This document shows positions 1 to 64,000 of a DNA stretch of 64,000 nt, piece by piece. The translations under genes and the position numbers were made by a program. The notes beneath the pieces were generated by a model that was given only the letters and a program-made list of their open reading frames with translations, was not told the origin of the DNA and did not search any database. Source of the stretch: Candidatus Poribacteria bacterium (GTDB lineage: Bacteria; Poribacteria; WGA-4E; PCPOR2b); NCBI GenBank assembly GCA_965208325.1, contig OZ242326.1, positions 4,064,001 to 4,128,000 on the forward strand, written 5' to 3'. Positions within the stretch are counted from its first letter, which is position 1, and each line of letters opens with the position of its first letter.

Positions 1-2454
1 TGTAACAGAGACCAACCGGAGCATGATACGCATGGTTGTGCCTTTGCCAATCCCTTCACTCAACGCGTGGATTTGGCCGCCGCAGCCAATGACGAAATTC
101 GCTGTTGAATGCAAACCCAGTCCGCTTCCGGAATTTTTGGTGGTGTAACCGGCGGCGAAGACTTTCTTGTAGTTTTCCGGTTCTAGCCCGATTCCGTTGT
201 CCGTTACGTCAATGAAAAGAAAGTCGTCCTTAACATACCCGTTAATCTCTATGCTAGGGGTTTCATTCTGTCCACCGGTTTGCGTGAGTTCGTCAATGGC
301 TTCAATGGAATTCTTGATTAAGTTGACTATCATTTGATGGAATTGGTTCTCCTGGATTCGTACCTCCATGGGCGCATTTGAACAGTCAATCTTAATCTGA
401 ATTCCTCTTTGGTCAATTGAATCTTGGAGCAGTTTGGCAGCATCCGCCAGCGCCTTCTGAAGAATGACATCCTTGCGAACTACACTTACATTGCTATACG
501 ATTTCTGCGTCCGGATAATTTCGGCGATGTGCGTTGACCTGCCATTGACGCGCTCCACAGTGCGAATCAACTTCTCATTCTGATTGGAGAAATCTTCGGC
601 GAGCCCAAGCACAAACGGTAGCACCTTTTGTCCCTGCGGATCGTTTTTGATGTAGTCAATCCAGTCCATTTCATGCATCTTAATAGCATTCGCCAAGGCA
701 GTAAAGCGTTGGATTAGCTTATCTTCAACTAGCTCATCATACAGGGTACCTATGCCTACCATAACGCTGTTTATTGCATTCCCTATATTGTGGAGGATAG
801 TATCAACAATCTCCAACCGCCCTTGGGCAAATGCTTGTGCCAAGGCTTCCTCTTCAAGCATTCGTTGGGTGACATCGCGAAAAACGACGACACCGCCGTT
901 TTCAATACCCCATTGATTGCGGATAGGCCTCCCGCTTGCGCTAATAAAGACACCCTCCGGAAAAATCTCACTGTTGGAAACAAACATATTGACTTCGTCG
1001 ATTTCCTCGCCTTGGATGGCAAGTCTAAGCGGTAGTTGATCTAGTGGATACAGCGTGACTCGGTCGGGAAAATAGAAATCATGCCCGGCAATCAACGCAT
1101 CAAGCGTCCACATCTCGGGCGGCTGATCCCAAAATTTGCGCCTAAGAATTCGATCGGCGCCAGGATTAAAGATTTTTATCTCAGAGTTTTCATTGCCGAC
1201 TATAACGCCGTCACTGATGCTTTCAAAGATGGACTCCATGAACTGCGCCTGGCTGGTTAGCCTGTCGATTGTCTGTTCTAACTTAATCTCTGTCTCCTTG
1301 AGTTTCGTGACATCTCGGAAGATGATAACGCCGCCGCGCACGCCGCCTTCCTTTTCAAGCAACGGTCTTCCACTGACGTTGATAAAAACTCCATCCGGCT
1401 TCATCGCGTTTCTTTGAAATAGATCGATGCTATCGGTCTCCTTGCCTTGCATCGCGTGTACAAGCGGAAGTTCGTGTGCTGGGTAAGGCGTCGATCTGTC
1501 CGGATAAAAGGTGCCGTACGTTTCCGACCATTCGCTGGGTTGGGTGTCGGTTTCTCCCATGCCGACAATCCTTTCGGCGCTCGGATTAACAAGCAGGAAA
1601 TTGCCCGCTTCGTCGGTAGCGACAACGCCGTCACTCATACTATCAAATACGGTTTCCATCAGTTGGGTTTGTTTTTGAAGTTCATCAATTGTCAGTTCCA
1701 GATTGCGCTCGGCAGTTTTGAGTTTTGAAATGTCGTGGAAAACCATCACGGCGCCGTAGTTATTTTCATACGCGTCAACAATAGGCGCTACCGTAAAGTC
1801 GACGTGAGTTTCCTTGCCGTCTGCATGCATGAGTGTCGTAACGAAGTTTGTGTAGTTGTCTACGCTGCCTTCCGCGGGGGAAGCTAAGTCAGCTTTGGTT
1901 TTGAATACTTGCGCCAGCGGCCTGCCCTTCGCTTTCTCTTGGCTCCACCCTGTCAAACGCTCGGCGACTGAATTCATATAGCTAACTAACCCTTTTTTGT
2001 CGGTGGCGATCACACCTTCGCCGATACTGTTCAAAATGGTCGCGCGCCGGCGTTCTTTTTCAACCAATCTCTTATCTTCCTCATACCAGAATAGATGGTT
2101 CTCAATGCTGAGAATCAATTGGTTGGTGTCATAAGGTTTGAAAACATGCCCAAATGCTCTGGTTTCCTTGACGCGCCGAAGCAACGCCGCGTTAACGTAG
2201 CCGGTAAGAAAAATGATTGGAATGTCCAAGCGCTCATTTACGTTCTTGGCAATATCAATGCCATTCATGCTTTCTTGAGGTCCCACATCAATTAAGGCTA
2301 AATCGGGCGCAATATCCATCGCAGTTTCAACAACTTGTGAGTCGGCTGGAATTGCGGCGCAGATATCATATCCTACACCAGTAAGCCGTTCCGCGATATC
2401 GTCGGCGATGCGGGGATTATCCCCGACAATAAGAATCTTCGTTTGCTCGGGCAC
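1..2454 (-). CDS. Hybrid sensor histidine kinase (receiver + 3 PAS + HisKA + HATPase); runs off the left edge near its C-terminus
   Basis: Not in the ORF track because there is no stop in the window. Manual translation from GTG at 2454 (AAGGAG upstream) gives MPEQTKILIVGDNPRIADDIAERL..PDLALIDVDL; PAS starts ILNSIGEGVIATD, VFDSMSDGVVATD, IFESISDGVIVGN; H-box IVDTILHNIGNAINSV; ends ALSEGIGKGTTMRIMLRLVSVT. Paralog of 2611-6369. Confidence 0.9.
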   Translation of the reverse strand, partial: MPEQTKILIVGDNPRIADDIAERLTGVGYDICAAIPADSQVVETAMDIAPDLALIDVGPQESMNGIDIAKNVNERLDIPIIFLTGYVNAALLRRVKETRAFGHVFKPYDTNQLILSIENHLFWYEEDKRLVEKERRRATILNSIGEGVIATDKKGLVSYMNSVAERLTGWSQEKAKGRPLAQVFKTKADLASPAEGSVDNYTNFVTTLMHADGKETHVDFTVAPIVDAYENNYGAVMVFHDISKLKTAERNLELTIDELQKQTQLMETVFDSMSDGVVATDEAGNFLLVNPSAERIVGMGETDTQPSEWSETYGTFYPDRSTPYPAHELPLVHAMQGKETDSIDLFQRNAMKPDGVFINVSGRPLLEKEGGVRGGVIIFRDVTKLKETEIKLEQTIDRLTSQAQFMESIFESISDGVIVGNENSEIKIFNPGADRILRRKFWDQPPEMWTLDALIAGHDFYFPDRVTLYPLDQLPLRLAIQGEEIDEVNMFVSNSEIFPEGVFISASGRPIRNQWGIENGGVVVFRDVTQRMLEEEALAQAFAQGRLEIVDTILHNIGNAINSVMVGIGTLYDELVEDKLIQRFTALANAIKMHEMDWIDYIKNDPQGQKVLPFVLGLAEDFSNQNEKLIRTVERVNGRSTHIAEIIRTQKSYSNVSVVRKDVILQKALADAAKLLQDSIDQRGIQIKIDCSNAPMEVRIQENQFHQMIVNLIKNSIEAIDELTQTGGQNETPSIEINGYVKDDFLFIDVTDNGIGLEPENYKKVFAAGYTTKNSGSGLGLHSTANFVIGCGGQIHALSEGIGKGTTMRIMLRLVSVT

Positions 2455-2610
2455 AGTGGTTTCTCCTTAATTGTCGGTAGATGCAATAGATCTACCTTGA
2501 ATCCAAGCCGCAAGTGAACCATTCGCTTTCGGGTTCACCCAGGCAATTTACGCCCATCATTGCACGCCAATTATGTGGATCGCTCCACAATGCCGCTAAA
2601 ATTGTCGCAA

Positions 2611-5600
2611 CTACGGGATGATAGAATCGAGCCGAAGCATAACCCGCATTGTTGTGCCCTTACCGATTCCCTCACTCAACGGGTAGATTTTCCCGCCGGA
2701 GCCAACAACAAAGTTCGCGGTCGAGTGAAGCCCTAATCCGCTTCCTGACGCCTTAGTCGTGTAACCTGCCGCAAATATCGTTTTAAATTTGGTATTTTCA
2801 ATGCCGACGCCGTTATCAGTCACGTCAATGCAGAGATGGTTTTCCTTTAAGTAGGCTTTTACTTCAATGCGAGGCGGCTGTGCGATGCCGCCGGAATTTC
2901 CAAGTTCATCAATTGCTTCAACAGAATTCTTGATTAGATTGACTATCATCTGATGAAATTGGCTTTCTTGAATTCGAATTTCTTGAGGCGCCTTCTGGCA
3001 GTCTATATCGAGCTGAATCCCTCTTTTGTCTAATGAGTCTTGTAGTAACTTAACTCCATCATTGATGATTTTCTTTAAGTCAACATCCTTTCGGACGGCG
3101 CTAGTGTCGCTAAACGATTTTTGCGTACGCACAATATCGACAATGTGTGTTGCCCTGTTGTTAACCCGTTCAACCGTATTTATCAGGTCTTCATTCTGTT
3201 TTGTAAAATCTTCGGCGAGCGCTAACACAAAGGGCAACACCTTCTGTCCTTGTGGATTATGTTTGATGTAATCAATCCAATCATCCTGATTCGCCCTAAT
3301 AGCGTCCGCAAGGGCGTTGAATCGGTGTATCAACCGATTCTCGGTTAAACGGCTATTTAGCGTACCAATACCTGTCACGACACTGTTGATGGCGTTACCG
3401 ATATTGTGGAGAATAGTATCCACAATTTCCAGACGACCTTGCGAAAAGGCTTGCGCCAACGCTTCCTCGGCGAAGATTTTATCCGAAACATCGCGGAAGA
3501 CGACCACGCCTCCTTTTCGATTTCCGTTTCGGTCGCGCAGAGGCCTGCCGCTGACACTGATATATAACCCGTCCGGCAATTTAGGGTTGCGCACGAACAT
3601 CTCAATGCTGTCAGTTCCCTCACCGCGTATTGCTTTAACGAGCGGGAGTTCTTCAGGTGGAAACGGTGTTTCTCTGTCGGGAAAGAAAAGTCCGTATTGG
3701 TCCGACCATTCATCGGGTTCCGTATCGGTTGCGCCTTGCCCGACTATTCGTTCCGCGCTTGGGTTGAATATGGTGAAATGGCCATTTTCATCGGCGACGA
3801 CGACACCATCGCTGATACTATCAAATATGGACTGCATGAGTTGGCGTTGGTGTTCAAGTTGATTAATTGAGTCTTTGAGTTGCTGTTCTGTTCTCTTGAT
3901 TCTTGTGATATCGCGGGCAATCGCAACCCCGCCTTCAATTTCCCCCGACTCGTTAAGCAATGGATTTGCGCTGATACTGACATGCACCCCATCTGGCAAC
4001 ATCTGGTTTCGCACAACCATTTCAACCTCAGTTACTTCCTCTCCCCGCAGTGCGCGGGCGATCGGAAGCTCGTCAAAAGGAAAGATGGTTTTGTTATCGG
4101 GAAGGAACAATCCGTATTTCTCGGGCGCTCGGGTAAGATTTTCCAATTTGCGCCCGACCATTCCTTCAACAGTACGGTTAAACATTACGTATTGCCCTTT
4201 ATCATTAGCCACGATGAGGCCATCACCAATACTGTTGAAAATAGTATTCAACAAGAGGGTTTGACTTTGCAGTTCCTCAACTGTTTTCGCTAGGCGATTT
4301 TCTACCGACTTCAACTTGGTGATATTTCGCAACACACTTACGCCTCCACGCAAGGCACCGTTTTCATCAAACAGCGGGCGGCCAGTGACTCGTATATGAG
4401 CTCCATCGGGCCGCTCCGAGTTCCGCAAGAAAAGATCTACATCGGTTGAGTCTTTCCCTTGCATTGCGAGAACGAGGGGCAGTTCATTTGATGGATACGG
4501 TGTCACCGTATCCGGATAGAAAACGCCGTACAGTTCACTCCACTTTTCGGGTGTTGCCGCAATAGCGCCCAAACCCGTGATTTGCTCTGCCATCGGATTA
4601 ACAAATAGGAATTTACCCATCTTGTCGGTTACAATGATTCCTTCGCTGAGGCTGTTGAATACTGTGTCCATGAGTTGCGCCTGCTCCTGATACTTCTGCA
4701 TCATTTGTTGTAATTCAGTCATCGCCATTTTGTCCGATGTAATGTCGCGTATGACTGCGATGGCGCCCGTAACTTCGGTGCTGTCATTACCATGAAGCGG
4801 GTAAGCCTTTGCGCGGAGGTAAGTTTTGCCCCGCTTTTTATCATTCTGCAGAAAGAACTCCATCTCCTCAGATTCTTCGCCGTTAAGGGCACGGACGAGA
4901 AGGTTTTCATGCGTGGGAACTTCGGTCTCTTCGTCTATATGAAACAATCCGTACTTTTGAGCCCACTCTTCGGGCGGTGCGTCTTCCACTTTCACGCCGC
5001 TCATTCGCTGCAAACTGGGATTGGCAAGTAAGATTCTGGCAGAGGAATCCATCACCACTACACCATCGCTGATACTATCAAAGGCAGTTTCCATGAGTCG
5101 AGTCTGCTGTTTGAGTTCCTGAATGGTAAATTCCAATCTAGCTTCAGTTGCTTTGAGTTGTGTTATGTCGCTGAAAACTGCGACGCCGCCGCTTAAATTT
5201 CCCCGTTCGTCAAAAAGGGGCCTACCGTTGACGTTAAGAACATAGGTCTTGTTTTCACGCCGCACTTGCATCAGGGCGTTGTCTGTCGACTCGCCGCGTA
5301 ACGCACGCACCAGCGGCAATTCATCCGCGGTATACATAGTTTCCCCATCAAGATGATACACCTGATATATCTCTGACCATTCATTTAACTCGGCGAGTAC
5401 AGGAAAAGAACCTGTGACTTGCTCCGTCGGAGCATTATAGAGCAAATTATTGCCGTCAAAATCCATTGCTATCACGCCGTCCGCTATTGTGCTAACGATG
5501 GTTTCCATGATTTTGGTCTGATTTTCGAGTTTGCTGATTGTTTCCCTCAATTCGTTTTCGATGTCCTTGAGTTGTGTGACATCGTGCGTAACTACCACGC

Positions 5601-6369
5601 CTCCTTTCAATTCTCCGTTAATGTCGTAAAGGGGCCGCCCGCTGACATTGATACGAACCCCTTCCGGCCGCTTTTCATTGCGCACGTACATCTCGATATT
5701 GTCCGTCATCTCACCGCGAATGGCACGTACTAGCGGCAATTCCTCCTCCTTAAAGAGAGTTTCACCATCAGCGTGGAAGAGACCGTAAGTTTCACTTCTC
5801 TCGGCAAAGGGAATGCTTGGCATGCCAGGGCCGTTCAACTCTTCAGCGGTCGGATTAAACATGAAGTAATCCCCATTTACATTCGACGCGATAACTCCGT
5901 CGCTGATATTATCAAAAATTACCTTCATGAATCCGACGCGTTCTTCCAACCGCTGAATTGTCGATTTTAGCTCCGTCTCTTTCTCGGCAAGTTGTTGAAG
6001 TTTCCGATGACGACGCAAGCTTTTTTCGATGCTCAAACGCAACTGGTTTGTATCATGGGGCTGGAAGACGCACTCAAACTGAAATGCGTCGGATAACTGC
6101 TCAATCAATTCTTCGGTCAATTCCCCAATTAGCCATACGACTGGGATTTTAAACCGACTATTTATCTTCTTTATGAGCTGAATGTCAGGTTTTTGTAGTT
6201 CCACGTTGATTATGGCTATGTCGGGAGAGATTTCTTCCACCTTTCCTTCGGCTTGTGCATCGGAGGCAACCGAGGCACATACCGAATATCCAGCTTTTTT
6301 GAGTCGTCCCGCTAAGTCTTGAGCAACGAAGGGGATGTGTTCAACAATCAGGACTTTTGCGCTTGCCAT
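2611..6369 (-). CDS. Hybrid sensor histidine kinase (degenerate receiver + 6 PAS + HisKA + HATPase)
   Basis: Six F(D/N)S(I/L)xDG(V/I)IV..ELPLxRA(L/I)RGE-type repeats; LHNIGNAINS; NLIKNS, DVTDNGVGI, GSGLGL boxes; AGGAG RBS. Confidence 0.93.
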   Translation of the reverse strand: MASAKVLIVEHIPFVAQDLAGRLKKAGYSVCASVASDAQAEGKVEEISPDIAIINVELQKPDIQLIKKINSRFKIPVVWLIGELTEELIEQLSDAFQFECVFQPHDTNQLRLSIEKSLRRHRKLQQLAEKETELKSTIQRLEERVGFMKVIFDNISDGVIASNVNGDYFMFNPTAEELNGPGMPSIPFAERSETYGLFHADGETLFKEEELPLVRAIRGEMTDNIEMYVRNEKRPEGVRINVSGRPLYDINGELKGGVVVTHDVTQLKDIENELRETISKLENQTKIMETIVSTIADGVIAMDFDGNNLLYNAPTEQVTGSFPVLAELNEWSEIYQVYHLDGETMYTADELPLVRALRGESTDNALMQVRRENKTYVLNVNGRPLFDERGNLSGGVAVFSDITQLKATEARLEFTIQELKQQTRLMETAFDSISDGVVVMDSSARILLANPSLQRMSGVKVEDAPPEEWAQKYGLFHIDEETEVPTHENLLVRALNGEESEEMEFFLQNDKKRGKTYLRAKAYPLHGNDSTEVTGAIAVIRDITSDKMAMTELQQMMQKYQEQAQLMDTVFNSLSEGIIVTDKMGKFLFVNPMAEQITGLGAIAATPEKWSELYGVFYPDTVTPYPSNELPLVLAMQGKDSTDVDLFLRNSERPDGAHIRVTGRPLFDENGALRGGVSVLRNITKLKSVENRLAKTVEELQSQTLLLNTIFNSIGDGLIVANDKGQYVMFNRTVEGMVGRKLENLTRAPEKYGLFLPDNKTIFPFDELPIARALRGEEVTEVEMVVRNQMLPDGVHVSISANPLLNESGEIEGGVAIARDITRIKRTEQQLKDSINQLEHQRQLMQSIFDSISDGVVVADENGHFTIFNPSAERIVGQGATDTEPDEWSDQYGLFFPDRETPFPPEELPLVKAIRGEGTDSIEMFVRNPKLPDGLYISVSGRPLRDRNGNRKGGVVVFRDVSDKIFAEEALAQAFSQGRLEIVDTILHNIGNAINSVVTGIGTLNSRLTENRLIHRFNALADAIRANQDDWIDYIKHNPQGQKVLPFVLALAEDFTKQNEDLINTVERVNNRATHIVDIVRTQKSFSDTSAVRKDVDLKKIINDGVKLLQDSLDKRGIQLDIDCQKAPQEIRIQESQFHQMIVNLIKNSVEAIDELGNSGGIAQPPRIEVKAYLKENHLCIDVTDNGVGIENTKFKTIFAAGYTTKASGSGLGLHSTANFVVGSGGKIYPLSEGIGKGTTMRVMLRLDSIIP

Positions 6370-6580
6370 TTAATTCTCCTGTAACGGTTTAGTTCAAGGA
6401 ATTGGTCTATCTAGCTGCGGGGCTGTCGAGTTTGGCCCATGAAGGCGGCGAAATGGAAGTGATTTTGTGCTTCTACGTTAATGTATAAATCAAGCCGCAT
6501 AACCATGACCGCCCGGCTTGCGGATGGAAACGGAAAGCTATCATCCGAACATCTGCAGCCAAGTTCAATACTCAATATAC

Positions 6581-6595
6581 GCAATTTATATGCCA
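6581..6595 (-). promoter_or_regulatory. Sigma-54 (-24/-12) promoter upstream of the PAS kinase pair
   Basis: Minus strand TGGCATATAAATTGC (GG-N10-GC), about 210 bp before the 6369 start; identical 15-mer at 39338-39352. Confidence 0.7.
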
Positions 6596-6805
6596 GTCCG
6601 AGCGGATTAGGCCTAATTTCATTCAACCAAATTCAGACAGATTGAGATAATCTAGACTCATGCCTACAAGAGAATTTTTCACACCACTGAGTGAAAAGGC
6701 TAATTCGGCGATTCTGGAAGGTGTTAACAATCTTGGTAGGCGCAATGGCTTTCTTCAAGAATGTCAGCCATCTGCCTTTGATTGCTATGTCGTTGGGTCA
6801 TACAT

Positions 6806-9475
6806 CTAGCCCGAATTGGGGCATAGCTCCATAATAGACATATGCTTTTTGGCGGGATCAAACCGCTCTAGGCTGGTAAAAGTTGTCACGGCGTTCGGGT
6901 AAAGTCTCTCTGCCATTGCCCGAAGTAGACGAGCATTTATCCAATCCACGGCAGACCCCTCATACTTGGCTGGCCCCTTGAATCCGCTTCGATAAAGCGG
7001 ACGCCCAGTTTTTTTGGACTGGCGCGGTGGAACATGGTGATAGTCCGAAATCTCTGTTACTAGTAGGTCGATAATCTCCAGTACGCCTTGTGGGTGAAGC
7101 AGTTCAAGCATCTGTAATGCACCCTCAATCGCGCGATTGGAAAGGTGTATCCATACATTATGCGGGTACTCAGCCAAAATTTCGTGCAGAACATTCCCTT
7201 GATCGGGAATTTCCGGTGTTTCAATGAAGCGAAGGTCGGCCAAAGCAGGGATGGCAACGTAGCGTTCCTCTAACTTGAAACCATTCCAGAGGTCCAACCA
7301 GAAATGATAGAATTGACGGCCGCCTTCCTCCGCACCAAGCTTATTCCTAAAATCCGACTGATAGTGAGTCAGAAACTCCTTCACTTCCGCATCAGGCGTT
7401 GAAAGTTGCCGGAGATCCGCTTCCAAACTTTGGCTATTGAGATTATACTTTTCCGCTAATTTCTTTAATATTTCTGCCGGCAGATAGAGGCGAGCATGAA
7501 TGAGATAGTGATGTCCGTCTATCTGTGCGACTTTATCCGTCGGAACGTTATCTGTGACGTTTGTCGAATGTATTCGCACAATGCGGCCCGCGAAGGGACT
7601 CAGTGCCTGCAAGGGAGCTTCAGCGTGTAGGGGCAGATACGTGAGTGGTATCTCGTTTCGCGCCGTTCCTAATTCGGCCTGTGCTTCTGACAGCACGGAA
7701 TCTGAAAAATCAGCCATAAGGTACGTCATCTGTTTCAACAGACTCTCAATTCCTTTCGAACGGGCGAGTTCAACCAACATGTCAATGAAGATGCGGGCGC
7801 GTTCGACGCTTGCAATACCAATCTCGACGTAGACGTACTCATCACCGGTATCGCCGATTGCTTGAAGTTGATTCAAGAATTTCTCAGCGGTGTAACGAGT
7901 CAACGCTTCATTCATATCCGGCGACCCGTGCACGGCGTCTCGATAGTCCCGATTATGCGCCGCCATGAAGGGAGTTTTATGCTGCCAGAACGCGTCATTG
8001 AATTTCCAGACGTGACTCTTAGTATAGGGAACATAATCGCCAATCACGACACCGTTGGCGCACTCCGTCTCTCCGCGTACGACCTGTTCCAACATCCTTG
8101 GAATTGACGTTGCTAATTCTTGTGTCGACGCGTGCTGCCGCAGATCGACCGCCAGTTCCCAATCTTTTGAGACGGAACTCTCCTCCGCCCCGTTCTTCAC
8201 AAAGGGTCGAAATGCGATGGGAGCTCGGAAATGGTGCTTATAAGCAATACGGTTCCAGTAAGTTCTAAAACGGGCGGGCCGCCATTTGGGCGGCAATTCG
8301 CCTAACGAATTTTTCAAGGCTTCCAAAGCATTGCGAAATTCCTCGACGTACCCTAGGTCAACGAGCCCAGGTTCGTGAACGACCGTAACACCCAGGTCTT
8401 GCAAACGGGGAATGAGTTGTTCAAGGTCTTCGCGAGCCCGATCCGCTGGCGCCAATTTCGCTGCCGCAAGAATCTTTTCAATGTCGCGGGAAGCCTGAAT
8501 TGGCATGAGATGTATCCCCGCGACGCCGGGAAGTTGACAAATTTTCTTTATGAGTTCGACAGTCCAATTCGAACGGAATGCGCGGAAAGCTTCTTTGCCG
8601 GCGGCTTCCGCTTCCTTGAATTGTTCGAGGAGTGCATGCGCCTCCGGATTTCGTTGGCTAATGCCGACCAGCAAGAACCAAAAGCGAAGCGCCTTTACAG
8701 AGGCGATTACTGGCAGTCCCACGACGATTGGAATCCGTTGCGCTAAACCGCGTTCAAAAACTAGATGCTGCCATTTTGAAAAAACGTCCCAGAGCAGGGG
8801 CGGCTGAGTTAGTATCGCTTCGGCGCCAGCGTCTAGTTTCTGCTGTAAGCGATCCACGCGCGCGATCACGGATTTGCCTGCAAAAGGGTTTTCCACCGCC
8901 CAAATCGACACATCGGACGGTAGTGTGCCGGCGCTGCGCATACCGTTGAGGAGCGAGAGTATCCTGAACGAGTTCATTGGTAGTAACCGAGACGCGCCGG
9001 GGATTTTTCGTATTGGGTGACCGCCCGACACGACTAGAACGCCCTTTGCTCCGTTACCGATTGCGCGGTTAACTCGATCTATCACTGTTTTACGCGTTCG
9101 GGCATTGGCAGCAATCGTGAAGATAGGTTCCGGCGTGTCTCCCAGCACTTCCAGATTATCCATTTTCCCAGTAAAGCGGGGAAAATCCACGACGGTAACC
9201 GCGTCGACCCATCCCTTCCGCACTAGGCGCTGATATCGCTTGAACTGCTTTTGGAAGTTTGGGTCCTCGAATTCTCTCGGCGTTTGAAGTTCCACCGTAA
9301 TTACGAACTGTCCTTCTTTGAAGCGGCGTGCTGCTGGAAGCGCCGTAACGTCAAGCGTCTCCGTTGAACAATTTTCACCATCGGCAGAGGGTGAATTCAT
9401 GTCAGTCTGCACAGATTGTTCTTCCTTATATTCCAAATAATCTAGTGAACTTGGCGTCACGCGCAATTCACTCAA
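6806..9475 (-). CDS. Methylenetetrahydrofolate reductase (MetF)-like domain fused to a class I SAM-methyltransferase-like domain
   Basis: N-half ITVELQTP, VDAVTVVD, QKLDAGAEAILTQP, IPIVVGLP, GVAGIHLMP match MetF-family motifs; C-half YVEIGIAS, YLMADFS, HSTNVTDNVPTD resemble a Rossmann MTase. Confidence 0.7.
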   Translation of the reverse strand: MSELRVTPSSLDYLEYKEEQSVQTDMNSPSADGENCSTETLDVTALPAARRFKEGQFVITVELQTPREFEDPNFQKQFKRYQRLVRKGWVDAVTVVDFPRFTGKMDNLEVLGDTPEPIFTIAANARTRKTVIDRVNRAIGNGAKGVLVVSGGHPIRKIPGASRLLPMNSFRILSLLNGMRSAGTLPSDVSIWAVENPFAGKSVIARVDRLQQKLDAGAEAILTQPPLLWDVFSKWQHLVFERGLAQRIPIVVGLPVIASVKALRFWFLLVGISQRNPEAHALLEQFKEAEAAGKEAFRAFRSNWTVELIKKICQLPGVAGIHLMPIQASRDIEKILAAAKLAPADRAREDLEQLIPRLQDLGVTVVHEPGLVDLGYVEEFRNALEALKNSLGELPPKWRPARFRTYWNRIAYKHHFRAPIAFRPFVKNGAEESSVSKDWELAVDLRQHASTQELATSIPRMLEQVVRGETECANGVVIGDYVPYTKSHVWKFNDAFWQHKTPFMAAHNRDYRDAVHGSPDMNEALTRYTAEKFLNQLQAIGDTGDEYVYVEIGIASVERARIFIDMLVELARSKGIESLLKQMTYLMADFSDSVLSEAQAELGTARNEIPLTYLPLHAEAPLQALSPFAGRIVRIHSTNVTDNVPTDKVAQIDGHHYLIHARLYLPAEILKKLAEKYNLNSQSLEADLRQLSTPDAEVKEFLTHYQSDFRNKLGAEEGGRQFYHFWLDLWNGFKLEERYVAIPALADLRFIETPEIPDQGNVLHEILAEYPHNVWIHLSNRAIEGALQMLELLHPQGVLEIIDLLVTEISDYHHVPPRQSKKTGRPLYRSGFKGPAKYEGSAVDWINARLLRAMAERLYPNAVTTFTSLERFDPAKKHMSIMELCPNSG

Positions 9476-11066
9476 ACGTCCGGTAATTTAAAAATGTCTT
9501 TCCGTTTGCTTCGATTTTTACGTCTGAAAGGGTTTCTGTTCTCAGATGTATCCCGTCATCGTCTAAAAAGTAGAGTGTTACGTTATGCGATCCCGCAGGA
9601 AGTGACATTCGCACGAGAGATATCTGATTTGGAAGTGTCTCCCAAGAGCGGGTGTCTGCCCGCTCTGTAGCGACGTTGAATAAATTCACGAGGTTACCAA
9701 GTAAATCCCCTTTCTTGTCCGCGCGGCGAAAAGCCAAGTATTTCAAAATTGCGCGCACGACGGTTCGGATCAGAATCGTATTCTGCTCGGACGCGAATGT
9801 GGCGAGAGCGGCGCCTTCAACATCTTCGACTAGGACACTGTTCGCCTGGATGTACGATGCGCGCGGTTCGGGATTTGGGATTTCCGAATGTTGGCTATCT
9901 GCATCAATCCTATCACGGTGAGTAGGATCTGACAAAGATTCAAATTCTAAATTGACCTGCACCAATCGAGGGCGATTCGATGTGTAGACCGGAATTGCTA
10001 CTCGCAACAGATATTCGAGTTCTACTTTCTCGTAACGGAGGTTTCTACGCCGCGAGACTGTGTCCGCGAATTCCCAGAGTTCGTCTTCGTTTTCTTCGCG
10101 CCTCTTTTTTCCGCTGACGATTGGGTCAGTTTTTAAGATTGGGAAATAGAGGTTTTCCGTAGTTTTGTGCGGGACAAAGCCACTTTCGTAGATGAAGATG
10201 AGTTCACCAAAACCGGGCGGAGACGGAAGCGATTCTCCATATAGTTCTGTGTAACGATTCAAATCTTCAACGAATCCCAAAAGGCGTGCGAGCCGAACGA
10301 GTGCATGTCCGATGTCGTCTGGCGGTGAAACGCCAAGCTGTGCTGCGTAACGCTGATACCCTGCCTCCGCCCATTGATAGGCAATATATGCGTTGTTCCA
10401 GTCCTCGACCCATTCATAGAAGATTCCCGAGAGATAAGCGACGAATGCTGCACCGGCAAAATTGTAGGTTTCGTCTTCATCGGAGTAGTATTGGAGAAGT
10501 TGGCCCGCACGCCGACATTCGACCAAGGCATCGTCCGGAAGATTCAGATAGGCGTAGTTAAGGGCGCGGTAGTAGTGAATAAGCATCCTTTCGTAACGTG
10601 TACCTGGATACGGACGAATAGTATCTGAGGTCAGAAGGGATGCAATCTCCTTGGAGATACTTTTCGTGTAAAGATCTTCGGCGATAATCTCGGCGCGTTC
10701 AAATTCCTGATTGCTTTCCTCAAAGCGATTTGCATAGTGGGCAATGAGACCTCGTTCGAAAAGGTAGGGGAGGTTTCTTTTTTTCGAATCCTCTTTATCA
10801 AGATGTGTTAATGCGGTTTCAAATTCTCCTCGTTCAATTGCGAGGCGCACTTCGTGCATGCTGTAACCGCCGCATCCGATGAGGATTGGCAGAATAAGTG
10901 AAAAGCCCACTCTCCATATGGCAAATTGTCCGCAAAAGTGTATTGCCAACAGACGAAAGAGAGATGGCCTATTTTGGCGGGGATTATCCGGCGATTGCAG
11001 CGATGGAAGCAAAATACGGGTTCGTCGGCGTGAAGGAACTGTGTGGGGAAAAAATTGCGTCGGCAT
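9468..11066 (-). CDS. COG3014-like TPR lipoprotein (LpoB-associated); true start may be further downstream
   Basis: Lipobox-like LIGC; YPGTRYERMLIHYYRALNY and ERADTRSWETLP motifs; adjacent to the lpoB-like gene. Confidence 0.75.
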   Translation of the reverse strand: MPTQFFPHTVPSRRRTRILLPSLQSPDNPRQNRPSLFRLLAIHFCGQFAIWRVGFSLILPILIGCGGYSMHEVRLAIERGEFETALTHLDKEDSKKRNLPYLFERGLIAHYANRFEESNQEFERAEIIAEDLYTKSISKEIASLLTSDTIRPYPGTRYERMLIHYYRALNYAYLNLPDDALVECRRAGQLLQYYSDEDETYNFAGAAFVAYLSGIFYEWVEDWNNAYIAYQWAEAGYQRYAAQLGVSPPDDIGHALVRLARLLGFVEDLNRYTELYGESLPSPPGFGELIFIYESGFVPHKTTENLYFPILKTDPIVSGKKRREENEDELWEFADTVSRRRNLRYEKVELEYLLRVAIPVYTSNRPRLVQVNLEFESLSDPTHRDRIDADSQHSEIPNPEPRASYIQANSVLVEDVEGAALATFASEQNTILIRTVVRAILKYLAFRRADKKGDLLGNLVNLFNVATERADTRSWETLPNQISLVRMSLPAGSHNVTLYFLDDDGIHLRTETLSDVKIEANGKTFLNYRTFE

Positions 11067-11069
11067 GCA

Positions 11070-11690
11070 CTAGAAGACAGCCTTCTTACGTTCGATAAGT
11101 TTCTTAATTTTCTTTTGCCCCAACCAAACCTTCTCATTTGATTCAATGTCTGTGAGGATTAAATCCACTTGGTAATAGGTGACCTGGGTACCACCTTCGC
11201 GATCTTGAATGGTGTTGATTTCGCCAGTCATCATATAGTCTGCGCCGTGTTCGCGCCGCATTCTCTTGATAGTTTCAGCACGTGCGAACTCACTCTGATC
11301 TTCTTTTTCCGCGCGAAGTTCCCCTCTTTCTTCTGCACTGGCGACGACGGTAACTCGGCCTGAATTGATGAAGGCACGTTCGATATCGTTCACAAATGTG
11401 TTAATTGCGATGTGTTCCATGCTCATATTACGAATCGCTCCAACAATGACGATGGGCTTCACGGCCTTGGATTGCGTCATGTGATTCGTGATCCACGGGT
11501 GATTTAGACAGTCCAAAATCATCGCCTCGGATACCTGACGAGAGTCCGTGTCGTTCCACCGTCCGGAAAGATCAACGGTGGTGTCTGTCTCAATGCGTTC
11601 TACAGTTTTATGGGCACTGCATCCAATAAACATGATTATTACAACAAGGAAATTAACCGTGTACAAATGATGTTTCGCTATGTTTTTCAT
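11070..11690 (-). CDS. lpoB: Penicillin-binding protein activator LpoB family lipoprotein
   Basis: Lipobox FIGC; DLSGRWNDTDSR, GADYMMTGEI, YYQVDLILTDIESNEKVW motifs. Confidence 0.8.
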   Translation of the reverse strand: MKNIAKHHLYTVNFLVVIIMFIGCSAHKTVERIETDTTVDLSGRWNDTDSRQVSEAMILDCLNHPWITNHMTQSKAVKPIVIVGAIRNMSMEHIAINTFVNDIERAFINSGRVTVVASAEERGELRAEKEDQSEFARAETIKRMRREHGADYMMTGEINTIQDREGGTQVTYYQVDLILTDIESNEKVWLGQKKIKKLIERKKAVF

Positions 11691-11783
11691 GATGTCTTCC
11701 TAAATTGTAGATGGGTTTATTCTAATTTTACGGTCGAAAGAACGGCTTCAACGATTGAAATTAATCAATTCATCTACATCAAA

Positions 11784-12647
11784 CTATTGGCGGATGAACT
11801 TCTGTAACCGTCCCTCTACCGCTACCTCGCCGACGTAAAGATCGCCATGGGAATCCATCCAAATGCCGTGCGGCGCGCCAAGGAATTCACCGGGAACCCG
11901 GCTTTTTTTCGCACCGCCCCAGTTAGTAATCTGTTTGCCGTCAAGTGTGTAGATACTAACTTGGCCTTCTGCTTCGGCAAGGTAAACGACATCGTCATTT
12001 GGGTCAAAATATACGGTGTCAGGGCGCCTCAAATCTGTCCACTCTGACAGGAAATGCCCGTCAGTATCGAAGATTTGGATTCGATTGTTCTCTCGGTCAC
12101 AAATCCAAACACGGTCGTGCTTGTCTATCCGCACACAATGGGATAGTTGGAACTGCCCTGGTCCGCTTCCCGATTCGCCCCAAGACATTAACAGGTCTCC
12201 GTCAGGCGAATACTTATGGACTCGTGAATTACCGTAGCCATCCGAAACGAACAGCTCGCCGGTTGAAGCAATTGCCAAATCCGTCGGAAGATTAAACGGG
12301 TCGCCATCCTTGGGTGCTGGTTGGCCGGGCACGCCGAGCGTCATCAACAGTTCTCCATCAGAATTAAGCTTACGTACGCAATGCGTGTTACGCTCGGTAC
12401 AGTAAACGTTGTCCTGGGCGTCAATGTATATACCGTGTGCATCCTCCAAGATGTCGTCACCCCACGACGCCAGGAAGTTTCCTTCGCGGTCAAAGATAAC
12501 TAACGGGTGTTCGCTGCGCGAGTAAACATAAACGCGATCCTGCGAATCACATGCGACCGCCGGAATCCAGCCCCATGTCCAACCTTCTGGCAACGTCCCC
12601 CAACCCTCTGCAACTTTGTATGTATAATCGCCTGAACCGAATGTCAT
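11784..12647 (-). CDS. NHL-repeat beta-propeller (peptidyl-alpha-hydroxyglycine alpha-amidating lyase family)
   Basis: FNLPTDLA, VSDGYGNSRVHK, GPGQF, DRENNRIQIF repeats. Confidence 0.88.
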   Translation of the reverse strand: MTFGSGDYTYKVAEGWGTLPEGWTWGWIPAVACDSQDRVYVYSRSEHPLVIFDREGNFLASWGDDILEDAHGIYIDAQDNVYCTERNTHCVRKLNSDGELLMTLGVPGQPAPKDGDPFNLPTDLAIASTGELFVSDGYGNSRVHKYSPDGDLLMSWGESGSGPGQFQLSHCVRIDKHDRVWICDRENNRIQIFDTDGHFLSEWTDLRRPDTVYFDPNDDVVYLAEAEGQVSIYTLDGKQITNWGGAKKSRVPGEFLGAPHGIWMDSHGDLYVGEVAVEGRLQKFIRQ

Positions 12648-12750
12648 CAGTCTTTACCTCTTGAAAACATATAGCTCATGTAGTTGAACAAAAAGATGTT
12701 GTAATTTGATGCGTCATCACGAATGCGGGTCAGGATATCCTGCGTAATAT

Positions 12751-12776
12751 GGGCGTCGAGTCTGAACACGCCCTAC
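12751..12776. repeat. REP-like palindrome ending in CTAC
   Basis: gggcgt..acgccc followed by tac; same GTAG/CTAC foot as other REPs in the window. Confidence 0.45.
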
Positions 12777-12855
12777 AATCCGCTATGACTCGCGAAACGA
12801 CATCCTCTAATGCATAAGCCCTGAATGAAAATGGGCGGGCAAAAACCTTCCAAGC

Positions 12856-13806
12856 TCATAATTCATTCACTGGAAAACGCGGCGCCCCACCTCTCAAGAC
12901 TGTTACTACGTCGTTTACGGCCGTGTCGCACATCCGGTCAATAGCCTCTTCCGTTTTGTATGCTGTCCAAGGTGTAGAGATTACGTTGTCCAGTTTTACG
13001 AGTGAGTCACCTGGCGGACAGGGCGCAGGATCGTGGACATCTATTGCCGCGCCTGCAATCTGCTTTTCCCTTAGTGCATTAATTAATGCGCTTTTATCCA
13101 CTACGTCCGGCCTACTAGTGTTTACCAGATATGCGTCCCTTTTCATCAACTTCAACCTTCGCTCGTCTATTAGTCCTTGCGTGTGCGCGTTGAGCGCGGT
13201 GTGCAGGGTAACAATGTCGGACTGAGCCATCAATTCATCCAGCGGGACGTATCGGATTTGCCAATCCTCTGCGAAGGCATGGTCATGATAAACGTCAAAC
13301 GCGAGAACGCTTGCACCAAATCCTCTTGCTTTTTTAATGACTTCCTGCCCTATTGCACCAGCGCCGATAACGCCTACGGTCATACTTGACAATTCCCTGC
13401 CTGCGAATTGCCTCCACTCTCCGTTTTTCATCTCCTGAGCCATAGCGGGAATGTTTCTTAATAGGCATAGGATGAGGCCGATAGTAAAATCTGAGACGGC
13501 ATGGCTTCCTGCACCTGGAGTTGTGGTAACCCAGACCGCATGCTTTGTCGCCGCTCTTAAGTCGACTTGGTCATAGCCTGCCCCTGTCCGTGCGATAATC
13601 TTCAGCTTGTCAGCCGCCTTAAATACCTTATCCGTATATCGTTCACTGCCAGCAATTACCGCGTCTATACCTCGTATTGTCCGGCAGAATTCATCTTCCG
13701 TTATATCACTCAGGGAGTCGTCAATTATTTCACAGTCATTCTTCTCCAAGCAAGTTCTGGCATCGTTGGTTAAATAATGCTGTGTATTGATTACGTTAAA
13801 TGGCAT
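12856..13806 (-). CDS. D-isomer-specific 2-hydroxyacid (phosphoglycerate) dehydrogenase family
   Basis: RTGAGYDQVD, GVIGAGAIG, LVNTSR, GAAIDV motifs; start moved from 13995 to the ATG at 13806 (MPFNVI). Confidence 0.85.
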   Translation of the reverse strand: MPFNVINTQHYLTNDARTCLEKNDCEIIDDSLSDITEDEFCRTIRGIDAVIAGSERYTDKVFKAADKLKIIARTGAGYDQVDLRAATKHAVWVTTTPGAGSHAVSDFTIGLILCLLRNIPAMAQEMKNGEWRQFAGRELSSMTVGVIGAGAIGQEVIKKARGFGASVLAFDVYHDHAFAEDWQIRYVPLDELMAQSDIVTLHTALNAHTQGLIDERRLKLMKRDAYLVNTSRPDVVDKSALINALREKQIAGAAIDVHDPAPCPPGDSLVKLDNVISTPWTAYKTEEAIDRMCDTAVNDVVTVLRGGAPRFPVNEL

Positions 13807-14042
13807 CAACTGAAACTCTTGATTTTCCTCTATTGTTAGTATTGTTGCGGTTACGTGAATACAGTTGACAGTATAGAGCATAATGGATACCATGTCAATA
13901 CAATTTTGGGTAATCAGATAAGATTTGAAAGTTTGGTAAAATTTGAAATTTGTAGTGTATAATAGATAATCTTCAATACGCAATCGGGTGAACAAAAACG
14001 GAATAGGGAAAGGTTCATTTCAATCCAATATGGAGGAAAGCG

Positions 14043-14807
14043 ATGACAGCCAGAAACGTGCTCATCACCGGCATGAGCGGGTTAATTGGAGGGGTAGTGT
14101 ACGAGCATTTAAACTCGGTAGGCAAGTATGCATTGAGTGCGCTCAACCGCCGCGATGTGCCGGGAATAAAATTATGGCGCGCAGATATCGCCGATTTAGA
14201 CGCAATCCGGCCAGCTTTTGAAGGGGTAGATGTGGTGGTGCATCTAGCAGCGATGGCACAAGGGGATGCGGCATGGGAAGAAGTGCTAGAACCGAATATC
14301 ATCGGAACTTACAATGTTTTCGAGGCGTCACGCCAAGCAGGTGTAAAACGCATCGTTTACGCTAGCAGCGGCTCAACCATAAGTCGGTGGGAATTGGATT
14401 ATCCGTACAGCGCTTTAGCCCAGGGGCGTTACGATGAAGCTCCCGAAACGTGGGAGAAAATAACGCACAAGTCGCCGGTACGCCCGGATGGACTTTATGG
14501 AGCAAGCAAGGTATGGGGGGAAGCATTAGCGCGGCATTTCTCGGACAATTGCGGTATTTCTACTATCTGTGTCCGCATCGGCGCGGTTACGGCTGAAAAC
14601 CGTCCGCGCCAGCCGCGCGAGTTTGCGGTCTGGTGCAGCCACCGCGACATTGCCCAGATGGTGGAGAAGTGTATTGAAGCGCCTGACAGCGTGCGGTTTG
14701 ACATCTTTTATGCGGTGTCAAACAACAAATGGGGTTACCGCGATTTTTCACACGCTAGCGAGGTCATCGGCTATGAACCACAGGATTCTGCAGAAACGCA
14801 TCGTTAG
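14043..14807 (+). CDS. NAD-dependent epimerase/dehydratase (uronate dehydrogenase-like SDR)
   Basis: TGMSGLIG, VVHLAA, YGASK; GGAGG RBS. Confidence 0.88.
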   Translation: MTARNVLITGMSGLIGGVVYEHLNSVGKYALSALNRRDVPGIKLWRADIADLDAIRPAFEGVDVVVHLAAMAQGDAAWEEVLEPNIIGTYNVFEASRQAGVKRIVYASSGSTISRWELDYPYSALAQGRYDEAPETWEKITHKSPVRPDGLYGASKVWGEALARHFSDNCGISTICVRIGAVTAENRPRQPREFAVWCSHRDIAQMVEKCIEAPDSVRFDIFYAVSNNKWGYRDFSHASEVIGYEPQDSAETHR

Positions 14808-14817
14808 CCCTAATTCA

Positions 14818-15822
14818 TCATTTTAATGCTTTGCCGTCTTTTATGCCGCAACCGGCCATTAGCACGCGTTGAACGGCCAGGTCGTGTGATAACGTGTAGT
14901 CAGGTTCCTTGACGCCTCGAATGCAGGCGGATAATTCGCGCAAAAGCGACGGAAGCTCCTTCGGCGGTTTGATAGAGAGTTGCTGCCACCCTGCCTGGTA
15001 ATCCTCAAAGGGATTTTCTAAACATAGACTGAGATTGCCTGATCCAATCTGTGCGTGGATGGCGGTGCCTTCTGTTCCGTAGACTTCGATTCGGCGCGTC
15101 CGATCCATCCCTACATGCATGGCTGCAGTGTCAATTGTGCCAAGGCCGTTCTCGAACTCATGTACCACGACGGCGTTGTCCACGTGAATTGGATTATCGC
15201 CGTAGTGTTTTCCCAGCACAGGATGGATATGCTTCGGTTCTCCCATCGCTGCGACCATTAGATCTACGAGATGGCCAGCCATCTCGAAATAGACAGCAGC
15301 GTGGTACATACCGAATTCCGATTCCAACTCTGGATGCCACGCCTTGGGCTTAGGTATATGTCCGCGATAGTAGAAAATTTCTCCCAACGCGCCAGATTTT
15401 GCCAACCGGATGATTTCATGGATGGCTGGGTTGTAGCGCCACATATACGCCATCTGAAGCATCAATCCCTCGCGCGCCGCGATTTTTTGAACACGCGTTA
15501 GGTGCTCCAAGTCCGCGCCCGCGGGTTTTTCTAACAATACATGTTTGCCCGCTTCCAATGCACGTTCCGCATAATCTAAATTCTGGTAAACATGCCCTTC
15601 AACAACTACGGCTTCGGCATCGCTATCCAAAACGGCTTGGAGGGAGGGAAAAACCGGGATAGCGGGTAGTAATTCAGACCACGCTTTCCTTTTTTGAAGG
15701 ACGTCTTCATCAGGCTCGAACATCCCGATTAACTGAAACTCGTTAGGGCGTTGAGCTGCCTCGCGGACGTGCATAACGGCGTGACTGTGCCAGACTCCCA
15801 AGAAGGCGAATTTTAGCGGCAT
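14818..15822 (-). CDS. Gfo/Idh/MocA family oxidoreductase
   Basis: AGKHVLLEKP, YMWRYNP, GHLVD motifs. Confidence 0.88.
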   Translation of the reverse strand: MPLKFAFLGVWHSHAVMHVREAAQRPNEFQLIGMFEPDEDVLQKRKAWSELLPAIPVFPSLQAVLDSDAEAVVVEGHVYQNLDYAERALEAGKHVLLEKPAGADLEHLTRVQKIAAREGLMLQMAYMWRYNPAIHEIIRLAKSGALGEIFYYRGHIPKPKAWHPELESEFGMYHAAVYFEMAGHLVDLMVAAMGEPKHIHPVLGKHYGDNPIHVDNAVVVHEFENGLGTIDTAAMHVGMDRTRRIEVYGTEGTAIHAQIGSGNLSLCLENPFEDYQAGWQQLSIKPPKELPSLLRELSACIRGVKEPDYTLSHDLAVQRVLMAGCGIKDGKALK

Positions 15823-15862
15823 CCTTGCCTCGATATTTAGGAATAGAAGTAAGCGAGAATCT

Positions 15863-16861
15863 TTATTGCGGTGATGGTCCGATTATGGACAAGATTTCAG
15901 ATTTGGTCAGGCTGCGTACGTTGAATTTGAGCTTTTCAAAGAACGGTGTTAGATCTTCGCCGGCCACTTGGCTTAAAAAATAAACGAGAACACTGGTGCT
16001 CATGCGTTCAAGCGTTTTTTCGTGGAATTTTTCCTTTTCAATCAATCGGAAAACCTTCGCGTAAAAGTCTTCGCCGAAGCGAGATTTCAGTTTAGAAACG
16101 AGCGAATAAGAGTAATCATATCTCCACTTTGTAAGTGCAGGTACGCCTATTGTTCCGGAGCTCCAGTTTTGAACCATGTTTACGCCGTCAGCGTTTACTC
16201 TTATGTCATTTTCGATGTCTATTTTACCAAAATATCCTTGCTTAACATATTCCACTTCGACCAACACAGACAGTCCTTCCGCGAACCACGATGGAATGTT
16301 ATATATTTCGGTAAAGGCGTGGGTTAATTCGTGCGCTTGTGTGCCTTTTTGTTGCATCATGTTAAGCGGAAAGTGTATGCGAGCGCTAGTGACCTGTTTA
16401 ATCAGTTCTCCTCCGTCAAGCATAATCTGGGCGCCTGAGGAAGTTACCGCCGCATGCGTGCGCCCTCGAGAGGGCGGGTGAAGCACCACTTCAATTCGGT
16501 AATTTGGTTCAAATTTCAAAATGTCGTAAACGAAATTATAGAGACTCTCCAAGGACACCAAAATCCCACGCCCTGTATCCTGCCGCTCTTGAGCTTCGTC
16601 ATAATCCTCATGTTGCAACAGCGTTTCGTCAAAAGTCAATGTGAAATGTTCGCTATTTACCGTTAGCCCATCGGGGGTTGCGTTAAATTCGGAGGTCGGC
16701 CGTTCATACAGCACGTGCCGTTCTTTTCGTTCATTCTTGACACGTTCTTGTCTTCGCTGTTGCGCTTCGTTTAAGGCGGCGCAACCTGTACAGAAGAGCA
16801 CAGCCAGGAGCACAATCAACGCGTAGCCGATGCTGCTGCGAGATTGGCTATGGTATTTCAT
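15863..16861 (-). CDS. Lipoprotein with a gluzincin (peptidase MA-like) HExxH domain
   Basis: Lipobox CTGC; AHELTH..PSWFAEGLS. Confidence 0.65.
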   Translation of the reverse strand: MKYHSQSRSSIGYALIVLLAVLFCTGCAALNEAQQRRQERVKNERKERHVLYERPTSEFNATPDGLTVNSEHFTLTFDETLLQHEDYDEAQERQDTGRGILVSLESLYNFVYDILKFEPNYRIEVVLHPPSRGRTHAAVTSSGAQIMLDGGELIKQVTSARIHFPLNMMQQKGTQAHELTHAFTEIYNIPSWFAEGLSVLVEVEYVKQGYFGKIDIENDIRVNADGVNMVQNWSSGTIGVPALTKWRYDYSYSLVSKLKSRFGEDFYAKVFRLIEKEKFHEKTLERMSTSVLVYFLSQVAGEDLTPFFEKLKFNVRSLTKSEILSIIGPSPQ

Positions 16862-16895
16862 CGGTTGTCCTCCTTGGCGAAAATAATGTCAGGCA

Positions 16896-17663
16896 TCAAA
16901 GCGGCGTGTCGTAACATGTATCTTTTAAGAAAGCCAACATCCGCATGCGTTTCGGTGTCGCGTCTTCAAAGAGTTCCGGCGTATAATAACCTCCGTCTTT
17001 GTGGTAGAGCCATTTTATATGCGCTGCTTCCTCTGGCGACCTCGGGTTCTGGAGGTAGTTGATGTAGATTGCTCTCCGCCCTACGGCTTCGCCGAAGGCG
17101 GCATGATAAAGTTTTACATTGAATACTACAACGTCGCCCGGATTGGACGCGATTGAATATGTGCCGGGAACATCCCTTCCTAACGGCAGTATGTCTCCGC
17201 CGTATCGTTCCATCCGCTGTCGGTAAGGCAAAAAGTGGCTTCCCGGTAACACCGAGAGACATCCTGTGTCTGCGTTAACTGGGTCTAAGTAGAGCACAAC
17301 TTTCAGGTGGATATGGTCCCCGGGCGATACATCGTCATGATGCCACCAAGTGTTGCCGAACCGATACGCGCCTTCGGATGTGCTAAATACGAAGTGCTTT
17401 CCAAGCAAATCCTCGACCACCTCACAGACTGCGTCACTGTCAAGCAAACGATGATACACCGCCGGATTATACTCAAAGAACCGCATCACGGCTATTGTCT
17501 TCGTTATGTCCTCGTATGTTCCCGCCAACCTTGCGCCCGCGGCTATCCGAAACGTCTCATCAAAGGCATTGATGTAAGTGCGTATCTCATTTGGCGGGAT
17601 GAAGTTCTTCAGAAAAATAAATCCCAAGGTTTCAAACTGGTGTATTTGCTTTTCTGTAAGCAT
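16896..17663 (-). CDS. Phytanoyl-CoA dioxygenase (PhyH) family Fe/2OG oxygenase
   Basis: FETLGF, WHHD, GCLSVLPGSH, PGDVVVF..YH. Confidence 0.88.
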   Translation of the reverse strand: MLTEKQIHQFETLGFIFLKNFIPPNEIRTYINAFDETFRIAAGARLAGTYEDITKTIAVMRFFEYNPAVYHRLLDSDAVCEVVEDLLGKHFVFSTSEGAYRFGNTWWHHDDVSPGDHIHLKVVLYLDPVNADTGCLSVLPGSHFLPYRQRMERYGGDILPLGRDVPGTYSIASNPGDVVVFNVKLYHAAFGEAVGRRAIYINYLQNPRSPEEAAHIKWLYHKDGGYYTPELFEDATPKRMRMLAFLKDTCYDTPL

Positions 17664-17841
17664 TTCTCCGAACCTATTAGCCGTGAACTAAAATGTACGG
17701 AACGACGGTTGGAATAATCTTACCACGAATTGGGTTTAATTGCAATGCGATATGCGCTACCGGCTTTTCGTGCTTGCAAGCGGCCGCAAATTTTGATAGT
17801 ATACTTTAACCTGAACATCCACAATGAAATGGGGAGGAATC

Positions 17842-19113
17842 ATGAAACTACCGAGAATGATTCGAGTGAAACAACGATTTGAAGCGCCAGTGGTCGACAA
17901 TCTTCCGGAAGCTATTTCCGACGAATTGGATCGCATTGATGCCGGGGCGATTGTGGGTAAGGGTAGCAGTGTTGCCGTGACGGCGGGGAGCCGCGGCGTT
18001 GCAGACATCGGAGTAATAGTCAAGGCGGCGGTAGATTACCTCAAACGAATTGGCGCCAAGCCGTTTATCGTGCCGGCGATGGGCAGTCACGGCGGCGCCA
18101 CCGCGGAAGGACAGCGCGAAGTGTTGGCGCATTACGGCATAACGGATGAGAGTATGGGTGTCCCCATCAAGGCTACCATGGAGGTGGTGGAAATCGGTCA
18201 GACAGCGGACAAGTTGCCGGTGTTTTTGGATCGATATGCCGCCGAAGCCGATCATATCCTTCCCCTCAATCGAATCAAAGCCCATACTGACTTCAGCGGT
18301 TCTATTGAAAGCGGCCTAATGAAAATAATGGCGATTGGATTGGGCAAACAGAAGGGAGCGAATACATATCATCGCGCATCGATTCAGCACGGTTTCGAAC
18401 ACGTCATTACATCGGTGGGAAGCCTAGTATTAGGCACCGGAAAAGTCGCGTTTGGAATTGGGATTATTGAAAACGCTTTCGAACAGACAGCAAAAGTTGC
18501 CGCGCTGCGATCCGGTGAACTGTTGTCTGGGGAGCGCGAACTTCTGATAGAGTCCAAAGCGCTTATGGGACGACTTCCTTTTGACACGCTGGATTTCCTC
18601 ATTGTGGACTACATGGGGAAAAATATCAGCGGAACAGGTATGGACACAAACATCATTGGCAGGCGGCTGCAAACTTTAGGGGTTGAACCTGAGAAACCCA
18701 AGATTATACGCATCTTCGTCCGAGATGTAACAGACGCCAGCGACGGCAATGCGACAGGAATTGGATTGGCAGATTTCACGACAACACGCCTTGTGGATAG
18801 GATTGACCGGCATGCGACGTACATGAATGGAATTACCGGTTTAGGACCCCAGAAATCGAGAATTCCATTTCACTACGACAACGATCGTGAAGCGATTGAG
18901 ATAGCGCTACAGACGATTGGATTAACTCCGCCAGAACTAGCGAATGTTATTCGCATTGAGAACACACTGAAATTGACGGAAGTAGATATCTCTGAATCGT
19001 TGCTTGAAGCGGCAAAACTGCGCAGCGATTTGGAGGTCATCGGCAGGTTGAGTTCGCTTGAATTTGACTCTTCGGGCAATCTGTTGCCGTTCTCAATCTA
19101 TAGATTTGCATAA
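17842..19113 (+). CDS. Lactate racemase-like (DUF2088/DUF362-type) domain protein
   Basis: GSRGVA, VPAMGSHGGATAEGQ, NRIKAHT, GKNISGTGMDTNIIGR; GGAGG RBS before the ATG at 17842. Confidence 0.75.
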   Translation: MKLPRMIRVKQRFEAPVVDNLPEAISDELDRIDAGAIVGKGSSVAVTAGSRGVADIGVIVKAAVDYLKRIGAKPFIVPAMGSHGGATAEGQREVLAHYGITDESMGVPIKATMEVVEIGQTADKLPVFLDRYAAEADHILPLNRIKAHTDFSGSIESGLMKIMAIGLGKQKGANTYHRASIQHGFEHVITSVGSLVLGTGKVAFGIGIIENAFEQTAKVAALRSGELLSGERELLIESKALMGRLPFDTLDFLIVDYMGKNISGTGMDTNIIGRRLQTLGVEPEKPKIIRIFVRDVTDASDGNATGIGLADFTTTRLVDRIDRHATYMNGITGLGPQKSRIPFHYDNDREAIEIALQTIGLTPPELANVIRIENTLKLTEVDISESLLEAAKLRSDLEVIGRLSSLEFDSSGNLLPFSIYRFA

Positions 19114-19209
19114 ACGGCGTCCAACGCATTTGTTGGCTAATAAAAGCGTTGACCGTTTGATTGCCGCAGTAATGGCTACAATTTAGAATCAGATGTAGGG
19201 ATTTTAGAC

Positions 19210-19617
19210 ATGGAAGGACGTTCAACGGGCATTCTGCGCCGGGTATTTCGCAATCCGTTTATCGGGGGTTTGCTTGCAGTTGCTCTCGTGTTGATGCTCG
19301 TCCTCTTTTTCTCACAATGGTACTTGATTACCGAGCTGTTAGATTTGACCTTAGATCTTGTGGAGAAGGAACTGATACGGCAGGCACCTGAAGGTGTGGA
19401 GGCATCGGAAATTTCAAGCACATTTGAAAATCTCAGAGAAGCGCTAATGAAAATGCCGATGAGCTACATTTCAGGTAAGATAAGTCTGAGAAAGGTTAAC
19501 GCAGCTGCGAATTACGCGAAAAGTGCGAACAAGGACGGCGAATGGACTTCAGAGGAGGTCAACACGATGCTAATCATGATGAATGCGGCTGTGGGATTCA
19601 AGCGCGGGGAAATTTAA
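19210..19617 (+). CDS. Hypothetical protein with one N-terminal TM helix
   Basis: 135-aa ORF with a hydrophobic segment; 3 bp before the next gene. Confidence 0.65.
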   Translation: MEGRSTGILRRVFRNPFIGGLLAVALVLMLVLFFSQWYLITELLDLTLDLVEKELIRQAPEGVEASEISSTFENLREALMKMPMSYISGKISLRKVNAAANYAKSANKDGEWTSEEVNTMLIMMNAAVGFKRGEI

Positions 19618-19620
19618 CGG

Positions 19621-20382
19621 ATGGTTGAGCTGACAGATCCCTATGAAAAGTTTGCTTGTGCCTACGATCGCATGATGAGCAACGTGGATTACGTGCGTTG
19701 GGCAGACTATATCCATAATCTCTTCAAGCACTACAAATTTCGCCCGCGAAAAATTTTGGATTTAGCTTGTGGAACGGCGGCTTTGACGGTATTGATGGCG
19801 GAGAAAGGGTATGAAATTTGGGGGTTGGATCGTGCGGAAGGGATGCTGACAGTTGCACGTCAGAAAGCGAAGGATCGCGGCTTGAGTATTCAGTTTTATC
19901 AAGGTGACATGTGTAACTTCAGGCTGCAACAAGAGTTTGATGCGATTGTTTGCATATACGATAGCGTCAACTATGCCATAAATGAAGACGAACTAGCCAA
20001 TGTGTTTCGCTCCGCGTTTAGGCATCTCACTCCATCGGGGCTGTTCATTTTCGATGTGACAACCGAACACAATATCGTGCGGCATTTTCATGCACAAACC
20101 TTTGCAGAAAACAACGATGACTATGCCTATATCTGGAAGAATCTCTATTCGTACCGGGATAATATCTGCCGCACTTCATTGACCTTTTTCCTGCGAGAAG
20201 GGGAAATTTTTCGCCGATATGAAGAGGTGCATCTCCAGAAAATTTTCGGGGTTAACACGGTCAAGAAATTGCTGCATCAGAACGGGTACAAAATGCTCAG
20301 CGCGTACGACATGTATACTTTTAATCGCTGGAACCGGCATTCTGATCGAATCAATTTCACTGCATGTAAAGAAGCGGGTTAG
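19621..20382 (+). CDS. Class I SAM-dependent methyltransferase
   Basis: ILDLACGT, QGDM, DSVNY, LTPSGLFIFD. Confidence 0.9.
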   Translation: MVELTDPYEKFACAYDRMMSNVDYVRWADYIHNLFKHYKFRPRKILDLACGTAALTVLMAEKGYEIWGLDRAEGMLTVARQKAKDRGLSIQFYQGDMCNFRLQQEFDAIVCIYDSVNYAINEDELANVFRSAFRHLTPSGLFIFDVTTEHNIVRHFHAQTFAENNDDYAYIWKNLYSYRDNICRTSLTFFLREGEIFRRYEEVHLQKIFGVNTVKKLLHQNGYKMLSAYDMYTFNRWNRHSDRINFTACKEAG

Positions 20383-20436
20383 CCAGGGTATATGGTTGTT
20401 CTAGCCGCAATGCGTGCTGTTTAGCGGTCACAAGAC

Positions 20437-21918
20437 TTACGATAACCCCGTTATTGCAAGAAACCTACCAAAAGCCTCATCCCAACGCGCCGAATCTTGC
20501 GGTTCGTAGACAGCGGACTCAAACGACCGGCGGACAATCTCGCGCGCATCAGCAATCGAATTTATTGCACCGCTAGCGACTGCTTGTACCATGATGTTGC
20601 CGATAGCGGTTGCTTCGATTGGCCCCGCGACAACCGGTGTCGCCGTGGCATCGGCAGTGAATTGGCAAAGCATCGTATTCTGCGTCCCGCCGCCGACGAT
20701 GTATAGGACGTTAATGGGTTTGCCCCTAACGGATTCGAGTTTTTCCAAGACCCACCGGTATTTGAGGGCAAGGCTTTCCAAGGCACAGCGGATGATTTGT
20801 CCCTTGTCCAACGGGATAGTTTGCCCGCTCCGTTTGCAATAGTCAACAATTCGCGACGGCATATCGCCGGCGGGCAGAAAACTGCTGTCATCCGGGTCAA
20901 TTAGTCCGGCGAAAGGCTTTGCGCTCATAGCGAGCTGGGTAACCTGGTCGTAGGACATGTCCTCACCCGCTTGCGCCCAAGTTCGCCGACACTCCTGTAC
21001 CAACCATAAACCCATGATGTTTTTGAGGAATCGGAAGGTGTTTTCAATTCCGCCCTCATTTGTGAAGTTGAGTTCCAGCGCTTGATCGGTAATAATCGGG
21101 TTTGGAACCTCTATTCCCATCAATGACCATGTGCCGGAGCTGATATATGCCCAGTCTTCTCCCCGTGCAGGTACCGCAGCCACAGCCGAACCGGTATCGT
21201 GACACGCGGGCGCAATTACGGGGATTTTGGGAAGTCCGACCTCGCTAGCAACATTCGACAGAAGTGCGCCAAAATGTGTGCCTGGGGGCACAATCTCGGG
21301 GAATATTTCGGTTGGCAAGCCGAGTGCGCCGAGAATCTCCTTCGACCAACCGTATTGACGCGGATCGTAAAACTGTGTCGTTGTTGCATCAGTGAATTCG
21401 CACGCTTTTCGTCCTGTTAACCAAAAGTTGAAGATATCCGGCATCATCAAAAACGTGTCTGCCGCGTCAAGCAGCGGCGAGTTTCGTAATGCCATCGAGA
21501 GCAATTGATAGAGCGTGTTAATCGGAAGGAATTGTGTTCCGCTGCGCTTGAAGATTTCCTCGCGCGGCATACGGCGGAAGGCTTCGTCCAGCATACCATC
21601 TGTGCGCGAGTCCCGGTAATGATGGGGGTACCCAAGCAATGCATCGTCTCTACCAAGCAGTGCAAAATCGACTCCCCATGTATCTACACCAAGGCTGGTG
21701 AGATTTACACGATCGCGCGCACATATAGAAAGGGTGGTTTTGATTTCACTCCAGAGCTGTAGGACATCCCAGTGCAGGCTATCCATCACACGAACGCCGC
21801 CGTTGGGGAATCGGTGTATTTCCTCCAATTGTAGCAAACCGCCATCGAAATTCCCTAACACACCGCGTCCGCTTTCCGCGCCGAGGTCTATTGCCAAGTA
21901 TTGTTGCGTTTTGCGCAT
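20437..21918 (-). CDS. rhaB: Rhamnulokinase (FGGY family)
   Basis: AIDLGAESGR, DTWGVDF, HDTGSAV, ISSGTWSLMG, KNIMGLW, EATAIGN. Confidence 0.88.
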   Translation of the reverse strand: MRKTQQYLAIDLGAESGRGVLGNFDGGLLQLEEIHRFPNGGVRVMDSLHWDVLQLWSEIKTTLSICARDRVNLTSLGVDTWGVDFALLGRDDALLGYPHHYRDSRTDGMLDEAFRRMPREEIFKRSGTQFLPINTLYQLLSMALRNSPLLDAADTFLMMPDIFNFWLTGRKACEFTDATTTQFYDPRQYGWSKEILGALGLPTEIFPEIVPPGTHFGALLSNVASEVGLPKIPVIAPACHDTGSAVAAVPARGEDWAYISSGTWSLMGIEVPNPIITDQALELNFTNEGGIENTFRFLKNIMGLWLVQECRRTWAQAGEDMSYDQVTQLAMSAKPFAGLIDPDDSSFLPAGDMPSRIVDYCKRSGQTIPLDKGQIIRCALESLALKYRWVLEKLESVRGKPINVLYIVGGGTQNTMLCQFTADATATPVVAGPIEATAIGNIMVQAVASGAINSIADAREIVRRSFESAVYEPQDSARWDEAFGRFLAITGLS

Positions 21919-22031
21919 CCCAAATGTCCTCTGCGACGATTTGAAATTTTTATTTTTCTAAACTCTCGTTAGGCCATTGGCTTTAGGGAGTGGATCGGTG
22001 AGGTTTTGTAATTCGATGCGTCGTGTGTAGT

Positions 22032-22054
22032 GCGGGGCAAGATGCCCCGCCTAC
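22032..22054. repeat. REP element GCGGGGCA-AGA-TGCCCCGC-CTAC
   Basis: Perfect 8-bp stem with CTAC foot; recurs near 34182 and 48869, as a GCGCGGCA variant at 61565 (inverted), and in every unit of the 145-bp array. Confidence 0.85.
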
Positions 22055-22087
22055 GGCGGGAGAAGAGTCTGAATATGCCGCTGCCGT

Positions 22088-22615
22088 TTACTTTTTCATA
22101 TACCGTTGTTTTACGTCTTCCGCAGCCTGGCTTCCGGCACGGTAATTTTGCAACTGATTAATTGATGCGCCTGCTTCAATAAGCGCTTCGGCGGACGCAG
22201 CATAGCCAAACTCAATTGCAAGGCGCAGCGGCTCTCCATCATCATTTAGTCCTTCCGCCTTCGCGCCTGCGTCAACGAAAATCTTGACTAAATCCGCCGC
22301 AACGCCGGCATTGTGCGGGTGAACACTGGTGACGAGGGACACCAAAGGCGTTGTCCCGCTCTTTCCATCCAGAAAAGTGGCATCAACGTCGCTGCCCGCG
22401 GCAATCAAAGTCTTTGCAATCTCCGCGGCATTTTTCGGCGTGCTTTGGCGTTCGTCCTCGACTCCGTTTGCCGATACGTAATGCAGCAAAGTGGCGCGAT
22501 GAACTCTGGCGGAGCGTGCTTTAGCAAGATTTGGATTGGCGGCAAGCAACTCGGACAACTTCGTTAAATCGCCGGCGATAATTGCCTCGACAGCGGCTTC
22601 AAAGGTTGCGTTCAT
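22088..22615 (-). CDS. Ankyrin-repeat protein
   Basis: ATLLHYV, TTPLV, EPLRLAIEFG..AEALIEAGA; GGAGGA RBS before the ATG at 22615. Confidence 0.8.
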   Translation of the reverse strand: MNATFEAAVEAIIAGDLTKLSELLAANPNLAKARSARVHRATLLHYVSANGVEDERQSTPKNAAEIAKTLIAAGSDVDATFLDGKSGTTPLVSLVTSVHPHNAGVAADLVKIFVDAGAKAEGLNDDGEPLRLAIEFGYAASAEALIEAGASINQLQNYRAGSQAAEDVKQRYMKK

Positions 22616-22700
22616 GTATCCTCCCCTTAAACGCAAGACGTCTTGCGGATCTCTTATTGCAAAATGCGCAGTATTGACAGCTCAAACGTCCACATTTTTC

Positions 22701-23150
22701 CGCATTATAGCGCCTTATAGCGCCTTATAGCGCCTTATAGCGCCTTATAGCGCCTTATAGCGCCTTATAGCGCCTTATAGCGCCTTATAGCGCCTTATAG
22801 CGCCTTATAGCGCCTTATAGCGCCTTATAGCGCCTTATAGCGCCTTATAGCGCCTTATAGCGCCTTATAGCGCCTTATAGCGCCTTATAGCGCCTTATAG
22901 CGCCTTATAGCGCCTTATAGCGCCTTATAGCGCCTTATAGCGCCTTATAGCGCCTTATAGCGCCTTATAGCGCCTTATAGCGCCTTATAGCGCCTTATAG
23001 CGCCTTATAGCGCCTTATAGCGCCTTATAGCGCCTTATAGCGCCTTATAGCGCCTTATAGCGCCTTATAGCGCCTTATAGCGCCTTATAGCGCCTTATAG
23101 CGCCTTATAGCACCTTATAGCGCCTTATAGCGCCTTATAGCACCTTATAC
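22701..23150. repeat. Tandem minisatellite, 45 x 10 bp (CGCCTTATAG)
   Basis: 40 consecutive perfect units at 22711-23110; variants CGCATTATAG (first), CACCTTATAG and CACCTTATAC near the right end. Confidence 0.97.
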
Positions 23151-23218
23151 CGCGTATCTTCGGAGTCCAAAATTGTTGCTAAGAAAAGATTTGGCATAAA
23201 AATCGAGACGCAACCAAA

Positions 23219-23869
23219 TCATACAGTGGCATCCGATTCCGCTTTTGAAGCTGCAATCTTGATTAACGCACCGGCGGCAAAAATGAATCCTAGACTGCGT
23301 AGAATGATATGCAATTGAACATCAATTTGGGGAATCAAGAACCCGATGGGGAAGGCAATAATCGCGAGCAGGAACAGATAACCTGAAGGGCGATTCCAAC
23401 TCTTAATCAGCGCCAAGCCGTAACATAAGGACATGAGAACTGCAAAGAACGTGCTTGTCCGCGAAAGCGCTTCCCAGAACTCTTCAGAAAAATGATAAAT
23501 CAACATTGCGGTTTCACGAGATGGCGGTTTGTCGTAAAATTCGCTCAGTGTTCGCAGCGGTGCTGTTTGGGAGAGGTGTCCCACAATACCAATGCCAATC
23601 CAAAGAAGGGCGAAACCGAGCCCTAAGTAGCTGCGAGTTGCCGAGGTTGATTTCAGCAGCGCAAATAGTGCGAAGACCGCCGGCGTGATTAAGATGAGAC
23701 TGACAACGCTAAAGCCGTGTGCGATGCCAACGAGTTTCAAATCTGGGCTTCCAAGATGCGCCGCGTGCACATGAAATATGGACAGATAGCTCGGCATGAA
23801 CATGAAAATGCCGCCGAGCAACCCTGTGATGCCGCCGACCAGATACAGTTCAGTTGGTTTATGCTTCAA
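23219..23869 (-). CDS. Hypothetical multi-pass membrane protein
   Basis: About 6 hydrophobic segments; GGAGGT RBS before a TTG start. Confidence 0.75.
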   Translation of the reverse strand: MKHKPTELYLVGGITGLLGGIFMFMPSYLSIFHVHAAHLGSPDLKLVGIAHGFSVVSLILITPAVFALFALLKSTSATRSYLGLGFALLWIGIGIVGHLSQTAPLRTLSEFYDKPPSRETAMLIYHFSEEFWEALSRTSTFFAVLMSLCYGLALIKSWNRPSGYLFLLAIIAFPIGFLIPQIDVQLHIILRSLGFIFAAGALIKIAASKAESDATV

Positions 23870-24073
23870 AATCGGTACCTCCGCTTGAAAGACATGAGTT
23901 AACCGCGAACTCGGAAATTAAGAAACCGTGGTAAAATCATCAGTTTCATGGCGTCGTCCAACTCTCCAAAATTAGTGTTTGCTCTATTTTAGCATTTCCG
24001 CAAATTTGATGAAAGACGTTTCTGCCGCCGCCCTTTGGGTATTAGACAGCCTAGGTAATAAAATACCAAATGT

Positions 24074-24907
24074 CTACCAGCGCGCCGGACCAGACGGAAA
24101 CCCGTAAGGTTTGTAGTTACAATCCCTATTCCCTGATGGCCACGCCTGTCCGCCTATGAACCTAAACTCATCAATTTTCCCGGAAAGCCAGTAGAACATA
24201 CGCGCAGTCTCTATGGGTCCATAGGTTGCCGAATGGAAGTCAAAATCGGGTTCACGCACCCAGTCTCGGATTGGCGGCTCGGTGCGCCAGTAGTTGTATT
24301 TCATCATATGGCGTACTGCCGACCCCGTTGAGGCAGCACGGCGGTGCCAAATTGAATAGACCGTGATGAAAATTGACCCCGCGGGTGAAGCGGTTATGAC
24401 GCCATCTCGAATGCCGCCATAGTGTTGCATATAGCGTGCCGGCCAATTGTTAACATGCGAACCGGGCAATACTTCGGTGGGTCCTAATTCAGGAGGCGTA
24501 TCTTGCGGATAATAGAACACCTGAAGATAGTTCACCTCCGGACCGCACTTTGAACCGCCATCCCTATGCCATCTCTGAGACGGTGACGGGCATTCGCCGC
24601 GATGTTGGCTCATAAGAATCGGCAAGCCAAAGTTCATCCCAAGCAATGACCGAACGGCGCCTGCCGCTTGGGTATTAAGAATTACATTCTCAACAAACCA
24701 GTCATCCCTTAAAATTTCGGTTGGTTCATAATAGGTGTTTGCGTCGAGGTACTCAATTGCCTTGCGATTTATCTCGTCAGGCACTACCCCGTTTAACACG
24801 AGAAAGCCCGTTGTGCAAAACTGTAAAATCTGCCCGTCTGTCAGGGTCGGCTCGCAGTCATACGTTCTCTGCGGTATGCTGTACCGCTCCCGGTTTGTAA
24901 GTTCCAT
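24074..24907 (-). CDS. Phytanoyl-CoA dioxygenase (PhyH) family protein
   Basis: WHRDG, GPTEVLPGSH, AGSIFIT..IWHR. Confidence 0.88.
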   Translation of the reverse strand: MELTNRERYSIPQRTYDCEPTLTDGQILQFCTTGFLVLNGVVPDEINRKAIEYLDANTYYEPTEILRDDWFVENVILNTQAAGAVRSLLGMNFGLPILMSQHRGECPSPSQRWHRDGGSKCGPEVNYLQVFYYPQDTPPELGPTEVLPGSHVNNWPARYMQHYGGIRDGVITASPAGSIFITVYSIWHRRAASTGSAVRHMMKYNYWRTEPPIRDWVREPDFDFHSATYGPIETARMFYWLSGKIDEFRFIGGQAWPSGNRDCNYKPYGFPSGPARW

Positions 24908-25081
24908 GGTAATATCCTCGTAGGAAAAAGTTTGAAGTTGAGATTCATAGTCTTCATTCCATGAAAATGGACAAAAAAACTTGTTTAAGCATTGCGGTTA
25001 CCTCTAAAACCCAAACAACTTCAGCCGAATTTCATTTCGAGTCCGGAATATTAAGATATGAGAGTAATCTAGTTATTACAA

Positions 25082-27022
25082 TCACCTCCGAATCGGGTGC
25101 CAAAAGTGGGAATAGGTGGGTACGTCGAAAACAATGCCGATGACACTCCAAATTGTCATTGACACGAAATCACCCAGGATGACACCGACAGCCACGGGGA
25201 TGGTCTTCCGATAAGCGCGCAATCCTCCGTATTTAAGGACAATGGATTTTACGAGCCATCCAATAAGGAACGGCGTCCACAGATAATTCATTGTATGGTC
25301 ATTTGCCATGAGATAACCGACGGGGTGCAGCGACCACCATAGAAAACGAGACCGCATAAATGCAAGAAACAGAACAACAACGAAACCCTGTGCGACGGTT
25401 GCCATGACTGGGTAATTGACGCCGCTGGGATAGACCAGCCAACGTTCTAGAGCGCCATAGGTAATCCACCCAAGATAGGTTCTGCCTTTAGCGGCTCCGA
25501 AATCGAAAAGCGTGTGAAGCGATGCCCATAGCGCAGCGGTGATAGCGACGCCGACAGCCAAGATGATAGCGGCAAACAACTTGGTATTGTCGATTCCAGT
25601 GCGTTCGGCGACTTTGAAAGCCTCCATTTGGTGCGGCATGGGATTGTTCCTGTTTGCGAGGGAAAACCATCGGAGCAGTGCCATCATGCCGAGGTTCTTT
25701 GCTCCGAGTCTACGTGTGCCAAGTGAATAATACAGGAGGTTGCTTGGTCCGATTTCTGGGTAGTAGTGTACGGGCGCCCCCAACTCGGCGCGCAGCTTGG
25801 TAACGCAGATGGAGACTGCGCCGTAAAGCGCGAAGAACAGAAAAGCTAGCCAGAGCGACATGCCGCCCATATAACAGAACCAGATTAGGATGACTAAGCC
25901 GAATACCACGCCAATGAAAGCCAGCCGAAAGGGGATTGGCTCAGAACTTTCATCCAATTGTGTCCCGCCCACAAAGACCTTTTTCAAAATTTGACTCAAC
26001 CGCTTTCGGCTCGCCCAGATTGCTAGCAAACAGATGGCGAGATAAGCGCCGCCGCTGGCTTGGTGATTGAATGCCATCCCAGCAGGAATAGCCCATCCCA
26101 TTATGTACCTGACGACTAGTTCAGCTTTCCAAACGAGAAAGAAAAACCAAGCTGACAGTGAAAGGTCTAACGGACTGAAATAGACTAAGCCAATCATAAA
26201 GGGGTAAAAAGAGACGCGCGTCATGCCCATCGCAGTCCACGGTTTGTCCCTAAAAAGATGGCCGAAGTCGACGTACCAGATGGGAACGTGGGGCACTTGC
26301 GGGAAGAAGAAGTAGAGACCGTTGAAAATCTGGAAACCTAGCACAATTGTGAAGCTGGTCCACATCGCGCGCCGCTTGAAGAATTGAGATGTATCTTGTG
26401 TCATCTCAAGCGGAATTTGGATAATCGGATATGTAAGCCTTTCAGCGTTAATCCATTGACTTCTAAAGAAAACGGTTATAACCGCAAGGGTTGAAACTAG
26501 AACGAAGGCAAAGAAGCCCCAGGCGAGGACAGGCGTAATAACGGCGCGGATATGTTCGGCGGTGTATAAGGTAGATTCACCTGTATAATAGTCCTTGACG
26601 ACACCATCGCTGTGAAGGATTAACCATTTGGGCAGATGTGAAATGAAGAGGTTCGCCCAGTCGTTTTCAGGGGTAGCATACGCTGCCGGATGCCCGATGG
26701 TATGAACGAGAGTTTCTATGAACTCTAACCCGCAGATGACTGCTCCAATCGCCATCATCACGTATATCACCATCAACTCGCCCTGGGTGAATGCGTGTCG
26801 GGGCAAGAATCGCTGCAAGAAGACGTTGAGTGTGATTAGAGCGATTAACCAGATTACCGCGTTCAGAATTAGCGCGACAGTTGTGGTTTCCGGTGAATAG
26901 CGAACGATTTCCATGTTGTAAATCCAGAAAGCGTTCACGATGATGAGCACCACACCAATCAGGGTCGCGCGCAATGTCACATGGGAGGGTTTTGCTGCGT
27001 TCGCGGTCAAATTTTTCCGCAT
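25082..27022 (-). CDS. Large polytopic membrane protein, DUF6785/DUF6784-like putative peptide transporter
   Basis: ERLTYPIIQIP, LRAELGAP, MPHQMEAFK, RFLWWSLHPVGY, KYGGLRAYRK; start MRKNL matches the duplicate at 27855. Confidence 0.75.
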   Translation of the reverse strand: MRKNLTANAAKPSHVTLRATLIGVVLIIVNAFWIYNMEIVRYSPETTTVALILNAVIWLIALITLNVFLQRFLPRHAFTQGELMVIYVMMAIGAVICGLEFIETLVHTIGHPAAYATPENDWANLFISHLPKWLILHSDGVVKDYYTGESTLYTAEHIRAVITPVLAWGFFAFVLVSTLAVITVFFRSQWINAERLTYPIIQIPLEMTQDTSQFFKRRAMWTSFTIVLGFQIFNGLYFFFPQVPHVPIWYVDFGHLFRDKPWTAMGMTRVSFYPFMIGLVYFSPLDLSLSAWFFFLVWKAELVVRYIMGWAIPAGMAFNHQASGGAYLAICLLAIWASRKRLSQILKKVFVGGTQLDESSEPIPFRLAFIGVVFGLVILIWFCYMGGMSLWLAFLFFALYGAVSICVTKLRAELGAPVHYYPEIGPSNLLYYSLGTRRLGAKNLGMMALLRWFSLANRNNPMPHQMEAFKVAERTGIDNTKLFAAIILAVGVAITAALWASLHTLFDFGAAKGRTYLGWITYGALERWLVYPSGVNYPVMATVAQGFVVVLFLAFMRSRFLWWSLHPVGYLMANDHTMNYLWTPFLIGWLVKSIVLKYGGLRAYRKTIPVAVGVILGDFVSMTIWSVIGIVFDVPTYSHFWHPIRR

Positions 27023-27206
27023 AATGCGAAATTCCTGATTTTTGGAATGAATCGGCTGCCGATGCACAACAATTTCAATCTAAGTTGGGGCACAAATGAA
27101 TCCACTACATTTCTTAGAGCTGCCGCTTCTAAAGCCGAAAGAACTATAGCCGAATTTCATTTCGAGGCCGGAATATTAAGATACAATAATTATCCTGTCC
27201 TGTCAA

Positions 27207-27855
27207 TCATCTCCGAATCGGGTGCCAAAAGTGGGAATAGGTGGGCGCATCAAGAATAATGCCGATGACACTCCAAATTGTCATTGACACGAAATCTCTT
27301 AGGATTATGCCAACCGCCGCGGGGATGGTTTTACGGTAAGCGCGTAAGCCCCCGTATTTAAGGACAATGGATTTTACCAGCCATCCAATGAGGAACGGCA
27401 TCCACAAATAGTTCATTGTGTGGTCATTTCCCATAAGATATCCGACCGGGTGCAGCGCCCACCATAGAAAACGCGAACGCATAAAGGCAAGAAACAGGAC
27501 AACAATGAAGCCCTGTGCGACGGTTGCCACGACTGGGTGATTCACACCGCTGGGATAGACCAGCCAACGTTCCAGAGTGCCATAGAATACCCAACCGAGA
27601 CCAGTTCTACTCGCCCTGGGTGAATGCGTGTCGGGGCAGGAATCGCTGCAAGAAGACGTTGAGTATGATTAGAGCGATTAGCCATATTACTGCGTTCAGA
27701 ATTAGCGCGGCAGTTGTAGTTTCCGGTGAATAGCGAACGATTTCCATGTTGTAAATCCAGAAAGCGTTCACGATGATGAGCACCACGCCAATCAAGGCCG
27801 CGCGTAATGTCACATGGGAGGGATTTGCGGCGTTCGCGGTCAAATTTCTTCGCAT
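27207..27855 (-). pseudogene. Internally deleted paralog of 25082-27022
   Basis: The first 82 codons and about the last 130 codons are highly similar to the intact gene; joined out of frame near 27608 with a new TAG; about 1.29 kb missing. Confidence 0.9.
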
Positions 27856-27903
27856 ACTGCGAAATTCCGAATTTTATTCGGAATGGCTCGGATGGTGATG
27901 CGC

Positions 27904-28824
27904 TTAACAGACGGCGACAGGATTGCCGAATGATCCGGTTGCCCCTTTTATCGGTATAGGCGCGAAAAAGAACGCGAATTCATAGACATTATCTCGAATC
28001 ATTTCAGTGGTGTTCAAGTTTTCTAGCAGGTATATACCATTCACGGTTAAAAAAATCTGATGCACAGGACAAAAGGCGCCATGTTCTTTGGTTGGTAAGG
28101 CCTCAATGCCCCAGTTGTCTGATCCAACGAGCGCTATCTGCTGTTGAACAAGGAAGTGGGCGGCAGAAACGCCAAGTCCGGGTTCTCCACTCAAATAACC
28201 GTGTTCCGAATCGTTATCCCGCCAGCGGCTGCCCCATCCGGTATGAATTAAGACCACATCCCCAAATCGGATTTGCAGATTGTATTTCTGCAACGCGTGA
28301 TTCAAGTCTTCATCGGTTATTTCATAATCTTTTTCAAGCGCGGGTTTCCCCTTGAGAGACGGAATGTTGAGTAGGATCCCTCGGGTCAAAAAAACACCCA
28401 CTTGTTCGATTCCGAGTTTGGTTACTCCTTCGGAGGTGAACAACTCCCGCCGATCGAATCCGTTGTAGAACGAGTCTCCAATTCCAACATGGACTAAAGC
28501 GTCCATGTGCGTTCCCACATGAATATTAGCAATGTCCAACCTTTCATGGAAACCGGTTGATTGGTTTATACCTTGCGGTGGCGATGTTGGTGAGACCGGG
28601 ATTTTTAACTCCCACGACCATGGCATGCCTTTTTCGTAAATGCGGCCAAGCTGATAGGTTTTTCCTTCTTTGATTAAGCTGATGGATTCCAATACTTTCT
28701 CCGAAGTCATCATGTTGGCTGCGCCGCGCTCATCATCGTAGCCCCATTTTGATGAGCCGCGTTCAGGTTCTTCTGGGGGTGAATACGAACGACTACCGAG
28801 TTCCGAAAGCTCCTGATTTTTCAT
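27904..28824 (-). CDS. Cyclase family (kynurenine formamidase-like) metal hydrolase
   Basis: WGYDDERGAAN, HVGTHMDALVH, GDVVLIHTGW, GIYLLENL, GATGS. Confidence 0.88.
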   Translation of the reverse strand: MKNQELSELGSRSYSPPEEPERGSSKWGYDDERGAANMMTSEKVLESISLIKEGKTYQLGRIYEKGMPWSWELKIPVSPTSPPQGINQSTGFHERLDIANIHVGTHMDALVHVGIGDSFYNGFDRRELFTSEGVTKLGIEQVGVFLTRGILLNIPSLKGKPALEKDYEITDEDLNHALQKYNLQIRFGDVVLIHTGWGSRWRDNDSEHGYLSGEPGLGVSAAHFLVQQQIALVGSDNWGIEALPTKEHGAFCPVHQIFLTVNGIYLLENLNTTEMIRDNVYEFAFFFAPIPIKGATGSFGNPVAVC

Positions 28825-29087
28825 TTCATTCTCCTTTAGATTTTAAGTGTATCAACTGTCTTACTGAACGAAAAATGCGCCGCTTGAAGTTTCAGTTTTG
28901 ACGGTAATAAGTATGTCTTTCATTGTATTCGATTAGGGATATTTGTTCAATTGATTTATACATCTAGAACGCTTGTATCCCTACATATATTCCAAACGAA
29001 AATATGTAGGCGAGCCAGTGGCTTTTGGACATCGAAGAAATGATGTGCATGGTGCAGCAGGTGGTCTGAATCGGCAAATTTTGCTGC

Positions 29088-29116
29088 TTGACAACCGTCG
29101 CGAAGTTATGTAGAAT
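29088..29116 (+). promoter_or_regulatory. Sigma-70 promoter
   Basis: TTGACA-N17-TAGAAT, about 245 bp before the ATG at 29360. Confidence 0.75.
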
Positions 29117-29359
29117 AGTTTAACCTCCAACCATTCCGGATTTGATCCTGTGGAAAGGCTGTTTAAATTTGACGACGCCAGGATTGGAGGGTAACAACGT
29201 AGACGGTTTCGTTAATACGAGATACAACCATGACACCCACCAATAGTTGGGTAGTGCTGCTCAGGTTCATTCCACCTGTATCACTGAGTTTAATGCGATA
29301 CGAAAAATGGTTCCCAAATGAACTGGTGATTTAAACGTACCAAAGTGAGGTGACAATCT

Positions 29360-30358
29360 ATGTTAATACGGATAACACCTATGTTTTCCCTTTCGGTTGT
29401 CGGTTTAGTCTTAATTAGCGTCATGTTTGTGGTGGACATTGAAGCACAAGCGCCGGCCGATCCGACAATCGCGATTACGACGAACGGAGCGGATTCCAAC
29501 ATCTGGCTAATGGACGCCGATGGCGTGAATGAGCGAGGTCTTCTACATGTTGGCGGACAACAACCCGTTGGTTTGGTATGGTCTCCGGACGGCACGAAGT
29601 TAGCGTTCCATAACAAAATTGGAGACAACGTCGATATTTACGTGGTGGGTTCGGATGGGAAGAATTTGAAACGGCTCACCGATCATGAGGCGGAAGATAG
29701 CAATCCGGATTGGCATCCAAGTGGTCAAAAACTAGCGTTCCAATCCATGCGAGACGGGAATTTTGAAATCTATACAATGACAACGGCGGGACAAGTCATT
29801 GAGAATCTTACGAACGATCCCGGTAACGACATTACGCCTGCATGGTCATTAGATGCGCGAAAGATAGCCTTTTCCGGCAAGCGGGGCAAAACCTTGGGAG
29901 ATGTCTTTGTGATGGATTCAGATGGCGCCAACCCTCAAAATATTACAAATACGCGCTCCAAGGATTTCGATCCCCGGTGGGCTCCAGATGGAAAACAATT
30001 CGTCTTTACGACGGAAAGGAATGGAGCTGGTGATATCTTCCTTATGGATATCAACGGGGAAAATCAGAGACAGATTAATTTTGAGCCTAATCCCGGGTTT
30101 GTTGGTATCGACGGGGCTCCCGTGTGGTCTCCGGACGGCGGGGAGGTCGCTTACGAAGTCTGTGGAGCCGGGGTCTGCAAGATTATTGTGATTGATCCTG
30201 ATAAGCCCAAAAATCAGCTTATCCTACCGCAACCGGGTGGATTCAATCGTTCTCCCGCTTGGTTTGATCCGGAATTTGTGGTGGAATTCTCTGTCTCTCC
30301 TGCTGGTAAACGCCCGATGACGTGGGGTTGGCTGAAGCAAGTGAGACATACGCAGTAA
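29360..30358 (+). CDS. Secreted TolB-like PD40 beta-propeller with conserved C-terminal tail
   Basis: Signal-peptide-like N-terminus; WSPDGTKLAF, WHPSGQKLAF, WAPDGKQFVF repeats; tail VSPAGKRPMTWGWLK. Confidence 0.85.
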   Translation: MLIRITPMFSLSVVGLVLISVMFVVDIEAQAPADPTIAITTNGADSNIWLMDADGVNERGLLHVGGQQPVGLVWSPDGTKLAFHNKIGDNVDIYVVGSDGKNLKRLTDHEAEDSNPDWHPSGQKLAFQSMRDGNFEIYTMTTAGQVIENLTNDPGNDITPAWSLDARKIAFSGKRGKTLGDVFVMDSDGANPQNITNTRSKDFDPRWAPDGKQFVFTTERNGAGDIFLMDINGENQRQINFEPNPGFVGIDGAPVWSPDGGEVAYEVCGAGVCKIIVIDPDKPKNQLILPQPGGFNRSPAWFDPEFVVEFSVSPAGKRPMTWGWLKQVRHTQ

Positions 30359-30662
30359 ACTGGAATTATAAGATTCTGCAAGGAGGGTATCTGGTTAATC
30401 GGTCAGAATTCAGATGTGGATGCTCGGCTTGAGTCGAAATATAGCTGCACTGAATATAAGTTGAGCATCCAATTTCAAGTGATTGAATCAACTCTTACCT
30501 ACTTACTTCCTTTAGTGCGACGCTGTGTTGACGGGAGTTGCAGGGCGTTTCAGCCATGGCTGAAATGACTGGATTTTCAAGAACACAGCGGACGCTATCA
30601 GCCAGCACGTTTCAGGTTCTTTCCTTCCATTGCAGCGGGCGCGAACAACAGAAATCATACGA

Positions 30663-31538
30663 CTACGTACCTTGGTAGGTATATTTGTCGTGCGCAATCC
30701 GCAAATCGAAGTCGTCCTGCTCCTCCCACACCGGCATGCCTGGCGGCACCTGATACTTGAATTGTTCCTCATCGGAACTGTAAGGTGCTTTGGCGCGTTC
30801 AACGAAGGCGCGTTGCAGTAGCTTGCATCGTTGTGCGATGAATCCGCGGCGCCACCAGCGGTATTTTTCGTTCCAAGCGATTGTGCGCTGATCGAAGTAA
30901 ATTACACGGCGAAGTTGTCCGCTAGAATTGATCTGGCTGCCGTGAAGCACTTTCGTATGGTGGAGAAGAACATCGCCGGGTTCCATTTCTGCAGGCACTG
31001 CATTAGGGAGATTGAAATTTTTTTGCCCTCTTTCAATCATCGCCGCGGCTTCTTCAACACTCCACATATGGCTGCCCGGTACTACCCAGACACACCCGTT
31101 GTCGACGGTTGATGCGTCAGGGTAGATGTCTACGTTAAATATTCGCAGCGTTTTTGCAAAGTGCTGATCGTCGCGATGCCACGGCACCGAAGAGCCGTTT
31201 TCCGGTAGCTTGAACACCAGTGACTCGAAGCACGGAATAAAATCAAACCCAACCATTCGATACAGCAGATCGGCAATGAAAGGGTGGGCAAGCAACCGAA
31301 GCGAAAAGGAGTTGGGATGGGAATGAAGATACCGAAGGTAATACGGAACACCTTCTGGTCCGCGAGAACACCAAGAGCCCGCCGGTCCCCCCGCTAGGAC
31401 CTCATCAATTAAACGTAAACTTTCCTTTTTGATTTCCGCAAGTTCGTCCGCCTGGATAATTGCGCGTAATATGACGAAACCGTTCTCATCAAAGTATTGT
31501 ATATCTTCGTCTGTTATCTTTTTCATTTGAGGTGCCAC
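30663..31538 (-). CDS. Phytanoyl-CoA dioxygenase (PhyH) family protein
   Basis: FDENGF, VPWHRD, NGCVWVVPGSH, PGDVLLH..VLHGS. Confidence 0.9.
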   Translation of the reverse strand: MAPQMKKITDEDIQYFDENGFVILRAIIQADELAEIKKESLRLIDEVLAGGPAGSWCSRGPEGVPYYLRYLHSHPNSFSLRLLAHPFIADLLYRMVGFDFIPCFESLVFKLPENGSSVPWHRDDQHFAKTLRIFNVDIYPDASTVDNGCVWVVPGSHMWSVEEAAAMIERGQKNFNLPNAVPAEMEPGDVLLHHTKVLHGSQINSSGQLRRVIYFDQRTIAWNEKYRWWRRGFIAQRCKLLQRAFVERAKAPYSSDEEQFKYQVPPGMPVWEEQDDFDLRIAHDKYTYQGT

Positions 31539-31785
31539 TGTACACGTTTTTCGTCATTTAACTTACTATTGCGTGAAATCATGATTAGTGATATGATAAA
31601 ATCGCTTGAGGACGGACAGAATTTAGACGTTAAAATCCACGCAGAACTGCAATAAGCAGGATACATTATACTATTAGCACTTCAGAATTACAATTACAAC
31701 GCGTGTTTTAACGCAGTTCGCATGCGCGGCACGAATTTCAAGTGCCGTAAGGTGTCCGGAATCAGTTTCAAACGGTGTATAACCA

Positions 31786-32559
31786 ATGCTCGACAAGAAT
31801 ATGGTTGCAAATCTTCCATCGCTTCCAGGGGTATATTTTTTCCTTTGTAAATCGGGGAATATCCTCTACATCGGCAAAGCGAAATCGTTGCGCAAACGAG
31901 TTGGATCCTACCTGCATAACCGGCGGCATCACGCTAAAGTTAAACGGTTGGTGCGGCGCGCTGCGCAAATTGATTATGCGGTATGTGAATCGGAAATGGA
32001 AGCCCTATTGCTAGAATCGCACCTAATAAAAGAACATCAACCGCCATACAATACTACCCTAAAATTCAACCGTCCGTCTTGGTTTATTCGAATCAATCCC
32101 AACGATTGTTTCCCCAAAGTAGACCTTGTATTAAAAATTGCTTCTGACGGCGCGAGGTATTGGGGGCCATTTTCTAGCCGCCGCTGGACGGAGGAAGCCA
32201 TCCGAGTGTTGCACAAGATTTTCCCAATTCGGTCGTGCGAGGATGAAATTACGCCCCAACCTGCTTTTCGCCCTTGCTTTAGTTACCATGTAGGGCGTTG
32301 CGGCGCCCCCTGCGCTGCGCGAGTCAGCCAGAATGCGTACCACGCGATGATTGAAAATGTTAGTCGTTTACTGGATGGAGAACACCAGGAGGTCGTCAAA
32401 GAACTGACCAATCAACGCAATCGAGCTGTTGACGAATTGCGATTTGAACGGGCGAGTGCCATCCAGAATCGAATCGAACGCGTCCAAAAAGTTTTCGTAT
32501 ACCTGAACGTACATCGAAATTATGCTAACACGAAAATAAAGGAGTTTCCTGGCAAATAG
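31786..32559 (+). CDS. Short UvrC homolog (GIY-YIG + Cys cluster + UVR; Cho-like architecture)
   Basis: LPSLPGVY, YIGKAKSLRKRVGSY, EALLLESHLIK..PPYN, C..C..RCGAPC, LRFERA; no RNase H or HhH C-terminal half. Confidence 0.85.
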   Translation: MLDKNMVANLPSLPGVYFFLCKSGNILYIGKAKSLRKRVGSYLHNRRHHAKVKRLVRRAAQIDYAVCESEMEALLLESHLIKEHQPPYNTTLKFNRPSWFIRINPNDCFPKVDLVLKIASDGARYWGPFSSRRWTEEAIRVLHKIFPIRSCEDEITPQPAFRPCFSYHVGRCGAPCAARVSQNAYHAMIENVSRLLDGEHQEVVKELTNQRNRAVDELRFERASAIQNRIERVQKVFVYLNVHRNYANTKIKEFPGK

Positions 32560-32581
32560 CAATGAGATTCCGATTTAGTGG

Positions 32582-32813
32582 CTAGGGCGTGTTGGCATTT
32601 CATCACAACTGAACAATCATGGGGGCAGTGCGCAGCCCCAAGACGATTCGTAGGGGTTGGGTTACCCAACCCTCTATTCCCAAACATATCTGTATGGTTG
32701 GCAGTCTCCTGCCAGCGGTTGATCTGTGGGCGAGGTGACCTGATCCCTCGCTATTCACTCGGTTGAGCCCCTACTGTTACGGAAGGATTCACACAAATGT
32801 CAACACGCCCTAG
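32582..32813. mobile_element. Putative MITE with 19-bp terminal inverted repeats and internal REP-like hairpins
   Basis: ctagggcgtgttggcattt ... aaatgtcaacacgccctag (18/19 match), CTAG at both ends. Confidence 0.75.
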
Positions 32814-32900
32814 TATTGTATCAGTTCAATTCGCGGCAAGAGTGGGTCGGAATTATGGAGTACGAATGATGCGCCGCGCAAATTTTTTTAGGAGGAAATA

Positions 32901-33959
32901 ATGACGCCGCTCTATTCCATATCGGTATGTGGCGGACTTGAAAAGATTGCGCTTGAAGAGATTCAAGCCCGATTTCATCGCACAGGCGGTTTGAAGGTCG
33001 TTGGGCGAGGACCGAAACGCATACTCTTTCGCTACTCTGGTGATGCGGAGCAATTGTTATCGCTTCGTGCCGCCGAAAATGTCTTCCTAATTATTAGAGT
33101 ATTTAGGGATATGACGCGATCCCGCCGCTCCTTAACAACGCTGAAAAAATCGTTTAAAAGGTTTGATTTTCGTCCGTATCTTGAGATTTGCCGAAACGCC
33201 GGAGTTCGATTTCGAAATCGGATTTCTTTTCGCGTAACTAGCCGGATGTCTACTCGCCATAATTTTCGGCGAATTGATTTACAGCGAGCTGTTGAGGAGG
33301 CTCTTGTAAGTTGCGGATGGTATCTGACTAATGAGAATCCCGCACTCGATGTATGGGTGGAAATTCACGGGGACGAAGCGCACGTGGCTATAAGGATTTC
33401 GCCGTTGCGTATGGCGCAAAGAGATTATAAGCAGGCTCATATCCCTACCTCTTTAAAACCAACGGTCGCTTACAGCCTCGTCCGTCTCTCGAATCCACAG
33501 CGCGACGATGTGTTCTTGGACGCAATGTGCGGCGCCGGAACTATCTTAATTGAACGAGCCTATTCCGGCCGATACCGCTATCTACTTGGCGGCGATGTCT
33601 TGCCCGAAGCGATTCGCGCGGCGCAGCAAAACATCAGCAGGAAGCATCGCCCGCGTCAACTCTTCTTATGGGATTCCCGATCCCTTCCACTGGCACAGTG
33701 GAGCGTCGATAAAGTTGTATGTAACCTGCCTTTTGGCGAACAGCGTAACGATGCCGATATAAGTAATCTGTATCGGCTGTTCCTCAACGAATGCGGGCGT
33801 GTCTTGAAACCGACCGGGCGGATGGTGCTCCTCACTACCCGGCAGTCAACACTTGAGTATCTGTTGAAGCAACGCGAATCTGTGTTTAAAATTAGGCAGA
33901 AATTTCGGATTAACCTGCTCGGGTTAAAACCTTGGGTCAATCTATGTTTGCCGTATTAA
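32901..33959 (+). CDS. THUMP-domain RNA methyltransferase (Trm14/RlmL-like)
   Basis: GLEKIALEEI, SLKPTVA, LDAMCGAGTILIE, CNLPFG; AGGAGG RBS. Confidence 0.82.
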   Translation: MTPLYSISVCGGLEKIALEEIQARFHRTGGLKVVGRGPKRILFRYSGDAEQLLSLRAAENVFLIIRVFRDMTRSRRSLTTLKKSFKRFDFRPYLEICRNAGVRFRNRISFRVTSRMSTRHNFRRIDLQRAVEEALVSCGWYLTNENPALDVWVEIHGDEAHVAIRISPLRMAQRDYKQAHIPTSLKPTVAYSLVRLSNPQRDDVFLDAMCGAGTILIERAYSGRYRYLLGGDVLPEAIRAAQQNISRKHRPRQLFLWDSRSLPLAQWSVDKVVCNLPFGEQRNDADISNLYRLFLNECGRVLKPTGRMVLLTTRQSTLEYLLKQRESVFKIRQKFRINLLGLKPWVNLCLPY

Positions 33960-34039
33960 TGATTGTGGTTTTTAGAGAATTCACATCGGGACTGTACCTG
34001 TTGTTACGAACAAATTTAGCATAGTAGCCCTTGCATCAA

Positions 34040-34386
34040 ATGCCAGTTTGAATTATAGGTGGCAAAGCCATTCTTGGGCGTTTGAGTTGGTATAACCGGT
34101 GGAACTTTTATCGCGCGGGATTTACTATCGCCTTCGCTAATCGCTCACTTGATTCTACCAAATACCTTACTCCCGCATTGGGCGGGGCAAGATGCCCCGC
34201 CTACCGGGTGTGGTGGCGTACGCGGGGCAAGGAAAAACTCTGTCGCGCGGGATTTACTATCGCCTTCGCTATTCGCTCAGTTGATTCTATTCAGTCGGTT
34301 GTTCCCCGCCTACGGAGGGTAGTGGGATACCTTACACCTCCCGCCCCTTTGGGGCTGTATAAAATGAATTTTCAAACAGGTTCTAA
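34040..34386. mobile_element. Dispersed MITE/REP composite element (family also at 48702, 44867, 61495)
   Basis: Shares ttgagttg-tataac-gg-tggaactt, gggatttactatcgcctt (twice), the REP hairpin and the end aattttcaaacaggttct with 48702-48939. Confidence 0.7.
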
Positions 34387-34477
34387 AGCAGCGTGCAATC
34401 GGATAAGGCATTTGATTGACAATGGAAATTGGTGATTTTCCGTAACTAGCACTTGCGGTCAAGGTGAGAATCGCGCA

Positions 34478-36895
34478 ATGAAAGTCCAACGGGATCTTAC
34501 GACGGTTTTCTATATTTTTTCGTCCGGAATATATCTAATCATTGGGGCGCGGAGTTTTGCTAGAGCGCCTGATACGCTTGAGACCAGCTTCTTTTACCTG
34601 CTTGGATTAGTAACGTGGCTGCTTGCCACGCTTGTGTGGACGCAACAGACAGACAACCGTGCAGCGCGCATTTCCTATCTAATGAGTATCGGTTTCATGA
34701 GCATCTGCTCGATTGATGCTTCGTTCTCGATTGACGAAAGGACGTTGAGCAGCCGAGTATTACCGATTTTCCAGTTTTTGTCGGCAACCATCTTACCTTG
34801 CCTTTTTCTTCACTGCTTCCTAATCTTTCCCGTAGAGAAGAGAATTATTCAACGCCGCGAATGGTTGTTAAAGTTGTTATATGCTCCTGGAATCGTATTG
34901 TTTTCTACAATGTCGTTCCTTTACTTAACTGGATATGACTATTCTCGCGAGTTTTTCCTCGTACATTATTTACAATTTCCATTGCTGGAATTTGCCATTA
35001 GCGGGTTTCTCTGTACCTATTCAGTTATGGGACAATTGCTTCTATTACATTCAAGTTTCGCAGCCCATTCGTCCTCACAACGCCGTCAGGCACGATGGCT
35101 GCTGCTGGGGATAACTGCCGGAACACTGCCGCAGGCGGTTTTAACGACGATACCGAGGGTCTGGGATGTTTCTATACCGTATGTTCACCTTTCAGCATAC
35201 GCGCTATGTTTCATCCCTATTTGCTATGTTGTTGCCATTGTTCGTCATCGATTGATGAATATCGAGTTAATTATCAATCGCAGCGTGGTGTACGCCCTTG
35301 TTAGTGGATTTGCGTTGGGGATGTATTTGCTAAGCATTCACGGATTAGCGAGGTTTTTCCACACGGAAGAACGCTCGTGGGCGGTGACGGCTGTATCAAT
35401 ATTTATCGCCGCTGTGCTTTTTGCCCCTGCAAAGACACGGATACAAAATCTGATTGATCGGGCGTTTAATCGAGAAGCTTACAATTACCGTCAAACACTA
35501 TTGGCATTAAGCCAAACTCTTCACTCAATCCTCGACTTGGAAATCCTCGTTGATACCCTGCTTCGCCAAGTAACTGAATCGATGCATATCAGTCGAGGTG
35601 TCGTGATGTATCGCGTTTCGACAGCCGATCCAACGTTTGTTACAGAGGCAACCGTTGGCATGGATTCCATCCAAGATAGAATACAAGTTATGTTATCGCC
35701 ATCGTTAGTAGACCTTTTGAATGAAGCCGATAAGCCGCTAGATTTTTCCAATCAACCGCTGGCTCCGAATAGCATTAAATTACTAGAGGCTGAGGTACTT
35801 TCACAGGATGCGGAAGGTTTCAATAACTTTCTTCGATCGGCAATATGGATTCCCTTTGTGACGCGAACGAAAGAACAAGAAAACCTAGTCGGATTATTGG
35901 TGCTTGGACAGAAGTTGTCTGAGGAACCGTATACACAGACCGATCTTGCACTACTCGGAACGCTTGCACACCAAGGTGCTACGGCAATTGAAAATGCAAC
36001 GCTTTACGCGCAATTAAGTGCACGAACGAAGGCAATGGAAAATGCGCGGCAGCAGCTGATGGCGACTTATCTGGACACGTATGGCGGGACAATTCCGAAA
36101 CCTTCAAGCGAGGTGAAATTCCAGCCTAATGAGGGGGACGGCAGTTTGGTCTCAGAATTCGACAATATTGCCGCCGCACTCAAGGATAGCCATGATAAAC
36201 TAAAACAGTTAGACGGCCTTAAATCTCAGTTCTTGGATAACGTGTCACATGAGCTGCGAACACCGTTGACGCATATCAAAGGGTTCGTGGACAATTTGCT
36301 CGACGGCGTCGGGGGAGAACTTGCGGAGAGGCAGAGGAGATACTTGTTTCGCGTGAAGGACAATTGCGACCGGCTTATTCGATTAATCAACAATCTTCTA
36401 GATCTTTCACGAACAGAATCCGGCAAAATTTCATTACAGCTTCAACAGAGGTTGCTTTTCCCAATTCTCGAAGAAACAGTTGCTGGAATTCAGCCTCTAC
36501 TTGATAAAAAAGGAATTCACATTGAATTGAACTGTGAGAAAACCCTTACCGCATTGGTAGACGCAGACAAGATTAGGCAGATTATGACAGATTTATTGGA
36601 TAACGCCCACAAATATACTGAAAGGGGAGGGTATGTTAGAGTAGTGGTCACCGCTGTTTCGGATCGGGAGGTACAGATTTGCGTCGAGGACAGCGGTATA
36701 GGTATTGCCGAATCAGACCTCGATTTCATTTTTGACCGCTTCCACCGCGCGGCAGGACCGAAAAGTAACAACACCAGCGGAATCGGCTTAGGGTTACCTA
36801 TTGTAAAAAATCTCGTTGAGTTACACGGTGGGGATGTCAAGGTTGAAAGCGAATTGGGTAAGGGCAGCCGTTTTTATATTAAACTAAATCGCTAG
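34478..36895 (+). CDS. Membrane sensor histidine kinase (multi-TM + GAF + HisKA + HATPase)
   Basis: Many TM segments; GQKLSEEPYTQTDLALLGTLA; VSHELRTPL; VEDSGIGI; GIGLGL. Confidence 0.92.
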   Translation: MKVQRDLTTVFYIFSSGIYLIIGARSFARAPDTLETSFFYLLGLVTWLLATLVWTQQTDNRAARISYLMSIGFMSICSIDASFSIDERTLSSRVLPIFQFLSATILPCLFLHCFLIFPVEKRIIQRREWLLKLLYAPGIVLFSTMSFLYLTGYDYSREFFLVHYLQFPLLEFAISGFLCTYSVMGQLLLLHSSFAAHSSSQRRQARWLLLGITAGTLPQAVLTTIPRVWDVSIPYVHLSAYALCFIPICYVVAIVRHRLMNIELIINRSVVYALVSGFALGMYLLSIHGLARFFHTEERSWAVTAVSIFIAAVLFAPAKTRIQNLIDRAFNREAYNYRQTLLALSQTLHSILDLEILVDTLLRQVTESMHISRGVVMYRVSTADPTFVTEATVGMDSIQDRIQVMLSPSLVDLLNEADKPLDFSNQPLAPNSIKLLEAEVLSQDAEGFNNFLRSAIWIPFVTRTKEQENLVGLLVLGQKLSEEPYTQTDLALLGTLAHQGATAIENATLYAQLSARTKAMENARQQLMATYLDTYGGTIPKPSSEVKFQPNEGDGSLVSEFDNIAAALKDSHDKLKQLDGLKSQFLDNVSHELRTPLTHIKGFVDNLLDGVGGELAERQRRYLFRVKDNCDRLIRLINNLLDLSRTESGKISLQLQQRLLFPILEETVAGIQPLLDKKGIHIELNCEKTLTALVDADKIRQIMTDLLDNAHKYTERGGYVRVVVTAVSDREVQICVEDSGIGIAESDLDFIFDRFHRAAGPKSNNTSGIGLGLPIVKNLVELHGGDVKVESELGKGSRFYIKLNR

Positions 36896-36922
36896 ATTTT
36901 CGCTTAGAACGGTGGTAAAACC

Positions 36923-37264
36923 ATGAATCTGTTCGCCTACGGCACTTTAAAAGATCGCGAGTTTATCCAGACGCTTCTAAATCGTTTCCATCATGAGCCA
37001 TCAAAAGCCATTTTACCAGGGTTTACAACTGTTATTTCAAAGTCGGGATATCCTGTCATGGTAACGGCTGACGGATGTAGCGTTGACGGAATTGTCTGGC
37101 GTAATTTGACGGAAAAGGATTTTGAAATCATGGACAGGTATGAGGGGTGTAATACGCAAACACCAGTATATCAGCGTGAAAAGCGGAAGGCTGTCGTTGA
37201 GGGGCGGGAAGAGGAAATTTGGGCGTATTTCGCGACACCGGCGTTTTTAATTCAGACGCGTTAA
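36923..37264 (+). CDS. Gamma-glutamylcyclotransferase (AIG2-like) family protein
   Basis: LFAYGTL, GYP, MDRYEG motifs. Confidence 0.85.
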   Translation: MNLFAYGTLKDREFIQTLLNRFHHEPSKAILPGFTTVISKSGYPVMVTADGCSVDGIVWRNLTEKDFEIMDRYEGCNTQTPVYQREKRKAVVEGREEEIWAYFATPAFLIQTR

Positions 37265-37360
37265 GCGGACGATTAACGAAACTCTTGAACTTGGCCCGCA
37301 ATTGCGGTTGATGTGTACCATTTTACGGTTTCATGAAGTATTTGAAACACTATAACCAAT

Positions 37361-37394
37361 AAAAAAAGGCAGCTAGCATTAGCTGCCTTTTTTT
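37361..37394. terminator. Bidirectional intrinsic terminator
   Basis: A7-ggcagcta gcat tagctgcc-T7 between convergent genes. Confidence 0.9.
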
Positions 37395-37424
37395 GTTTTA
37401 GGGTTTGAAGAAAATTGTCCGATT

Positions 37425-38903
37425 CTACTCAACCATGCCAATCTTTGCGGCTTCTGGCGCCCGTGTCGGCAAATTCTGCTTAGCCAGCTGATCTTCCGGG
37501 ATATAGTTGGAGTAATCAGAAATTTTACCGTGGGTCAATGAGTAAACGACGACATTGGTCATAAACCGATATACGCCGGGAGAATAGTGCACTGACCGTG
37601 TCGGCAGGCTTACCGCCTCCATCGCGCACATGTAATCACGGCGAACCAGCAGCACCGAAAGTTTCTCGCCAACGGAGATTCCTTCAAGGAAATTACGTTT
37701 TGGTGCTTTGGTGCCGAACCAGAAGATATCGAACCCAACGGGCGGCCCGCCCATCTCGTAGAAGTTGTTATAAACTTCGTGATCGTTGGGAATCCGCTCT
37801 ATTTGATATTCTGGCATCACATAACGCATTTGCGCGAGGAATATGCGGACCATCGCCTGGCCAGCGGCGTTAACGCCGCAATCGTCAAAGACGAGGACTC
37901 CGCCCCTATCCACAAGGTACCTTCGCAACCCAGCCGCTTCCGGTTCAGTAAATCTGCTGTTCAACGTCGCGCCAAAACCGCCCTTCTGAGCGAGTCCGTG
38001 CGACCGAACCACCGCGGGGTCATGCCCAGTCATGAATGCCATTGGAGTCTTTTGCAGATTGGCGTCCGTTAATTTCAGCGCGCCGCCTTCAACATTCATG
38101 TCCGCCTTAATTTTCGTCCGCTCATTGAGCCATTTGGTCAGCGCATTCAGCGATGACGCATCTGCCCACCAATCAGAGAGGGTATGTCGGATCCGGGTAA
38201 AGCGGAAGACTCCCTGAATGTCGCGCCCTTTACCAATGACTCGACCGCCAGGCTCACCTCGCGGCAGGGGCGGAACATCTACATTGCCGAGCGTGATGCT
38301 TTCAACTACATCGCCTAGCGCATCACGCGCAGCACCAACCTGCTCCACCATTGTCAGACCCGGTGGACGTTCAAATGCAACCTTCACCTGCACAATCCCG
38401 CCGGCAATCCCGCGTCCAATATTCGACGGGCCGGCACTTGGTGCAGACGCAACAGGTCCTGAAAACGCCAATGCGCCCGGCGCATCTGATACCGGCAAAT
38501 CGGCATGCGTTGTTATTTGCGGAACCGGCGCATTCGGGTTAACGACTTTGGGAACGTTGGGATTGATGGGTTGGTCTAGTTTGACGACTTTATTCGAAAA
38601 TTCGAGCACGGTTTGGGGCTCGATAGTAGACGTACGAACGACCGCAGCGGTTGTGACTCTGGGTTGAACCTGAACCTGTTCAACGACAACGGTGTTATCC
38701 GTTGGAATAGTCGGTTTAATCTGTTTAATAACCGGCTTACGTACTTGGGGTTTTGGCGGCTCAGGCGGTTCAAGCACTTGTGCACCGACTAAGTCTTTGA
38801 ATTGCGGGGTTTGTGTGACGAGATAAACACCTAGAATCAGCACAGCGACGCCGTGAAGAATCAACGATGTCATCAAGGCACCTGATGTTTTCTTAGCACT
38901 CAT
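37425..38903 (-). CDS. Membrane-anchored protein with Pro-rich linker and C-terminal DUF4159-like domain
   Basis: TSLILHG anchor; FMTGH, EAAGLRRYLVDRGGVLVFDDC, IPNDHEVYNNFY, NVVVYSLTH; GGAGG RBS. Confidence 0.75.
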   Translation of the reverse strand: MSAKKTSGALMTSLILHGVAVLILGVYLVTQTPQFKDLVGAQVLEPPEPPKPQVRKPVIKQIKPTIPTDNTVVVEQVQVQPRVTTAAVVRTSTIEPQTVLEFSNKVVKLDQPINPNVPKVVNPNAPVPQITTHADLPVSDAPGALAFSGPVASAPSAGPSNIGRGIAGGIVQVKVAFERPPGLTMVEQVGAARDALGDVVESITLGNVDVPPLPRGEPGGRVIGKGRDIQGVFRFTRIRHTLSDWWADASSLNALTKWLNERTKIKADMNVEGGALKLTDANLQKTPMAFMTGHDPAVVRSHGLAQKGGFGATLNSRFTEPEAAGLRRYLVDRGGVLVFDDCGVNAAGQAMVRIFLAQMRYVMPEYQIERIPNDHEVYNNFYEMGGPPVGFDIFWFGTKAPKRNFLEGISVGEKLSVLLVRRDYMCAMEAVSLPTRSVHYSPGVYRFMTNVVVYSLTHGKISDYSNYIPEDQLAKQNLPTRAPEAAKIGMVE

Positions 38904-38984
38904 TTTTTCCTCCAAATTAAGTTTTTACTGAAACTGTGTTATCAGTTGGAATCGACTTAAACTTACTCGACGACAAAGTTATTG

Positions 38985-39209
38985 TCACTTGGGGTTGTTG
39001 GTTTGATCTGTTTGACCGGTGACGGGCTTACGTACTTGCGGCTCTGGCGGCTCCGGGGGTTCAAGTATTTGGGCACCGACTACATCATTGGAATTCGGGG
39101 TTTGTGTGACGCGATGAACACCTAGCATCAGTAGTTGGACAAGAATAAACGCTAGAATAAGCGCCGCGGTTATGCAAAGAATCAAAGACAAAGCACGTGA
39201 AAGTTTCAC
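38985..39209 (-). pseudogene. Degenerate copy of the 5' end of the DUF4159-like gene (or a short membrane peptide)
   Basis: VTQTPNSNDVVGAQILEPPEPPEPQVRKPV versus VTQTPQFKDLVGAQVLEPPEPPKPQVRKPV, then diverges and stops. Confidence 0.7.
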
Positions 39210-39337
39210 GACATTCGTAATTTTTTTAAAAATTCATAGCGCCGCAATGTTTAATACCCAAACCTATCGAAAAACTCCACGGCGCAATTCTACAATCATC
39301 TACCATGTTACACGGAGTAATTCAAGTTAAACAGAGA

Positions 39338-39352
39338 GCAATTTATATGCCA
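39338..39352 (-). promoter_or_regulatory. Sigma-54 promoter
   Basis: TGGCATATAAATTGC (GG-N10-GC), identical to 6581-6595. Confidence 0.7.
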
Positions 39353-39753
39353 TAGTTCAATTATTCCGTAGATAATGATACTTAAACTTACGCGTATGTC
39401 GCAATTTCGCCGCGAACGTTAGAACGCGTTTGTTGTCGGTTGTACTTCACGACTATGTTTCAATTGCGTGAGTACTAGTTTTCCTGCTTCCCACGCGGCT
39501 GCAAAAAAAATCGTGAATTCATGGAACGAACTACGGTTGCTCCAAGATATTATGCATTTCTTTGTGCAGGTTTGCACAAAACGGTTCAATCTCATCATCA
39601 AATTGCACCAAATGGTGCAATTTGGGTTTAATATAAGGGAATTTAACCAGATATGGTAGTCGAATTACTACACCACAAAAAAAATTAGCCGATTACTTTT
39701 TCGAAACCGGACTGTGGATTGCTACGGTCAATGCGTCGAAATTATGAACATAC

Positions 39754-39957
39754 TTAGGTCGTGTTGACATTTTGATTTTGCTAATGCAACATACGACCGT
39801 GTAATTCCCCAAAAACCCAAGTCGGGGCGATGTCTGACGTATAAGGGCAACCACAAGGGTTGCCCCTACAAGGATTATGTAGGGGCAGGTCTTATGCCTG
39901 CCCAAAAACTCGCGGAATGGAAATGGATTCAAATTGCCAAATGTCAACAGAACCTAA
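39754..39957. mobile_element. Putative MITE, same TIR family as 32582-32813, carrying two REP hairpins
   Basis: ttaggtcgtgttgacattt ... aaatgtcaacagaacctaa (17/19 match); internal gggcaaccacaagggttgcccctac and gtaggggcaggtcttatgcctgccc. Confidence 0.72.
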
Positions 39958-40005
39958 TCTCCACGTCTGGGGCGATTACTAAGACGAGCGTTGTGAATGC
40001 CTACA

Positions 40006-41838
40006 CTAATGCGTTTCATGTTCGCGTTGGCTCAGGTGTTTCCGGATGCTATTCGCTACGTTACGGGGAATTCCTTTGACAGCGAGCAATTCATCCAAAC
40101 TGGCTTGACGAACACTTGCAACGGATCCAAAGTGCTGGAGTAATCTCTGTTTCCGTTTGGCTCCGATGTTGGGAATTTCGTCAAGAATTGAGTGGTTGAT
40201 TGCGCGGCTGCGTAGCTTGTGATGGTAGGAGATAGCAAAGCGGTGGGCTTCGTCACGTAGACGCTGAATAAGGTGAAGTGTTGGGTTGTCCCGCCGGAGA
40301 ACAATTGCATCTTTGCGGTTTGGCAGAAAAATATGCTCGAATCGCTTCGCAAGCCCGATAATTGGAAGATGAGCGAGCTCAAGAGATTTCAACGCCTCGC
40401 AAGCTGCGCTTAGCTGCCCCTTGCCGCCATCAATCAAAATGAGGTCAGGAAAACGGTTTTCCTCAATTGCGCGGCGAAATCGGCGAGTGACCACCTCCTT
40501 CATCATTGCAAAGTCATTTTGTCCTTCTACGGTACGAATCTTGAAACGCCGGTATTCGGATTTGGCGGGTTCGCCATCTTCCATGACAACCATTGACCCC
40601 ACAGCGAATCGATCTCCCAGATTGGAGATGTCGAACGCGTCAATTCGTTGCGGCGGCCGATTAAGGTTTAACAACTCTTGTAGTTCAACTAGTGCTGGAT
40701 TATCCCCAGCTTTGAGCACGACTAATTGGTCCTTTTGTTCAAGGATCAAGCTCGCGTTCTTCGACGCCATCTCCACTAACTGGCGTTTGCGCCCTTTCTG
40801 AGGAATGTGCAGGGCCACACGACTTTCCCTTTTCTCGGAAAGCCAGTTTTGAATGGTTTCGAGCGTTTCAATTTCGCCCGGCAATACGACGGTTTTGGGG
40901 ATGAAGGAAGCGTCCTGATAGTATTGCTGCACAAAAGCCGTCAATGATTCACGCTTCGATTCGCGCTGAACATCGGTCAGAAAGTAATGCTCGCGCTCGA
41001 TGAGCTTCCCATCGCGTACCATCAGCACCTGAACGCATGCCTCATCACCTTTGCAGGCGATGCCAATTACGTCCTCATCCTCTGCAGACGTATTGTCAAT
41101 ATGCTGTTTTACAACACCTTGGTTAACGGTTTCAATCTGGTCTCGGTATTTTGCTGCGCCTTCAAAGTCAAGATTGGCGGCAGCGTTCTGCATCTTCTCC
41201 GCAAGTTCTTGGATAATGTGTTGTGTGTTTCCACTCAGGAATCGGCGGACGTTGTTCACAATCTCGGCATAGTCATCAGTGCTGATGAGGTCGGCGCACG
41301 GTCCGGGACAGCGATTAATATGATAATCTAGACAAACACGATACGCGTTGCCTGATTCTTTCAAGTTCAAGCTACAGGTGCGTACAGGAAATGCCTTTGT
41401 GAGTTGCTTAACTGTAAGGCGTGTTGCGCGGGTATGCACGAAAGGGCCGAAATACTTTGAGCCGTCATTTTCGATTTGGCGTGTGATGTAGAGGCCTGCA
41501 TAAGGTTCTTTGACCGTGAGTTTCAAGTAGGGATACCGCTTGTCATCCTTGAGTTTCACATTGTAGCGAGGTTGGTGTTCCTTGATAAGGTTGTTCTCCA
41601 AGATTAACGCTTCAACGTAGGTCTTGGTGAGGACAAAATCAACATCATGGACGTATCGCAGCATCGGCTCTGTCAGGGCATGCGGTGAGGCGCTGCTTTG
41701 AAAGTATGATCTTACACGCTGGTTGAGTGACGACGCTTTGCCGACGTATAGGATTTTCTCCTCAACATCCTTCATCAGGTAGACGCCGGAATTGGTAGGG
41801 AGATTTGCGAGTTTGTCTTTAAGCCGATTGTTCATCAT
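40006..41838 (-). CDS. uvrC: Excinuclease ABC subunit C
   Basis: Full length: GVYLM..YVGKA, DDKRYPY, DAFDISN, PDLILIDGGKGQL, RDEAHRFA, HhH. Confidence 0.97.
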   Translation of the reverse strand: MMNNRLKDKLANLPTNSGVYLMKDVEEKILYVGKASSLNQRVRSYFQSSASPHALTEPMLRYVHDVDFVLTKTYVEALILENNLIKEHQPRYNVKLKDDKRYPYLKLTVKEPYAGLYITRQIENDGSKYFGPFVHTRATRLTVKQLTKAFPVRTCSLNLKESGNAYRVCLDYHINRCPGPCADLISTDDYAEIVNNVRRFLSGNTQHIIQELAEKMQNAAANLDFEGAAKYRDQIETVNQGVVKQHIDNTSAEDEDVIGIACKGDEACVQVLMVRDGKLIEREHYFLTDVQRESKRESLTAFVQQYYQDASFIPKTVVLPGEIETLETIQNWLSEKRESRVALHIPQKGRKRQLVEMASKNASLILEQKDQLVVLKAGDNPALVELQELLNLNRPPQRIDAFDISNLGDRFAVGSMVVMEDGEPAKSEYRRFKIRTVEGQNDFAMMKEVVTRRFRRAIEENRFPDLILIDGGKGQLSAACEALKSLELAHLPIIGLAKRFEHIFLPNRKDAIVLRRDNPTLHLIQRLRDEAHRFAISYHHKLRSRAINHSILDEIPNIGAKRKQRLLQHFGSVASVRQASLDELLAVKGIPRNVANSIRKHLSQREHETH

Positions 41839-42168
41839 CGCTTCTTGGAACCGATTGGATTGAGTTCCAACCCAGTTTGTGCATTGTGTGTTTCGACAGG
41901 GAATATGTCAGGTATCGGCAATTGAAGAGGATTAATCTGTTGCAACGAAGGCCAAATCTCAGTGCATCTTGACTCAGACCAGTCATTACGTTTTCAAAAT
42001 GGTCATCGGCGCACTGCTTATTCCATTTTATGATGCCACAAAACGCACGATTTTTCAAGTTCTTTGGTGCCGTTTTATCGAATGGACGAGCGTTTAATTT
42101 ATTGGTAAAGCCGCTTTTAATCTGAACAGCCTCAACCAATAAATCGGTAGACTTCGGAGACCCAAAAT

Positions 42169-42209
42169 AAAAAAGGGGAGCGGGACACGAATTGTGTCTC
42201 ACTCCCCTT
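42169..42209 (-). terminator. Intrinsic terminator after groEL
   Basis: Minus strand aaggggagtgagacac aattc gtgtcccgctcccctt followed by a T run. Confidence 0.85.
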
Positions 42210-42236
42210 ACTGTTTTGCGTGTGCACTATGCGAAT

Positions 42237-44181
<1,945 letters not shown>

Positions 44182-44264
44182 TACGTGTTCTCCTCTCGTT
44201 AAACATTTAATATAAATGATACTTTACTGATGGATAAATGAAATTTACCCATAGCGTTTATAGG

Positions 44265-44280
44265 GCAAGAAGTATGCCAA
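44265..44280 (-). promoter_or_regulatory. Sigma-54 promoter of groES-groEL
   Basis: TTGGCATACTTCTTGC (GG-N10-GC), 84 bp upstream of groES. Confidence 0.68.
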
Positions 44281-44525
44281 CCCGTTATTAAAGGATACTT
44301 GGGCTAGAGGGGACATTTTGACACGACAGATGTCGAGACAAATTGTCGTTGTTTTGCTAGATGTTGGGGTGCGTGTCATATTGTCACGGTTAGGTCGTTG
44401 GTATCATTACCGCCCTGCTAAATTTGATTGAGATGATGAGAATATTTGGGTTGCTATCGCGATGAAAGTCTGTAAATGCAGCAACGTAACGACCTTTATC
44501 GGAATGTCATGACCGTACTTTTTCA

Positions 44526-44554
44526 TTGACAAATGTAGTCTAGCTTGGTAGAAT
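44526..44554 (+). promoter_or_regulatory. Sigma-70 promoter of the tRNA Gly-Cys-Val operon
   Basis: TTGACA-N17-TAGAAT, 13 bp before tRNA-Gly. Confidence 0.85.
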
Positions 44555-44567
44555 TAACTGTTATTAT

Positions 44568-44639
44568 GCGGGAGTAGCTCAGCGGTAGAGCTCTACCTTG
44601 CCAAGGTAGAGGTCGCGGGTTCAAGTCCCGTCTCCCGCT
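44568..44639 (+). tRNA. tRNA-Gly(GCC)
   Basis: Cloverleaf; anticodon loop TTGCCAA; GGTTCAAGTCCC T-arm. Confidence 0.97.
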
Positions 44640-44644
44640 TTCAT

Positions 44645-44719
44645 GGCGGCGTAGCCAAGTGGTAAGGCGAGAGTCTGCAAAACTCTTATACGTCGGTTCG
44701 ATTCCGACCGCCGCCTCCA
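44645..44719 (+). tRNA. tRNA-Cys(GCA)
   Basis: Loop CTGCAAA; U73; encoded CCA. Confidence 0.97.
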
Positions 44720-44724
44720 ATTCT

Positions 44725-44798
44725 GGGCGGTTAGCTCAGTTGGTTAGAGTACTTGCTCGACACGCAAGGGGTCATAGGTTCAAATCCTATACCGCCCA
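44725..44798 (+). tRNA. tRNA-Val(GAC)
   Basis: Stem CTTGC/GCAAG, loop TCGACAC; A73. Confidence 0.93.
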
Positions 44799-44821
44799 CT
44801 TATATAGTATCCATTTATATC

Positions 44822-44848
44822 AAAGAGCCGAAAGGCTCTTTTTTTTTT
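44822..44848 (+). terminator. Intrinsic terminator of the tRNA operon
   Basis: aagagcc gaaa ggctc followed by a long T run. Confidence 0.92.
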
Positions 44849-44883
44849 GGCGGCCGCGCAAGCCGCTATAACCGGTGGAACTT

Positions 44884-45908
44884 CTATCACCTTGGCTAAC
44901 CGTTCAGTTGATCCTATTCGGTTGCCTGATCCCCGCCTACAGGTCGTGGCGATCAGCGCGGCAAGATGCCGCGCCTACGTGTCGTGTTGAGAAGCGGGGT
45001 AAGGAAGATCTCTATCGCAAGGGATTCACTATCGCCTTGGCTAACCGTTCATTTGATCCTGTTCGGTTGCCTGATCCCCGCCGACAGGTCGTGGCGATCA
45101 GCGCGGCAAGATGCCGCGCCTACGTGTCGTGTTGAGAAGCGGGGTAAGGAAGATCTCTATCGCAAGGGATTCACTACCGCCTTGGCTAACCGTACATTTG
45201 ATCCTATTCGGTTGCCTGATCCCCGCCGACAGGTCGTGGCGATCAGCGCGGCAAGATGCCGCGCCTACGTGTCGTGTTGAGAAGCGGGATAAGGAAGATC
45301 TCTATCGCAAGGGATTGACTATCGCCTTGGCTAACCGTTCAGTTGATCCTATTCGGTTGCCTGATCCCCGCCTACAGGTCGTGGTGGTCAGCGCGGCAAG
45401 ATGCCGCGCCTACGTGTCGTGTTGAGGAGCGGGGCAAGGAAAATCTCTATCGCACGGGATTGACTATCGCCTTGGCTAACCGTTCAGTTGATCCTATTCG
45501 GTTGCCTGATCCCCGCCTACAGGTCGTGGTGGTCAGCGCGGCAAGATGCCGCGCCTACGTGTCGTGTTGAGGAGCGGGGCACGGAAGATCTCTATCGCAC
45601 GGGATTAACTATCGCCTTGGCTAACCGTTCATTTGATCCTATTCGGTTGCCTGATCCCCGCCTACAGGTCGTGGCGATCAGCGCGGCAAGATGCCGCGCC
45701 TACGTGTCGTGTTGAGAAGCTGGGTAAGGATGATCTCTATCGCACGGGATTGACTATCGCCTTGGCTAACCGCTCAGTTGATTCTATTCGGTTGCTTGAT
45801 CCCCGCTTACAGGTCGTGGCGATCAGCGCGGCAAGATGCCGCGCCTACGTGTCGTGTTGAGGAGCGGGGCAAGGAAGATCTCTATCGCACGAGATTTTCT
45901 ATCGCCTT
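44884..45908. repeat. Tandem array of 7 x 145-bp REP-containing units
   Basis: Units start (ctatcgccttggctaacc or a one-base variant) at 44884, 45029, 45174, 45319, 45464, 45609, 45754, with a partial at 45899; few substitutions, no unique spacers. Confidence 0.96.
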
Positions 45909-45988
45909 CGTCTTGATTGTCCTTGTGCTGCAACCATGAGTTTCGGTTCCAACCCACCCACCAGGATTAGCGGCCAGTTTAAATTGCA

Positions 45989-48691
45989 CTATCCGCTGCG
46001 CCGTTTCCATATCGACACACTTTCAATTTTTACATCTGTTTCATAGTTCGATCGAATATACGCCGTGACGAGCGGCACCCTATCCACAGTTTGGATTCCA
46101 TCCGGACCGTTGCCCCATCCACTCCCCGTAGTGAAGATAACATACTTCGGCTTAGCTTGTTCAAGATCTGCAATCACTTCTTTCTGCAGCGGTTCAGGAG
46201 ACGCATACACTACTAGCGGGTACCGCGTTGGATTAGGCCTATCGGCGAGGAAGTAATATGCGGCCTGGTTTGATAGGTCAAAGATTGGATCGGTTGGTGC
46301 TGTGTTTTCCTGTATGTATGAGACAACCTTCTCAATCTCCTGCGCTTGGGCAGGAGGCGTAAGAATTCTCCCCGCACGTTCGATGTTAGGTTGAACGTAG
46401 GCTTCATACGGCGGCGAGATAGCTCCGAATCTCGGCAGTCGTATCAATGTCCGTTCGGCGATTGCGAGCGGCTTGTACAAATCGGCTTTAATATAGGAGA
46501 GCACTCCGGCAAGGATAACCAATAAGAATGCAAACCGGAGAGCGCCTGTTCGGGAAGAATGCATGCTGGGCGCAGCGTTAGCCATTTCGTCGTTGGCATC
46601 GTTTTCTGGCGGTTCTAATCTGTGGGGTTTTGTTTTGCGCAAGAACCGATCGATAAAATAGAAACAGATGAGCCATAAATATGCCAAACTGAACGTGATA
46701 TGGTGCCAGTCCGATCGGCCCAAGGCAGTACGGAAACAGATAATACCAGCCAATAGAATCAGCAGCAGTTTCCACTCTTTAATTTGTCCTCGGTTGGCTA
46801 TGGCATGAAACAGAAGGTAGGTTAAGGTCATCAAGTAGATTAGAATTGGGAAATACCACATGAACGGGCGGCTCAAAATGAAATCCGAAAATGTAACGAG
46901 GGACGTCACTTTTGAAAGTTCGGGGGATATGGGAATGAATGGCGTTCCAAAAATTGGGATGTGATAGACAGTTTGTATCCATGACCCTTCAATTACGTCG
47001 TCAATCGCGCCGTGCGCGCCAAAATAGATGAGGAACGGGAGAAAACCGATAAATACGCCCAACTTAAATATGAGCAGCGGAGACAGGTAAAATAACCGGC
47101 CCAATTTCAGAATTTTGTTTGGGGAAACGGTTTCAGGCAGCTCGCGCCGGACGGCAATAAAGCCGTAAAGAAGCAGAAATAGGCTGGATGCCGCCCATGT
47201 GTATAAACCGACATCCAGGCTGTTGAACACCGCCAGTGATGTACAGATTCCCGCCGCAATGAGAAATGGATTTCCAGATTTGACGCCTTTATTCAACCAA
47301 CAACACAGCAGCGCCATTGTGAGAAAACCGAAGATTTGCCTGTCTGACGCTGGTAGGTAGGCACGCGTAACACCTGCGACCACTTCCGTCGCAATCGCAA
47401 TAAAAATGAAAATCAAAGTGAAAAAATGCGCGGCGATTCGGCGCCGGAAAAATTGTAGTGCGAGCAGATAAAAAGCTACGTATCCCAGAGGATACACTAG
47501 GTGGTAAATCCTTCTATCCGATTCAATCGTTTCGCCAAAAAGTTTCATCCCAAGCAACGATTTGTACGCATTGTGAAAAAGCCCATGCAATATGCGAATG
47601 TCTCGATACGCAATTTCACCTCGAATCAGCTCGTTGACAACCCCAACGCGTTCTCCTTCGTGGAACAGGTCGATGCCGCCCGTATGCCACGCATGATTGA
47701 GACGGACATTGCTATCATACAAAAAGACATAGATGAGACCTGAAATCATAATAACAGTCAATACGGAGACTGCAATGTGAGGATCAAGGGAGTTGGAATT
47801 GGCGGGGGAACGAAGTTGCAAAAATACGAGAATTTTCAAAACAACAAACGCTGCGGCGGCTATTATTGCCAAGATGGTTGCCGCGTTCTCGATTTCAAAG
47901 AGCACAGCGAGCAATAGAAGCAGGAAGGTTGGGAAGAAAGTCAGCGCATCCCACCTGAGCACATCAGCGAAGCGGTAACCCGCCAATCCGCTTAACAATG
48001 CGGAATAACCTATCCAGAGAATCCATGTGCCTATGACTGAAAACAGCAACAGTTCCCAACATTGGAGCGGCGTAAGATCTTTTGGACTGCCGCGAATGAG
48101 TAGAAACACCGCCAAACACACACCGCTTGCGATCGGAATCGCGTGAAATCTCAAATTTTCTTTCGCCCACATTGCGAATCCGACACCATTTTCCGCAGGT
48201 ATTCTTTTGATAACTATCAGATTAAATGCCAGAAGCACGCCTTTGGCAAATAGGCAAAGGAGGAGAGGTATTCCGACAGTTCCCAGATGTGTTTCAGGCA
48301 AATACCCCTTTTCCAGCGTTAGCAGCAAGAGAAGAAACGGGAAAGCGTGTTGTCTCAGGATTAGTTCTTGAGGCTGTTTCGCCCAGACCGAACAGAGCGT
48401 AGAAACCCCAATCCAAAAGCCGCATGCCGATATCGTAAATAACGGTACGAAAACCGCGGCCGCTATGTAGTTTACAATCTCCTGACGCTTTGGATAGTTG
48501 TTTACTGAAACCCATCCGACCACCTCTGTCAATTCATTGACTCGCTTTTCCCCCAAAAACTGCAAATGTTCTTTGAAGGCAAAACTGAGCGCCAAAGCGA
48601 AGATGAAACTGCACACGGCAACTATCGCCGTATACGGTTGGTTGCTCGGGTGCCGCGCACAGTGGAAGGTTTTACGGATGGCGTCTCGCAT
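45989..48691 (-). CDS. Large polytopic membrane protein, possibly a GT-C fold glycosyltransferase
   Basis: 900 aa, many TM segments; DLFHEG, GEIAYRD..HG, ALGRSDWHH, YYFLADRPNPTRY. Confidence 0.6.
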   Translation of the reverse strand: MRDAIRKTFHCARHPSNQPYTAIVAVCSFIFALALSFAFKEHLQFLGEKRVNELTEVVGWVSVNNYPKRQEIVNYIAAAVFVPLFTISACGFWIGVSTLCSVWAKQPQELILRQHAFPFLLLLLTLEKGYLPETHLGTVGIPLLLCLFAKGVLLAFNLIVIKRIPAENGVGFAMWAKENLRFHAIPIASGVCLAVFLLIRGSPKDLTPLQCWELLLFSVIGTWILWIGYSALLSGLAGYRFADVLRWDALTFFPTFLLLLLAVLFEIENAATILAIIAAAAFVVLKILVFLQLRSPANSNSLDPHIAVSVLTVIMISGLIYVFLYDSNVRLNHAWHTGGIDLFHEGERVGVVNELIRGEIAYRDIRILHGLFHNAYKSLLGMKLFGETIESDRRIYHLVYPLGYVAFYLLALQFFRRRIAAHFFTLIFIFIAIATEVVAGVTRAYLPASDRQIFGFLTMALLCCWLNKGVKSGNPFLIAAGICTSLAVFNSLDVGLYTWAASSLFLLLYGFIAVRRELPETVSPNKILKLGRLFYLSPLLIFKLGVFIGFLPFLIYFGAHGAIDDVIEGSWIQTVYHIPIFGTPFIPISPELSKVTSLVTFSDFILSRPFMWYFPILIYLMTLTYLLFHAIANRGQIKEWKLLLILLAGIICFRTALGRSDWHHITFSLAYLWLICFYFIDRFLRKTKPHRLEPPENDANDEMANAAPSMHSSRTGALRFAFLLVILAGVLSYIKADLYKPLAIAERTLIRLPRFGAISPPYEAYVQPNIERAGRILTPPAQAQEIEKVVSYIQENTAPTDPIFDLSNQAAYYFLADRPNPTRYPLVVYASPEPLQKEVIADLEQAKPKYVIFTTGSGWGNGPDGIQTVDRVPLVTAYIRSNYETDVKIESVSIWKRRSG

Positions 48692-48701
48692 ATCAAAACG
48701 T

Positions 48702-48939
48702 TAAGGCTTGTTTGAATAAAATAATGGGTGACAAAGTCATTTTCGGGAGTTTGAGTTGCTATAACTGCTGGAACTTCTATCGCACGGGATTTACTATCGC
48801 CTTTGCTAATCGTTCAGTTTATCCTTTTCAGTCGCTTAAACCCACCGAATACCTTACTCCAGCATCGCGCGGGGCAAGATGCCCCGCCTACAAGGCGTGG
48901 CGGTGCACTGTAAAACACGAATTTTCAAACAGGTTCTTA
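48702..48939. mobile_element. Dispersed MITE/REP composite element
   Basis: Imperfect TIRs (taaggcttgtttgaat / ttttcaaacaggttctta); colinear with 34040-34386. Confidence 0.7.
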
Positions 48940-49071
48940 GTGAGTTTCGCGCCGATACTCGATTTGGGTGAACTCAACTATGAATAGAATGTGGGTATGG
49001 GTTGAGTTATGTATAAAAGAGGTGCGAGGAACGGCCCGGTAGATTTGCCAATGCGGGTTTTAACAACCTAC

Positions 49072-49854
49072 TCATTTCTCTTTCGCTTTGGCTTCGTCCC
49101 AAATTTTGTCTAGCCCCGCCAAGTCGTAATCCACAAAAGACTTACCCCGCCTGTCAAGTTCGGCCTCGACGTGATGAAAGCGATTGACAAACTTTCGGTT
49201 AGATTTCCGCAACGCCTCTTCCGCCTCAACTCCAACGAAGCGGCACAGATTGACAATTGAAAACAGCAGATCGCCAATCTCCATTTCGATTGCTTCTTCA
49301 TCCGACGATGAAATACTCGATTTAAGTTCTTGAATTTCTTCCTCTAGCTTTGGCAACACATCCGTGACGTTATCCCAATCGAATCCGACACGGGCGGCTT
49401 TGCGCTGAATGGTTTGCGCTCGCATTAGGCTTGGGAGGCGGTCAGGAATTCCGTCGAGAACGGAGTGGCGGTTTTCGTAACCTGCTTCGCTTCGTTTAAT
49501 CTCCTCCCAGTTTTTTAGCACTTCATCCGTATTCCGGACATTGACTCCGCCAAAAACATGGGGATGCCGCCGGACAAGCTTATCCGTAATTGATTGGATA
49601 ACCTCGTTGATGCTGAAAGCCCCGCTATCCTTGGCTAATTGGGCGTGCAGCATCACCTGCATGAGGAGGTCGCCGAGTTCTTCGGGCAATTTGCATGAAT
49701 CTTTGGCATCAATGGCTTCGATTACTTCATAGGTTTCCTCAATTAGGTCCGGTTTTAATGTTTCGTGAGTCTGGGCTTTGTCCCACGGACAACCGTTCTC
49801 GCTCCGCAACGCGGCAACCACCTGAACGAGTTTGTCAAATAATTCCTTGTGCAT
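49072..49854 (-). CDS. mazG: Nucleoside triphosphate pyrophosphohydrolase MazG
   Basis: LRSENGCPWD, EETYEV, EELGDLL, KLVRRHPHVF, VGFDW, EIGDLLF; start moved to MHKEL. Confidence 0.95.
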   Translation of the reverse strand: MHKELFDKLVQVVAALRSENGCPWDKAQTHETLKPDLIEETYEVIEAIDAKDSCKLPEELGDLLMQVMLHAQLAKDSGAFSINEVIQSITDKLVRRHPHVFGGVNVRNTDEVLKNWEEIKRSEAGYENRHSVLDGIPDRLPSLMRAQTIQRKAARVGFDWDNVTDVLPKLEEEIQELKSSISSSDEEAIEMEIGDLLFSIVNLCRFVGVEAEEALRKSNRKFVNRFHHVEAELDRRGKSFVDYDLAGLDKIWDEAKAKEK

Positions 49855-50418
49855 TATGTGTAGGAACTCTCCTGAATTAGGTGTAACCTTGTTACCTAAC
49901 TGCCGTAAATTATTGAACGAAACATACGTCCAATGCAACCTGCGGCAATAAGGTTCGATTCCGAATAGATTATCATTATATCCTTTAACGGATGTTTGTC
50001 AAGACGGAACTAAACCTAATCCATTCTCGCAAGATTCGGAGCATGACCGTGCATTTTGAAAATGATTGACACACCCAGGTAGGCGTGCTAGAATCTTGAA
50101 GGTACTTGAACAGATTTGGTAAAACGCCAACTTGATGAAGCCGCCTTCTTCGAGTCTGAATTTGCGTAGGGAAGACATCACCAAAATCTAGGAAAATGGT
50201 CTTAAATATACCGCGTATCGAACTGTTCTTCATTACGCTGGACTCAAAACATGGCGTGTACAGAAAAATGGTTGACGCACAAAAATAGAACATGGTAAAA
50301 TATCATAGCGAAAAATAGTTTGGGCAGTTTCCAAACAACCCGCCAATTTTTTTTGATTCACTTGTCAAAAATGGGACCTGTAATTATTGTCCCCTAACGT
50401 TAACAGGAGGTAACAAAA

Positions 50419-51213
50419 ATGAAAGTTTCATTAACGTATTTATCTGTGGTGTTCGGTCTCGTTGTTTTCGGATTGATGTTTAATGTGGAAAGCGATGCCA
50501 AGATTGAATCCTCCGGTGCATGGCTTTTGGACGAAGAAAGCGGAGGTAAGATTGAAGACGCTTCCGGTAACGGCATTGACGGAGAAATTGAGGGCGACGC
50601 CAAATTCCCTAAGGGGCAGTTCGGCAACGCGATGGAATTTAACGGTGAGAACACACTCGTTCTCTTCGAAAATGAAGATCCGAACCACGCATTTGCCCTT
50701 CATCGTGACAAGGATGTTACATTCATGTTTTGGGTGCAGCCTTTTGATGTCACCCATGACGGCATTTTCTGGACACGTGGCAATCCCAAGGGTGATGATG
50801 CAGATAGATTTAATATCTATTCTGGTCCCGGTGAAACCTTCGGATTCGATTACAGGGAAGTGGGTGGGACTATCCATGGCCTCATCCAAGGAATCGAGCT
50901 TAAAACCAAGGAATGGACCCACTTGGCAGTCACGAGAGAAGGTAATACTTACAATCTCTTCCACAACGGCAAACAGGTCTCACAGGCGAAAGATCCAAGC
51001 CCAAAACTGCCCGAAACTGCAAGCTGGATGATGTCTGGAAGACCCGGTTTTATTTTTAACGGAATGTTGGATGAAGTTGCGTTTTTCGACGCCGTCTTGA
51101 GTAAAAACGACATTTCCAACATCATGGATAATGGACTCGAAATAGCCGCACTTTCTGTCGAGCCTTCAGCCAAGCTCGCCACAGCGTGGGCGCGGATAAA
51201 AACCAGCCAATAA
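50419..51213 (+). CDS. Secreted LamG/concanavalin A-like domain protein
   Basis: Signal peptide; GAWLLDE, GQFGNAMEF, WTHLAVT, FNGMLDEV; tail VEPSAKLATAWARIK. Confidence 0.85.
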   Translation: MKVSLTYLSVVFGLVVFGLMFNVESDAKIESSGAWLLDEESGGKIEDASGNGIDGEIEGDAKFPKGQFGNAMEFNGENTLVLFENEDPNHAFALHRDKDVTFMFWVQPFDVTHDGIFWTRGNPKGDDADRFNIYSGPGETFGFDYREVGGTIHGLIQGIELKTKEWTHLAVTREGNTYNLFHNGKQVSQAKDPSPKLPETASWMMSGRPGFIFNGMLDEVAFFDAVLSKNDISNIMDNGLEIAALSVEPSAKLATAWARIKTSQ

Positions 51214-51414
51214 TTTCGATTTTGAGGTTTTGGGAAAAATTTGTTTCGAGTAAATGTCCCAAAACGAAATTTTATGCGGTTGAAACCACAAGCGTGCTTC
51301 TAGTTATTGAATTGCTAGAAGCACGCTTCAAACTCTCGCCTTGGGCTTTTCTTGTACGGCAGGTTTTTTACACACCTTAATGATATCCTCGGTTAGCCAC
51401 GAAGGGTTTATCTA

Positions 51415-52191
51415 ATGGCTATGAGTAAGCGTGTTTTATTGGGAGTAAGCGTTCTCGCTCTCGGCTTAATACTTGGATCGCAGTGCGCCGCGAGGATCGA
51501 TCCGAACACTATAGTAGGGATTTGGCTGCTTGATGAAGGTGAGGCGGATGATGCGTCCGAAAATGAACGGCACGGCAGACTTACCGGCAAACCCAAAGTG
51601 GTCGAAGGGAAGTTTGGGACGGCGCTGGATTTTTCCGGGGAAGGCGAATCCGTCAAGATTGCAGACTTAGGCGAAATCCTGCCCGCCAAAGTAGTGACAA
51701 TTACACTTTGGGTCAAAATTGGGGACCACGGTAAAAACCCGGATGTATTCAGCCTGAACCCGTGGGAGCCGGGCCGTATTGCTGTTGCCATATGGGACAA
51801 GCAAATATTCTGGCATTTTGGCGTTGGGGGAAAATGGATAGTTATCCGCTTCATTGACGAGGAATGGGTTGGACAATGGAAGCACTGGACTTTCATAAAT
51901 AACGCTGAAGATAATTTCATGGCGGGCTACATTGACGGTGAAAAAGCAGTTAGAATTGGGGGCATATCCGGCGAGTACGAACAACGCGGCGGAGACTTTC
52001 ACATCGCTGGACGGCCAGAAGCCTCCTTTTCGGGCGCGATCGACGATTTCGGCATATTTAATACGACTTTGTCCGAGGAAGACATAAAGATGATAGTTGA
52101 CAGGGGACTTGAGCGCGCAGCTCTATTTCAGGGTGTGAACAGCGCGGCTAAATTGGCTACGATTTGGGGGGGACTTAAGGCGTCACAATAG
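51415..52191 (+). CDS. Secreted LamG-like domain protein
   Basis: GIWLLDEG, GKFGTALDF, GYIDG, FSGAIDDF; tail VNSAAKLATIWGGLK. Confidence 0.85.
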   Translation: MAMSKRVLLGVSVLALGLILGSQCAARIDPNTIVGIWLLDEGEADDASENERHGRLTGKPKVVEGKFGTALDFSGEGESVKIADLGEILPAKVVTITLWVKIGDHGKNPDVFSLNPWEPGRIAVAIWDKQIFWHFGVGGKWIVIRFIDEEWVGQWKHWTFINNAEDNFMAGYIDGEKAVRIGGISGEYEQRGGDFHIAGRPEASFSGAIDDFGIFNTTLSEEDIKMIVDRGLERAALFQGVNSAAKLATIWGGLKASQ

Positions 52192-52210
52192 CACGCTAGG
52201 AAGGATATCT

Positions 52211-53020
52211 ATGAGTGTGAAAGGAAAATTACTGGCGGCATTTGCATTTACACTGTTAATAAATGCTTGTGTGTGGGTGTTTTCACCTGTTGCGGAAGCG
52301 ATTATTAAGCTCGAGTCGCTTGTGGTTGCGTTGCCGTTTGATGAGGGAAATGGCGACACAGCGGAGGATCTCTCGCCGCACGGGAATGATGCTCAGCTAG
52401 TGGAGGGCGCGAAATGGGGCGACGGAAAGTTTGGGAAATGCCTCCGCGTAAAGGAGCCCGCGCGCGCCGAAGTCGAGAATAACGAAAGTTTCTGGTTACA
52501 CGACAAGGATTTCACCCTAGCCATTACGATTAATTTTTCGAAGGAACCCGGTACCACCGGTTTAATTGCGCACGATAACGGACTTGGCGCAGAGGCTTTT
52601 AAGGCTGTATGGGAATTGTTGGGCGGGGTGTTTACGTTCCACATTAATAACGGTGCAAATAACGTCGCTTGGATTCGATCGGATTTTCTGGGTACACCCG
52701 AAATCAATCGATGGTATAGTGTGGTATTGGTAAAGAAAGGGATCACGTACACGCATTATCTCGACGGTGAATTGTTCGGTGTAGCGGAGAACAAGGAGCC
52801 GATTCCCCGCCAAATCGATAATCCGCTGACGATTGGCATGGCGGAGCACACTTTCTATTTCCCCGGCCTTATTGACGAAGTCGTTGTCGGGCACACGCCG
52901 TGGGTGCAGCAAGATGCGCAGCGGTATTTTGAAAGAGGTATCCAAGGTGTGTTGGCGGTTGAACCCAGTGATAAGCTGACAACCACGTGGGGCGGACTCA
53001 AATCTAACCGCAACCATTAG
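52211..53020 (+). CDS. Secreted LamG-like domain protein
   Basis: LPFDEGNGD, GKFGKCL, YLDG, FPGLIDEV; tail VEPSDKLTTTWGGLK. Confidence 0.85.
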   Translation: MSVKGKLLAAFAFTLLINACVWVFSPVAEAIIKLESLVVALPFDEGNGDTAEDLSPHGNDAQLVEGAKWGDGKFGKCLRVKEPARAEVENNESFWLHDKDFTLAITINFSKEPGTTGLIAHDNGLGAEAFKAVWELLGGVFTFHINNGANNVAWIRSDFLGTPEINRWYSVVLVKKGITYTHYLDGELFGVAENKEPIPRQIDNPLTIGMAEHTFYFPGLIDEVVVGHTPWVQQDAQRYFERGIQGVLAVEPSDKLTTTWGGLKSNRNH

Positions 53021-53291
53021 TAAAGCTATCGCCGCCGGAAAAGAGCAGCGACCAGTTTCGTTACTAGCGAACCGCACAATTCAAATAGAGAACTGAAAGG
53101 GGGTGTTGCGCGGATACGATCCATATACCCTATGGTAATGTAAAAACGACCAGGGGCATTTTCAAAGCGAAATGTTTCGCTGGAAATAAATATCCGGATA
53201 TTATGCCGGATTGCTGATGTTTTTAAATACAGGGGGGCGGTGCATTGTACAGCTCCTTAATCCAAAAATCTAAATGGAGGAAGTCAATTTA

Positions 53292-54083
53292 ATGATTACC
53301 AGAATCGCAACATTAGGTTTAGCCTTTTTTATGGCGTTTGGGCTGATGATTGTTGGACAGAGCGATGCCGGGCTAGTTGGCGCATGGCTTTTCGATGAAG
53401 GCTCTGGCGACGTTACTAAAGGATTAGTAGGTAGTGATGGCATGTTAATGAATGGCGCTACTTGGACTGATGGCGTAAGAGGATCTGCGGTCTCATTTCA
53501 TGATCCAGATTCCCAACATGTTCTATTCAACGCCGACGAGGATCCAGAAAAAGCTTTCATTCTGCACAGCGATTCAGATGTCACTCTGGTATTGTGGGCA
53601 CGTGCTACTGAACCATCCCGACACGGCTCATGGATGTGGTCCCGAGGCGATGACCTTGATGAGGGCCGATTTAACGTCCACAACGGAGACGGTACCGTAT
53701 TCAGCTTCGACTACAGAGAAGATCCTGGTGGAGAACACCACCCCACGGACTGGGGCGTGTTTAATGTGCCTCTTACCGTAGGCGAGTGGACTCACGTTGC
53801 ACTCACACGAATCGGAAACGAATACACGCTCTATGGAAACGGCTCGCCAACGTCGACGTTTGTAGACGAGAATCCGAAACTTCCTACCGCCAACGGTTGG
53901 ATAGTCGGCTCGCCGCGGGGATGCTGTCCGCTAAACGGTGATGTTGACGAAATTGGATTCTTCGATATCGCGTTGACCCAAGATCAGATTAACATGGTTA
54001 TGGGCGGCGTCGAGGCGCTTGGTGCGGTCGAATCGTCAGGCAAACTCGCCACGACGTGGGCAGACATTAAGGGCCGCGACTAA
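53292..54083 (+). CDS. Secreted LamG-like domain protein
   Basis: GGAGG RBS before MITR; GAWLFDEGSG, WTHVALT, LNGDVDEI; tail VESSGKLATTWADIK. Confidence 0.85.
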   Translation: MITRIATLGLAFFMAFGLMIVGQSDAGLVGAWLFDEGSGDVTKGLVGSDGMLMNGATWTDGVRGSAVSFHDPDSQHVLFNADEDPEKAFILHSDSDVTLVLWARATEPSRHGSWMWSRGDDLDEGRFNVHNGDGTVFSFDYREDPGGEHHPTDWGVFNVPLTVGEWTHVALTRIGNEYTLYGNGSPTSTFVDENPKLPTANGWIVGSPRGCCPLNGDVDEIGFFDIALTQDQINMVMGGVEALGAVESSGKLATTWADIKGRD

Positions 54084-54579
54084 ATCCCGCGTCATGTTCA
54101 ATACATTCCATTCGACAGCCTTTTGAGAGCGCAACGTTGGTGCCAACATAATGTCTTTCGGAAGGCTGATGACCTAATGGAATGTAACAGTTTAATTACT
54201 TCTAATTCCAACTTTTATGGTTGGATGATTCATAATTAAATGCGGCGCGGCGTGTTGAGTGAAAACGGATGCCATAACTCAATGCGCCGCCCGTATTTTC
54301 ATAGATTTTCCCCCACCGCTGATAAAACCTCCTGCGCAACTCCTTGTGCTGCTTGAAAAACTTCGTCTATTCGCTTTGCGCGCCGAAGAATTCCACAGAT
54401 TGTATCAATTTCAATAATCTCTGCCCGCCAAAAACGCACCAAACAAGAATTGCGTACGCTCCCCTTCCGGTTTTCCAATCTATTTCTATTTCCCAATCGT
54501 TGGTATTTAAAAATCAGGTGTGTTTCGACGCGTGTAATTTTTTTCAGCGCGGGCGAGAGGGTTGTATCGGGTTAAACCG

Positions 54580-54608
54580 TTGACACCTCAAGGCGTGCAT
54601 GCTATGAT
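54580..54608 (+). promoter_or_regulatory. Sigma-70 promoter
   Basis: TTGACA-N17-TATGAT upstream of 54646. Confidence 0.75.
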
Positions 54609-54645
54609 AGCCTCCGAGATAGGTGCGAACCATCGGAGATAAGAC

Positions 54646-54984
54646 ATGGAATACACCCTCAATAGCTGCCAAGAACTTGTTGACAACTGGATTCAATCTG
54701 TTGGCGTGCGCTATTTTTCCGAGTTGACAAATACTGCAATTCTAATGGAAGAAGTTGGAGAGATAGCTCGAATTATGGCGCGCCAATACGGCGACCAAAG
54801 TTTTAAAGCGTCGGAAGAAGACATTAATCTCGCAGAGGAAATGGCGGACGTGCTTTTTGTGCTGATTTGTCTGGCAAATCAGACGGGAGTGAACCTAGAA
54901 GATGCTTTCAGGAAGACAATTGAGAAAAAGACCGAGCGAGATGGAAACCGGCATAAGAACAACCCGAAACTGGGATGCGGCTGA
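54646..54984 (+). CDS. Single-domain MazG-like nucleotide pyrophosphohydrolase (YpjD-like)
   Basis: YFSELTN..LMEEVGEIAR, EEMADVLFVLICLANQ. Confidence 0.9.
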   Translation: MEYTLNSCQELVDNWIQSVGVRYFSELTNTAILMEEVGEIARIMARQYGDQSFKASEEDINLAEEMADVLFVLICLANQTGVNLEDAFRKTIEKKTERDGNRHKNNPKLGCG

Positions 54985-55100
54985 GATATGAGATACAGGC
55001 GGTTTCGTTGGCTTTTCGAACCACACTGAATTAATCGAGCGGCATCTAGTATTGAAATATACCTACCGATAACGTGGTTCCTTGCGTATTCAACACCACC

Positions 55101-56288
55101 ATGAAAATGAACCTTGACGAAATCCAGCGCATTCTCAAATCATACGAGATCGATGGTTGGCTGTTGTATGACTTCCGCGGCAGCAACCCAATCGCGCAAC
55201 GTGTCGCCGGCGTCACAGACGGTGCGATAACGCGGCGTTGGTTTTGCTATATTCCGTCAAGCGGCGAGCCGACTTGGCTGATTCACCGCATTGAACTATC
55301 CCATTTTTCCCAAGTTACCGGCCGCGTGAAAACCTACGTGAGGTGGCGTGAACTTCACGATGAGATCGCGGCAATACTCTTCGATGGCGGCAAAGTAGCG
55401 ATGGAATATTCTCCTAACGCCGCGATTCCCTATGTCTCAAGGGTAGATGCCGGTACGTTGGAATTGATTCGTTCCTCAGGTGTCGAGGTTGTATCTTCTG
55501 GCATTTTAGTCCAGCACGTCGAGGCGTGTTTAACTGATGAACAGTTAGAGACGCATCAGGAAGCGGCGCGTCTGATATTGGAGGTGAAAGACCTCGCTTT
55601 TGCATGGATTGGCGAACAAGTCAAAATGGGCAATCCCATCTCGGAATATGATGTCCAATGTCTAATAATGGAACGCTTTGAAGCCATGCATCTAATTGCG
55701 GGGCATCCGCCTATTGTGGCGGTCAACGCTAACAGCAGCGCCCCGCACTATTTTCCAACCGCTGCCGAACACCAGCCGATTGCGGCGGGCGATTTTATTC
55801 TAATCGATCTGTGGGCAAAAATGGACGTGCCGAACGCGGTTTATGGGGACACGACTTGGGTTGGTTATGCTGGAAAGCATGCTCCGGACAAATACGTGAA
55901 GATTTTTGAGATTGTTCGTGGCGCTCGCGATCTTGCTGTCGAATTTATTCGCGGCATGACCTCGGCGGGGAATCAGATTTACGGATATGAAGTCGATGAT
56001 GTTGCACGGAATTATATTGCGGAGAAGGGATACGGCGAATTTTTTATCCACCGTGTAGGGCACAACATCGGGACAGAATTACACGGCAACGGCGTCAATA
56101 TTGACAATTTCGAAACGCGGGATGATCGCCCCTTAGTTCCCGGTATCTGTTTTTCCATTGAACCGGGGATTTACCTCCCCGAATTTGGGATTAGGAGCGA
56201 AATTGACGTTTTTTTAGCTCATCCAGAGCAAGGCGGCGTAATAGTGACAACCGCCCCAGTTCAAAATGAGGTATTGTTACTGCTGTAA
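55101..56288 (+). CDS. Xaa-Pro aminopeptidase (M24 family)
   Basis: PHY, LIDLWAK, YGDTTW, HRVGHNIG..HG, FSIEPGIY, GIRSE; start approximate. Confidence 0.9.
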   Translation: MKMNLDEIQRILKSYEIDGWLLYDFRGSNPIAQRVAGVTDGAITRRWFCYIPSSGEPTWLIHRIELSHFSQVTGRVKTYVRWRELHDEIAAILFDGGKVAMEYSPNAAIPYVSRVDAGTLELIRSSGVEVVSSGILVQHVEACLTDEQLETHQEAARLILEVKDLAFAWIGEQVKMGNPISEYDVQCLIMERFEAMHLIAGHPPIVAVNANSSAPHYFPTAAEHQPIAAGDFILIDLWAKMDVPNAVYGDTTWVGYAGKHAPDKYVKIFEIVRGARDLAVEFIRGMTSAGNQIYGYEVDDVARNYIAEKGYGEFFIHRVGHNIGTELHGNGVNIDNFETRDDRPLVPGICFSIEPGIYLPEFGIRSEIDVFLAHPEQGGVIVTTAPVQNEVLLLL

Positions 56289-56949
56289 CCTTGTAATTGC
56301 GTCTTTTTAGATCTACTAACACTCTATTAAAATATGTCTGTGCGTTGATAATCCATTGCATCGCGTCCCTGGGGTTATGATTATCCCGTACAAGATTTGC
56401 AACCCCGAGGCGGTAAACGAGATACCGTTTGTCATCGCGAGTATGTTGTTCAGGTACAAGCGTTCTATCCGGATCGGCGTCAACTGCACCGTCAATTTCA
56501 AGGACCCAGAAAAAATAATCCTCGTTATATCCGAGATAACCCATCTCGACATCGAGGCGGTTATCAGTTTCTGTGGGCAGAGATATTAGCGCAAAGTTTC
56601 GATTTAGAACCTGCGGATATATCGCGCTTAGAAATATCTGATCATAACCGGAGGGATGCTTTGTGCGGCTGAGGAGTTCCAGCAATGTTTTTCGATCTTC
56701 CGTCTTGAGTTTCAGGCAGATTTGTGCAAAAACCTCATTACGCAAACTCATGACGCTCTGATCTAACGGAATTAAGTGCTTGGCGAGGTCCTTAATTGCG
56801 CGGCGTTTCAAAGAAATATTCCAGAGCAGCCAACGTCCAATTTGATACCAAGTCTCCAGTTGAAGAAGACGCCGCGGCGAGATATATTTAAGTTTCTCAA
56901 GAACTTGCCTGTACCAATTTTCATGGAGTTCTAGATCTTGTTGATTCAC
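56191..56949 (-). CDS. Hypothetical protein
   Basis: 252-aa ORF filling the gap behind the M28 gene; 3' end overlaps the convergent M24 gene by 98 bp. Confidence 0.55.
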   Translation of the reverse strand: MNQQDLELHENWYRQVLEKLKYISPRRLLQLETWYQIGRWLLWNISLKRRAIKDLAKHLIPLDQSVMSLRNEVFAQICLKLKTEDRKTLLELLSRTKHPSGYDQIFLSAIYPQVLNRNFALISLPTETDNRLDVEMGYLGYNEDYFFWVLEIDGAVDADPDRTLVPEQHTRDDKRYLVYRLGVANLVRDNHNPRDAMQWIINAQTYFNRVLVDLKRRNYKVTAVTIPHFELGRLSLLRRLALDELKKRQFRS

Positions 56950-57002
56950 AGCTTCACCTGATTTATAGCCTCACAAAATTGCGCTATATGTTGAATGGTT
57001 CT

Positions 57003-57980
57003 TTACAACCCCCGATAAACAATATCTAACACTAAGCGTCCGACGACTTCCAAGCTGTGAGGGCTGCATTTATCCGGTGTATCTTCAATTGTATGCCAAT
57101 AAGGGTAGGTGAAGTCGATAATGTTTACAGTTGGAACGCCCGCCTCAATGAGTTGTAGATGATCATCCATTACCGCCGCGCCTAACCGCCGTTGAAACTC
57201 GGGGAGGCCGATTTCCTCGGCGCGTCTCCAAACCGCCTCTGTCAACTGGCGGTCCGCATTCCAAGAGTAGCGTTCCATGGGCAACTCTAAATCGCGGTCG
57301 CCAACCATGTCCAAAAGTATACCAAAATCCGCTGACCACCTTCCCATATTTTGTGCAAAATATCGAGATCCAAGGAACATGTCCGAGACCGTTTTCCCAT
57401 AATCTTCGCCGTCAAACAAAACGATGATCACGGGAGTTGCAGGTGGATTGGATTTTAATATGCGCGCGACCTCAAGGAGAACAGCGACTCCCGATGCCCC
57501 GTCGTTAGCGCCAAGAATCGGTGTGTTGCGGTTCGCCAGATTTGGATCCAAGTCCGCAAATGGACGCGTATCCCAATGCGCGGCGAGGAGCATTGTTCCG
57601 CCCCCGTTGCCTCCGAAACGGGCAAGAATGTTGTTCATTTTTATGGATTGGTTTTGTTGGCGGTACTCAAATGGCTGGAGCACAGCCTCTTCGGCAAATT
57701 TTTCGAGTTCAGCGAGGAGATAAGCCTGGGTTTTTTGGTGCGCGGCGGATCCCGGGAATCGCGCGCCAAACTCGCACTGCTTTTCCAGATATACAAAGGC
57801 GCGTTTTCCACTGAATTCCCGTTCGTTAATTTGGTCTTCCGCGTTGCTGTTCCGCGAGTCTTCAACGGAAGCTTCCAATCGTGAAATAGGCGTTAACTCC
57901 CACCGAATTACGCCGAGGATGAGCAAACACAACACACTCCATACCAACGGTTGCCTAAGTTTTTGAACGAAAGGAATCAT
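57003..57980 (-). CDS. M28 family peptidase / glutaminyl cyclase-like
   Basis: AAHWDTRP, GANDGASGVAVLLE, FDGED, LDMVG, DDH, WHT. Confidence 0.9.
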   Translation of the reverse strand: MIPFVQKLRQPLVWSVLCLLILGVIRWELTPISRLEASVEDSRNSNAEDQINEREFSGKRAFVYLEKQCEFGARFPGSAAHQKTQAYLLAELEKFAEEAVLQPFEYRQQNQSIKMNNILARFGGNGGGTMLLAAHWDTRPFADLDPNLANRNTPILGANDGASGVAVLLEVARILKSNPPATPVIIVLFDGEDYGKTVSDMFLGSRYFAQNMGRWSADFGILLDMVGDRDLELPMERYSWNADRQLTEAVWRRAEEIGLPEFQRRLGAAVMDDHLQLIEAGVPTVNIIDFTYPYWHTIEDTPDKCSPHSLEVVGRLVLDIVYRGL

Positions 57981-57991
57981 GGGGTTTACCC

Positions 57992-58591
57992 TTATATCTC
58001 TCGACGGCCTTCTAAGGCTCTGGCAAGTGTGACTTCGTCGATATACTCGAGGTCGCCGCCCGCAGGTATTCCGTAAGCAATTCGAGTAATCGAGACCCCT
58101 AAGTCTTCGAGAAGGTTTTTCAAATAAAGCGCAGTTGCTTGCCCTTGAGTCGTGTAATTCGTTGCCACAATCACCTCTTTGATATCCTCATTTTGAATTC
58201 GCTTGAGTAGCGCATCAATTTTGATGTCTTTAGGCCCAACGCCATCCAAAGGCGAAAGAACACCCATGAGGGTATGGTATAAGCCTTTGTATTCTTTTGT
58301 ACGTTCAATCGCCAAGAGATCGTCAGGTTCCTCAATAACACAAATTACTTGGCGGTCGCGTTCGGCATCTGTGCAAATGTAGCAAGGGTTTCGATCCGTG
58401 ATGTTGCCGCAAACTGTGCAATGGGATAGGTGGGATTTGACATCGGAAATGGCGCGCGCCAACTTTGTCGTTTCCTCATCCGGCAATTTAGTCATGTAAA
58501 ACGCCAGGCGTTGGGCGGTTTTCGGGCCAATCGTAGGCAATTTCTGCAGCTCGTTAATTAATCTAGCCAGCGGTTCAGGGTAATGTAGCAT
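57992..58591 (-). CDS. recR: Recombination mediator RecR
   Basis: LPTIGPKTAQRLAF, C4 zinc finger, GVLSPLDG, LEYIDEVTL. Confidence 0.98.
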   Translation of the reverse strand: MLHYPEPLARLINELQKLPTIGPKTAQRLAFYMTKLPDEETTKLARAISDVKSHLSHCTVCGNITDRNPCYICTDAERDRQVICVIEEPDDLLAIERTKEYKGLYHTLMGVLSPLDGVGPKDIKIDALLKRIQNEDIKEVIVATNYTTQGQATALYLKNLLEDLGVSITRIAYGIPAGGDLEYIDEVTLARALEGRREI

Positions 58592-58617
58592 ATAGGTAAT
58601 GAGTTTGTATTGTTCAT

Positions 58618-58926
58618 TTACATGAGTCCTGGGATTTTTAACCCTCCAGTCAACTTTCCCATTTCCTGGTTCATTAGTTCTTGCGCTTCGTTTCGAGCTT
58701 CATTTGCGGCAGCGACAATCAGGTCTTCAAGAATTTCCACATCATCCGGGTCAACCACATCGGGTGAGATTTTTATCGATACCAACTCCTGCTGGCCATT
58801 GACGACGGCTGTGACCATGCCGCCTCCAACCGTTGCCTCGACAGTACGATTCGCAAGTTCTTCTTGGATTTCAAGCATGCGTTTTTGCAGTTGTTGCGCT
58901 TGTTTCATAAGATTATTCATCTTCAT
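58618..58926 (-). CDS. ybaB: YbaB/EbfC nucleoid-associated protein
   Basis: MKQAQQLQ, GGGMV, LEDLIVAA; lies between dnaX and recR. Confidence 0.96.
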   Translation of the reverse strand: MKMNNLMKQAQQLQKRMLEIQEELANRTVEATVGGGMVTAVVNGQQELVSIKISPDVVDPDDVEILEDLIVAAANEARNEAQELMNQEMGKLTGGLKIPGLM

Positions 58927-59012
58927 CTAGATTACCTTTCAAAAATATTGTTTACTTACGGACTTGCGCGAAGTCTATAATAGACATCTTTCGAAAATAA
59001 TCCCGCCGCCTG

Positions 59013-59133
59013 ATAGCCCCGGCGGGGCGGCAGGTGTAAAACGACTACCCTCACATTGGTCTAATACGCTGTAGGGGCAACCCTTGTGGTCCCCCCCGCA
59101 AGGCTTATGTAGGGGCAGGTCTTGTGCCTGCCC
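59013..59133. repeat. Cluster of REP-like palindromes
   Basis: tagccccggcggggcggcaggtgta (also near 63687), gtaggggcaacccttgtgg and gtaggggcaggtcttgtgcctgccc (relatives at about 39845-39903). Confidence 0.8.
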
Positions 59134-59169
59134 AATAAACTTTACTTTAAGCCATACTCGCTCAAACAA

Positions 59170-60987
59170 CTATTTGGGTTCAATTTTAAGTATCTTTGCG
59201 TCAAAGAGATTGAGTGTCGGGGCTAGTTGTGCATCTTGTTCAACTTCAGCCTGAAACATAAGTCCACCTGGTTTGTGTGCGGATTTCGCGGTCTCCATCG
59301 AATTCATATCAGAGGATTCGCCGGAAGCAACGAACTGGATTTGGACAGGGTGTCCAATAAAACTTCTCAAAAGTTTTACAACAAGAGTTTTTTCGTCCTC
59401 ACTGATAATGGATTCGCTTGCCAACGCAGAGTTGCAAGCAATTTCCAGAATTGGAACGGTTTCGGGTGCGGGACCGTTGTTTTCTTGATAAGGTAGAAGC
59501 GTGGTCGCTTTGAGGAGCGAAAATAGCGCCATATTGTCTGCCCGCAATGATTGCAATACCTGTCCCCAAACATTCTCAAGTTGCTTTGAATCGCCGAGCA
59601 TAGTGTAATCATGTGTTGCGTTAGCATTGTCGTTCGTGTCAGGCGTAATCGTGTCATGGTGATACGTGGACTGTGGATCCAAATTCGAGTCTTCCCCCAA
59701 AGATAAGGGAGCAGGCGGACGCTCGAAATCAGACCTATTGGACTGGTCGGCAGTGGATTGGGGATTGATGTCACGCGGTGAAGGAACAGTTTGATTTTGG
59801 GAAGCGCTGTGCACGGCGATTTTGTCTTCAATCTCCGAAAGCCTGCCGGCAATCTCCGCGAGTTGAATACCCTCTTGAATCGAGCACATATCAATCACCG
59901 CAGATTCAAGGTGGATTTGAGCGTATCCGTGGCGCTTGATCTCGCTATGTGTTTTAGTCAAAATTTTAATTATCCGCGATAAACGCTCCGTGGTAGTCTG
60001 ATCTGCTTGTTCCCGCATGCGATTGAGTTCCGATTTCGAACCTTCGATCAAATTTTCCAAATTTTTGTTAATGGCTAATATTCTTATCTGTCTAAAGTGT
60101 GTAATGAGTTGATGTAAGCATTGGATTAAATCCACGCCCTGCTTTGCTAAGTTGGCGAGGGATTGGAGGGATTCAGATAATTTACACTCCAGAACTGCTT
60201 GAACGAGCTCATGGATGAGGTGCGACGATCCAAATCCCAATATTTGGTTAATCTTCTCCGCCTCCAACGTATCTCCAACCGATGCAATCAACCGTTCCAA
60301 CAGGTTTTCGGCGTCCCTGAGACACCCTTCCGATTGTTCCGCAATCGAAGACAGGCCTTCGTCGTCAATACTAATATCTTCGGCGGTGCAAATGCTGCGC
60401 AGACGGTCGGAAATCTGTCCCATTTCCATGTAGCGAAAGTCGAAATCTTGGCAACGGGATATAATTGTTTTAGGAATTTTGTGGTGTTCTGTTGTTGCGA
60501 GGATGAATATGACATGCGGGGGCGGTTCTTCAAGCGTTTTCAACAGGGCGTTGAAGGCTTCCTGGGTAAGCATGTGCGCTTCGTCAATGATATAGATTTT
60601 ATAGAGATTGGAAGCCGGCGCTAATTTTACATTTTCCCGAAGTTCGCGGATTGGATCAATCCCTCGATTGGATGCGGCATCCATTTCGATTACATCGAAC
60701 GATCTGTCTTGAGAGATTTCGACACAAAACTGGCATTCATTACAAGGTTCAGCTGTGGCTCCCTGTTGGGATTCAGTCCCTTTGCGGCGGTTGGGGCAGT
60801 TCACGGCCTTTGCTAGAATACGCGCAACCGTTGTTTTGCCAGTGCCCCGAGGCCCCCAAAATAGGTAGGCATGACCAACCCTGTCCGATAAAATCTGGTT
60901 TTTCAGGGTTTGTATGACATGCGTTTGACCAACGACATCTTCAAATAACCGGGGGCGCCACTTCTGCGCTAGTACCTCATAGGACAT
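59170..60987 (-). CDS. dnaX: DNA polymerase III subunit gamma/tau
   Basis: MSYEVLAQKWRP, GPRGTGKTT, EMDAASNRG, IIDEAHML, NALLKTLEEPP, SRC; start reset from 61194 to 60987. Confidence 0.97.
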   Translation of the reverse strand: MSYEVLAQKWRPRLFEDVVGQTHVIQTLKNQILSDRVGHAYLFWGPRGTGKTTVARILAKAVNCPNRRKGTESQQGATAEPCNECQFCVEISQDRSFDVIEMDAASNRGIDPIRELRENVKLAPASNLYKIYIIDEAHMLTQEAFNALLKTLEEPPPHVIFILATTEHHKIPKTIISRCQDFDFRYMEMGQISDRLRSICTAEDISIDDEGLSSIAEQSEGCLRDAENLLERLIASVGDTLEAEKINQILGFGSSHLIHELVQAVLECKLSESLQSLANLAKQGVDLIQCLHQLITHFRQIRILAINKNLENLIEGSKSELNRMREQADQTTTERLSRIIKILTKTHSEIKRHGYAQIHLESAVIDMCSIQEGIQLAEIAGRLSEIEDKIAVHSASQNQTVPSPRDINPQSTADQSNRSDFERPPAPLSLGEDSNLDPQSTYHHDTITPDTNDNANATHDYTMLGDSKQLENVWGQVLQSLRADNMALFSLLKATTLLPYQENNGPAPETVPILEIACNSALASESIISEDEKTLVVKLLRSFIGHPVQIQFVASGESSDMNSMETAKSAHKPGGLMFQAEVEQDAQLAPTLNLFDAKILKIEPK

Positions 60988-61116
60988 GAATTCGCCCTTC
61001 AAATAATCGGGGTGGAAAAAACCTTCGAGAGAGACCTCAACGTCCGGTCTAGATTGCTTTGATCCGACAACAAATCCGATAATGGAAGAAAGAGGAGAGA
61101 AAACGTGGAATATCTT

Positions 61117-61388
61117 GGCTATGCACCTCGAGTTTGACGCGCTCTCCCAAGCGTTACCCGAGCAGTTAGCTCCAATTAGGCTGTCCTGCGTCACACCTGA
61201 AGATTTATCTGCCGCTGCTTCTTTCCAGACCTGACGGGGTTTGATAAATTCAAGTTGCTCAGGACCTAATCTTCAACACCACTTACATGGGCCGGACCTC
61301 AAAAGAAACACGCCGCGCCCTAGGAATTCAGCCCTGCTATAGCGGATTGCAGATTCAGGGCACCGCTACCTCCCCGCCTAGCATAGCC
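61117..61388 (-). ncRNA. ffs: Large (Alu-containing) bacterial SRP RNA
   Basis: 5' GGCTATGC pairs with 3' GCATAGCC; Alu-like GGGGAGGTAGCGGTGCCCTG..GCAATCCGCT..AGCAGGG; helix 8 TCAGGTCTGGAAAGAAGCAGC; upstream of dnaX. Confidence 0.93.
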
Positions 61389-61494
61389 AAGGTCTTAATG
61401 CGGACAAACTGGCGGCAAATACAATCAATAAAAGTTCTTGCTTTACAGCGTAACTTCAATCTTCCAAAGGCCGATCAAGATACATGCAGCTTAT

Positions 61495-61587
61495 GAACCT
61501 GTTTGAAAATTTATTCTATACCGCCCCAGAGGGGCATCTTGCCCTGCGCACGCCCCCACGCTCCGTAGGCGCGGCATCTTGCCGCGC
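61495..61587. repeat. Inverted end of the MITE/REP family plus a REP hairpin
   Basis: gaacctgtttgaaaatt (reverse complement of the element end) and gtaggcgcggcatcttgccgcgc. Confidence 0.7.
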
Positions 61588-61648
61588 ATGTCGCTTTCGT
61601 TTCACGACAATGGTGCGGTGTTGATTCATATTGGCTGCGCCGCTCCGT

Positions 61649-61894
61649 TCAAGATTGCGGAATGGTCGATTTATATTTCACCAAACGGAAAAGGCCCTTC
61701 GACGGTTTGTACACCTTTTCAGGGTATTTTTCGACAAGTTTCCACACGCAGCCATTCACCGTTTTTGGATGAAAGGTTGGGTCTGATTCCTCAATCTTGG
61801 ACAGGAGTTCTGACCAACGCAGCCCCTCCGGATGCTGCTCAAGCAAATCCATTGCTATCGCGTTGATGCGCCCCGTAACTGTAGATTTGCCCAT
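61649..61894 (-). CDS. Small hypothetical protein, possibly winged helix
   Basis: 81 aa; LLEQHPEGLRWSELL..VYKPSKGLFRL pattern. Confidence 0.65.
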   Translation of the reverse strand: MGKSTVTGRINAIAMDLLEQHPEGLRWSELLSKIEESDPTFHPKTVNGCVWKLVEKYPEKVYKPSKGLFRLVKYKSTIPQS

Positions 61895-62220
61895 ATTTCA
61901 AAAATAGCCATCATACTCCACATATCCGGTGGGTACAAAAAGCGCGTCCGTATTCAAACATACCATCTGCCGCGAATGGCAACCAAGCATTTTCGGGCGG
62001 CTTACTTCAAGGATATCAATTCAATACGTGTAATCCAACGTATCTATGGCAAACGGCGGCACAACCCAAATATTTCCGCTACATTTTCTATGCGGCGCAA
62101 CTCAAACTGTCCTTGCTGGAGAGAAATTAATATGAAAATAATTGGGTTTGCCGCGCGAGTCGAAAACAAAGCGCGAATGCCGCGCCATTCGGCGCCGTCA
62201 ACGCGCCAAATAATATTAGG

Positions 62221-62308
62221 CGGAGAGAGTGGGATTTGAACCCACGGTACGGTTTCCCGTACACATGATTTCCAGTCATGCCGATTCAGCCAGCTCTCGC
62301 ATCTCTCC
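62221..62308 (-). tRNA. tRNA-Ser(GGA)
   Basis: Loop CTGGAAA, long variable arm, G73. Confidence 0.96.
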
Positions 62309-62374
62309 GGAAAGCTGATGCAAGCAGGGAAAATCAAACAGCCTGATTACCCAAAAAAAATTGAAGGAAAGTAA

Positions 62375-62446
62375 TGGAGCAGACGGGATTTGAACCCGTG
62401 ACCTCATCCGTGCGAGGGATGCGCTCTCCCTCTGAGCTACTGCCCC
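62375..62446 (-). tRNA. tRNA-Ala(CGC)
   Basis: G3:U70 pair; loop CTCGCAC. Confidence 0.95.
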
Positions 62447-62452
62447 TTTAGG

Positions 62453-62540
62453 CGGAGAGAGTGGGATTTGAACCCACGGTACGGTTTCCCGCACAGCAGT
62501 TTTCGAGACTGCCCGATTCAGCCAGCTCTCGCATCTCTCC
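62453..62540 (-). tRNA. tRNA-Ser(CGA)
   Basis: Loop CTCGAAA, long variable arm. Confidence 0.96.
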
Positions 62541-62546
62541 GTAATT

Positions 62547-63008
62547 TCAACGCCGGCGATTCTGAAAAAATGATTTTAGAAGACTGCTGCTCGCTTCTTC
62601 TAAGACACCGGATGTAACATCTACTTCGTGATTCAAACACCTGTTTTGTAACAAGTTGAACAACGTCCCAGCGGCTCCCGATTTGGGATCTGGCGCGGCA
62701 TAAACCAGGCGCGGTATGCGAGCCAAAACAATTGCGCCCGCACACATCGGACATGGCTCCAACGTCACATACAGGGTGGTGTCAATTAACCGCCAATCGC
62801 CAATCTTCCGAGAAGCCTCTCGTATAGCGATCAATTCGGCGTGGGCTGTTGGGTCGTTGGTCTGTTCTCGGAGATTGTGTGCGCGGGCAAGTTCCACGTC
62901 ATTTCTGATAATGACCGCTCCGACGGGCACTTCGCCGCGCGCAGCTCCTTGGCGCGCGGTTTCAAGCGCTTCACGCATCCAGAGCAGATCCGACATACAA
63001 CCCCGCAA
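62547..63008 (-). CDS. tadA: tRNA adenosine(34) deaminase
   Basis: GEVPVGAV, DPTAHAE, YVTLEPCPMCAGA, DPKSGA; exact start uncertain. Confidence 0.96.
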   Translation of the reverse strand: MRGCMSDLLWMREALETARQGAARGEVPVGAVIIRNDVELARAHNLREQTNDPTAHAELIAIREASRKIGDWRLIDTTLYVTLEPCPMCAGAIVLARIPRLVYAAPDPKSGAAGTLFNLLQNRCLNHEVDVTSGVLEEASSSLLKSFFQNRRR

Positions 63009-63084
63009 CCCAGATGGTAGGTTCTCGATTCCGATTGTTTGTGCCGTTCACGGAAAATCCCTACCTGCCGCGCAAAGAGAAATA

Positions 63085-63158
63085 AGCGCCTGAGAGGATT
63101 CGAACCCCCGACCTTCTGATCCGTAGTCAGATGCTCTGATCCACTGAGCTACAGGCGC
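63085..63158 (-). tRNA. tRNA-Arg(ACG)
   Basis: Loop CTACGGA; cloverleaf. Confidence 0.96.
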
Positions 63159-63165
63159 ATAGTCA

Positions 63166-63253
63166 TGGCGGAGAGGATGGGATTCGAACCCATGGTGGCT
63201 TGCGCCACAACTGCTTAGCAGGCAGCCCGATTCAACCGCTCTCGCACCTCTCC
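63166..63253 (-). tRNA. tRNA-Ser(GCT)
   Basis: Loop CTGCTAA; variable arm; GCCA end. Confidence 0.96.
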
Positions 63254-63268
63254 ACAAAATATACTGAA

Positions 63269-63356
63269 TGGCGGTGGGAGTAGGATTTGAACCCACGGTG
63301 ACTTTCGCCACAACGGTTTTCAAGACCGCCGCATTCGACCACTCTGCCATCCCACC
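63269..63356 (-). tRNA. tRNA-Ser(TGA)
   Basis: Loop CTTGAAA; variable arm; GCCA end. Confidence 0.96.
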
Positions 63357-63371
63357 TAAAAACGGTAGGTA

Positions 63372-63401
63372 ATTGTACCAAAATTAAACAGTCGTTGTCA
63401 A
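63372..63401 (-). promoter_or_regulatory. Sigma-70 promoter of the tRNA/tadA operon
   Basis: TTGACA-N18-TACAAT with TGn extended -10. Confidence 0.8.
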
Positions 63402-63555
63402 TGGAAAATCAGGCGGCGAATGCGCACTTTTTGCGTTAGTCCGACGAGAAATTCCGATGCCGTGTCTATGCATTTTTATTCCGCACGAACCGTCGATTTT
63501 TGTTGCGAAGCCTGTTTCATCCATTTTCTTAAGCCTCGACTTCTTTTATTTTGGA

Positions 63556-63905
63556 GAGCGGGAATCAGAATTCCCCCCTACAAGAATCCGACCCTTGTAG
63601 GAGCGATCTCAGAATCGCGGCCTTTATATGAAACCGCGTATTTTCTTCAAAACTCGGTTTCTTAATCGCAGCAAAACCTGTACTTTAGCCCCAGCGGGGC
63701 GGCAGGTGTATAGAAAACACAGTAACCCCCACCCCAAAGCCCCAGCGGGGCGACAGGTATATAGAATACAACATCTTCGTAGATTGTGTGGATTCGACCA
63801 CTACATCGTCAGGAATCAAGACAAGACTATCGCCCTCCCAATTCGGCCGGTCGATCCCTTCTACCAAAACCCACCCCCTGTAGGACCAATCTCCGAATCG
63901 CGACA
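63556..63905. repeat. REP-rich intergenic region
   Basis: Two copies of agccccagcggggcg(g/a)caggt(g/a)tatagaa; two gtagga..atctc.gaatcgcg units; an inverted cctacaag/cttgtagg pair. Confidence 0.7.
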
Positions 63906-64000
63906 CTCACTCGCTTCTCCACTCAGCCCAACCCACACATGCTTTACGAGCCGCTTGACTATCACACACCGCATCAGGTATATTAACAAAAAGATCGGTC

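What the first reader, a model, noticed from the sequence alone, without database searches (positions are those of the whole stretch)
6806..9475. MTHFR-like enzyme fused to a SAM-methyltransferase-like domain
Seen: 889 aa. About the first 340 aa carry MetF motifs, but the usual HLTC region reads FTIAA and the GD(P) motif reads GGHP. After a linker comes a Rossmann MTase-like region with a degenerate motif I (VEIGIAS). Established: typical bacterial MetF is about 300 aa, and eukaryotic MTHFR has a distinct C-terminal SAM-binding regulatory domain. Inference: either a convergently SAM-regulated bacterial MTHFR, or a flavin/methyl-transfer enzyme with a new substrate. I do not recognise this architecture.
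Basis: partly seen in the sequence, partly recalled or inferred. Interest (0 to 1): 0.75.

Follow-up and report, generated by a model that had tools for sequence, protein, structure and literature searches.

The report
Remodelled folate reductase fused to MidA-like domain
A sponge-symbiont gene joins a divergent folate-reductase barrel to a methyltransferase-shaped domain, and separate versions of the two halves sit in many soil bacteria beside a short methionine synthase, a gene set I found in no paper.

Summary
Window 6806-9475 (minus strand) is one 889-codon open frame; the likely start is GTG 9412, giving 868 aa. The quoted motifs are present.

- **N half:** a divergent MTHFR barrel (Pfam PF02219, 45 bits against a cut-off of 24).
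- **C half:** no Pfam hit, but its model is a class I methyltransferase fold closest to MidA/COG1565 (Z 16.4).
- **Not a chimera:** the same fusion occurs in 12 genomes named as Poribacteria, Latescibacterota, Gemmatimonadaceae and one unclassified bacterium. Contigs of other sponge-metagenome studies bridge the junction. dN/dS is 0.14-0.20 in both halves.
- **New context:** stand-alone relatives of the C half have a single-barrel 'core' MetE directly downstream (51 of 61 loci with room). Most also have an MTHFR gene nearby (23 of 31), and some have MetV and MetK. The two domains are also fused in the reverse order.
- **Remodelled sites:** in MTHFR-first fusions the pterin-binding Asp120 equivalent is Gly (29 of 31) and none of 32 keeps GxGxG. 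Both sites are intact in stand-alone and reverse-order forms.
- **In this genome:** the fusion is the only MTHFR-family gene.

My reading (about 0.4): it still works at the methylene/methyl-folate step, and the MidA-like half is an accessory domain, not a SAM methyltransferase. I found no paper on this module.

The parts
6806..9475 (-). Whole open frame as given: 889 codons from TTG, stop at 6806-6808
   Evidence: Homologues of 848-894 aa cover 94-99% of it.
9410..9412 (-). Likely real start codon (GTG, codon 22), giving a protein of 868 aa. The alternative is ATG at 9400-9398.
   Evidence: sequence; several homologues begin at this position or later; other strains' contigs diverge upstream of 9445
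9421..9425 (-). Ribosome-binding-site-like GGAAG, 8 nt before GTG 9412
   Evidence: read directly from the sequence. This is an inference.
8444..9316 (-). MTHFR-like TIM-barrel half (residues 54-344). It is closest to the MetF genes that lie directly upstream of stand-alone MidA-like genes.
9290..9292 (-). Glu62, the equivalent of E. coli MetF Glu28 (catalytic acid); conserved
   Evidence: Role taken from passages of PMC11094777.
9014..9028 (-). S150-G-G-H-P154, in place of MetF's (T/R)-G-D. Gly152 stands where Asp120, the pterin N3/NH2 ligand, should be.
8804..8806 (-). Gln224, the equivalent of MetF Gln183 (pterin N1/N8 ligand); conserved. It is followed by the clade-specific PPLLW.
8051..8443 (-). 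Linker and conserved N-terminal subdomain of the C half (residues 345-475; motifs YWNRI.Y..HFR and WELA.DLRQ). It is also present in stand-alone relatives. Its fold has not been matched.
   Evidence: structural matches begin at model residue 128-133
6809..8050 (-). Class I methyltransferase-fold core, MidA/COG1565-like (residues about 476-889)
7805..7828 (-). Degenerate motif I, V-E-I-G-I-A-S-V (residues 550-557). Stand-alone relatives read E-[IL]-G-V-G-x-G here.
9468..11066 (-). Upstream 532-aa ORF (only a weak TPR hit). It is the neighbour in the congeneric loci examined (L001, L003) and is not a conserved partner elsewhere.

Best explanation
This is a real, selected, two-domain protein. The first half is a MetF-type methylenetetrahydrofolate-reductase barrel. 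The second half is a MidA/COG1565-like class I methyltransferase-fold domain.

It is the fused form of a gene pair (metF followed by a MidA-like gene). In many soil-metagenome contigs that pair lies in one cassette with a single-barrel 'core' MetE, and sometimes with MetV and MetK. So the ancestral pair belongs to the methionine/SAM methyl cycle (shown). The fusions in both orders say that the MidA-like protein acts physically together with MTHFR (inferred).

In the sponge-symbiont clade both cofactor or substrate signatures have been rebuilt:
- The pterin-binding Asp120 equivalent is Gly.
- Thr59 is lost.
- The GxGxG SAM loop reads G-x-A-S-V.
- The catalytic Glu28, Gln183, an aromatic residue at position 223, the motif II Asp and the DNxPxD motif are kept.

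My reading (inferred): the protein still acts at the methylene-/methyl-tetrahydrofolate step, as the only MTHFR-family protein of this genus, using a non-canonical site. The MidA-like half would then be a built-in accessory domain for ligand sensing or partner docking, for example towards the cell's single core MetE. It would not be a working SAM-dependent methyltransferase.
For: **Identity of the halves**
- PF02219 scores 45.2 bits against a cut-off of 24.
- The C-half model (pLDDT 78.5) has COG1565/MidA chains at Foldseek ranks 1-6. VIA gives Z 16.4, rmsd 3.5, 287 aligned residues to 5zu0_A.
- 7 of 32 relatives scanned exceed the PF02636 cut-off. The Atlas neighbours are 'SAM-dependent methyltransferase' clusters.

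**Real and selected**
- 12 loci carry the fusion: 3 records named Poribacteria, 6 Latescibacterota, 2 Gemmatimonadaceae and 1 unclassified bacterium.
- Contigs of two other studies cross the domain junction.
- dN/dS is 0.14-0.20 in both halves.

**Module**
- 573 of 600 metagenome stretches encode stand-alone relatives, and 80 loci were kept.
- Core MetE lies directly downstream in 51 of 61 loci with room. An MTHFR-like gene is present in 23 of 31 loci with room.
- Pfam identifies Meth_synt_2, MTHFR with or without DUF5981, and MetK in these cassettes.
- Reverse-order fusions exist (4 proteins).
- The N half is most like the MetF genes directly upstream of the MidA-like gene.

**Role in this genome**
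- The fusion is the only PF02219 match in the genome and in the three sampled congeners, apart from a 163-aa relic in G043.
- All 41 of 41 genomes sampled from the order have an MTHFR-family match.
- A YitJ-like relic survives in a congener.
- The genome encodes one core MetE, a homocysteine S-methyltransferase, and a RACo plus pterin-binding methyltransferase.
- Glu28, Gln183 and an aromatic residue at 223 are kept.
Against: - **Lost pterin ligand.** The residue equivalent to Asp120 is Gly in 29 of 31 MTHFR-first fusions. In E. coli MetF the D120N change leaves 0.3% of kcat and raises Km more than 40-fold, and this position is acidic in all three reductase classes compared in the paper (PMC11094777 passages). 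Thr59 is also lost. Ordinary CH2-THF reduction is therefore doubtful.
- **Not redundant with MTHFR elsewhere.** All three Latescibacterota genomes examined carry another MTHFR-family gene beside the fusion: a canonical 296-aa MetF at 294 bits in G004, and 636-aa frames at about 80 bits in G003 and G005.
- **No local link to MetE.** None of the 12 fused-clade loci has a core MetE within the up to 10 kb held on each side. The genome's own core MetE lies about 190 kb away.
- **No specific co-occurrence.** Core-MetE-like genes occur in 41 of 41 genomes of the order, most of which lack any MidA-like relative.
- **Untested here:** binding of flavin, folate or SAM, and any enzyme activity.
Confidence: 0.4

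Rival explanations
1. SAM/SAH-sensing regulatory domain. The MidA-like half (and the stand-alone MidA-like protein) would bind SAM or SAH and switch the MTHFR off or on. This would be a bacterial analogue, with a different fold, of the C-terminal regulatory domain of eukaryotic MTHFR.
For: - Stand-alone relatives keep a canonical SAM loop (GxGxG in 74 of 76) and the motif II Asp (75 of 76).
- They sit with metF, core metE and sometimes metK.
- The domain is fused to MTHFR in both orders, and to neither MetE nor MetK in the 32 proteins scanned.
- MTHFR is the committed step into the methyl cycle (abstract of PMC9900621, search listing).
Against: - In this clade the loop glycines are lost (0 of 32 MTHFR-first fusions keep GxGxG), together with the reductase's own Asp.
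- The C half is as conserved as the N half and has many invariant polar and aromatic residues. That looks more like an active or binding site than a simple sensor.
- No fold likeness to a eukaryotic MTHFR regulatory domain appeared.
Confidence: 0.2
2. Neofunctionalised enzyme with a new substrate. The rebuilt barrel and the rebuilt methyltransferase-fold pocket would together catalyse a different reaction, no longer part of methionine synthesis. One possibility is a folate- or flavin-linked methyl or methylene transfer to a compound held by the MidA-like half. It could be an adaptation shared among sponge symbionts.
For: - Both sites changed together, and only in MTHFR-first fusions.
- The ancestral gene neighbourhood is lost (0 of 12 loci have a core MetE).
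- The distribution is patchy: within Poribacteria it is confined to one genus (4 of 61 genomes), yet it is 45-50% identical in two other phyla.
- It co-exists with other MTHFR genes in Latescibacterota.
- Both halves are under strong purifying selection.
- Runs that hold this stretch are labelled sponge metagenome.
Against: - No candidate substrate and no conserved neighbour point to one.
- The catalytic Glu and the pterin-binding Gln of MTHFR are still invariant.
- This genus has no other MTHFR.
Confidence: 0.25
3. Protein methyltransferase acting on its partner. Like MidA/NDUFAF7, which methylates an arginine of a complex I subunit, the MidA-like protein would methylate MTHFR or core MetE using SAM. 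This would tie enzyme activity to the SAM level.
For: - The closest structural family is MidA.
- NDUFAF7 is a protein arginine methylase (PMC3829151; I saw the title and the start of the abstract only).
- The SAM site is canonical in the stand-alone and reverse-order forms.
Against: - The SAM loop is degenerate in this protein.
- Identity to MidA chains is only 9-12%, so the family assignment says little about the substrate.
Confidence: 0.08
4. Decaying gene, annotation artefact or assembly chimera.
For: Catalytic signatures are degenerate in both halves. The start codon is uncertain.
Against: - dN/dS is 0.14-0.20.
- The frame is intact in 12 genomes.
- Contigs of three runs bridge the whole gene, one of them possibly the source.
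- Mean column identity is 68-69% across phyla.
Confidence: 0.02

Closest known systems
MetF / MTHFR (Pfam PF02219), in particular the MetF genes that accompany MetV (DUF5981) in MetVF-type reductases
   Same: - TIM-barrel family match above the Pfam cut-off.
- Glu28, Gln183, Lys172 and the DAGA motif are conserved.
- It shares GRFVVTAE, GWVDA, AVENPFA and PGVAG.H with the MetF genes upstream of stand-alone MidA-like genes.
   Different: - Asp120 is Gly, Thr59 is Val or Pro, and Phe223 is Trp.
- Scores are far below the NCBIfam MetF equivalog cut-offs (31.6 against 293.7).
- It carries a 545-residue C-terminal extension.
- There is no MetV domain.
MidA / NDUFAF7 / COG1565 (Pfam PF02636 Methyltransf_28; PDB 5zu0, 5ztz, 1zkd, 4g67, 4f3n)
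   Same: - Best structural matches (Foldseek ranks 1-6; Z 16.4 and 15.3 with 271-293 aligned residues).
- The motif II Asp and a D-N-x-P motif lie where, from memory, MidA has its D-A-L-P motif (recalled, not tested).
- Relatives reach the PF02636 cut-off.
   Different: - Identity is 9-12%.
- The protein itself gives no PF02636 hit.
- The GxGxG loop is lost.
- It has an extra 130-residue N-terminal subdomain and conserved C-terminal motifs (LLHP.G, F.GP.K.DGS.V.W.N).
- It is genomically tied to MTHFR and core MetE, not to complex I.
Eukaryotic MTHFR with C-terminal SAM-binding regulatory domain (e.g. PDB 6fcx, 8uy1/8uy2)
   Same: The overall logic is shared: an MTHFR catalytic barrel followed by a large C-terminal domain that could bind an adenosyl ligand.
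   Different: - Sequence matches to these chains cover only the catalytic barrel (query residues 206-343).
- The C half matches class I methyltransferases, and no MTHFR chain appears in the fold list.
- That the eukaryotic domain has a fold of its own is recalled, not tested here.
YitJ-like bifunctional homocysteine S-methyltransferase / MTHFR (NCBIfam NF006396)
   Same: It is another MTHFR fusion with a methyl-cycle partner. It is the form found in other Poribacteria (625 aa, S-methyl_trans + MTHFR). A degraded copy survives in a congener.
   Different: The partner domain is PF02574 and lies N-terminal. This protein has no PF02574 and scores 42 bits against a cut-off of 453.
Core methionine synthases with partner proteins: MesD/MesX and split MetE (Price, Deutschbauer & Arkin 2021, PMC7857596)
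   Same: In the stand-alone cassettes a single-barrel MetE is followed or preceded by a conserved partner gene of unknown role. The same was shown genetically for MesD+MesX, and by adjacency for split MetE (sections 6 and 8 and passages read).
   Different: - The partner here is a MidA-like methyltransferase fold, not DUF1852 or Meth_synt_1.
- An MTHFR gene is part of the cassette, which points to methyl-THF, whereas MesD does not need MetF.
- The paper's main text does not hold 'COG1565', and none of the passages shown for 'methyltransferase' concerned such a partner.
- I did not test for MesX in these loci.

Membership tests
MTHFR (PF02219 / functional methylene-THF reductase) | Profile match above the curated family cut-off | tested here: met
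   PF02219 scores 45.2 bits against a cut-off of 24, residues 116-338. The genome search gives 47.3 bits.
MTHFR (PF02219 / functional methylene-THF reductase) | Match to the MetF equivalog models that NCBI uses to name the enzyme | tested here: not met
   TIGR00676 scores 31.6 against 293.7, TIGR00677 30.2 against 310, and NF006396 42.4 against 453.
MTHFR (PF02219 / functional methylene-THF reductase) | Catalytic acid Glu28 (position A) | tested here: met
   Glu62 is invariant in 25 fused relatives and aligns with E28. The role comes from PMC11094777 passages.
MTHFR (PF02219 / functional methylene-THF reductase) | Acidic pterin ligand Asp120 (position D) | tested here: not met
   Gly152 stands in its place. 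The position is Gly in 29 of 31 MTHFR-first fusions.
MTHFR (PF02219 / functional methylene-THF reductase) | Gln183 (position C) and an aromatic Phe223 (position B) | tested here: met
   Gln224 is conserved. Position 223 is Trp (W266, invariant in 16 homologues).
MTHFR (PF02219 / functional methylene-THF reductase) | Bound FAD and NAD(P)H-dependent CH2-THF reduction | not testable with these tools
   Only indirect evidence: the Thr59 equivalent is Val or Pro. That Thr59 contacts the flavin is recalled, not taken from a call.
Methyltransf_28 / MidA / COG1565 | Profile match to PF02636 | tested here: not met
   The C half gives no PF02636 hit at E up to 10. Of 32 more distant relatives scanned, 7 exceed the cut-off.
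Methyltransf_28 / MidA / COG1565 | Class I methyltransferase fold with MidA-type elaborations | tested here: met
   Foldseek ranks 1-6 are COG1565/MidA chains. VIA gives Z 16.4 and 15.3 with 271-293 aligned residues, against 172-255 for the other methyltransferases listed (the COG1565 chain 4g67 aligns 280 at Z 13.6).
Methyltransf_28 / MidA / COG1565 | SAM-binding motif I (E-x-G-x-G-x-G) and the motif II acidic residue | tested here: not met
   Motif I reads E-I-G-I-A-S-V. The motif II Asp is kept. Stand-alone relatives have GxGxG in 74 of 76.
Methyltransf_28 / MidA / COG1565 | SAM-dependent (protein arginine) methyltransferase activity | not testable with these tools
   No assay was possible. 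The NDUFAF7 activity is known to me only from the title and abstract start of PMC3829151.
Eukaryote-type SAM-regulated MTHFR | C-terminal regulatory domain homologous to that of human or yeast MTHFR | tested here: inconclusive
   Sequence matches to 8uy2, 8uy1 and 6fcx cover only the barrel. No MTHFR chain is in the fold lists. Absence from a list does not exclude the family.
YitJ-type homocysteine S-methyltransferase/MTHFR | PF02574 homocysteine-binding domain fused to MTHFR | tested here: not met
   The protein has no PF02574 hit. The genome's one PF02574 gene is a separate 292-aa ORF.
metF / MidA-like / core-MetE cassette (defined here) | Core MetE (Meth_synt_2 only) encoded next to the MidA-like gene | tested here: not met
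   Met in 51 of 61 stand-alone loci with room. Met in 0 of 12 fused-clade loci. The genome's own core MetE is about 190 kb away.

The most novel reading that the evidence does not exclude
MidA-like methyltransferase-fold proteins would be the missing partner of a fifth kind of methionine-synthase system. In it a single-barrel MetE takes its methyl group from the methyl-THF made by a co-encoded MetF(V), and the MidA-like protein couples the two, either as adaptor or as SAM-gated switch. The sponge-symbiont fusion would then be a derived version. It would work without the canonical flavin/pterin and SAM contacts, and it has replaced the YitJ-type enzyme in one Poribacteria genus.
Probability: 0.3. 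Interest if true: 0.8.

Novelty: new variant of a known kind. Interest (0 to 1): 0.68.

Why it matters
- **Open question on core MetE.** How single-barrel 'core' MetE enzymes obtain their methyl group is unsettled. Price et al. 2021 needed a partner protein of unknown mechanism for MesD. Here a second, unrelated partner family appears: MidA-like, widespread in soil metagenomes and unnamed in Pfam and NCBIfam. It is tied by gene order and by gene fusion to MTHFR and core MetE.
- **Directly testable.** Complementation of E. coli metE and metF mutants and pull-downs would test it.
- **MidA in bacteria.** It would give MidA-type proteins a first metabolic context in bacteria.
- **The fused clade.** It offers a natural experiment: the pterin-binding Asp and the SAM loop were lost together, yet both halves stay under selection.
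- **Annotation.** Pipelines call the protein plain 'methylenetetrahydrofolate reductase'. That may be wrong, and it affects metabolic reconstructions of sponge symbionts.

Tried and rejected
- **Sequence searches of the C half** found nothing usable. Pfam gave only TcdB_N at E 0.2. The PDB profile search gave E 0.75 or worse. NCBIfam gave nothing for a stand-alone relative. PADLOC gave no hit for 5 proteins.
- **N-half profile against the PDB** gave only weak MTHFR matches (best E 0.008).
- **Gene neighbourhood of the fused clade.** No conserved partner appears outside the genus. PhyH genes follow the fusion in 2 loci, which I take as coincidence.
- **Phylogenetic profile.** Core-MetE-like genes are in 41 of 41 genomes of the order, so co-occurrence with the fusion says nothing.
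- **Wood-Ljungdahl route as a reason for an MTHFR.** There is no CdhC match in the genome, which is 95.6% complete.
- **MetH.** No PF02965 match. No separate Meth_synt_1 partner either.
- **Complex prediction** (C half with the genome's core MetE, alignments A8 and A9) was not available, so docking is untested.
The arrangement of the two halves and the fold of the 130-residue subdomain are therefore untested.
- **Expression.** No RNA holder was listed among the runs.
- **Earlier notes of this scan.** Searching by sequence found nothing.
- **Literature.** Two searches for the MTHFR + Methyltransf_28 / methyltransferase fusion returned 0 papers. A search on core methionine synthases since 2021 showed no paper on such a partner among the 25 listed.
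- **First try at the metagenome scan** failed because alignment A6 was too diverse. It was redone with four sequences.
Full report
**1. What is there**

The coordinates hold one open frame on the minus strand: 889 codons from a TTG, with the stop at 6806-6808. The plus strand is closed by many stops.

The real start is probably further in.
- A GGAAG lies 8 nt before GTG 9412-9410, which is codon 22.
- Several homologues begin at that position or later.
- Contigs of other strains diverge from the window upstream of 9445.

With that start the protein has 868 residues, and the apparent 8-nt overlap with the upstream 532-aa ORF (9468-11066) disappears.

**2. The N half**

Pfam gives a single family, MTHFR (PF02219): 45.2 bits against a cut-off of 24, residues 116-338 on profile positions 72-285 of 287. 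The NCBIfam MetF equivalogs are hit far below their cut-offs, for example TIGR00676 at 31.6 against 293.7. A profile of 12 N halves finds solved MTHFRs only weakly (best E 0.008). So the half belongs to the family but is very divergent.

I aligned it with E. coli MetF (taken from the K-12 record) and other MetFs. The four residues that a 2025 paper calls catalytically essential in the E. coli enzyme are Glu28, Asp120, Gln183 and Phe223 (PMC11868366, passages). Here they read Glu, Gly, Gln and Trp. Thr59 is Val here and Pro in the other phyla.

A 2024 paper (PMC11094777, passages) gives the roles.
- The Glu is the catalytic acid in all three classes of methylene-pterin reductases.
- Gln183 binds pterin N1/N8.
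- Asp120 makes a bidentate bond to pterin N3 and the exocyclic amine. D120N leaves 0.3% of kcat and raises Km more than 40-fold.
- The position is acidic in all three classes.

Its loss is therefore a serious departure from the family.

**3. The C half**

Residues 345-889 give no Pfam hit and no sequence match to solved structures. An AlphaFold model built on 12 sequences has mean pLDDT 78.5 and pTM 0.77.
- In Foldseek against the PDB, ranks 1-6 are COG1565/MidA proteins (4g67, 5zu0, 5ztz, 4f3n, 1zkd; E 5.6e-6 to 2e-4).
- The second-look aligner gives Z 16.4 (rmsd 3.5, 287 aligned) to MidA 5zu0_A and Z 15.3 (271 aligned) to 1zkd_B.
- The other class I methyltransferases listed reach Z 13.4-14.9 with 172-255 aligned residues.

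The match covers model residues from about 130 to 545. The first 130 residues, which carry the conserved YWNRI.Y..HFR and WELA.DLRQ motifs, remain unmatched.

Two independent lines agree with the fold result.
- A profile of the C half, run over 1.84 billion representatives, finds 284 proteins at E up to 0.001 (116 at 1e-10, 43 at 1e-30). Of 32 of these that I scanned, 7 exceed the PF02636 (Methyltransf_28) cut-off.
- The ESM Atlas puts the domain at 0.97 next to clusters named 'SAM-dependent methyltransferase'. PF02636 is on 15-18% of their members.

More precisely, it is MidA-like.

**4. Real gene, not a chimera**

The word-indexed search found 16 clusters. Fourteen are full length (848-894 aa), and two are shorter with out-of-frame tails. 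The species-representative genomes hold 12 loci with the same fusion: 3 records named Poribacteria, 6 Latescibacterota/Latescibacteria, 2 Gemmatimonadaceae and 1 'bacterium'.

Contigs of run X6 (another study; 41 differences in 3301 nt, no gaps) span the whole stretch. Contigs of run X7 (a third study; 94 differences, with both indels downstream of the stop) run from 6500 to 9445. Both cross the domain junction. X1 is identical and may be the source. These runs are labelled sponge metagenome.

Against three congeners, dN/dS is 0.14-0.18 in the N half and 0.16-0.20 in the C half. Both halves are under purifying selection.

**5. The domain pair recurs**

Among the representatives, the MidA-like domain occurs in four forms.
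- After an MTHFR-like domain, as here. This also happens inside larger proteins: P0022 (1390 aa), P0026 and P0029 with MTHFR + DUF5981, P0024 (2863 aa) with AceK and HMGL-like domains, and P0068 (2746 aa).
- Before an MTHFR domain: P0090, P0137 and P0143 (644-647 aa) and P0132 (1145 aa).
- Beside a cytidine-deaminase domain, with only a short MTHFR-like stretch detected: P0042 (1343 aa).
- Alone, at about 480-570 aa.

Fusion in both orders argues that the two proteins work together physically. This is an inference.

**6. The stand-alone genes sit in a methionine cassette**

A metagenome scan with four stand-alone relatives confirmed 573 of 600 stretches, and 80 loci were kept. I called genes with my own script (GC3 filter, then greedy longest ORFs) and clustered them. 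A gene of about 350 aa lies directly downstream of the MidA-like gene on the same strand in 51 of 61 loci with at least 900 nt of room. An MTHFR-like gene lies in 23 of 31 loci with room on both sides. My gene calling may have missed some.

Pfam on examples gives the following.
- The 350-aa gene is Meth_synt_2 only, a single-barrel 'core' MetE (about 154 bits).
- The MTHFR gene is either MTHFR + DUF5981 (a MetF-MetV fusion of about 514 aa, downstream) or a plain MetF directly upstream of the MidA-like gene. The plain form is sometimes preceded by a separate DUF5981 gene.
- SAM synthetase follows in some loci. Its cluster is in 6 of the 80 loci, and a sigma-54 activator with a GAF domain is in 17.

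The order metF then MidA-like is the order found in this fusion. The N half is most like exactly those upstream MetFs: an HMM of the fused N halves scores 64-97 bits on 12 of them. They share GRFVVTAE, GWVDA, AVENPFA and PGVAG.H.

Price et al. 2021 (PMC7857596; I read the abstract, sections 6 and 8, and passages) describe four core methionine-synthase families and split MetE. MesD needs a partner, MesX. The main text has no occurrence of 'COG1565', and none of the passages shown for 'methyltransferase' concerned such a partner. Two searches for the fusion returned no paper.

**7. Correlated remodelling in the fused clade**

I read the motif columns with my own HMM alignments over all stored proteins that match both domains, 37 in all, and over the locus genes.

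| Form | Position of Asp120 | Motif I |
|---|---|---|
| MTHFR-first fusions | Gly in 29 of 31 readable; Asp only in P0026 and P0029 | GxGxG in 0 of 32; second Gly kept only in P0020 and P0023 (GAGSP) |
| Reverse-order fusions | Asp in 4 of 4 | GPG[ST]G in 3 of 4; APGSG in 1 |
| Stand-alone genes | Asp (and Thr59) in 37 of 37 neighbouring MTHFRs | GxGxG in 74 of 76 |

In 34 of the 36 stand-alone loci where both genes could be read, both sites are canonical. The motif II Asp and the DNxPxD motif are kept in all three forms, with a few variants among the more distant fusions. Thus the pterin-binding Asp of the reductase and the SAM-loop glycines were lost together, and only in MTHFR-first fusions.

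**8. The protein in its own genome**

The genome is one contig of 4.71 Mb, 95.6% complete.
- Its only PF02219 and TIGR00676 match is this gene.
- It has no MetH activation domain, no separate Meth_synt_1 and no CdhC.
- It has one 342-aa core MetE about 190 kb away. That protein is 37% identical over its full length to a cassette core MetE. The His-x-Cys and Asp-Cys-Gly motifs are invariant in the alignment. That these are the zinc ligands is recalled.
- It has a 292-aa homocysteine S-methyltransferase two genes downstream of a 345-aa pterin-binding methyltransferase, which follows a RACo-type corrinoid activator. Methyl-folate chemistry is therefore expected in this cell.

Within the phylum sample the fusion is found in 4 of 61 genomes, all of one genus. 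Yet 41 of 41 genomes of the order have some MTHFR-family gene.
- Other genera have a 625-aa YitJ-like S-methyl_trans + MTHFR, or a 534-aa MetF-MetV fusion.
- This genus has only the fusion.
- A congener still carries fragments of a YitJ-like gene: residues 10-114 and 465-625 of 625.

This looks like replacement of the older enzyme. That is an inference.

**9. Evidence against a plain 'it is the cell's MTHFR'**

- The Asp120 equivalent is lost (section 2).
- In the three Latescibacterota genomes examined, the fusion co-exists with another MTHFR-family gene: a canonical 296-aa MetF at 294 bits in G004, and 636-aa frames at about 80 bits in G003 and G005, which I did not examine further.
- None of the 12 fused-clade loci has a core MetE within the flanks held, and no other neighbour is conserved beyond the genus.
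- Core-MetE-like genes are in 41 of 41 genomes of the order, most without any MidA-like gene. So there is no specific co-occurrence.

**10. Reading**

*Shown:* the architecture, the fold, the conservation, the cassette, the two fusion orders and the correlated site losses.

*Inferred:*
- The MidA-like family is an MTHFR-associated component of methionine/SAM-cycle modules.
- The fused clade is a derived form. It most likely still handles methylene- or methyl-THF in this genus, and its MidA-like half is an accessory domain, not a SAM methyltransferase (about 0.4).

*Rivals:*
- a new substrate (0.25)
- a SAM/SAH sensor analogous to the eukaryotic regulatory domain (0.2)
- a protein methyltransferase acting on its partner (0.08)
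- an artefact (0.02)

**11. Novelty**

Both domain families are known. The fusion is named only 'methylenetetrahydrofolate reductase' in two public records. In the searches named above I found no description of the MTHFR/MidA-like association, of the cassette with core MetE, or of the paired loss of Asp120 and the SAM loop. I class it as a new variant of known kinds, with a testable link to the open question of how core MetE enzymes get their methyl group.

Earlier notes of this scan gave two leads. One was the Price paper. The other was the YitJ-like gene next to DUF6785 in another Poribacteria genome, which I saw again in L104. Neither note covers this family.

Noticed in passing
L020 (G001:C1:4699500-4703000), about 1215-2037: A congeneric genome holds a degraded YitJ-like homocysteine-methyltransferase/MTHFR gene. 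Only pieces matching residues 10-114 and 465-625 of a 625-aa relative remain. No trace of it was found in the window's own genome.
   Followed up: partly
own genome outside the window, G000:C1:584521-589820 (L106): A cluster of RACo-type corrinoid activator (637 aa), a pterin-binding methyltransferase (345 aa), an Ldh_2 protein and a 292-aa homocysteine S-methyltransferase. It may be a split, corrinoid-dependent methyl-transfer or methionine-synthase system. No B12-binding protein was looked for.
   Followed up: partly
P0024 (2863 aa), P0068 (2746 aa), P0022 (1390 aa), P0042 (1343 aa): Giant relatives combine the MidA-like domain, usually after a detectable MTHFR-like domain, with other domains: AceK kinase/phosphatase and HMGL-like (P0024), an HATPase_c (P0068), or a cytidine deaminase (P0042, where only a short MTHFR-like stretch was seen). 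P0022 has a P-loop-like N-terminus, which I read by eye. This hints at regulatory or other roles for the pair.
   Followed up: no
window 1-2454 and 2611-6369, minus strand: Two large hybrid sensor proteins lie directly downstream of the finding. Each has a receiver domain, several PAS domains and a histidine-kinase ATPase; they are more than 818 aa and 1252 aa long.
   Followed up: no
window 11070-11690 and 11784-12647, minus strand: An LpoB-like lipoprotein and an NHL-repeat protein with a ScyF-like match lie upstream. The same gene order (NHL, LpoB-like, the 532-552-aa ORF, the fusion) is kept in the congeneric loci L001 and L003.
   Followed up: partly
L007:12599-13405 and L010:14208-14996: PhyH-family dioxygenase genes lie next to the fusion in one Latescibacterota locus and one Gemmatimonadaceae locus. 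It is the only neighbour seen twice outside the genus.
   Followed up: no
window 9435-9445: Contigs of runs X7 and X8 stop matching the window just upstream of here and continue with other sequence. In those strains the region in front of the gene is arranged differently.
   Followed up: no
L104:2340-3791 (G026): In another Poribacteria genus the YitJ-like gene is followed by a DUF6785 membrane protein (526 bits).
   Followed up: partly
L036:4050-5621 and 16 further loci (cluster 3): A sigma-54 activator with a GAF domain is encoded divergently upstream of the MidA-like/core-MetE/MetF-MetV cassette in 17 of 80 soil loci. It is a candidate dedicated regulator.
   Followed up: no

Follow-up and report, generated by a model that had tools for sequence, protein, structure and literature searches.

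Five genes in a 64,000-nucleotide window of a Candidatus Poribacteria genome (the whole stretch of DNA analysed here) encode proteins of two different folds that end in the same short tail. The locus raises the question of whether this tail is a sorting signal for exported proteins, as the first-pass annotation had proposed, and what kind of envelope component would read it.

A conserved tail in the window, the genome and the phylum

The first of the five genes (29360..30358, + strand) encodes a PD40 beta-propeller protein of 332 aa (PF07676, 113 bits) with a signal-peptide-like N-terminus. Its translated tail (30293..30355, +) is the PD40-subfamily variant K-R-P-M-T-W-G-W-L-K followed by 6 residues. 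The other four genes, also on the + strand, encode LamG (Laminin_G_3) proteins recognised by Pfam: LamG 1 (264 aa, 50419..51213), which has a signal-peptide-like N-terminus and a tail of 18 aa counted from the conserved Val (51157..51210); LamG 2 (258 aa, 51415..52191; tail, 52135..52188); LamG 3 (269 aa, 52211..53020; tail, 52958..53017), for which an AF2 model was also used; and LamG 4 (269 aa, 53274..54083; tail, 54027..54080). The ORF translations, with coordinates checked, reproduced exactly the tails first reported, each directly followed by a stop codon, and Pfam upheld the assignment of one PD40 propeller and four LamG proteins. All five tails, 18 to 21 residues long, fit V-x-P-x2-K-[LR]-x-[TL]-T-W-[GA]-x-[LIVM]-K followed by 3 to 6 residues, and the matches to the simpler pattern K-x4-W-[GAS]-x-[ILVM]-K in the six frames of the window are exactly the five tail ORFs. 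Furthermore, all five proteins begin with a hydrophobic stretch with an A-x-A-like end, in agreement with the signal-peptide-like N-termini ascribed to them.

We scanned the complete 4.7-Mb genome with the simpler pattern, taking all stop-to-stop frames of 60 aa or more (28,642 in total). Of its 112 matches, 109 lay no further than 14 residues from the stop, compared to 4 matches in a reversed-sequence control (0 C-terminal) and 2 to 6 in each of five shuffles (0 or 1 C-terminal). An HMM built from the tails gave 110 C-terminal matches at E<1e-3 and 20 weaker C-terminal ones; all 15 internal HMM matches were weak (E>0.1), and no internal copy of the Trp type was found in the genome at E<0.1. 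The HMM defined 123 tail-bearing C-terminal ORFs, 114 of which have a hydrophobic N-terminus. Under a stricter cut-off, a heuristic on N-terminal hydrophobicity called an export signal in 106/120 tail proteins versus 1098/4125 (27%) of all called genes, and a lipobox-like site was present in 1/120. Tail proteins account for about 3% of the genes (120 of approximately 4100 called). The Trp form of the tail was seen in this genome on no protein without an export signal, which extends genome-wide the earlier observation that cytoplasmic proteins of the window lack it. After removal of the tail, the carriers fell into 11 BLAST clusters (LamG, PD40, cohesin, DUF1080-like, Temptin_C, DUF3108-like and several unnamed), spanning six Pfam families and several clusters without a Pfam match; a Kelch-type carrier was found outside this genome. 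The two folds initially noted therefore proved to be part of a wider set of about 120 proteins in 11 clusters in this genome.

The tail is phylum-wide and phylum-limited in its spread. It was present in 121/121 Poribacteria genomes searched (8 families, 19 genera), with 19 to at least 70 matches per genome, and in 0/5 non-Poribacteria genomes that have the same type-IX-like C-terminal domain (CTD), where the best match reached 13 bits. Among 1.84 billion proteins, 688 cluster representatives matched the tail at E<=0.001, and the match ended near the C-terminus in 146 of the best 150 of these representatives. All named database matches (6/6) belonged to Poribacteria.

The tail is also under purifying selection as a protein sequence. 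Its columns had a mean identity of 0.68, compared with 0.41 for the LamG core and 0.15 for the residues past the last Lys. Every synonymous codon occurs at the conserved Val, Pro, Lys, Thr and Gly positions, and the tail was kept in 79/79 aligned LamG relatives. The last Lys is followed in 97/109 tails by a short, Arg-rich extension of 1 to 14 residues (mode 3) with no conserved sequence, and is itself the final residue in 12/109; the final residue is Phe, Tyr or Trp in 10/109 tails, Arg, Asn and Lys being the commonest. In the AF2 model of LamG 3, the core has a pLDDT above 90 and tail residues 250-269 a pLDDT of 52-56. Likewise, a related motif located in front of CTDs (see below) was predicted at a pLDDT below 50 and the CTD itself at about 90. 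Because AF2 confidence is low both behind LamG and before the CTD, the tail is predicted to be a linear motif and not an integral part of the fold. Together with the lack of convincing internal copies, the export signals of the carriers and the absence of a matching sorting family (see below), this gives good support to a fold-independent tag on exported proteins.

The interpretation that we tentatively favour, placing it a little short of probable, is that the tail is a Poribacteria-specific, fold-independent linear motif that gives Sec-exported proteins a common address or docking label. The signal peptide would take LamG, PD40 and other small, soluble binding proteins of all-beta fold through the inner membrane. 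A single envelope component common to all of them would then bind, in trans, the unstructured [AS]-V-x-P-x2-K-[LR]-x-[TL]-T-W-[GA]-x-[LIVM]-K and its extension, and so fix the final location of the tailed proteins. We infer for the tail a sorting or docking function and a machinery that serves it, and likewise its binding in trans, the partner, the compartment and any cleavage.

Junctions with type-IX-like C-terminal domains

The tail had been set apart from the CTDs of the T9SS (type IX secretion system) in the first-pass annotation. This distinction stands insofar as the tail is not a CTD: a T9SS type A CTD was rejected for the window tails as none of the five proteins matched a CTD HMM of approximately 70-100 residues, and the 56 TIGR04183 and 63 PF13860 matches of the genome all lie in other, larger proteins. 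However, the two are not unrelated throughout the phylum, as a Leu/Phe variant of the tail (rarely the Trp form) directly precedes CTDs in some Poribacteria. In this genome, V-E-P-x5-T-T-L-G-x-I-K lies directly N-terminal to the CTD in 15/55 CTD proteins and is absent from the remaining 40/55. Across genomes, the junction pattern with Leu or Phe in place of Trp gave 318 matches in 40/121 genomes, Trp-type junctions gave 5 matches in 3/121, and reversed controls gave 0. The pre-CTD motif was found in 9/42 loci with Poribacteria in their title versus 0/38 others, and some junction motifs are located on large WD40 surface proteins. Tail-CTD junctions are thus lineage-restricted; in genus g7 they were absent (0/45), though CTD matches number 36-67 in each of four g7 genomes. 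Since the pre-CTD motif is missing in g7 and in 40/55 CTD proteins of our genome, tail and CTD are separable modules, and their juxtaposition proves only that they are compatible.

In the junction forms, the last Lys falls exactly at the CTD boundary (I-K, then R-T-A-L-L-Q-N-Y-P-N-P-F), as would suit a covalent processing or attachment site. A PorU-like C25 peptidase, of which the genome encodes two, or another transpeptidase would cut after this Lys, releasing the extension or the CTD and attaching the protein to a surface glycolipid, peptidoglycan or a second protein; or else one of the two invariant Lys would accept a cross-link. C25 peptidases include the Lys- and Arg-specific gingipains, PorU is a sortase-like transpeptidase, and the post-Lys residues of the tails, unconserved and variable in length, look like a leaving group. 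Lys occupies the CTD-boundary position in 26/48 CTD proteins of the genome, but the other 22/48 carry another residue there, so that CTD removal does not require Lys. Furthermore, 16 conserved residues far exceed the usual needs of a protease or sortase site, and Lys is too seldom the final residue for an arrangement like that of the Braun lipoprotein (Lpp). We consider this explanation quite improbable.

We regard as highly improbable that the tail is no signal at all and instead caps beta-rich domains or assists their folding, serves the neighbouring PhyH hydroxylases as a substrate, or is left over from a lost CTD and decaying. All carriers do have beta-rich folds, and the tail motif resembles the pre-CTD stretch. 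However, AF2 packs the tail onto neither LamG nor the CTD, and the same peptide occurs on 11 unrelated clusters, better conserved than its carriers. Decay from a CTD is also at odds with the presence of the tail-only form in 121/121 genomes versus 40/121 for the junction forms, and no CTD remnants were found downstream of tail genes (2 regex matches among 123 were spurious).

Regarding possible machinery, PorV passed the Pfam cut-off, its profile matched F. johnsoniae PorV (6h3i_F, E=1.4e-31), and it was found in 41/41 genomes. The best PDB match of a C25 protein with a propeptide and its own CTD was P. gingivalis PorU (6za2_A, E=4e-29). A SprA-like protein of 2188 aa, also present in 41/41 genomes, remained below the TIGR04189 cut-off (65+57+27+20+15 bits vs 200) and had no match in the PDB by phmmer. 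Searches of the genome for GldL and GldM gave no match, as did their controls, and the GldK search returned generic matches only, below the cut-off. As the SprA-like protein is below its cut-off and GldL and GldM gave no match, the type-IX-like apparatus is only a candidate secretion system.

Most likely, the tail would do the recognition job of the CTD of about 90 residues without a folded domain, the invariant Trp supplying binding energy that otherwise comes from the CTD. The route would involve the SprA-like barrel together with PorV and the PorU-like C25 peptidase, and tailed proteins would be either retained at the outer membrane or cell surface or delivered there. The strict form of this proposal, in which the Trp tail admits proteins to the type-IX-like apparatus as a minimal linear signal for outer-membrane sorting or ligation, maybe being cut after Lys and joined to the surface, appears unlikely to us. 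A point against the route in general is that the canonical T9SS is described as recognising the CTD inside the SprA pore in its folded state (PMC10994853), and a 16-residue peptide would have no obvious way to mimic it.

Genes that accompany the tail genes

Machinery for the tail was sought in gene neighbourhoods and in one co-folding job, and none was found. Genes for SprA-like, PorU-like and PorV-like proteins, TonB-dependent receptors and secretins lie at background distance from tail genes (median 24 genes), and no dedicated sortase-type gene was found adjoining tail genes. In the window, the PD40 tail gene is convergent with a gene for a cytoplasmic PhyH dioxygenase (30663..31538, - strand), and a DUF6785+DUF6784 multi-pass membrane protein (25082..27067, - strand) is encoded two genes (three called ORFs) upstream of it, making DUF6785, PhyH and PD40 tail genes neighbours. 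Genome-wide, strong enrichment beside tail genes was seen for no family but PhyH: 29/86 PhyH genes lie within 3 genes of a tail gene versus a background of 343/4005 (Fisher p=2.6e-11, kin not being independent), and 16/17 direct adjacencies are co-oriented. A tail gene lies within 4 genes of 10/28 DUF6785 genes versus a background of 13%; three of these ten cases are one locus, and stricter clustering leaves 4/24 (p=0.14).

With PhyH, DUF6785, sugar and oxidoreductase genes as company, tail genes look at least as much like parts of nutrient-capture loci as of loci for surface display. The tail could accordingly be the docking peptide of a nutrient-capture system, in which about 120 small, soluble periplasmic or surface ligand binders would share few transporters, the tail acting as a plug for DUF6785/DUF6784 proteins of the inner membrane or for PorV/FadL-like or TonB-dependent channels of the outer membrane, and the cytoplasmic PhyH dioxygenases processing the imports. 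The Bordetella Bug/TctC family provides a precedent for many orphan binding proteins with few shared membrane parts, and the tail carriers are single-domain binding folds without lipoboxes. Moreover, the PhyH expansion is described as specific to Poribacteria (Kamke 2014, PMC3909097), so that PhyH and the tail would both be phylum-specific expansions. Nevertheless, the DUF6785 enrichment is weak, the tail belongs to one phylum but DUF6785 is a general Pfam family, and TonB-dependent receptors are far from tail genes (12/13 at a distance of at least 11 genes). As nutrient capture also leaves unexplained the motif at passenger-CTD junctions of large WD40 surface proteins, we find it doubtful. 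The adjoining PhyH genes would also agree with hydroxylation of the tail itself; however, PhyH proteins are highly diverse and 0/86 carry an export signal, which is easier to reconcile with many small-molecule substrates than with a single conserved peptide.

Significance and comparison with known sorting systems

Time and again, C-terminal sorting tags have pointed the way to new envelope machinery, as with sortases, exosortases, rhombosortase and the T9SS. The Poribacteria tail behaves like an undescribed address or docking label on more than 100 unrelated exported proteins per genome, in an abundant, uncultured phylum of sponge symbionts. Since it lacks both a membrane helix and a folded domain, its reader probably works unlike known systems. 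Among the tagged proteins are binding modules of lectin-like and propeller type, the kind expected to touch host or food molecules. They are encoded beside the equally peculiar PhyH expansion, so that the destination of the tag would bear directly on the life of Poribacteria inside sponges. The split between Trp in free tails and Leu/Phe in CTD-linked ones offers a concrete, testable handle, and the motif lets annotators easily recognise a large class of exported Poribacteria proteins. Should the Trp tail prove to be a ticket for type-IX-like export, it would be the first C-terminal sorting signal on exported diderm proteins to do without both helix and domain, and it would show that type-IX-like export operates outside Bacteroidota under different rules.

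No Pfam or NCBIfam sorting-family model (NCBIfam at E<=1) matched the five window proteins, which leaves them outside the sorting families already characterised. Like Lpp, in which a C-terminal Lys ties the protein to peptidoglycan, the tail has an invariant Lys near the C-terminus of an exported envelope protein; unlike in Lpp, this Lys is rarely the last residue and the carriers are not lipoproteins, and an Lpp-type peptidoglycan-linked Lys was rejected on both grounds. An outer-membrane protein beta-signal was rejected because so few tails have an aromatic final residue. Cargo of type I secretion, encapsulins and microcompartments has a cytoplasmic origin and no N-terminal Sec signal; such signals were rejected given the prevalence of hydrophobic N-termini among tail proteins.

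The tail resembles the LPXTG/sortase, PEP-CTERM/exosortase, GlyGly-CTERM/rhombosortase and MYXO-CTERM systems, as described in bioRxiv 10.1101/2023.06.07.544157, in being a short C-terminal motif on many paralogous exported proteins of one lineage, and its V-x-P start and basic end loosely recall the V-P-E-P and subsequent Arg/Lys of tripartite signals. However, these signals consist of a motif, a TM helix and a basic cluster, whereas the tail has only 1-14 residues past its last Lys and no TM helix. The misfit to LPXTG, PEP-CTERM and GlyGly-CTERM noted at the outset is therefore substantiated, as uncharged runs in the 109 tails extend over 8 residues at most.

Like the T9SS type A CTD (TIGR04183/PF18962 Por_Secre_tail; PF13860 FlgD_ig), the tail forms the very end of Sec-exported proteins that have many unrelated folds, and it occurs in dozens of copies per genome, and the same genomes carry 55-60 CTDs. 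A conserved Lys near the C-terminus, described for the CTD in PMC10994853, is found in both. In contrast to the CTD, an Ig-like beta-sandwich of about 90 residues, the tail has 16 conserved residues and is predicted by AF2 to be disordered. Furthermore, the tail is limited to Poribacteria, but CTDs of this type are also found in Ignavibacteria, Calditrichia, KSB1, Zixibacteria, Gemmatimonadota, Marinimicrobia, Cloacimonadota and Bacteroidota.

The C-terminal tail in the window and in the whole genome

Five proteins encoded in the window carry one short C-terminal tail: a PD40 beta-propeller (29360-30358) and four Laminin_G_3 (LamG) proteins encoded in tandem (50419-51213, 51415-52191, 52211-53020 and 53274-54083), as assigned by translation and Pfam. 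The translations and the checked coordinates agree with the first-pass annotation, which had described the same tail on these five proteins from the sequence alone. All five tails read V-x-[PS]-x2-K-[LR]-x-[TM]-[TAI]-W-[GA]-x-[LI]-K, and a further 3-6 residues separate this motif from the stop. Likewise, all five ORFs have the signal-peptide-like N-termini ascribed to them, with a basic-hydrophobic start and an A-x-A-like end. Across the six frames of the window, the core pattern K-x4-W-[GAS]-x-[ILVM]-K matched exactly these five ORFs.

The remaining window genes have housekeeping roles (UvrC, GroEL, MazG, a histidine kinase, a methyltransferase and an M24 peptidase), and no secretion genes were found among the genes of the window. 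Full-length UvrC (40006-41838, minus strand) lies 7.4 kb away from a 257-aa GIY-YIG and UVR-motif protein (31786-32559, plus strand) that resembles the N-terminal part of UvrC. A 900-aa ORF (45989-48691, minus strand) had no Pfam match at E ≤ 1e-5. Also present are three tandem tRNA genes (44568-44798, plus strand), a large SRP RNA (61119-61386, minus strand) and a cluster of seven tRNA genes (62221-63356, minus strand).

The whole genome, a single contig of 4.71 Mb, was searched in all its stop-to-stop frames of 60 aa or more (28,642). The core pattern gave 112 matches, 109 of which lay no more than 14 residues from the stop, compared to 4 matches in reversed sequences (0 terminal) and 2-6 in each of five shuffles (0-1 terminal). 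A profile built from the tails returned 110 C-terminal matches at E < 1e-3, plus a further 20 that are C-terminal but weaker, and showed the motif to be strictly terminal, all 15 internal matches being weak (E > 0.1). Proteins scoring at least 8 bits no more than 15 residues from the stop were taken as carriers (n = 123). Their consensus is [AS]-V-x-P-x-[GDE]-K-[LR]-[ATSP]-[TL]-T-W-[GA]-x-[LIVM]-K, with the variant K-[RQ]-P-L-T-W-G-W-[LI]-K in the PD40 subfamily; the Trp is invariant in the terminal tails of this genome (123/123). Three short ORFs that encode hardly more than the tail (28-39 aa from the first Met; whole-genome contig G000:C1 at ~1169960-1170269, 1247866-1248217 and 1552637-1552931 (+)) are probably what is left of carrier genes that have decayed.

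For the conserved Val, Pro, Lys, Thr and Gly of the tail, all synonymous codons are in use, which rules out a DNA repeat, a terminator or an RNA element as its cause. The tail was kept in 79/79 aligned LamG relatives. Its mean column identity is 0.68, whereas the LamG core reaches 0.41 and the residues beyond the last Lys 0.15; the stretch beyond that Lys is Arg-rich and 1-14 residues long (mode, 3). That the tail is no signal at all appears very unlikely. Furthermore, AlphaFold2 (AF2) modelling supports the proposal that the tail is independent of the fold, as the LamG core was predicted with a pLDDT >90 and the tail (residues 250-269) with 52-56, unpacked.

Carriers and their distribution

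Clustered by BLAST with the last 30 residues cut off, the carriers formed 11 clusters. LamG proteins make up the largest (69 proteins), and 33 carriers are PD40 propellers in single (~330 aa) and double (~600-650 aa) forms. A four-member cluster has no Pfam match, two proteins carry a cohesin domain, one pair includes a 3-keto-disaccharide-hydrolase/DUF1080-like protein, and six carriers are singletons. Six Pfam families are represented (Laminin_G_3, PD40, Cohesin, 3keto-disac_hyd, Temptin_C and DUF3108_like), several carriers having no family; the tail is weaker on a Big_5 protein, and a Kelch carrier is present in a public database.

A hydrophobicity heuristic predicted an export-like N-terminus for 114/123 carriers and, at a stricter threshold, for 106/120 carriers vs 1098/4125 of all called genes. 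Most carriers without such an N-terminus have a miscalled start or are short fragments of genes, and a lipobox-like site was found in only 1 of 120. Therefore, the carriers are small, soluble, all-beta proteins of a binding type that are exported. Foldseek matched the LamG model to generic lectin-type jelly-roll domains only (11-16% identity), which gave no functional lead. Three of the four window LamG genes have relatives (90-95% identity) on metatranscriptome contigs from two sponge runs of one study, although library DNA is a possible source and transcription is unproven.

In a phylum sample of 121 Poribacteria genomes (8 families, 19 genera), the tail profile matched every genome, with 19 to at least 70 matches in each; first-look candidates numbered 42-365 per genome. 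The named database matches are all titled 'Candidatus Poribacteria', and five genomes titled Gemmatimonadota, KSB1, Zixibacteria, Calditrichia and Cloacimonadales, all of which bear the type-IX-like (T9SS) C-terminal domain (CTD), gave no tail match better than 13 bits. Among 1.84 billion cluster representatives, 688 matched at E ≤ 0.001. Of the best 150 of these, 146 had a match that ended no more than about 10 residues from the C-terminus. The other four match far from it: one, a repeat protein of which only the A-V-N-P part matched, is a false positive, another looks like a fusion of two propeller genes, and in two the tail is followed by 24-40 further residues. The initial observation on five window proteins was thus confirmed and greatly extended, to 123 carriers here and to 121/121 genomes of the phylum. 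We conclude that exported proteins of many folds share this motif at their C-terminus, and that it is unstructured, under strong selection and specific to the phylum.

Relation to the type-IX-like C-terminal domain and its candidate machinery

This genome yielded 56 TIGR04183 and 63 FlgD_ig matches. Of the 55 CTD proteins located, 15, mostly WD40 proteins, have V-E-P-x5-T-T-L-G-x-I-K-R-T directly before the CTD, with Leu or Phe at the position of the tail Trp. A search of the 121 genomes for such junctions found 318 Leu/Phe-type copies in 40 genomes, comprising all of families f1 and f2 (27/27) and some of genus g5. Genus g7 had none (0/45), despite 36-67 CTD matches in each of four g7 genomes. 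Trp-type junctions amounted to only 5 copies in 3/121 genomes, all from deeper branches, and reversed-pattern controls gave 0. In 80 named CTD loci, the pre-CTD motif was present in 9/42 Poribacteria-titled and 0/38 other loci, the latter having the usual [IL]-P-x2-F-x-L-x-Q ahead of N-Y-P-N-P-F. When a segment bearing both a Trp-type tail and a CTD was modelled with AF2, the CTD reached a pLDDT of ~90 and everything N-terminal of it, including the tail, stayed below 50.

No CTD remnants were found downstream of the tail genes, the two regex matches among 123 being spurious on inspection; therefore, we rejected the possibility that tail-only genes are recently truncated CTD genes. The junctions, their spread and the AF2 results together indicate that the tail and the CTD form two separate, joinable modules, and that the universal form of the motif is the free tail. 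The Trp is invariant in the terminal motif of this genome and almost always replaced where a CTD follows. On the simplest reading, a recognition step otherwise provided by the CTD requires the Trp.

A study of single-cell genomes noted, in the sections available, that WD40 proteins carry the TIGR04183 domain, and did not find Por structural genes (Kamke 2014, PMC3909097). The closed genome encodes several PorV-like barrels, with homologues at G000:C1:164340-165341 and 4250999-4252093 (both (+)). Two of the barrels are above the Pfam PorV cut-off; their profile matched F. johnsoniae PorV (6h3i_F) over nearly the full length (E=1.4e-31), and an ortholog was found in 41/41 genomes. Two proteins of ~2100 aa (G000:C1:4021620-4027898 (+) and 3715227-3721577 (-)) combine a C25 propeptide, a C25 peptidase and a CTD of their own, and the best solved relative of both is P. 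gingivalis PorU (6za2_A, E=4e-29). A 2188-aa SprA-like protein (G000:C1:3089390-3095956 (-)), conserved in 41/41 genomes, aligned to the SprA model in five collinear stretches, below the model cut-off, and had no match in PDB by phmmer. The GldK search returned only generic FGE-sulfatase-type matches below cut-off. Searches of this genome for GldL and GldM gave no match, which suggests a reduced type-IX-like apparatus, although the control genomes gave none either and absence is not established. When PorV (31-row alignment) was co-folded with the 45 residues of the tail region (23 rows), the score was 0.01, the mark being 0.32; this speaks neither for nor against binding. We tentatively propose that the tail is a sorting or docking tag recognised in trans, most likely acting along the route that the type-IX-like cargo takes.

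Genomic company and comparison with known sorting systems

The 120 called tail genes occupy 58 loci, of which 31 hold a single tail gene and the others form arrays of no more than six. All 4125 called genes were clustered all-against-all, and Fisher tests were used to assess nearness to tail genes. The SprA-like, PorU-like and PorV-like genes, 13 TonB-dependent receptors and 2 secretins were no closer to tail genes than expected. PhyH was the only strongly enriched family, with 29/86 members within three genes of a tail gene vs a background of 8.6% (p=2.6e-11; paralogues are not independent). Direct adjacencies were co-oriented in 16 of 17 cases, and none of the 86 PhyH proteins had an export signal. 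PhyH is described, in the available sections of PMC3909097, as a hallmark expansion of Poribacteria; two phylum-specific expansions, PhyH and tail genes, travel together.

In the window, a PhyH dioxygenase gene (30663-31538 (-)) is convergent with the PD40 tail gene, upstream of which lie a second, weak PhyH (24074-24907 (-)) and a full DUF6785+DUF6784 multi-pass membrane protein (25082-27067 (-)). Beside the latter is an apparent second copy with its middle deleted (27207-27545 (-) and 27607-27855 (-)), which retains the first 67 DUF6785 positions and a complete DUF6784 in separate short ORFs. Genome-wide, the 28 DUF6785/DUF6784 paralogues are mildly enriched near tail genes (a tail gene within four genes in 10/28 vs 13% background), and three have a PorV-like gene no more than four genes away. 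Within seven genes, the locus G000:C1:156379-165341 encodes the best PorV homologue together with a DUF1080-like tail protein, a PhyH and a DUF6785 membrane protein, and may constitute a self-contained uptake or export unit.

These PhyH- and DUF6785-rich surroundings look like nutrient-capture or catabolic islands and thereby keep alive the reading, unlikely as we consider it, that the tail is a transporter-docking peptide that attaches binding proteins to shared uptake machinery.

Comparison with Pfam and NCBIfam placed the tail in no curated sorting family, and a full-text literature search found no description of it. The defining features of tripartite C-terminal signals, of the OMP beta-signal and of the Lpp-type Lys are absent from the tail, and a role as a cleavage or ligation site is distinctly unlikely. 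In the canonical T9SS, as described in the available parts of PMC10994853, the folded CTD is bound within SprA and at loops of PorV, and a Lys near its C-terminus is important. The tail too has an invariant Lys near its C-terminus, which is a parallel only. The earlier view that the tail is unlike the T9SS CTD holds in that the features defining this domain are absent from the tail, but needs amendment in that a Leu/Phe variant of the tail directly precedes CTDs in some Poribacteria.
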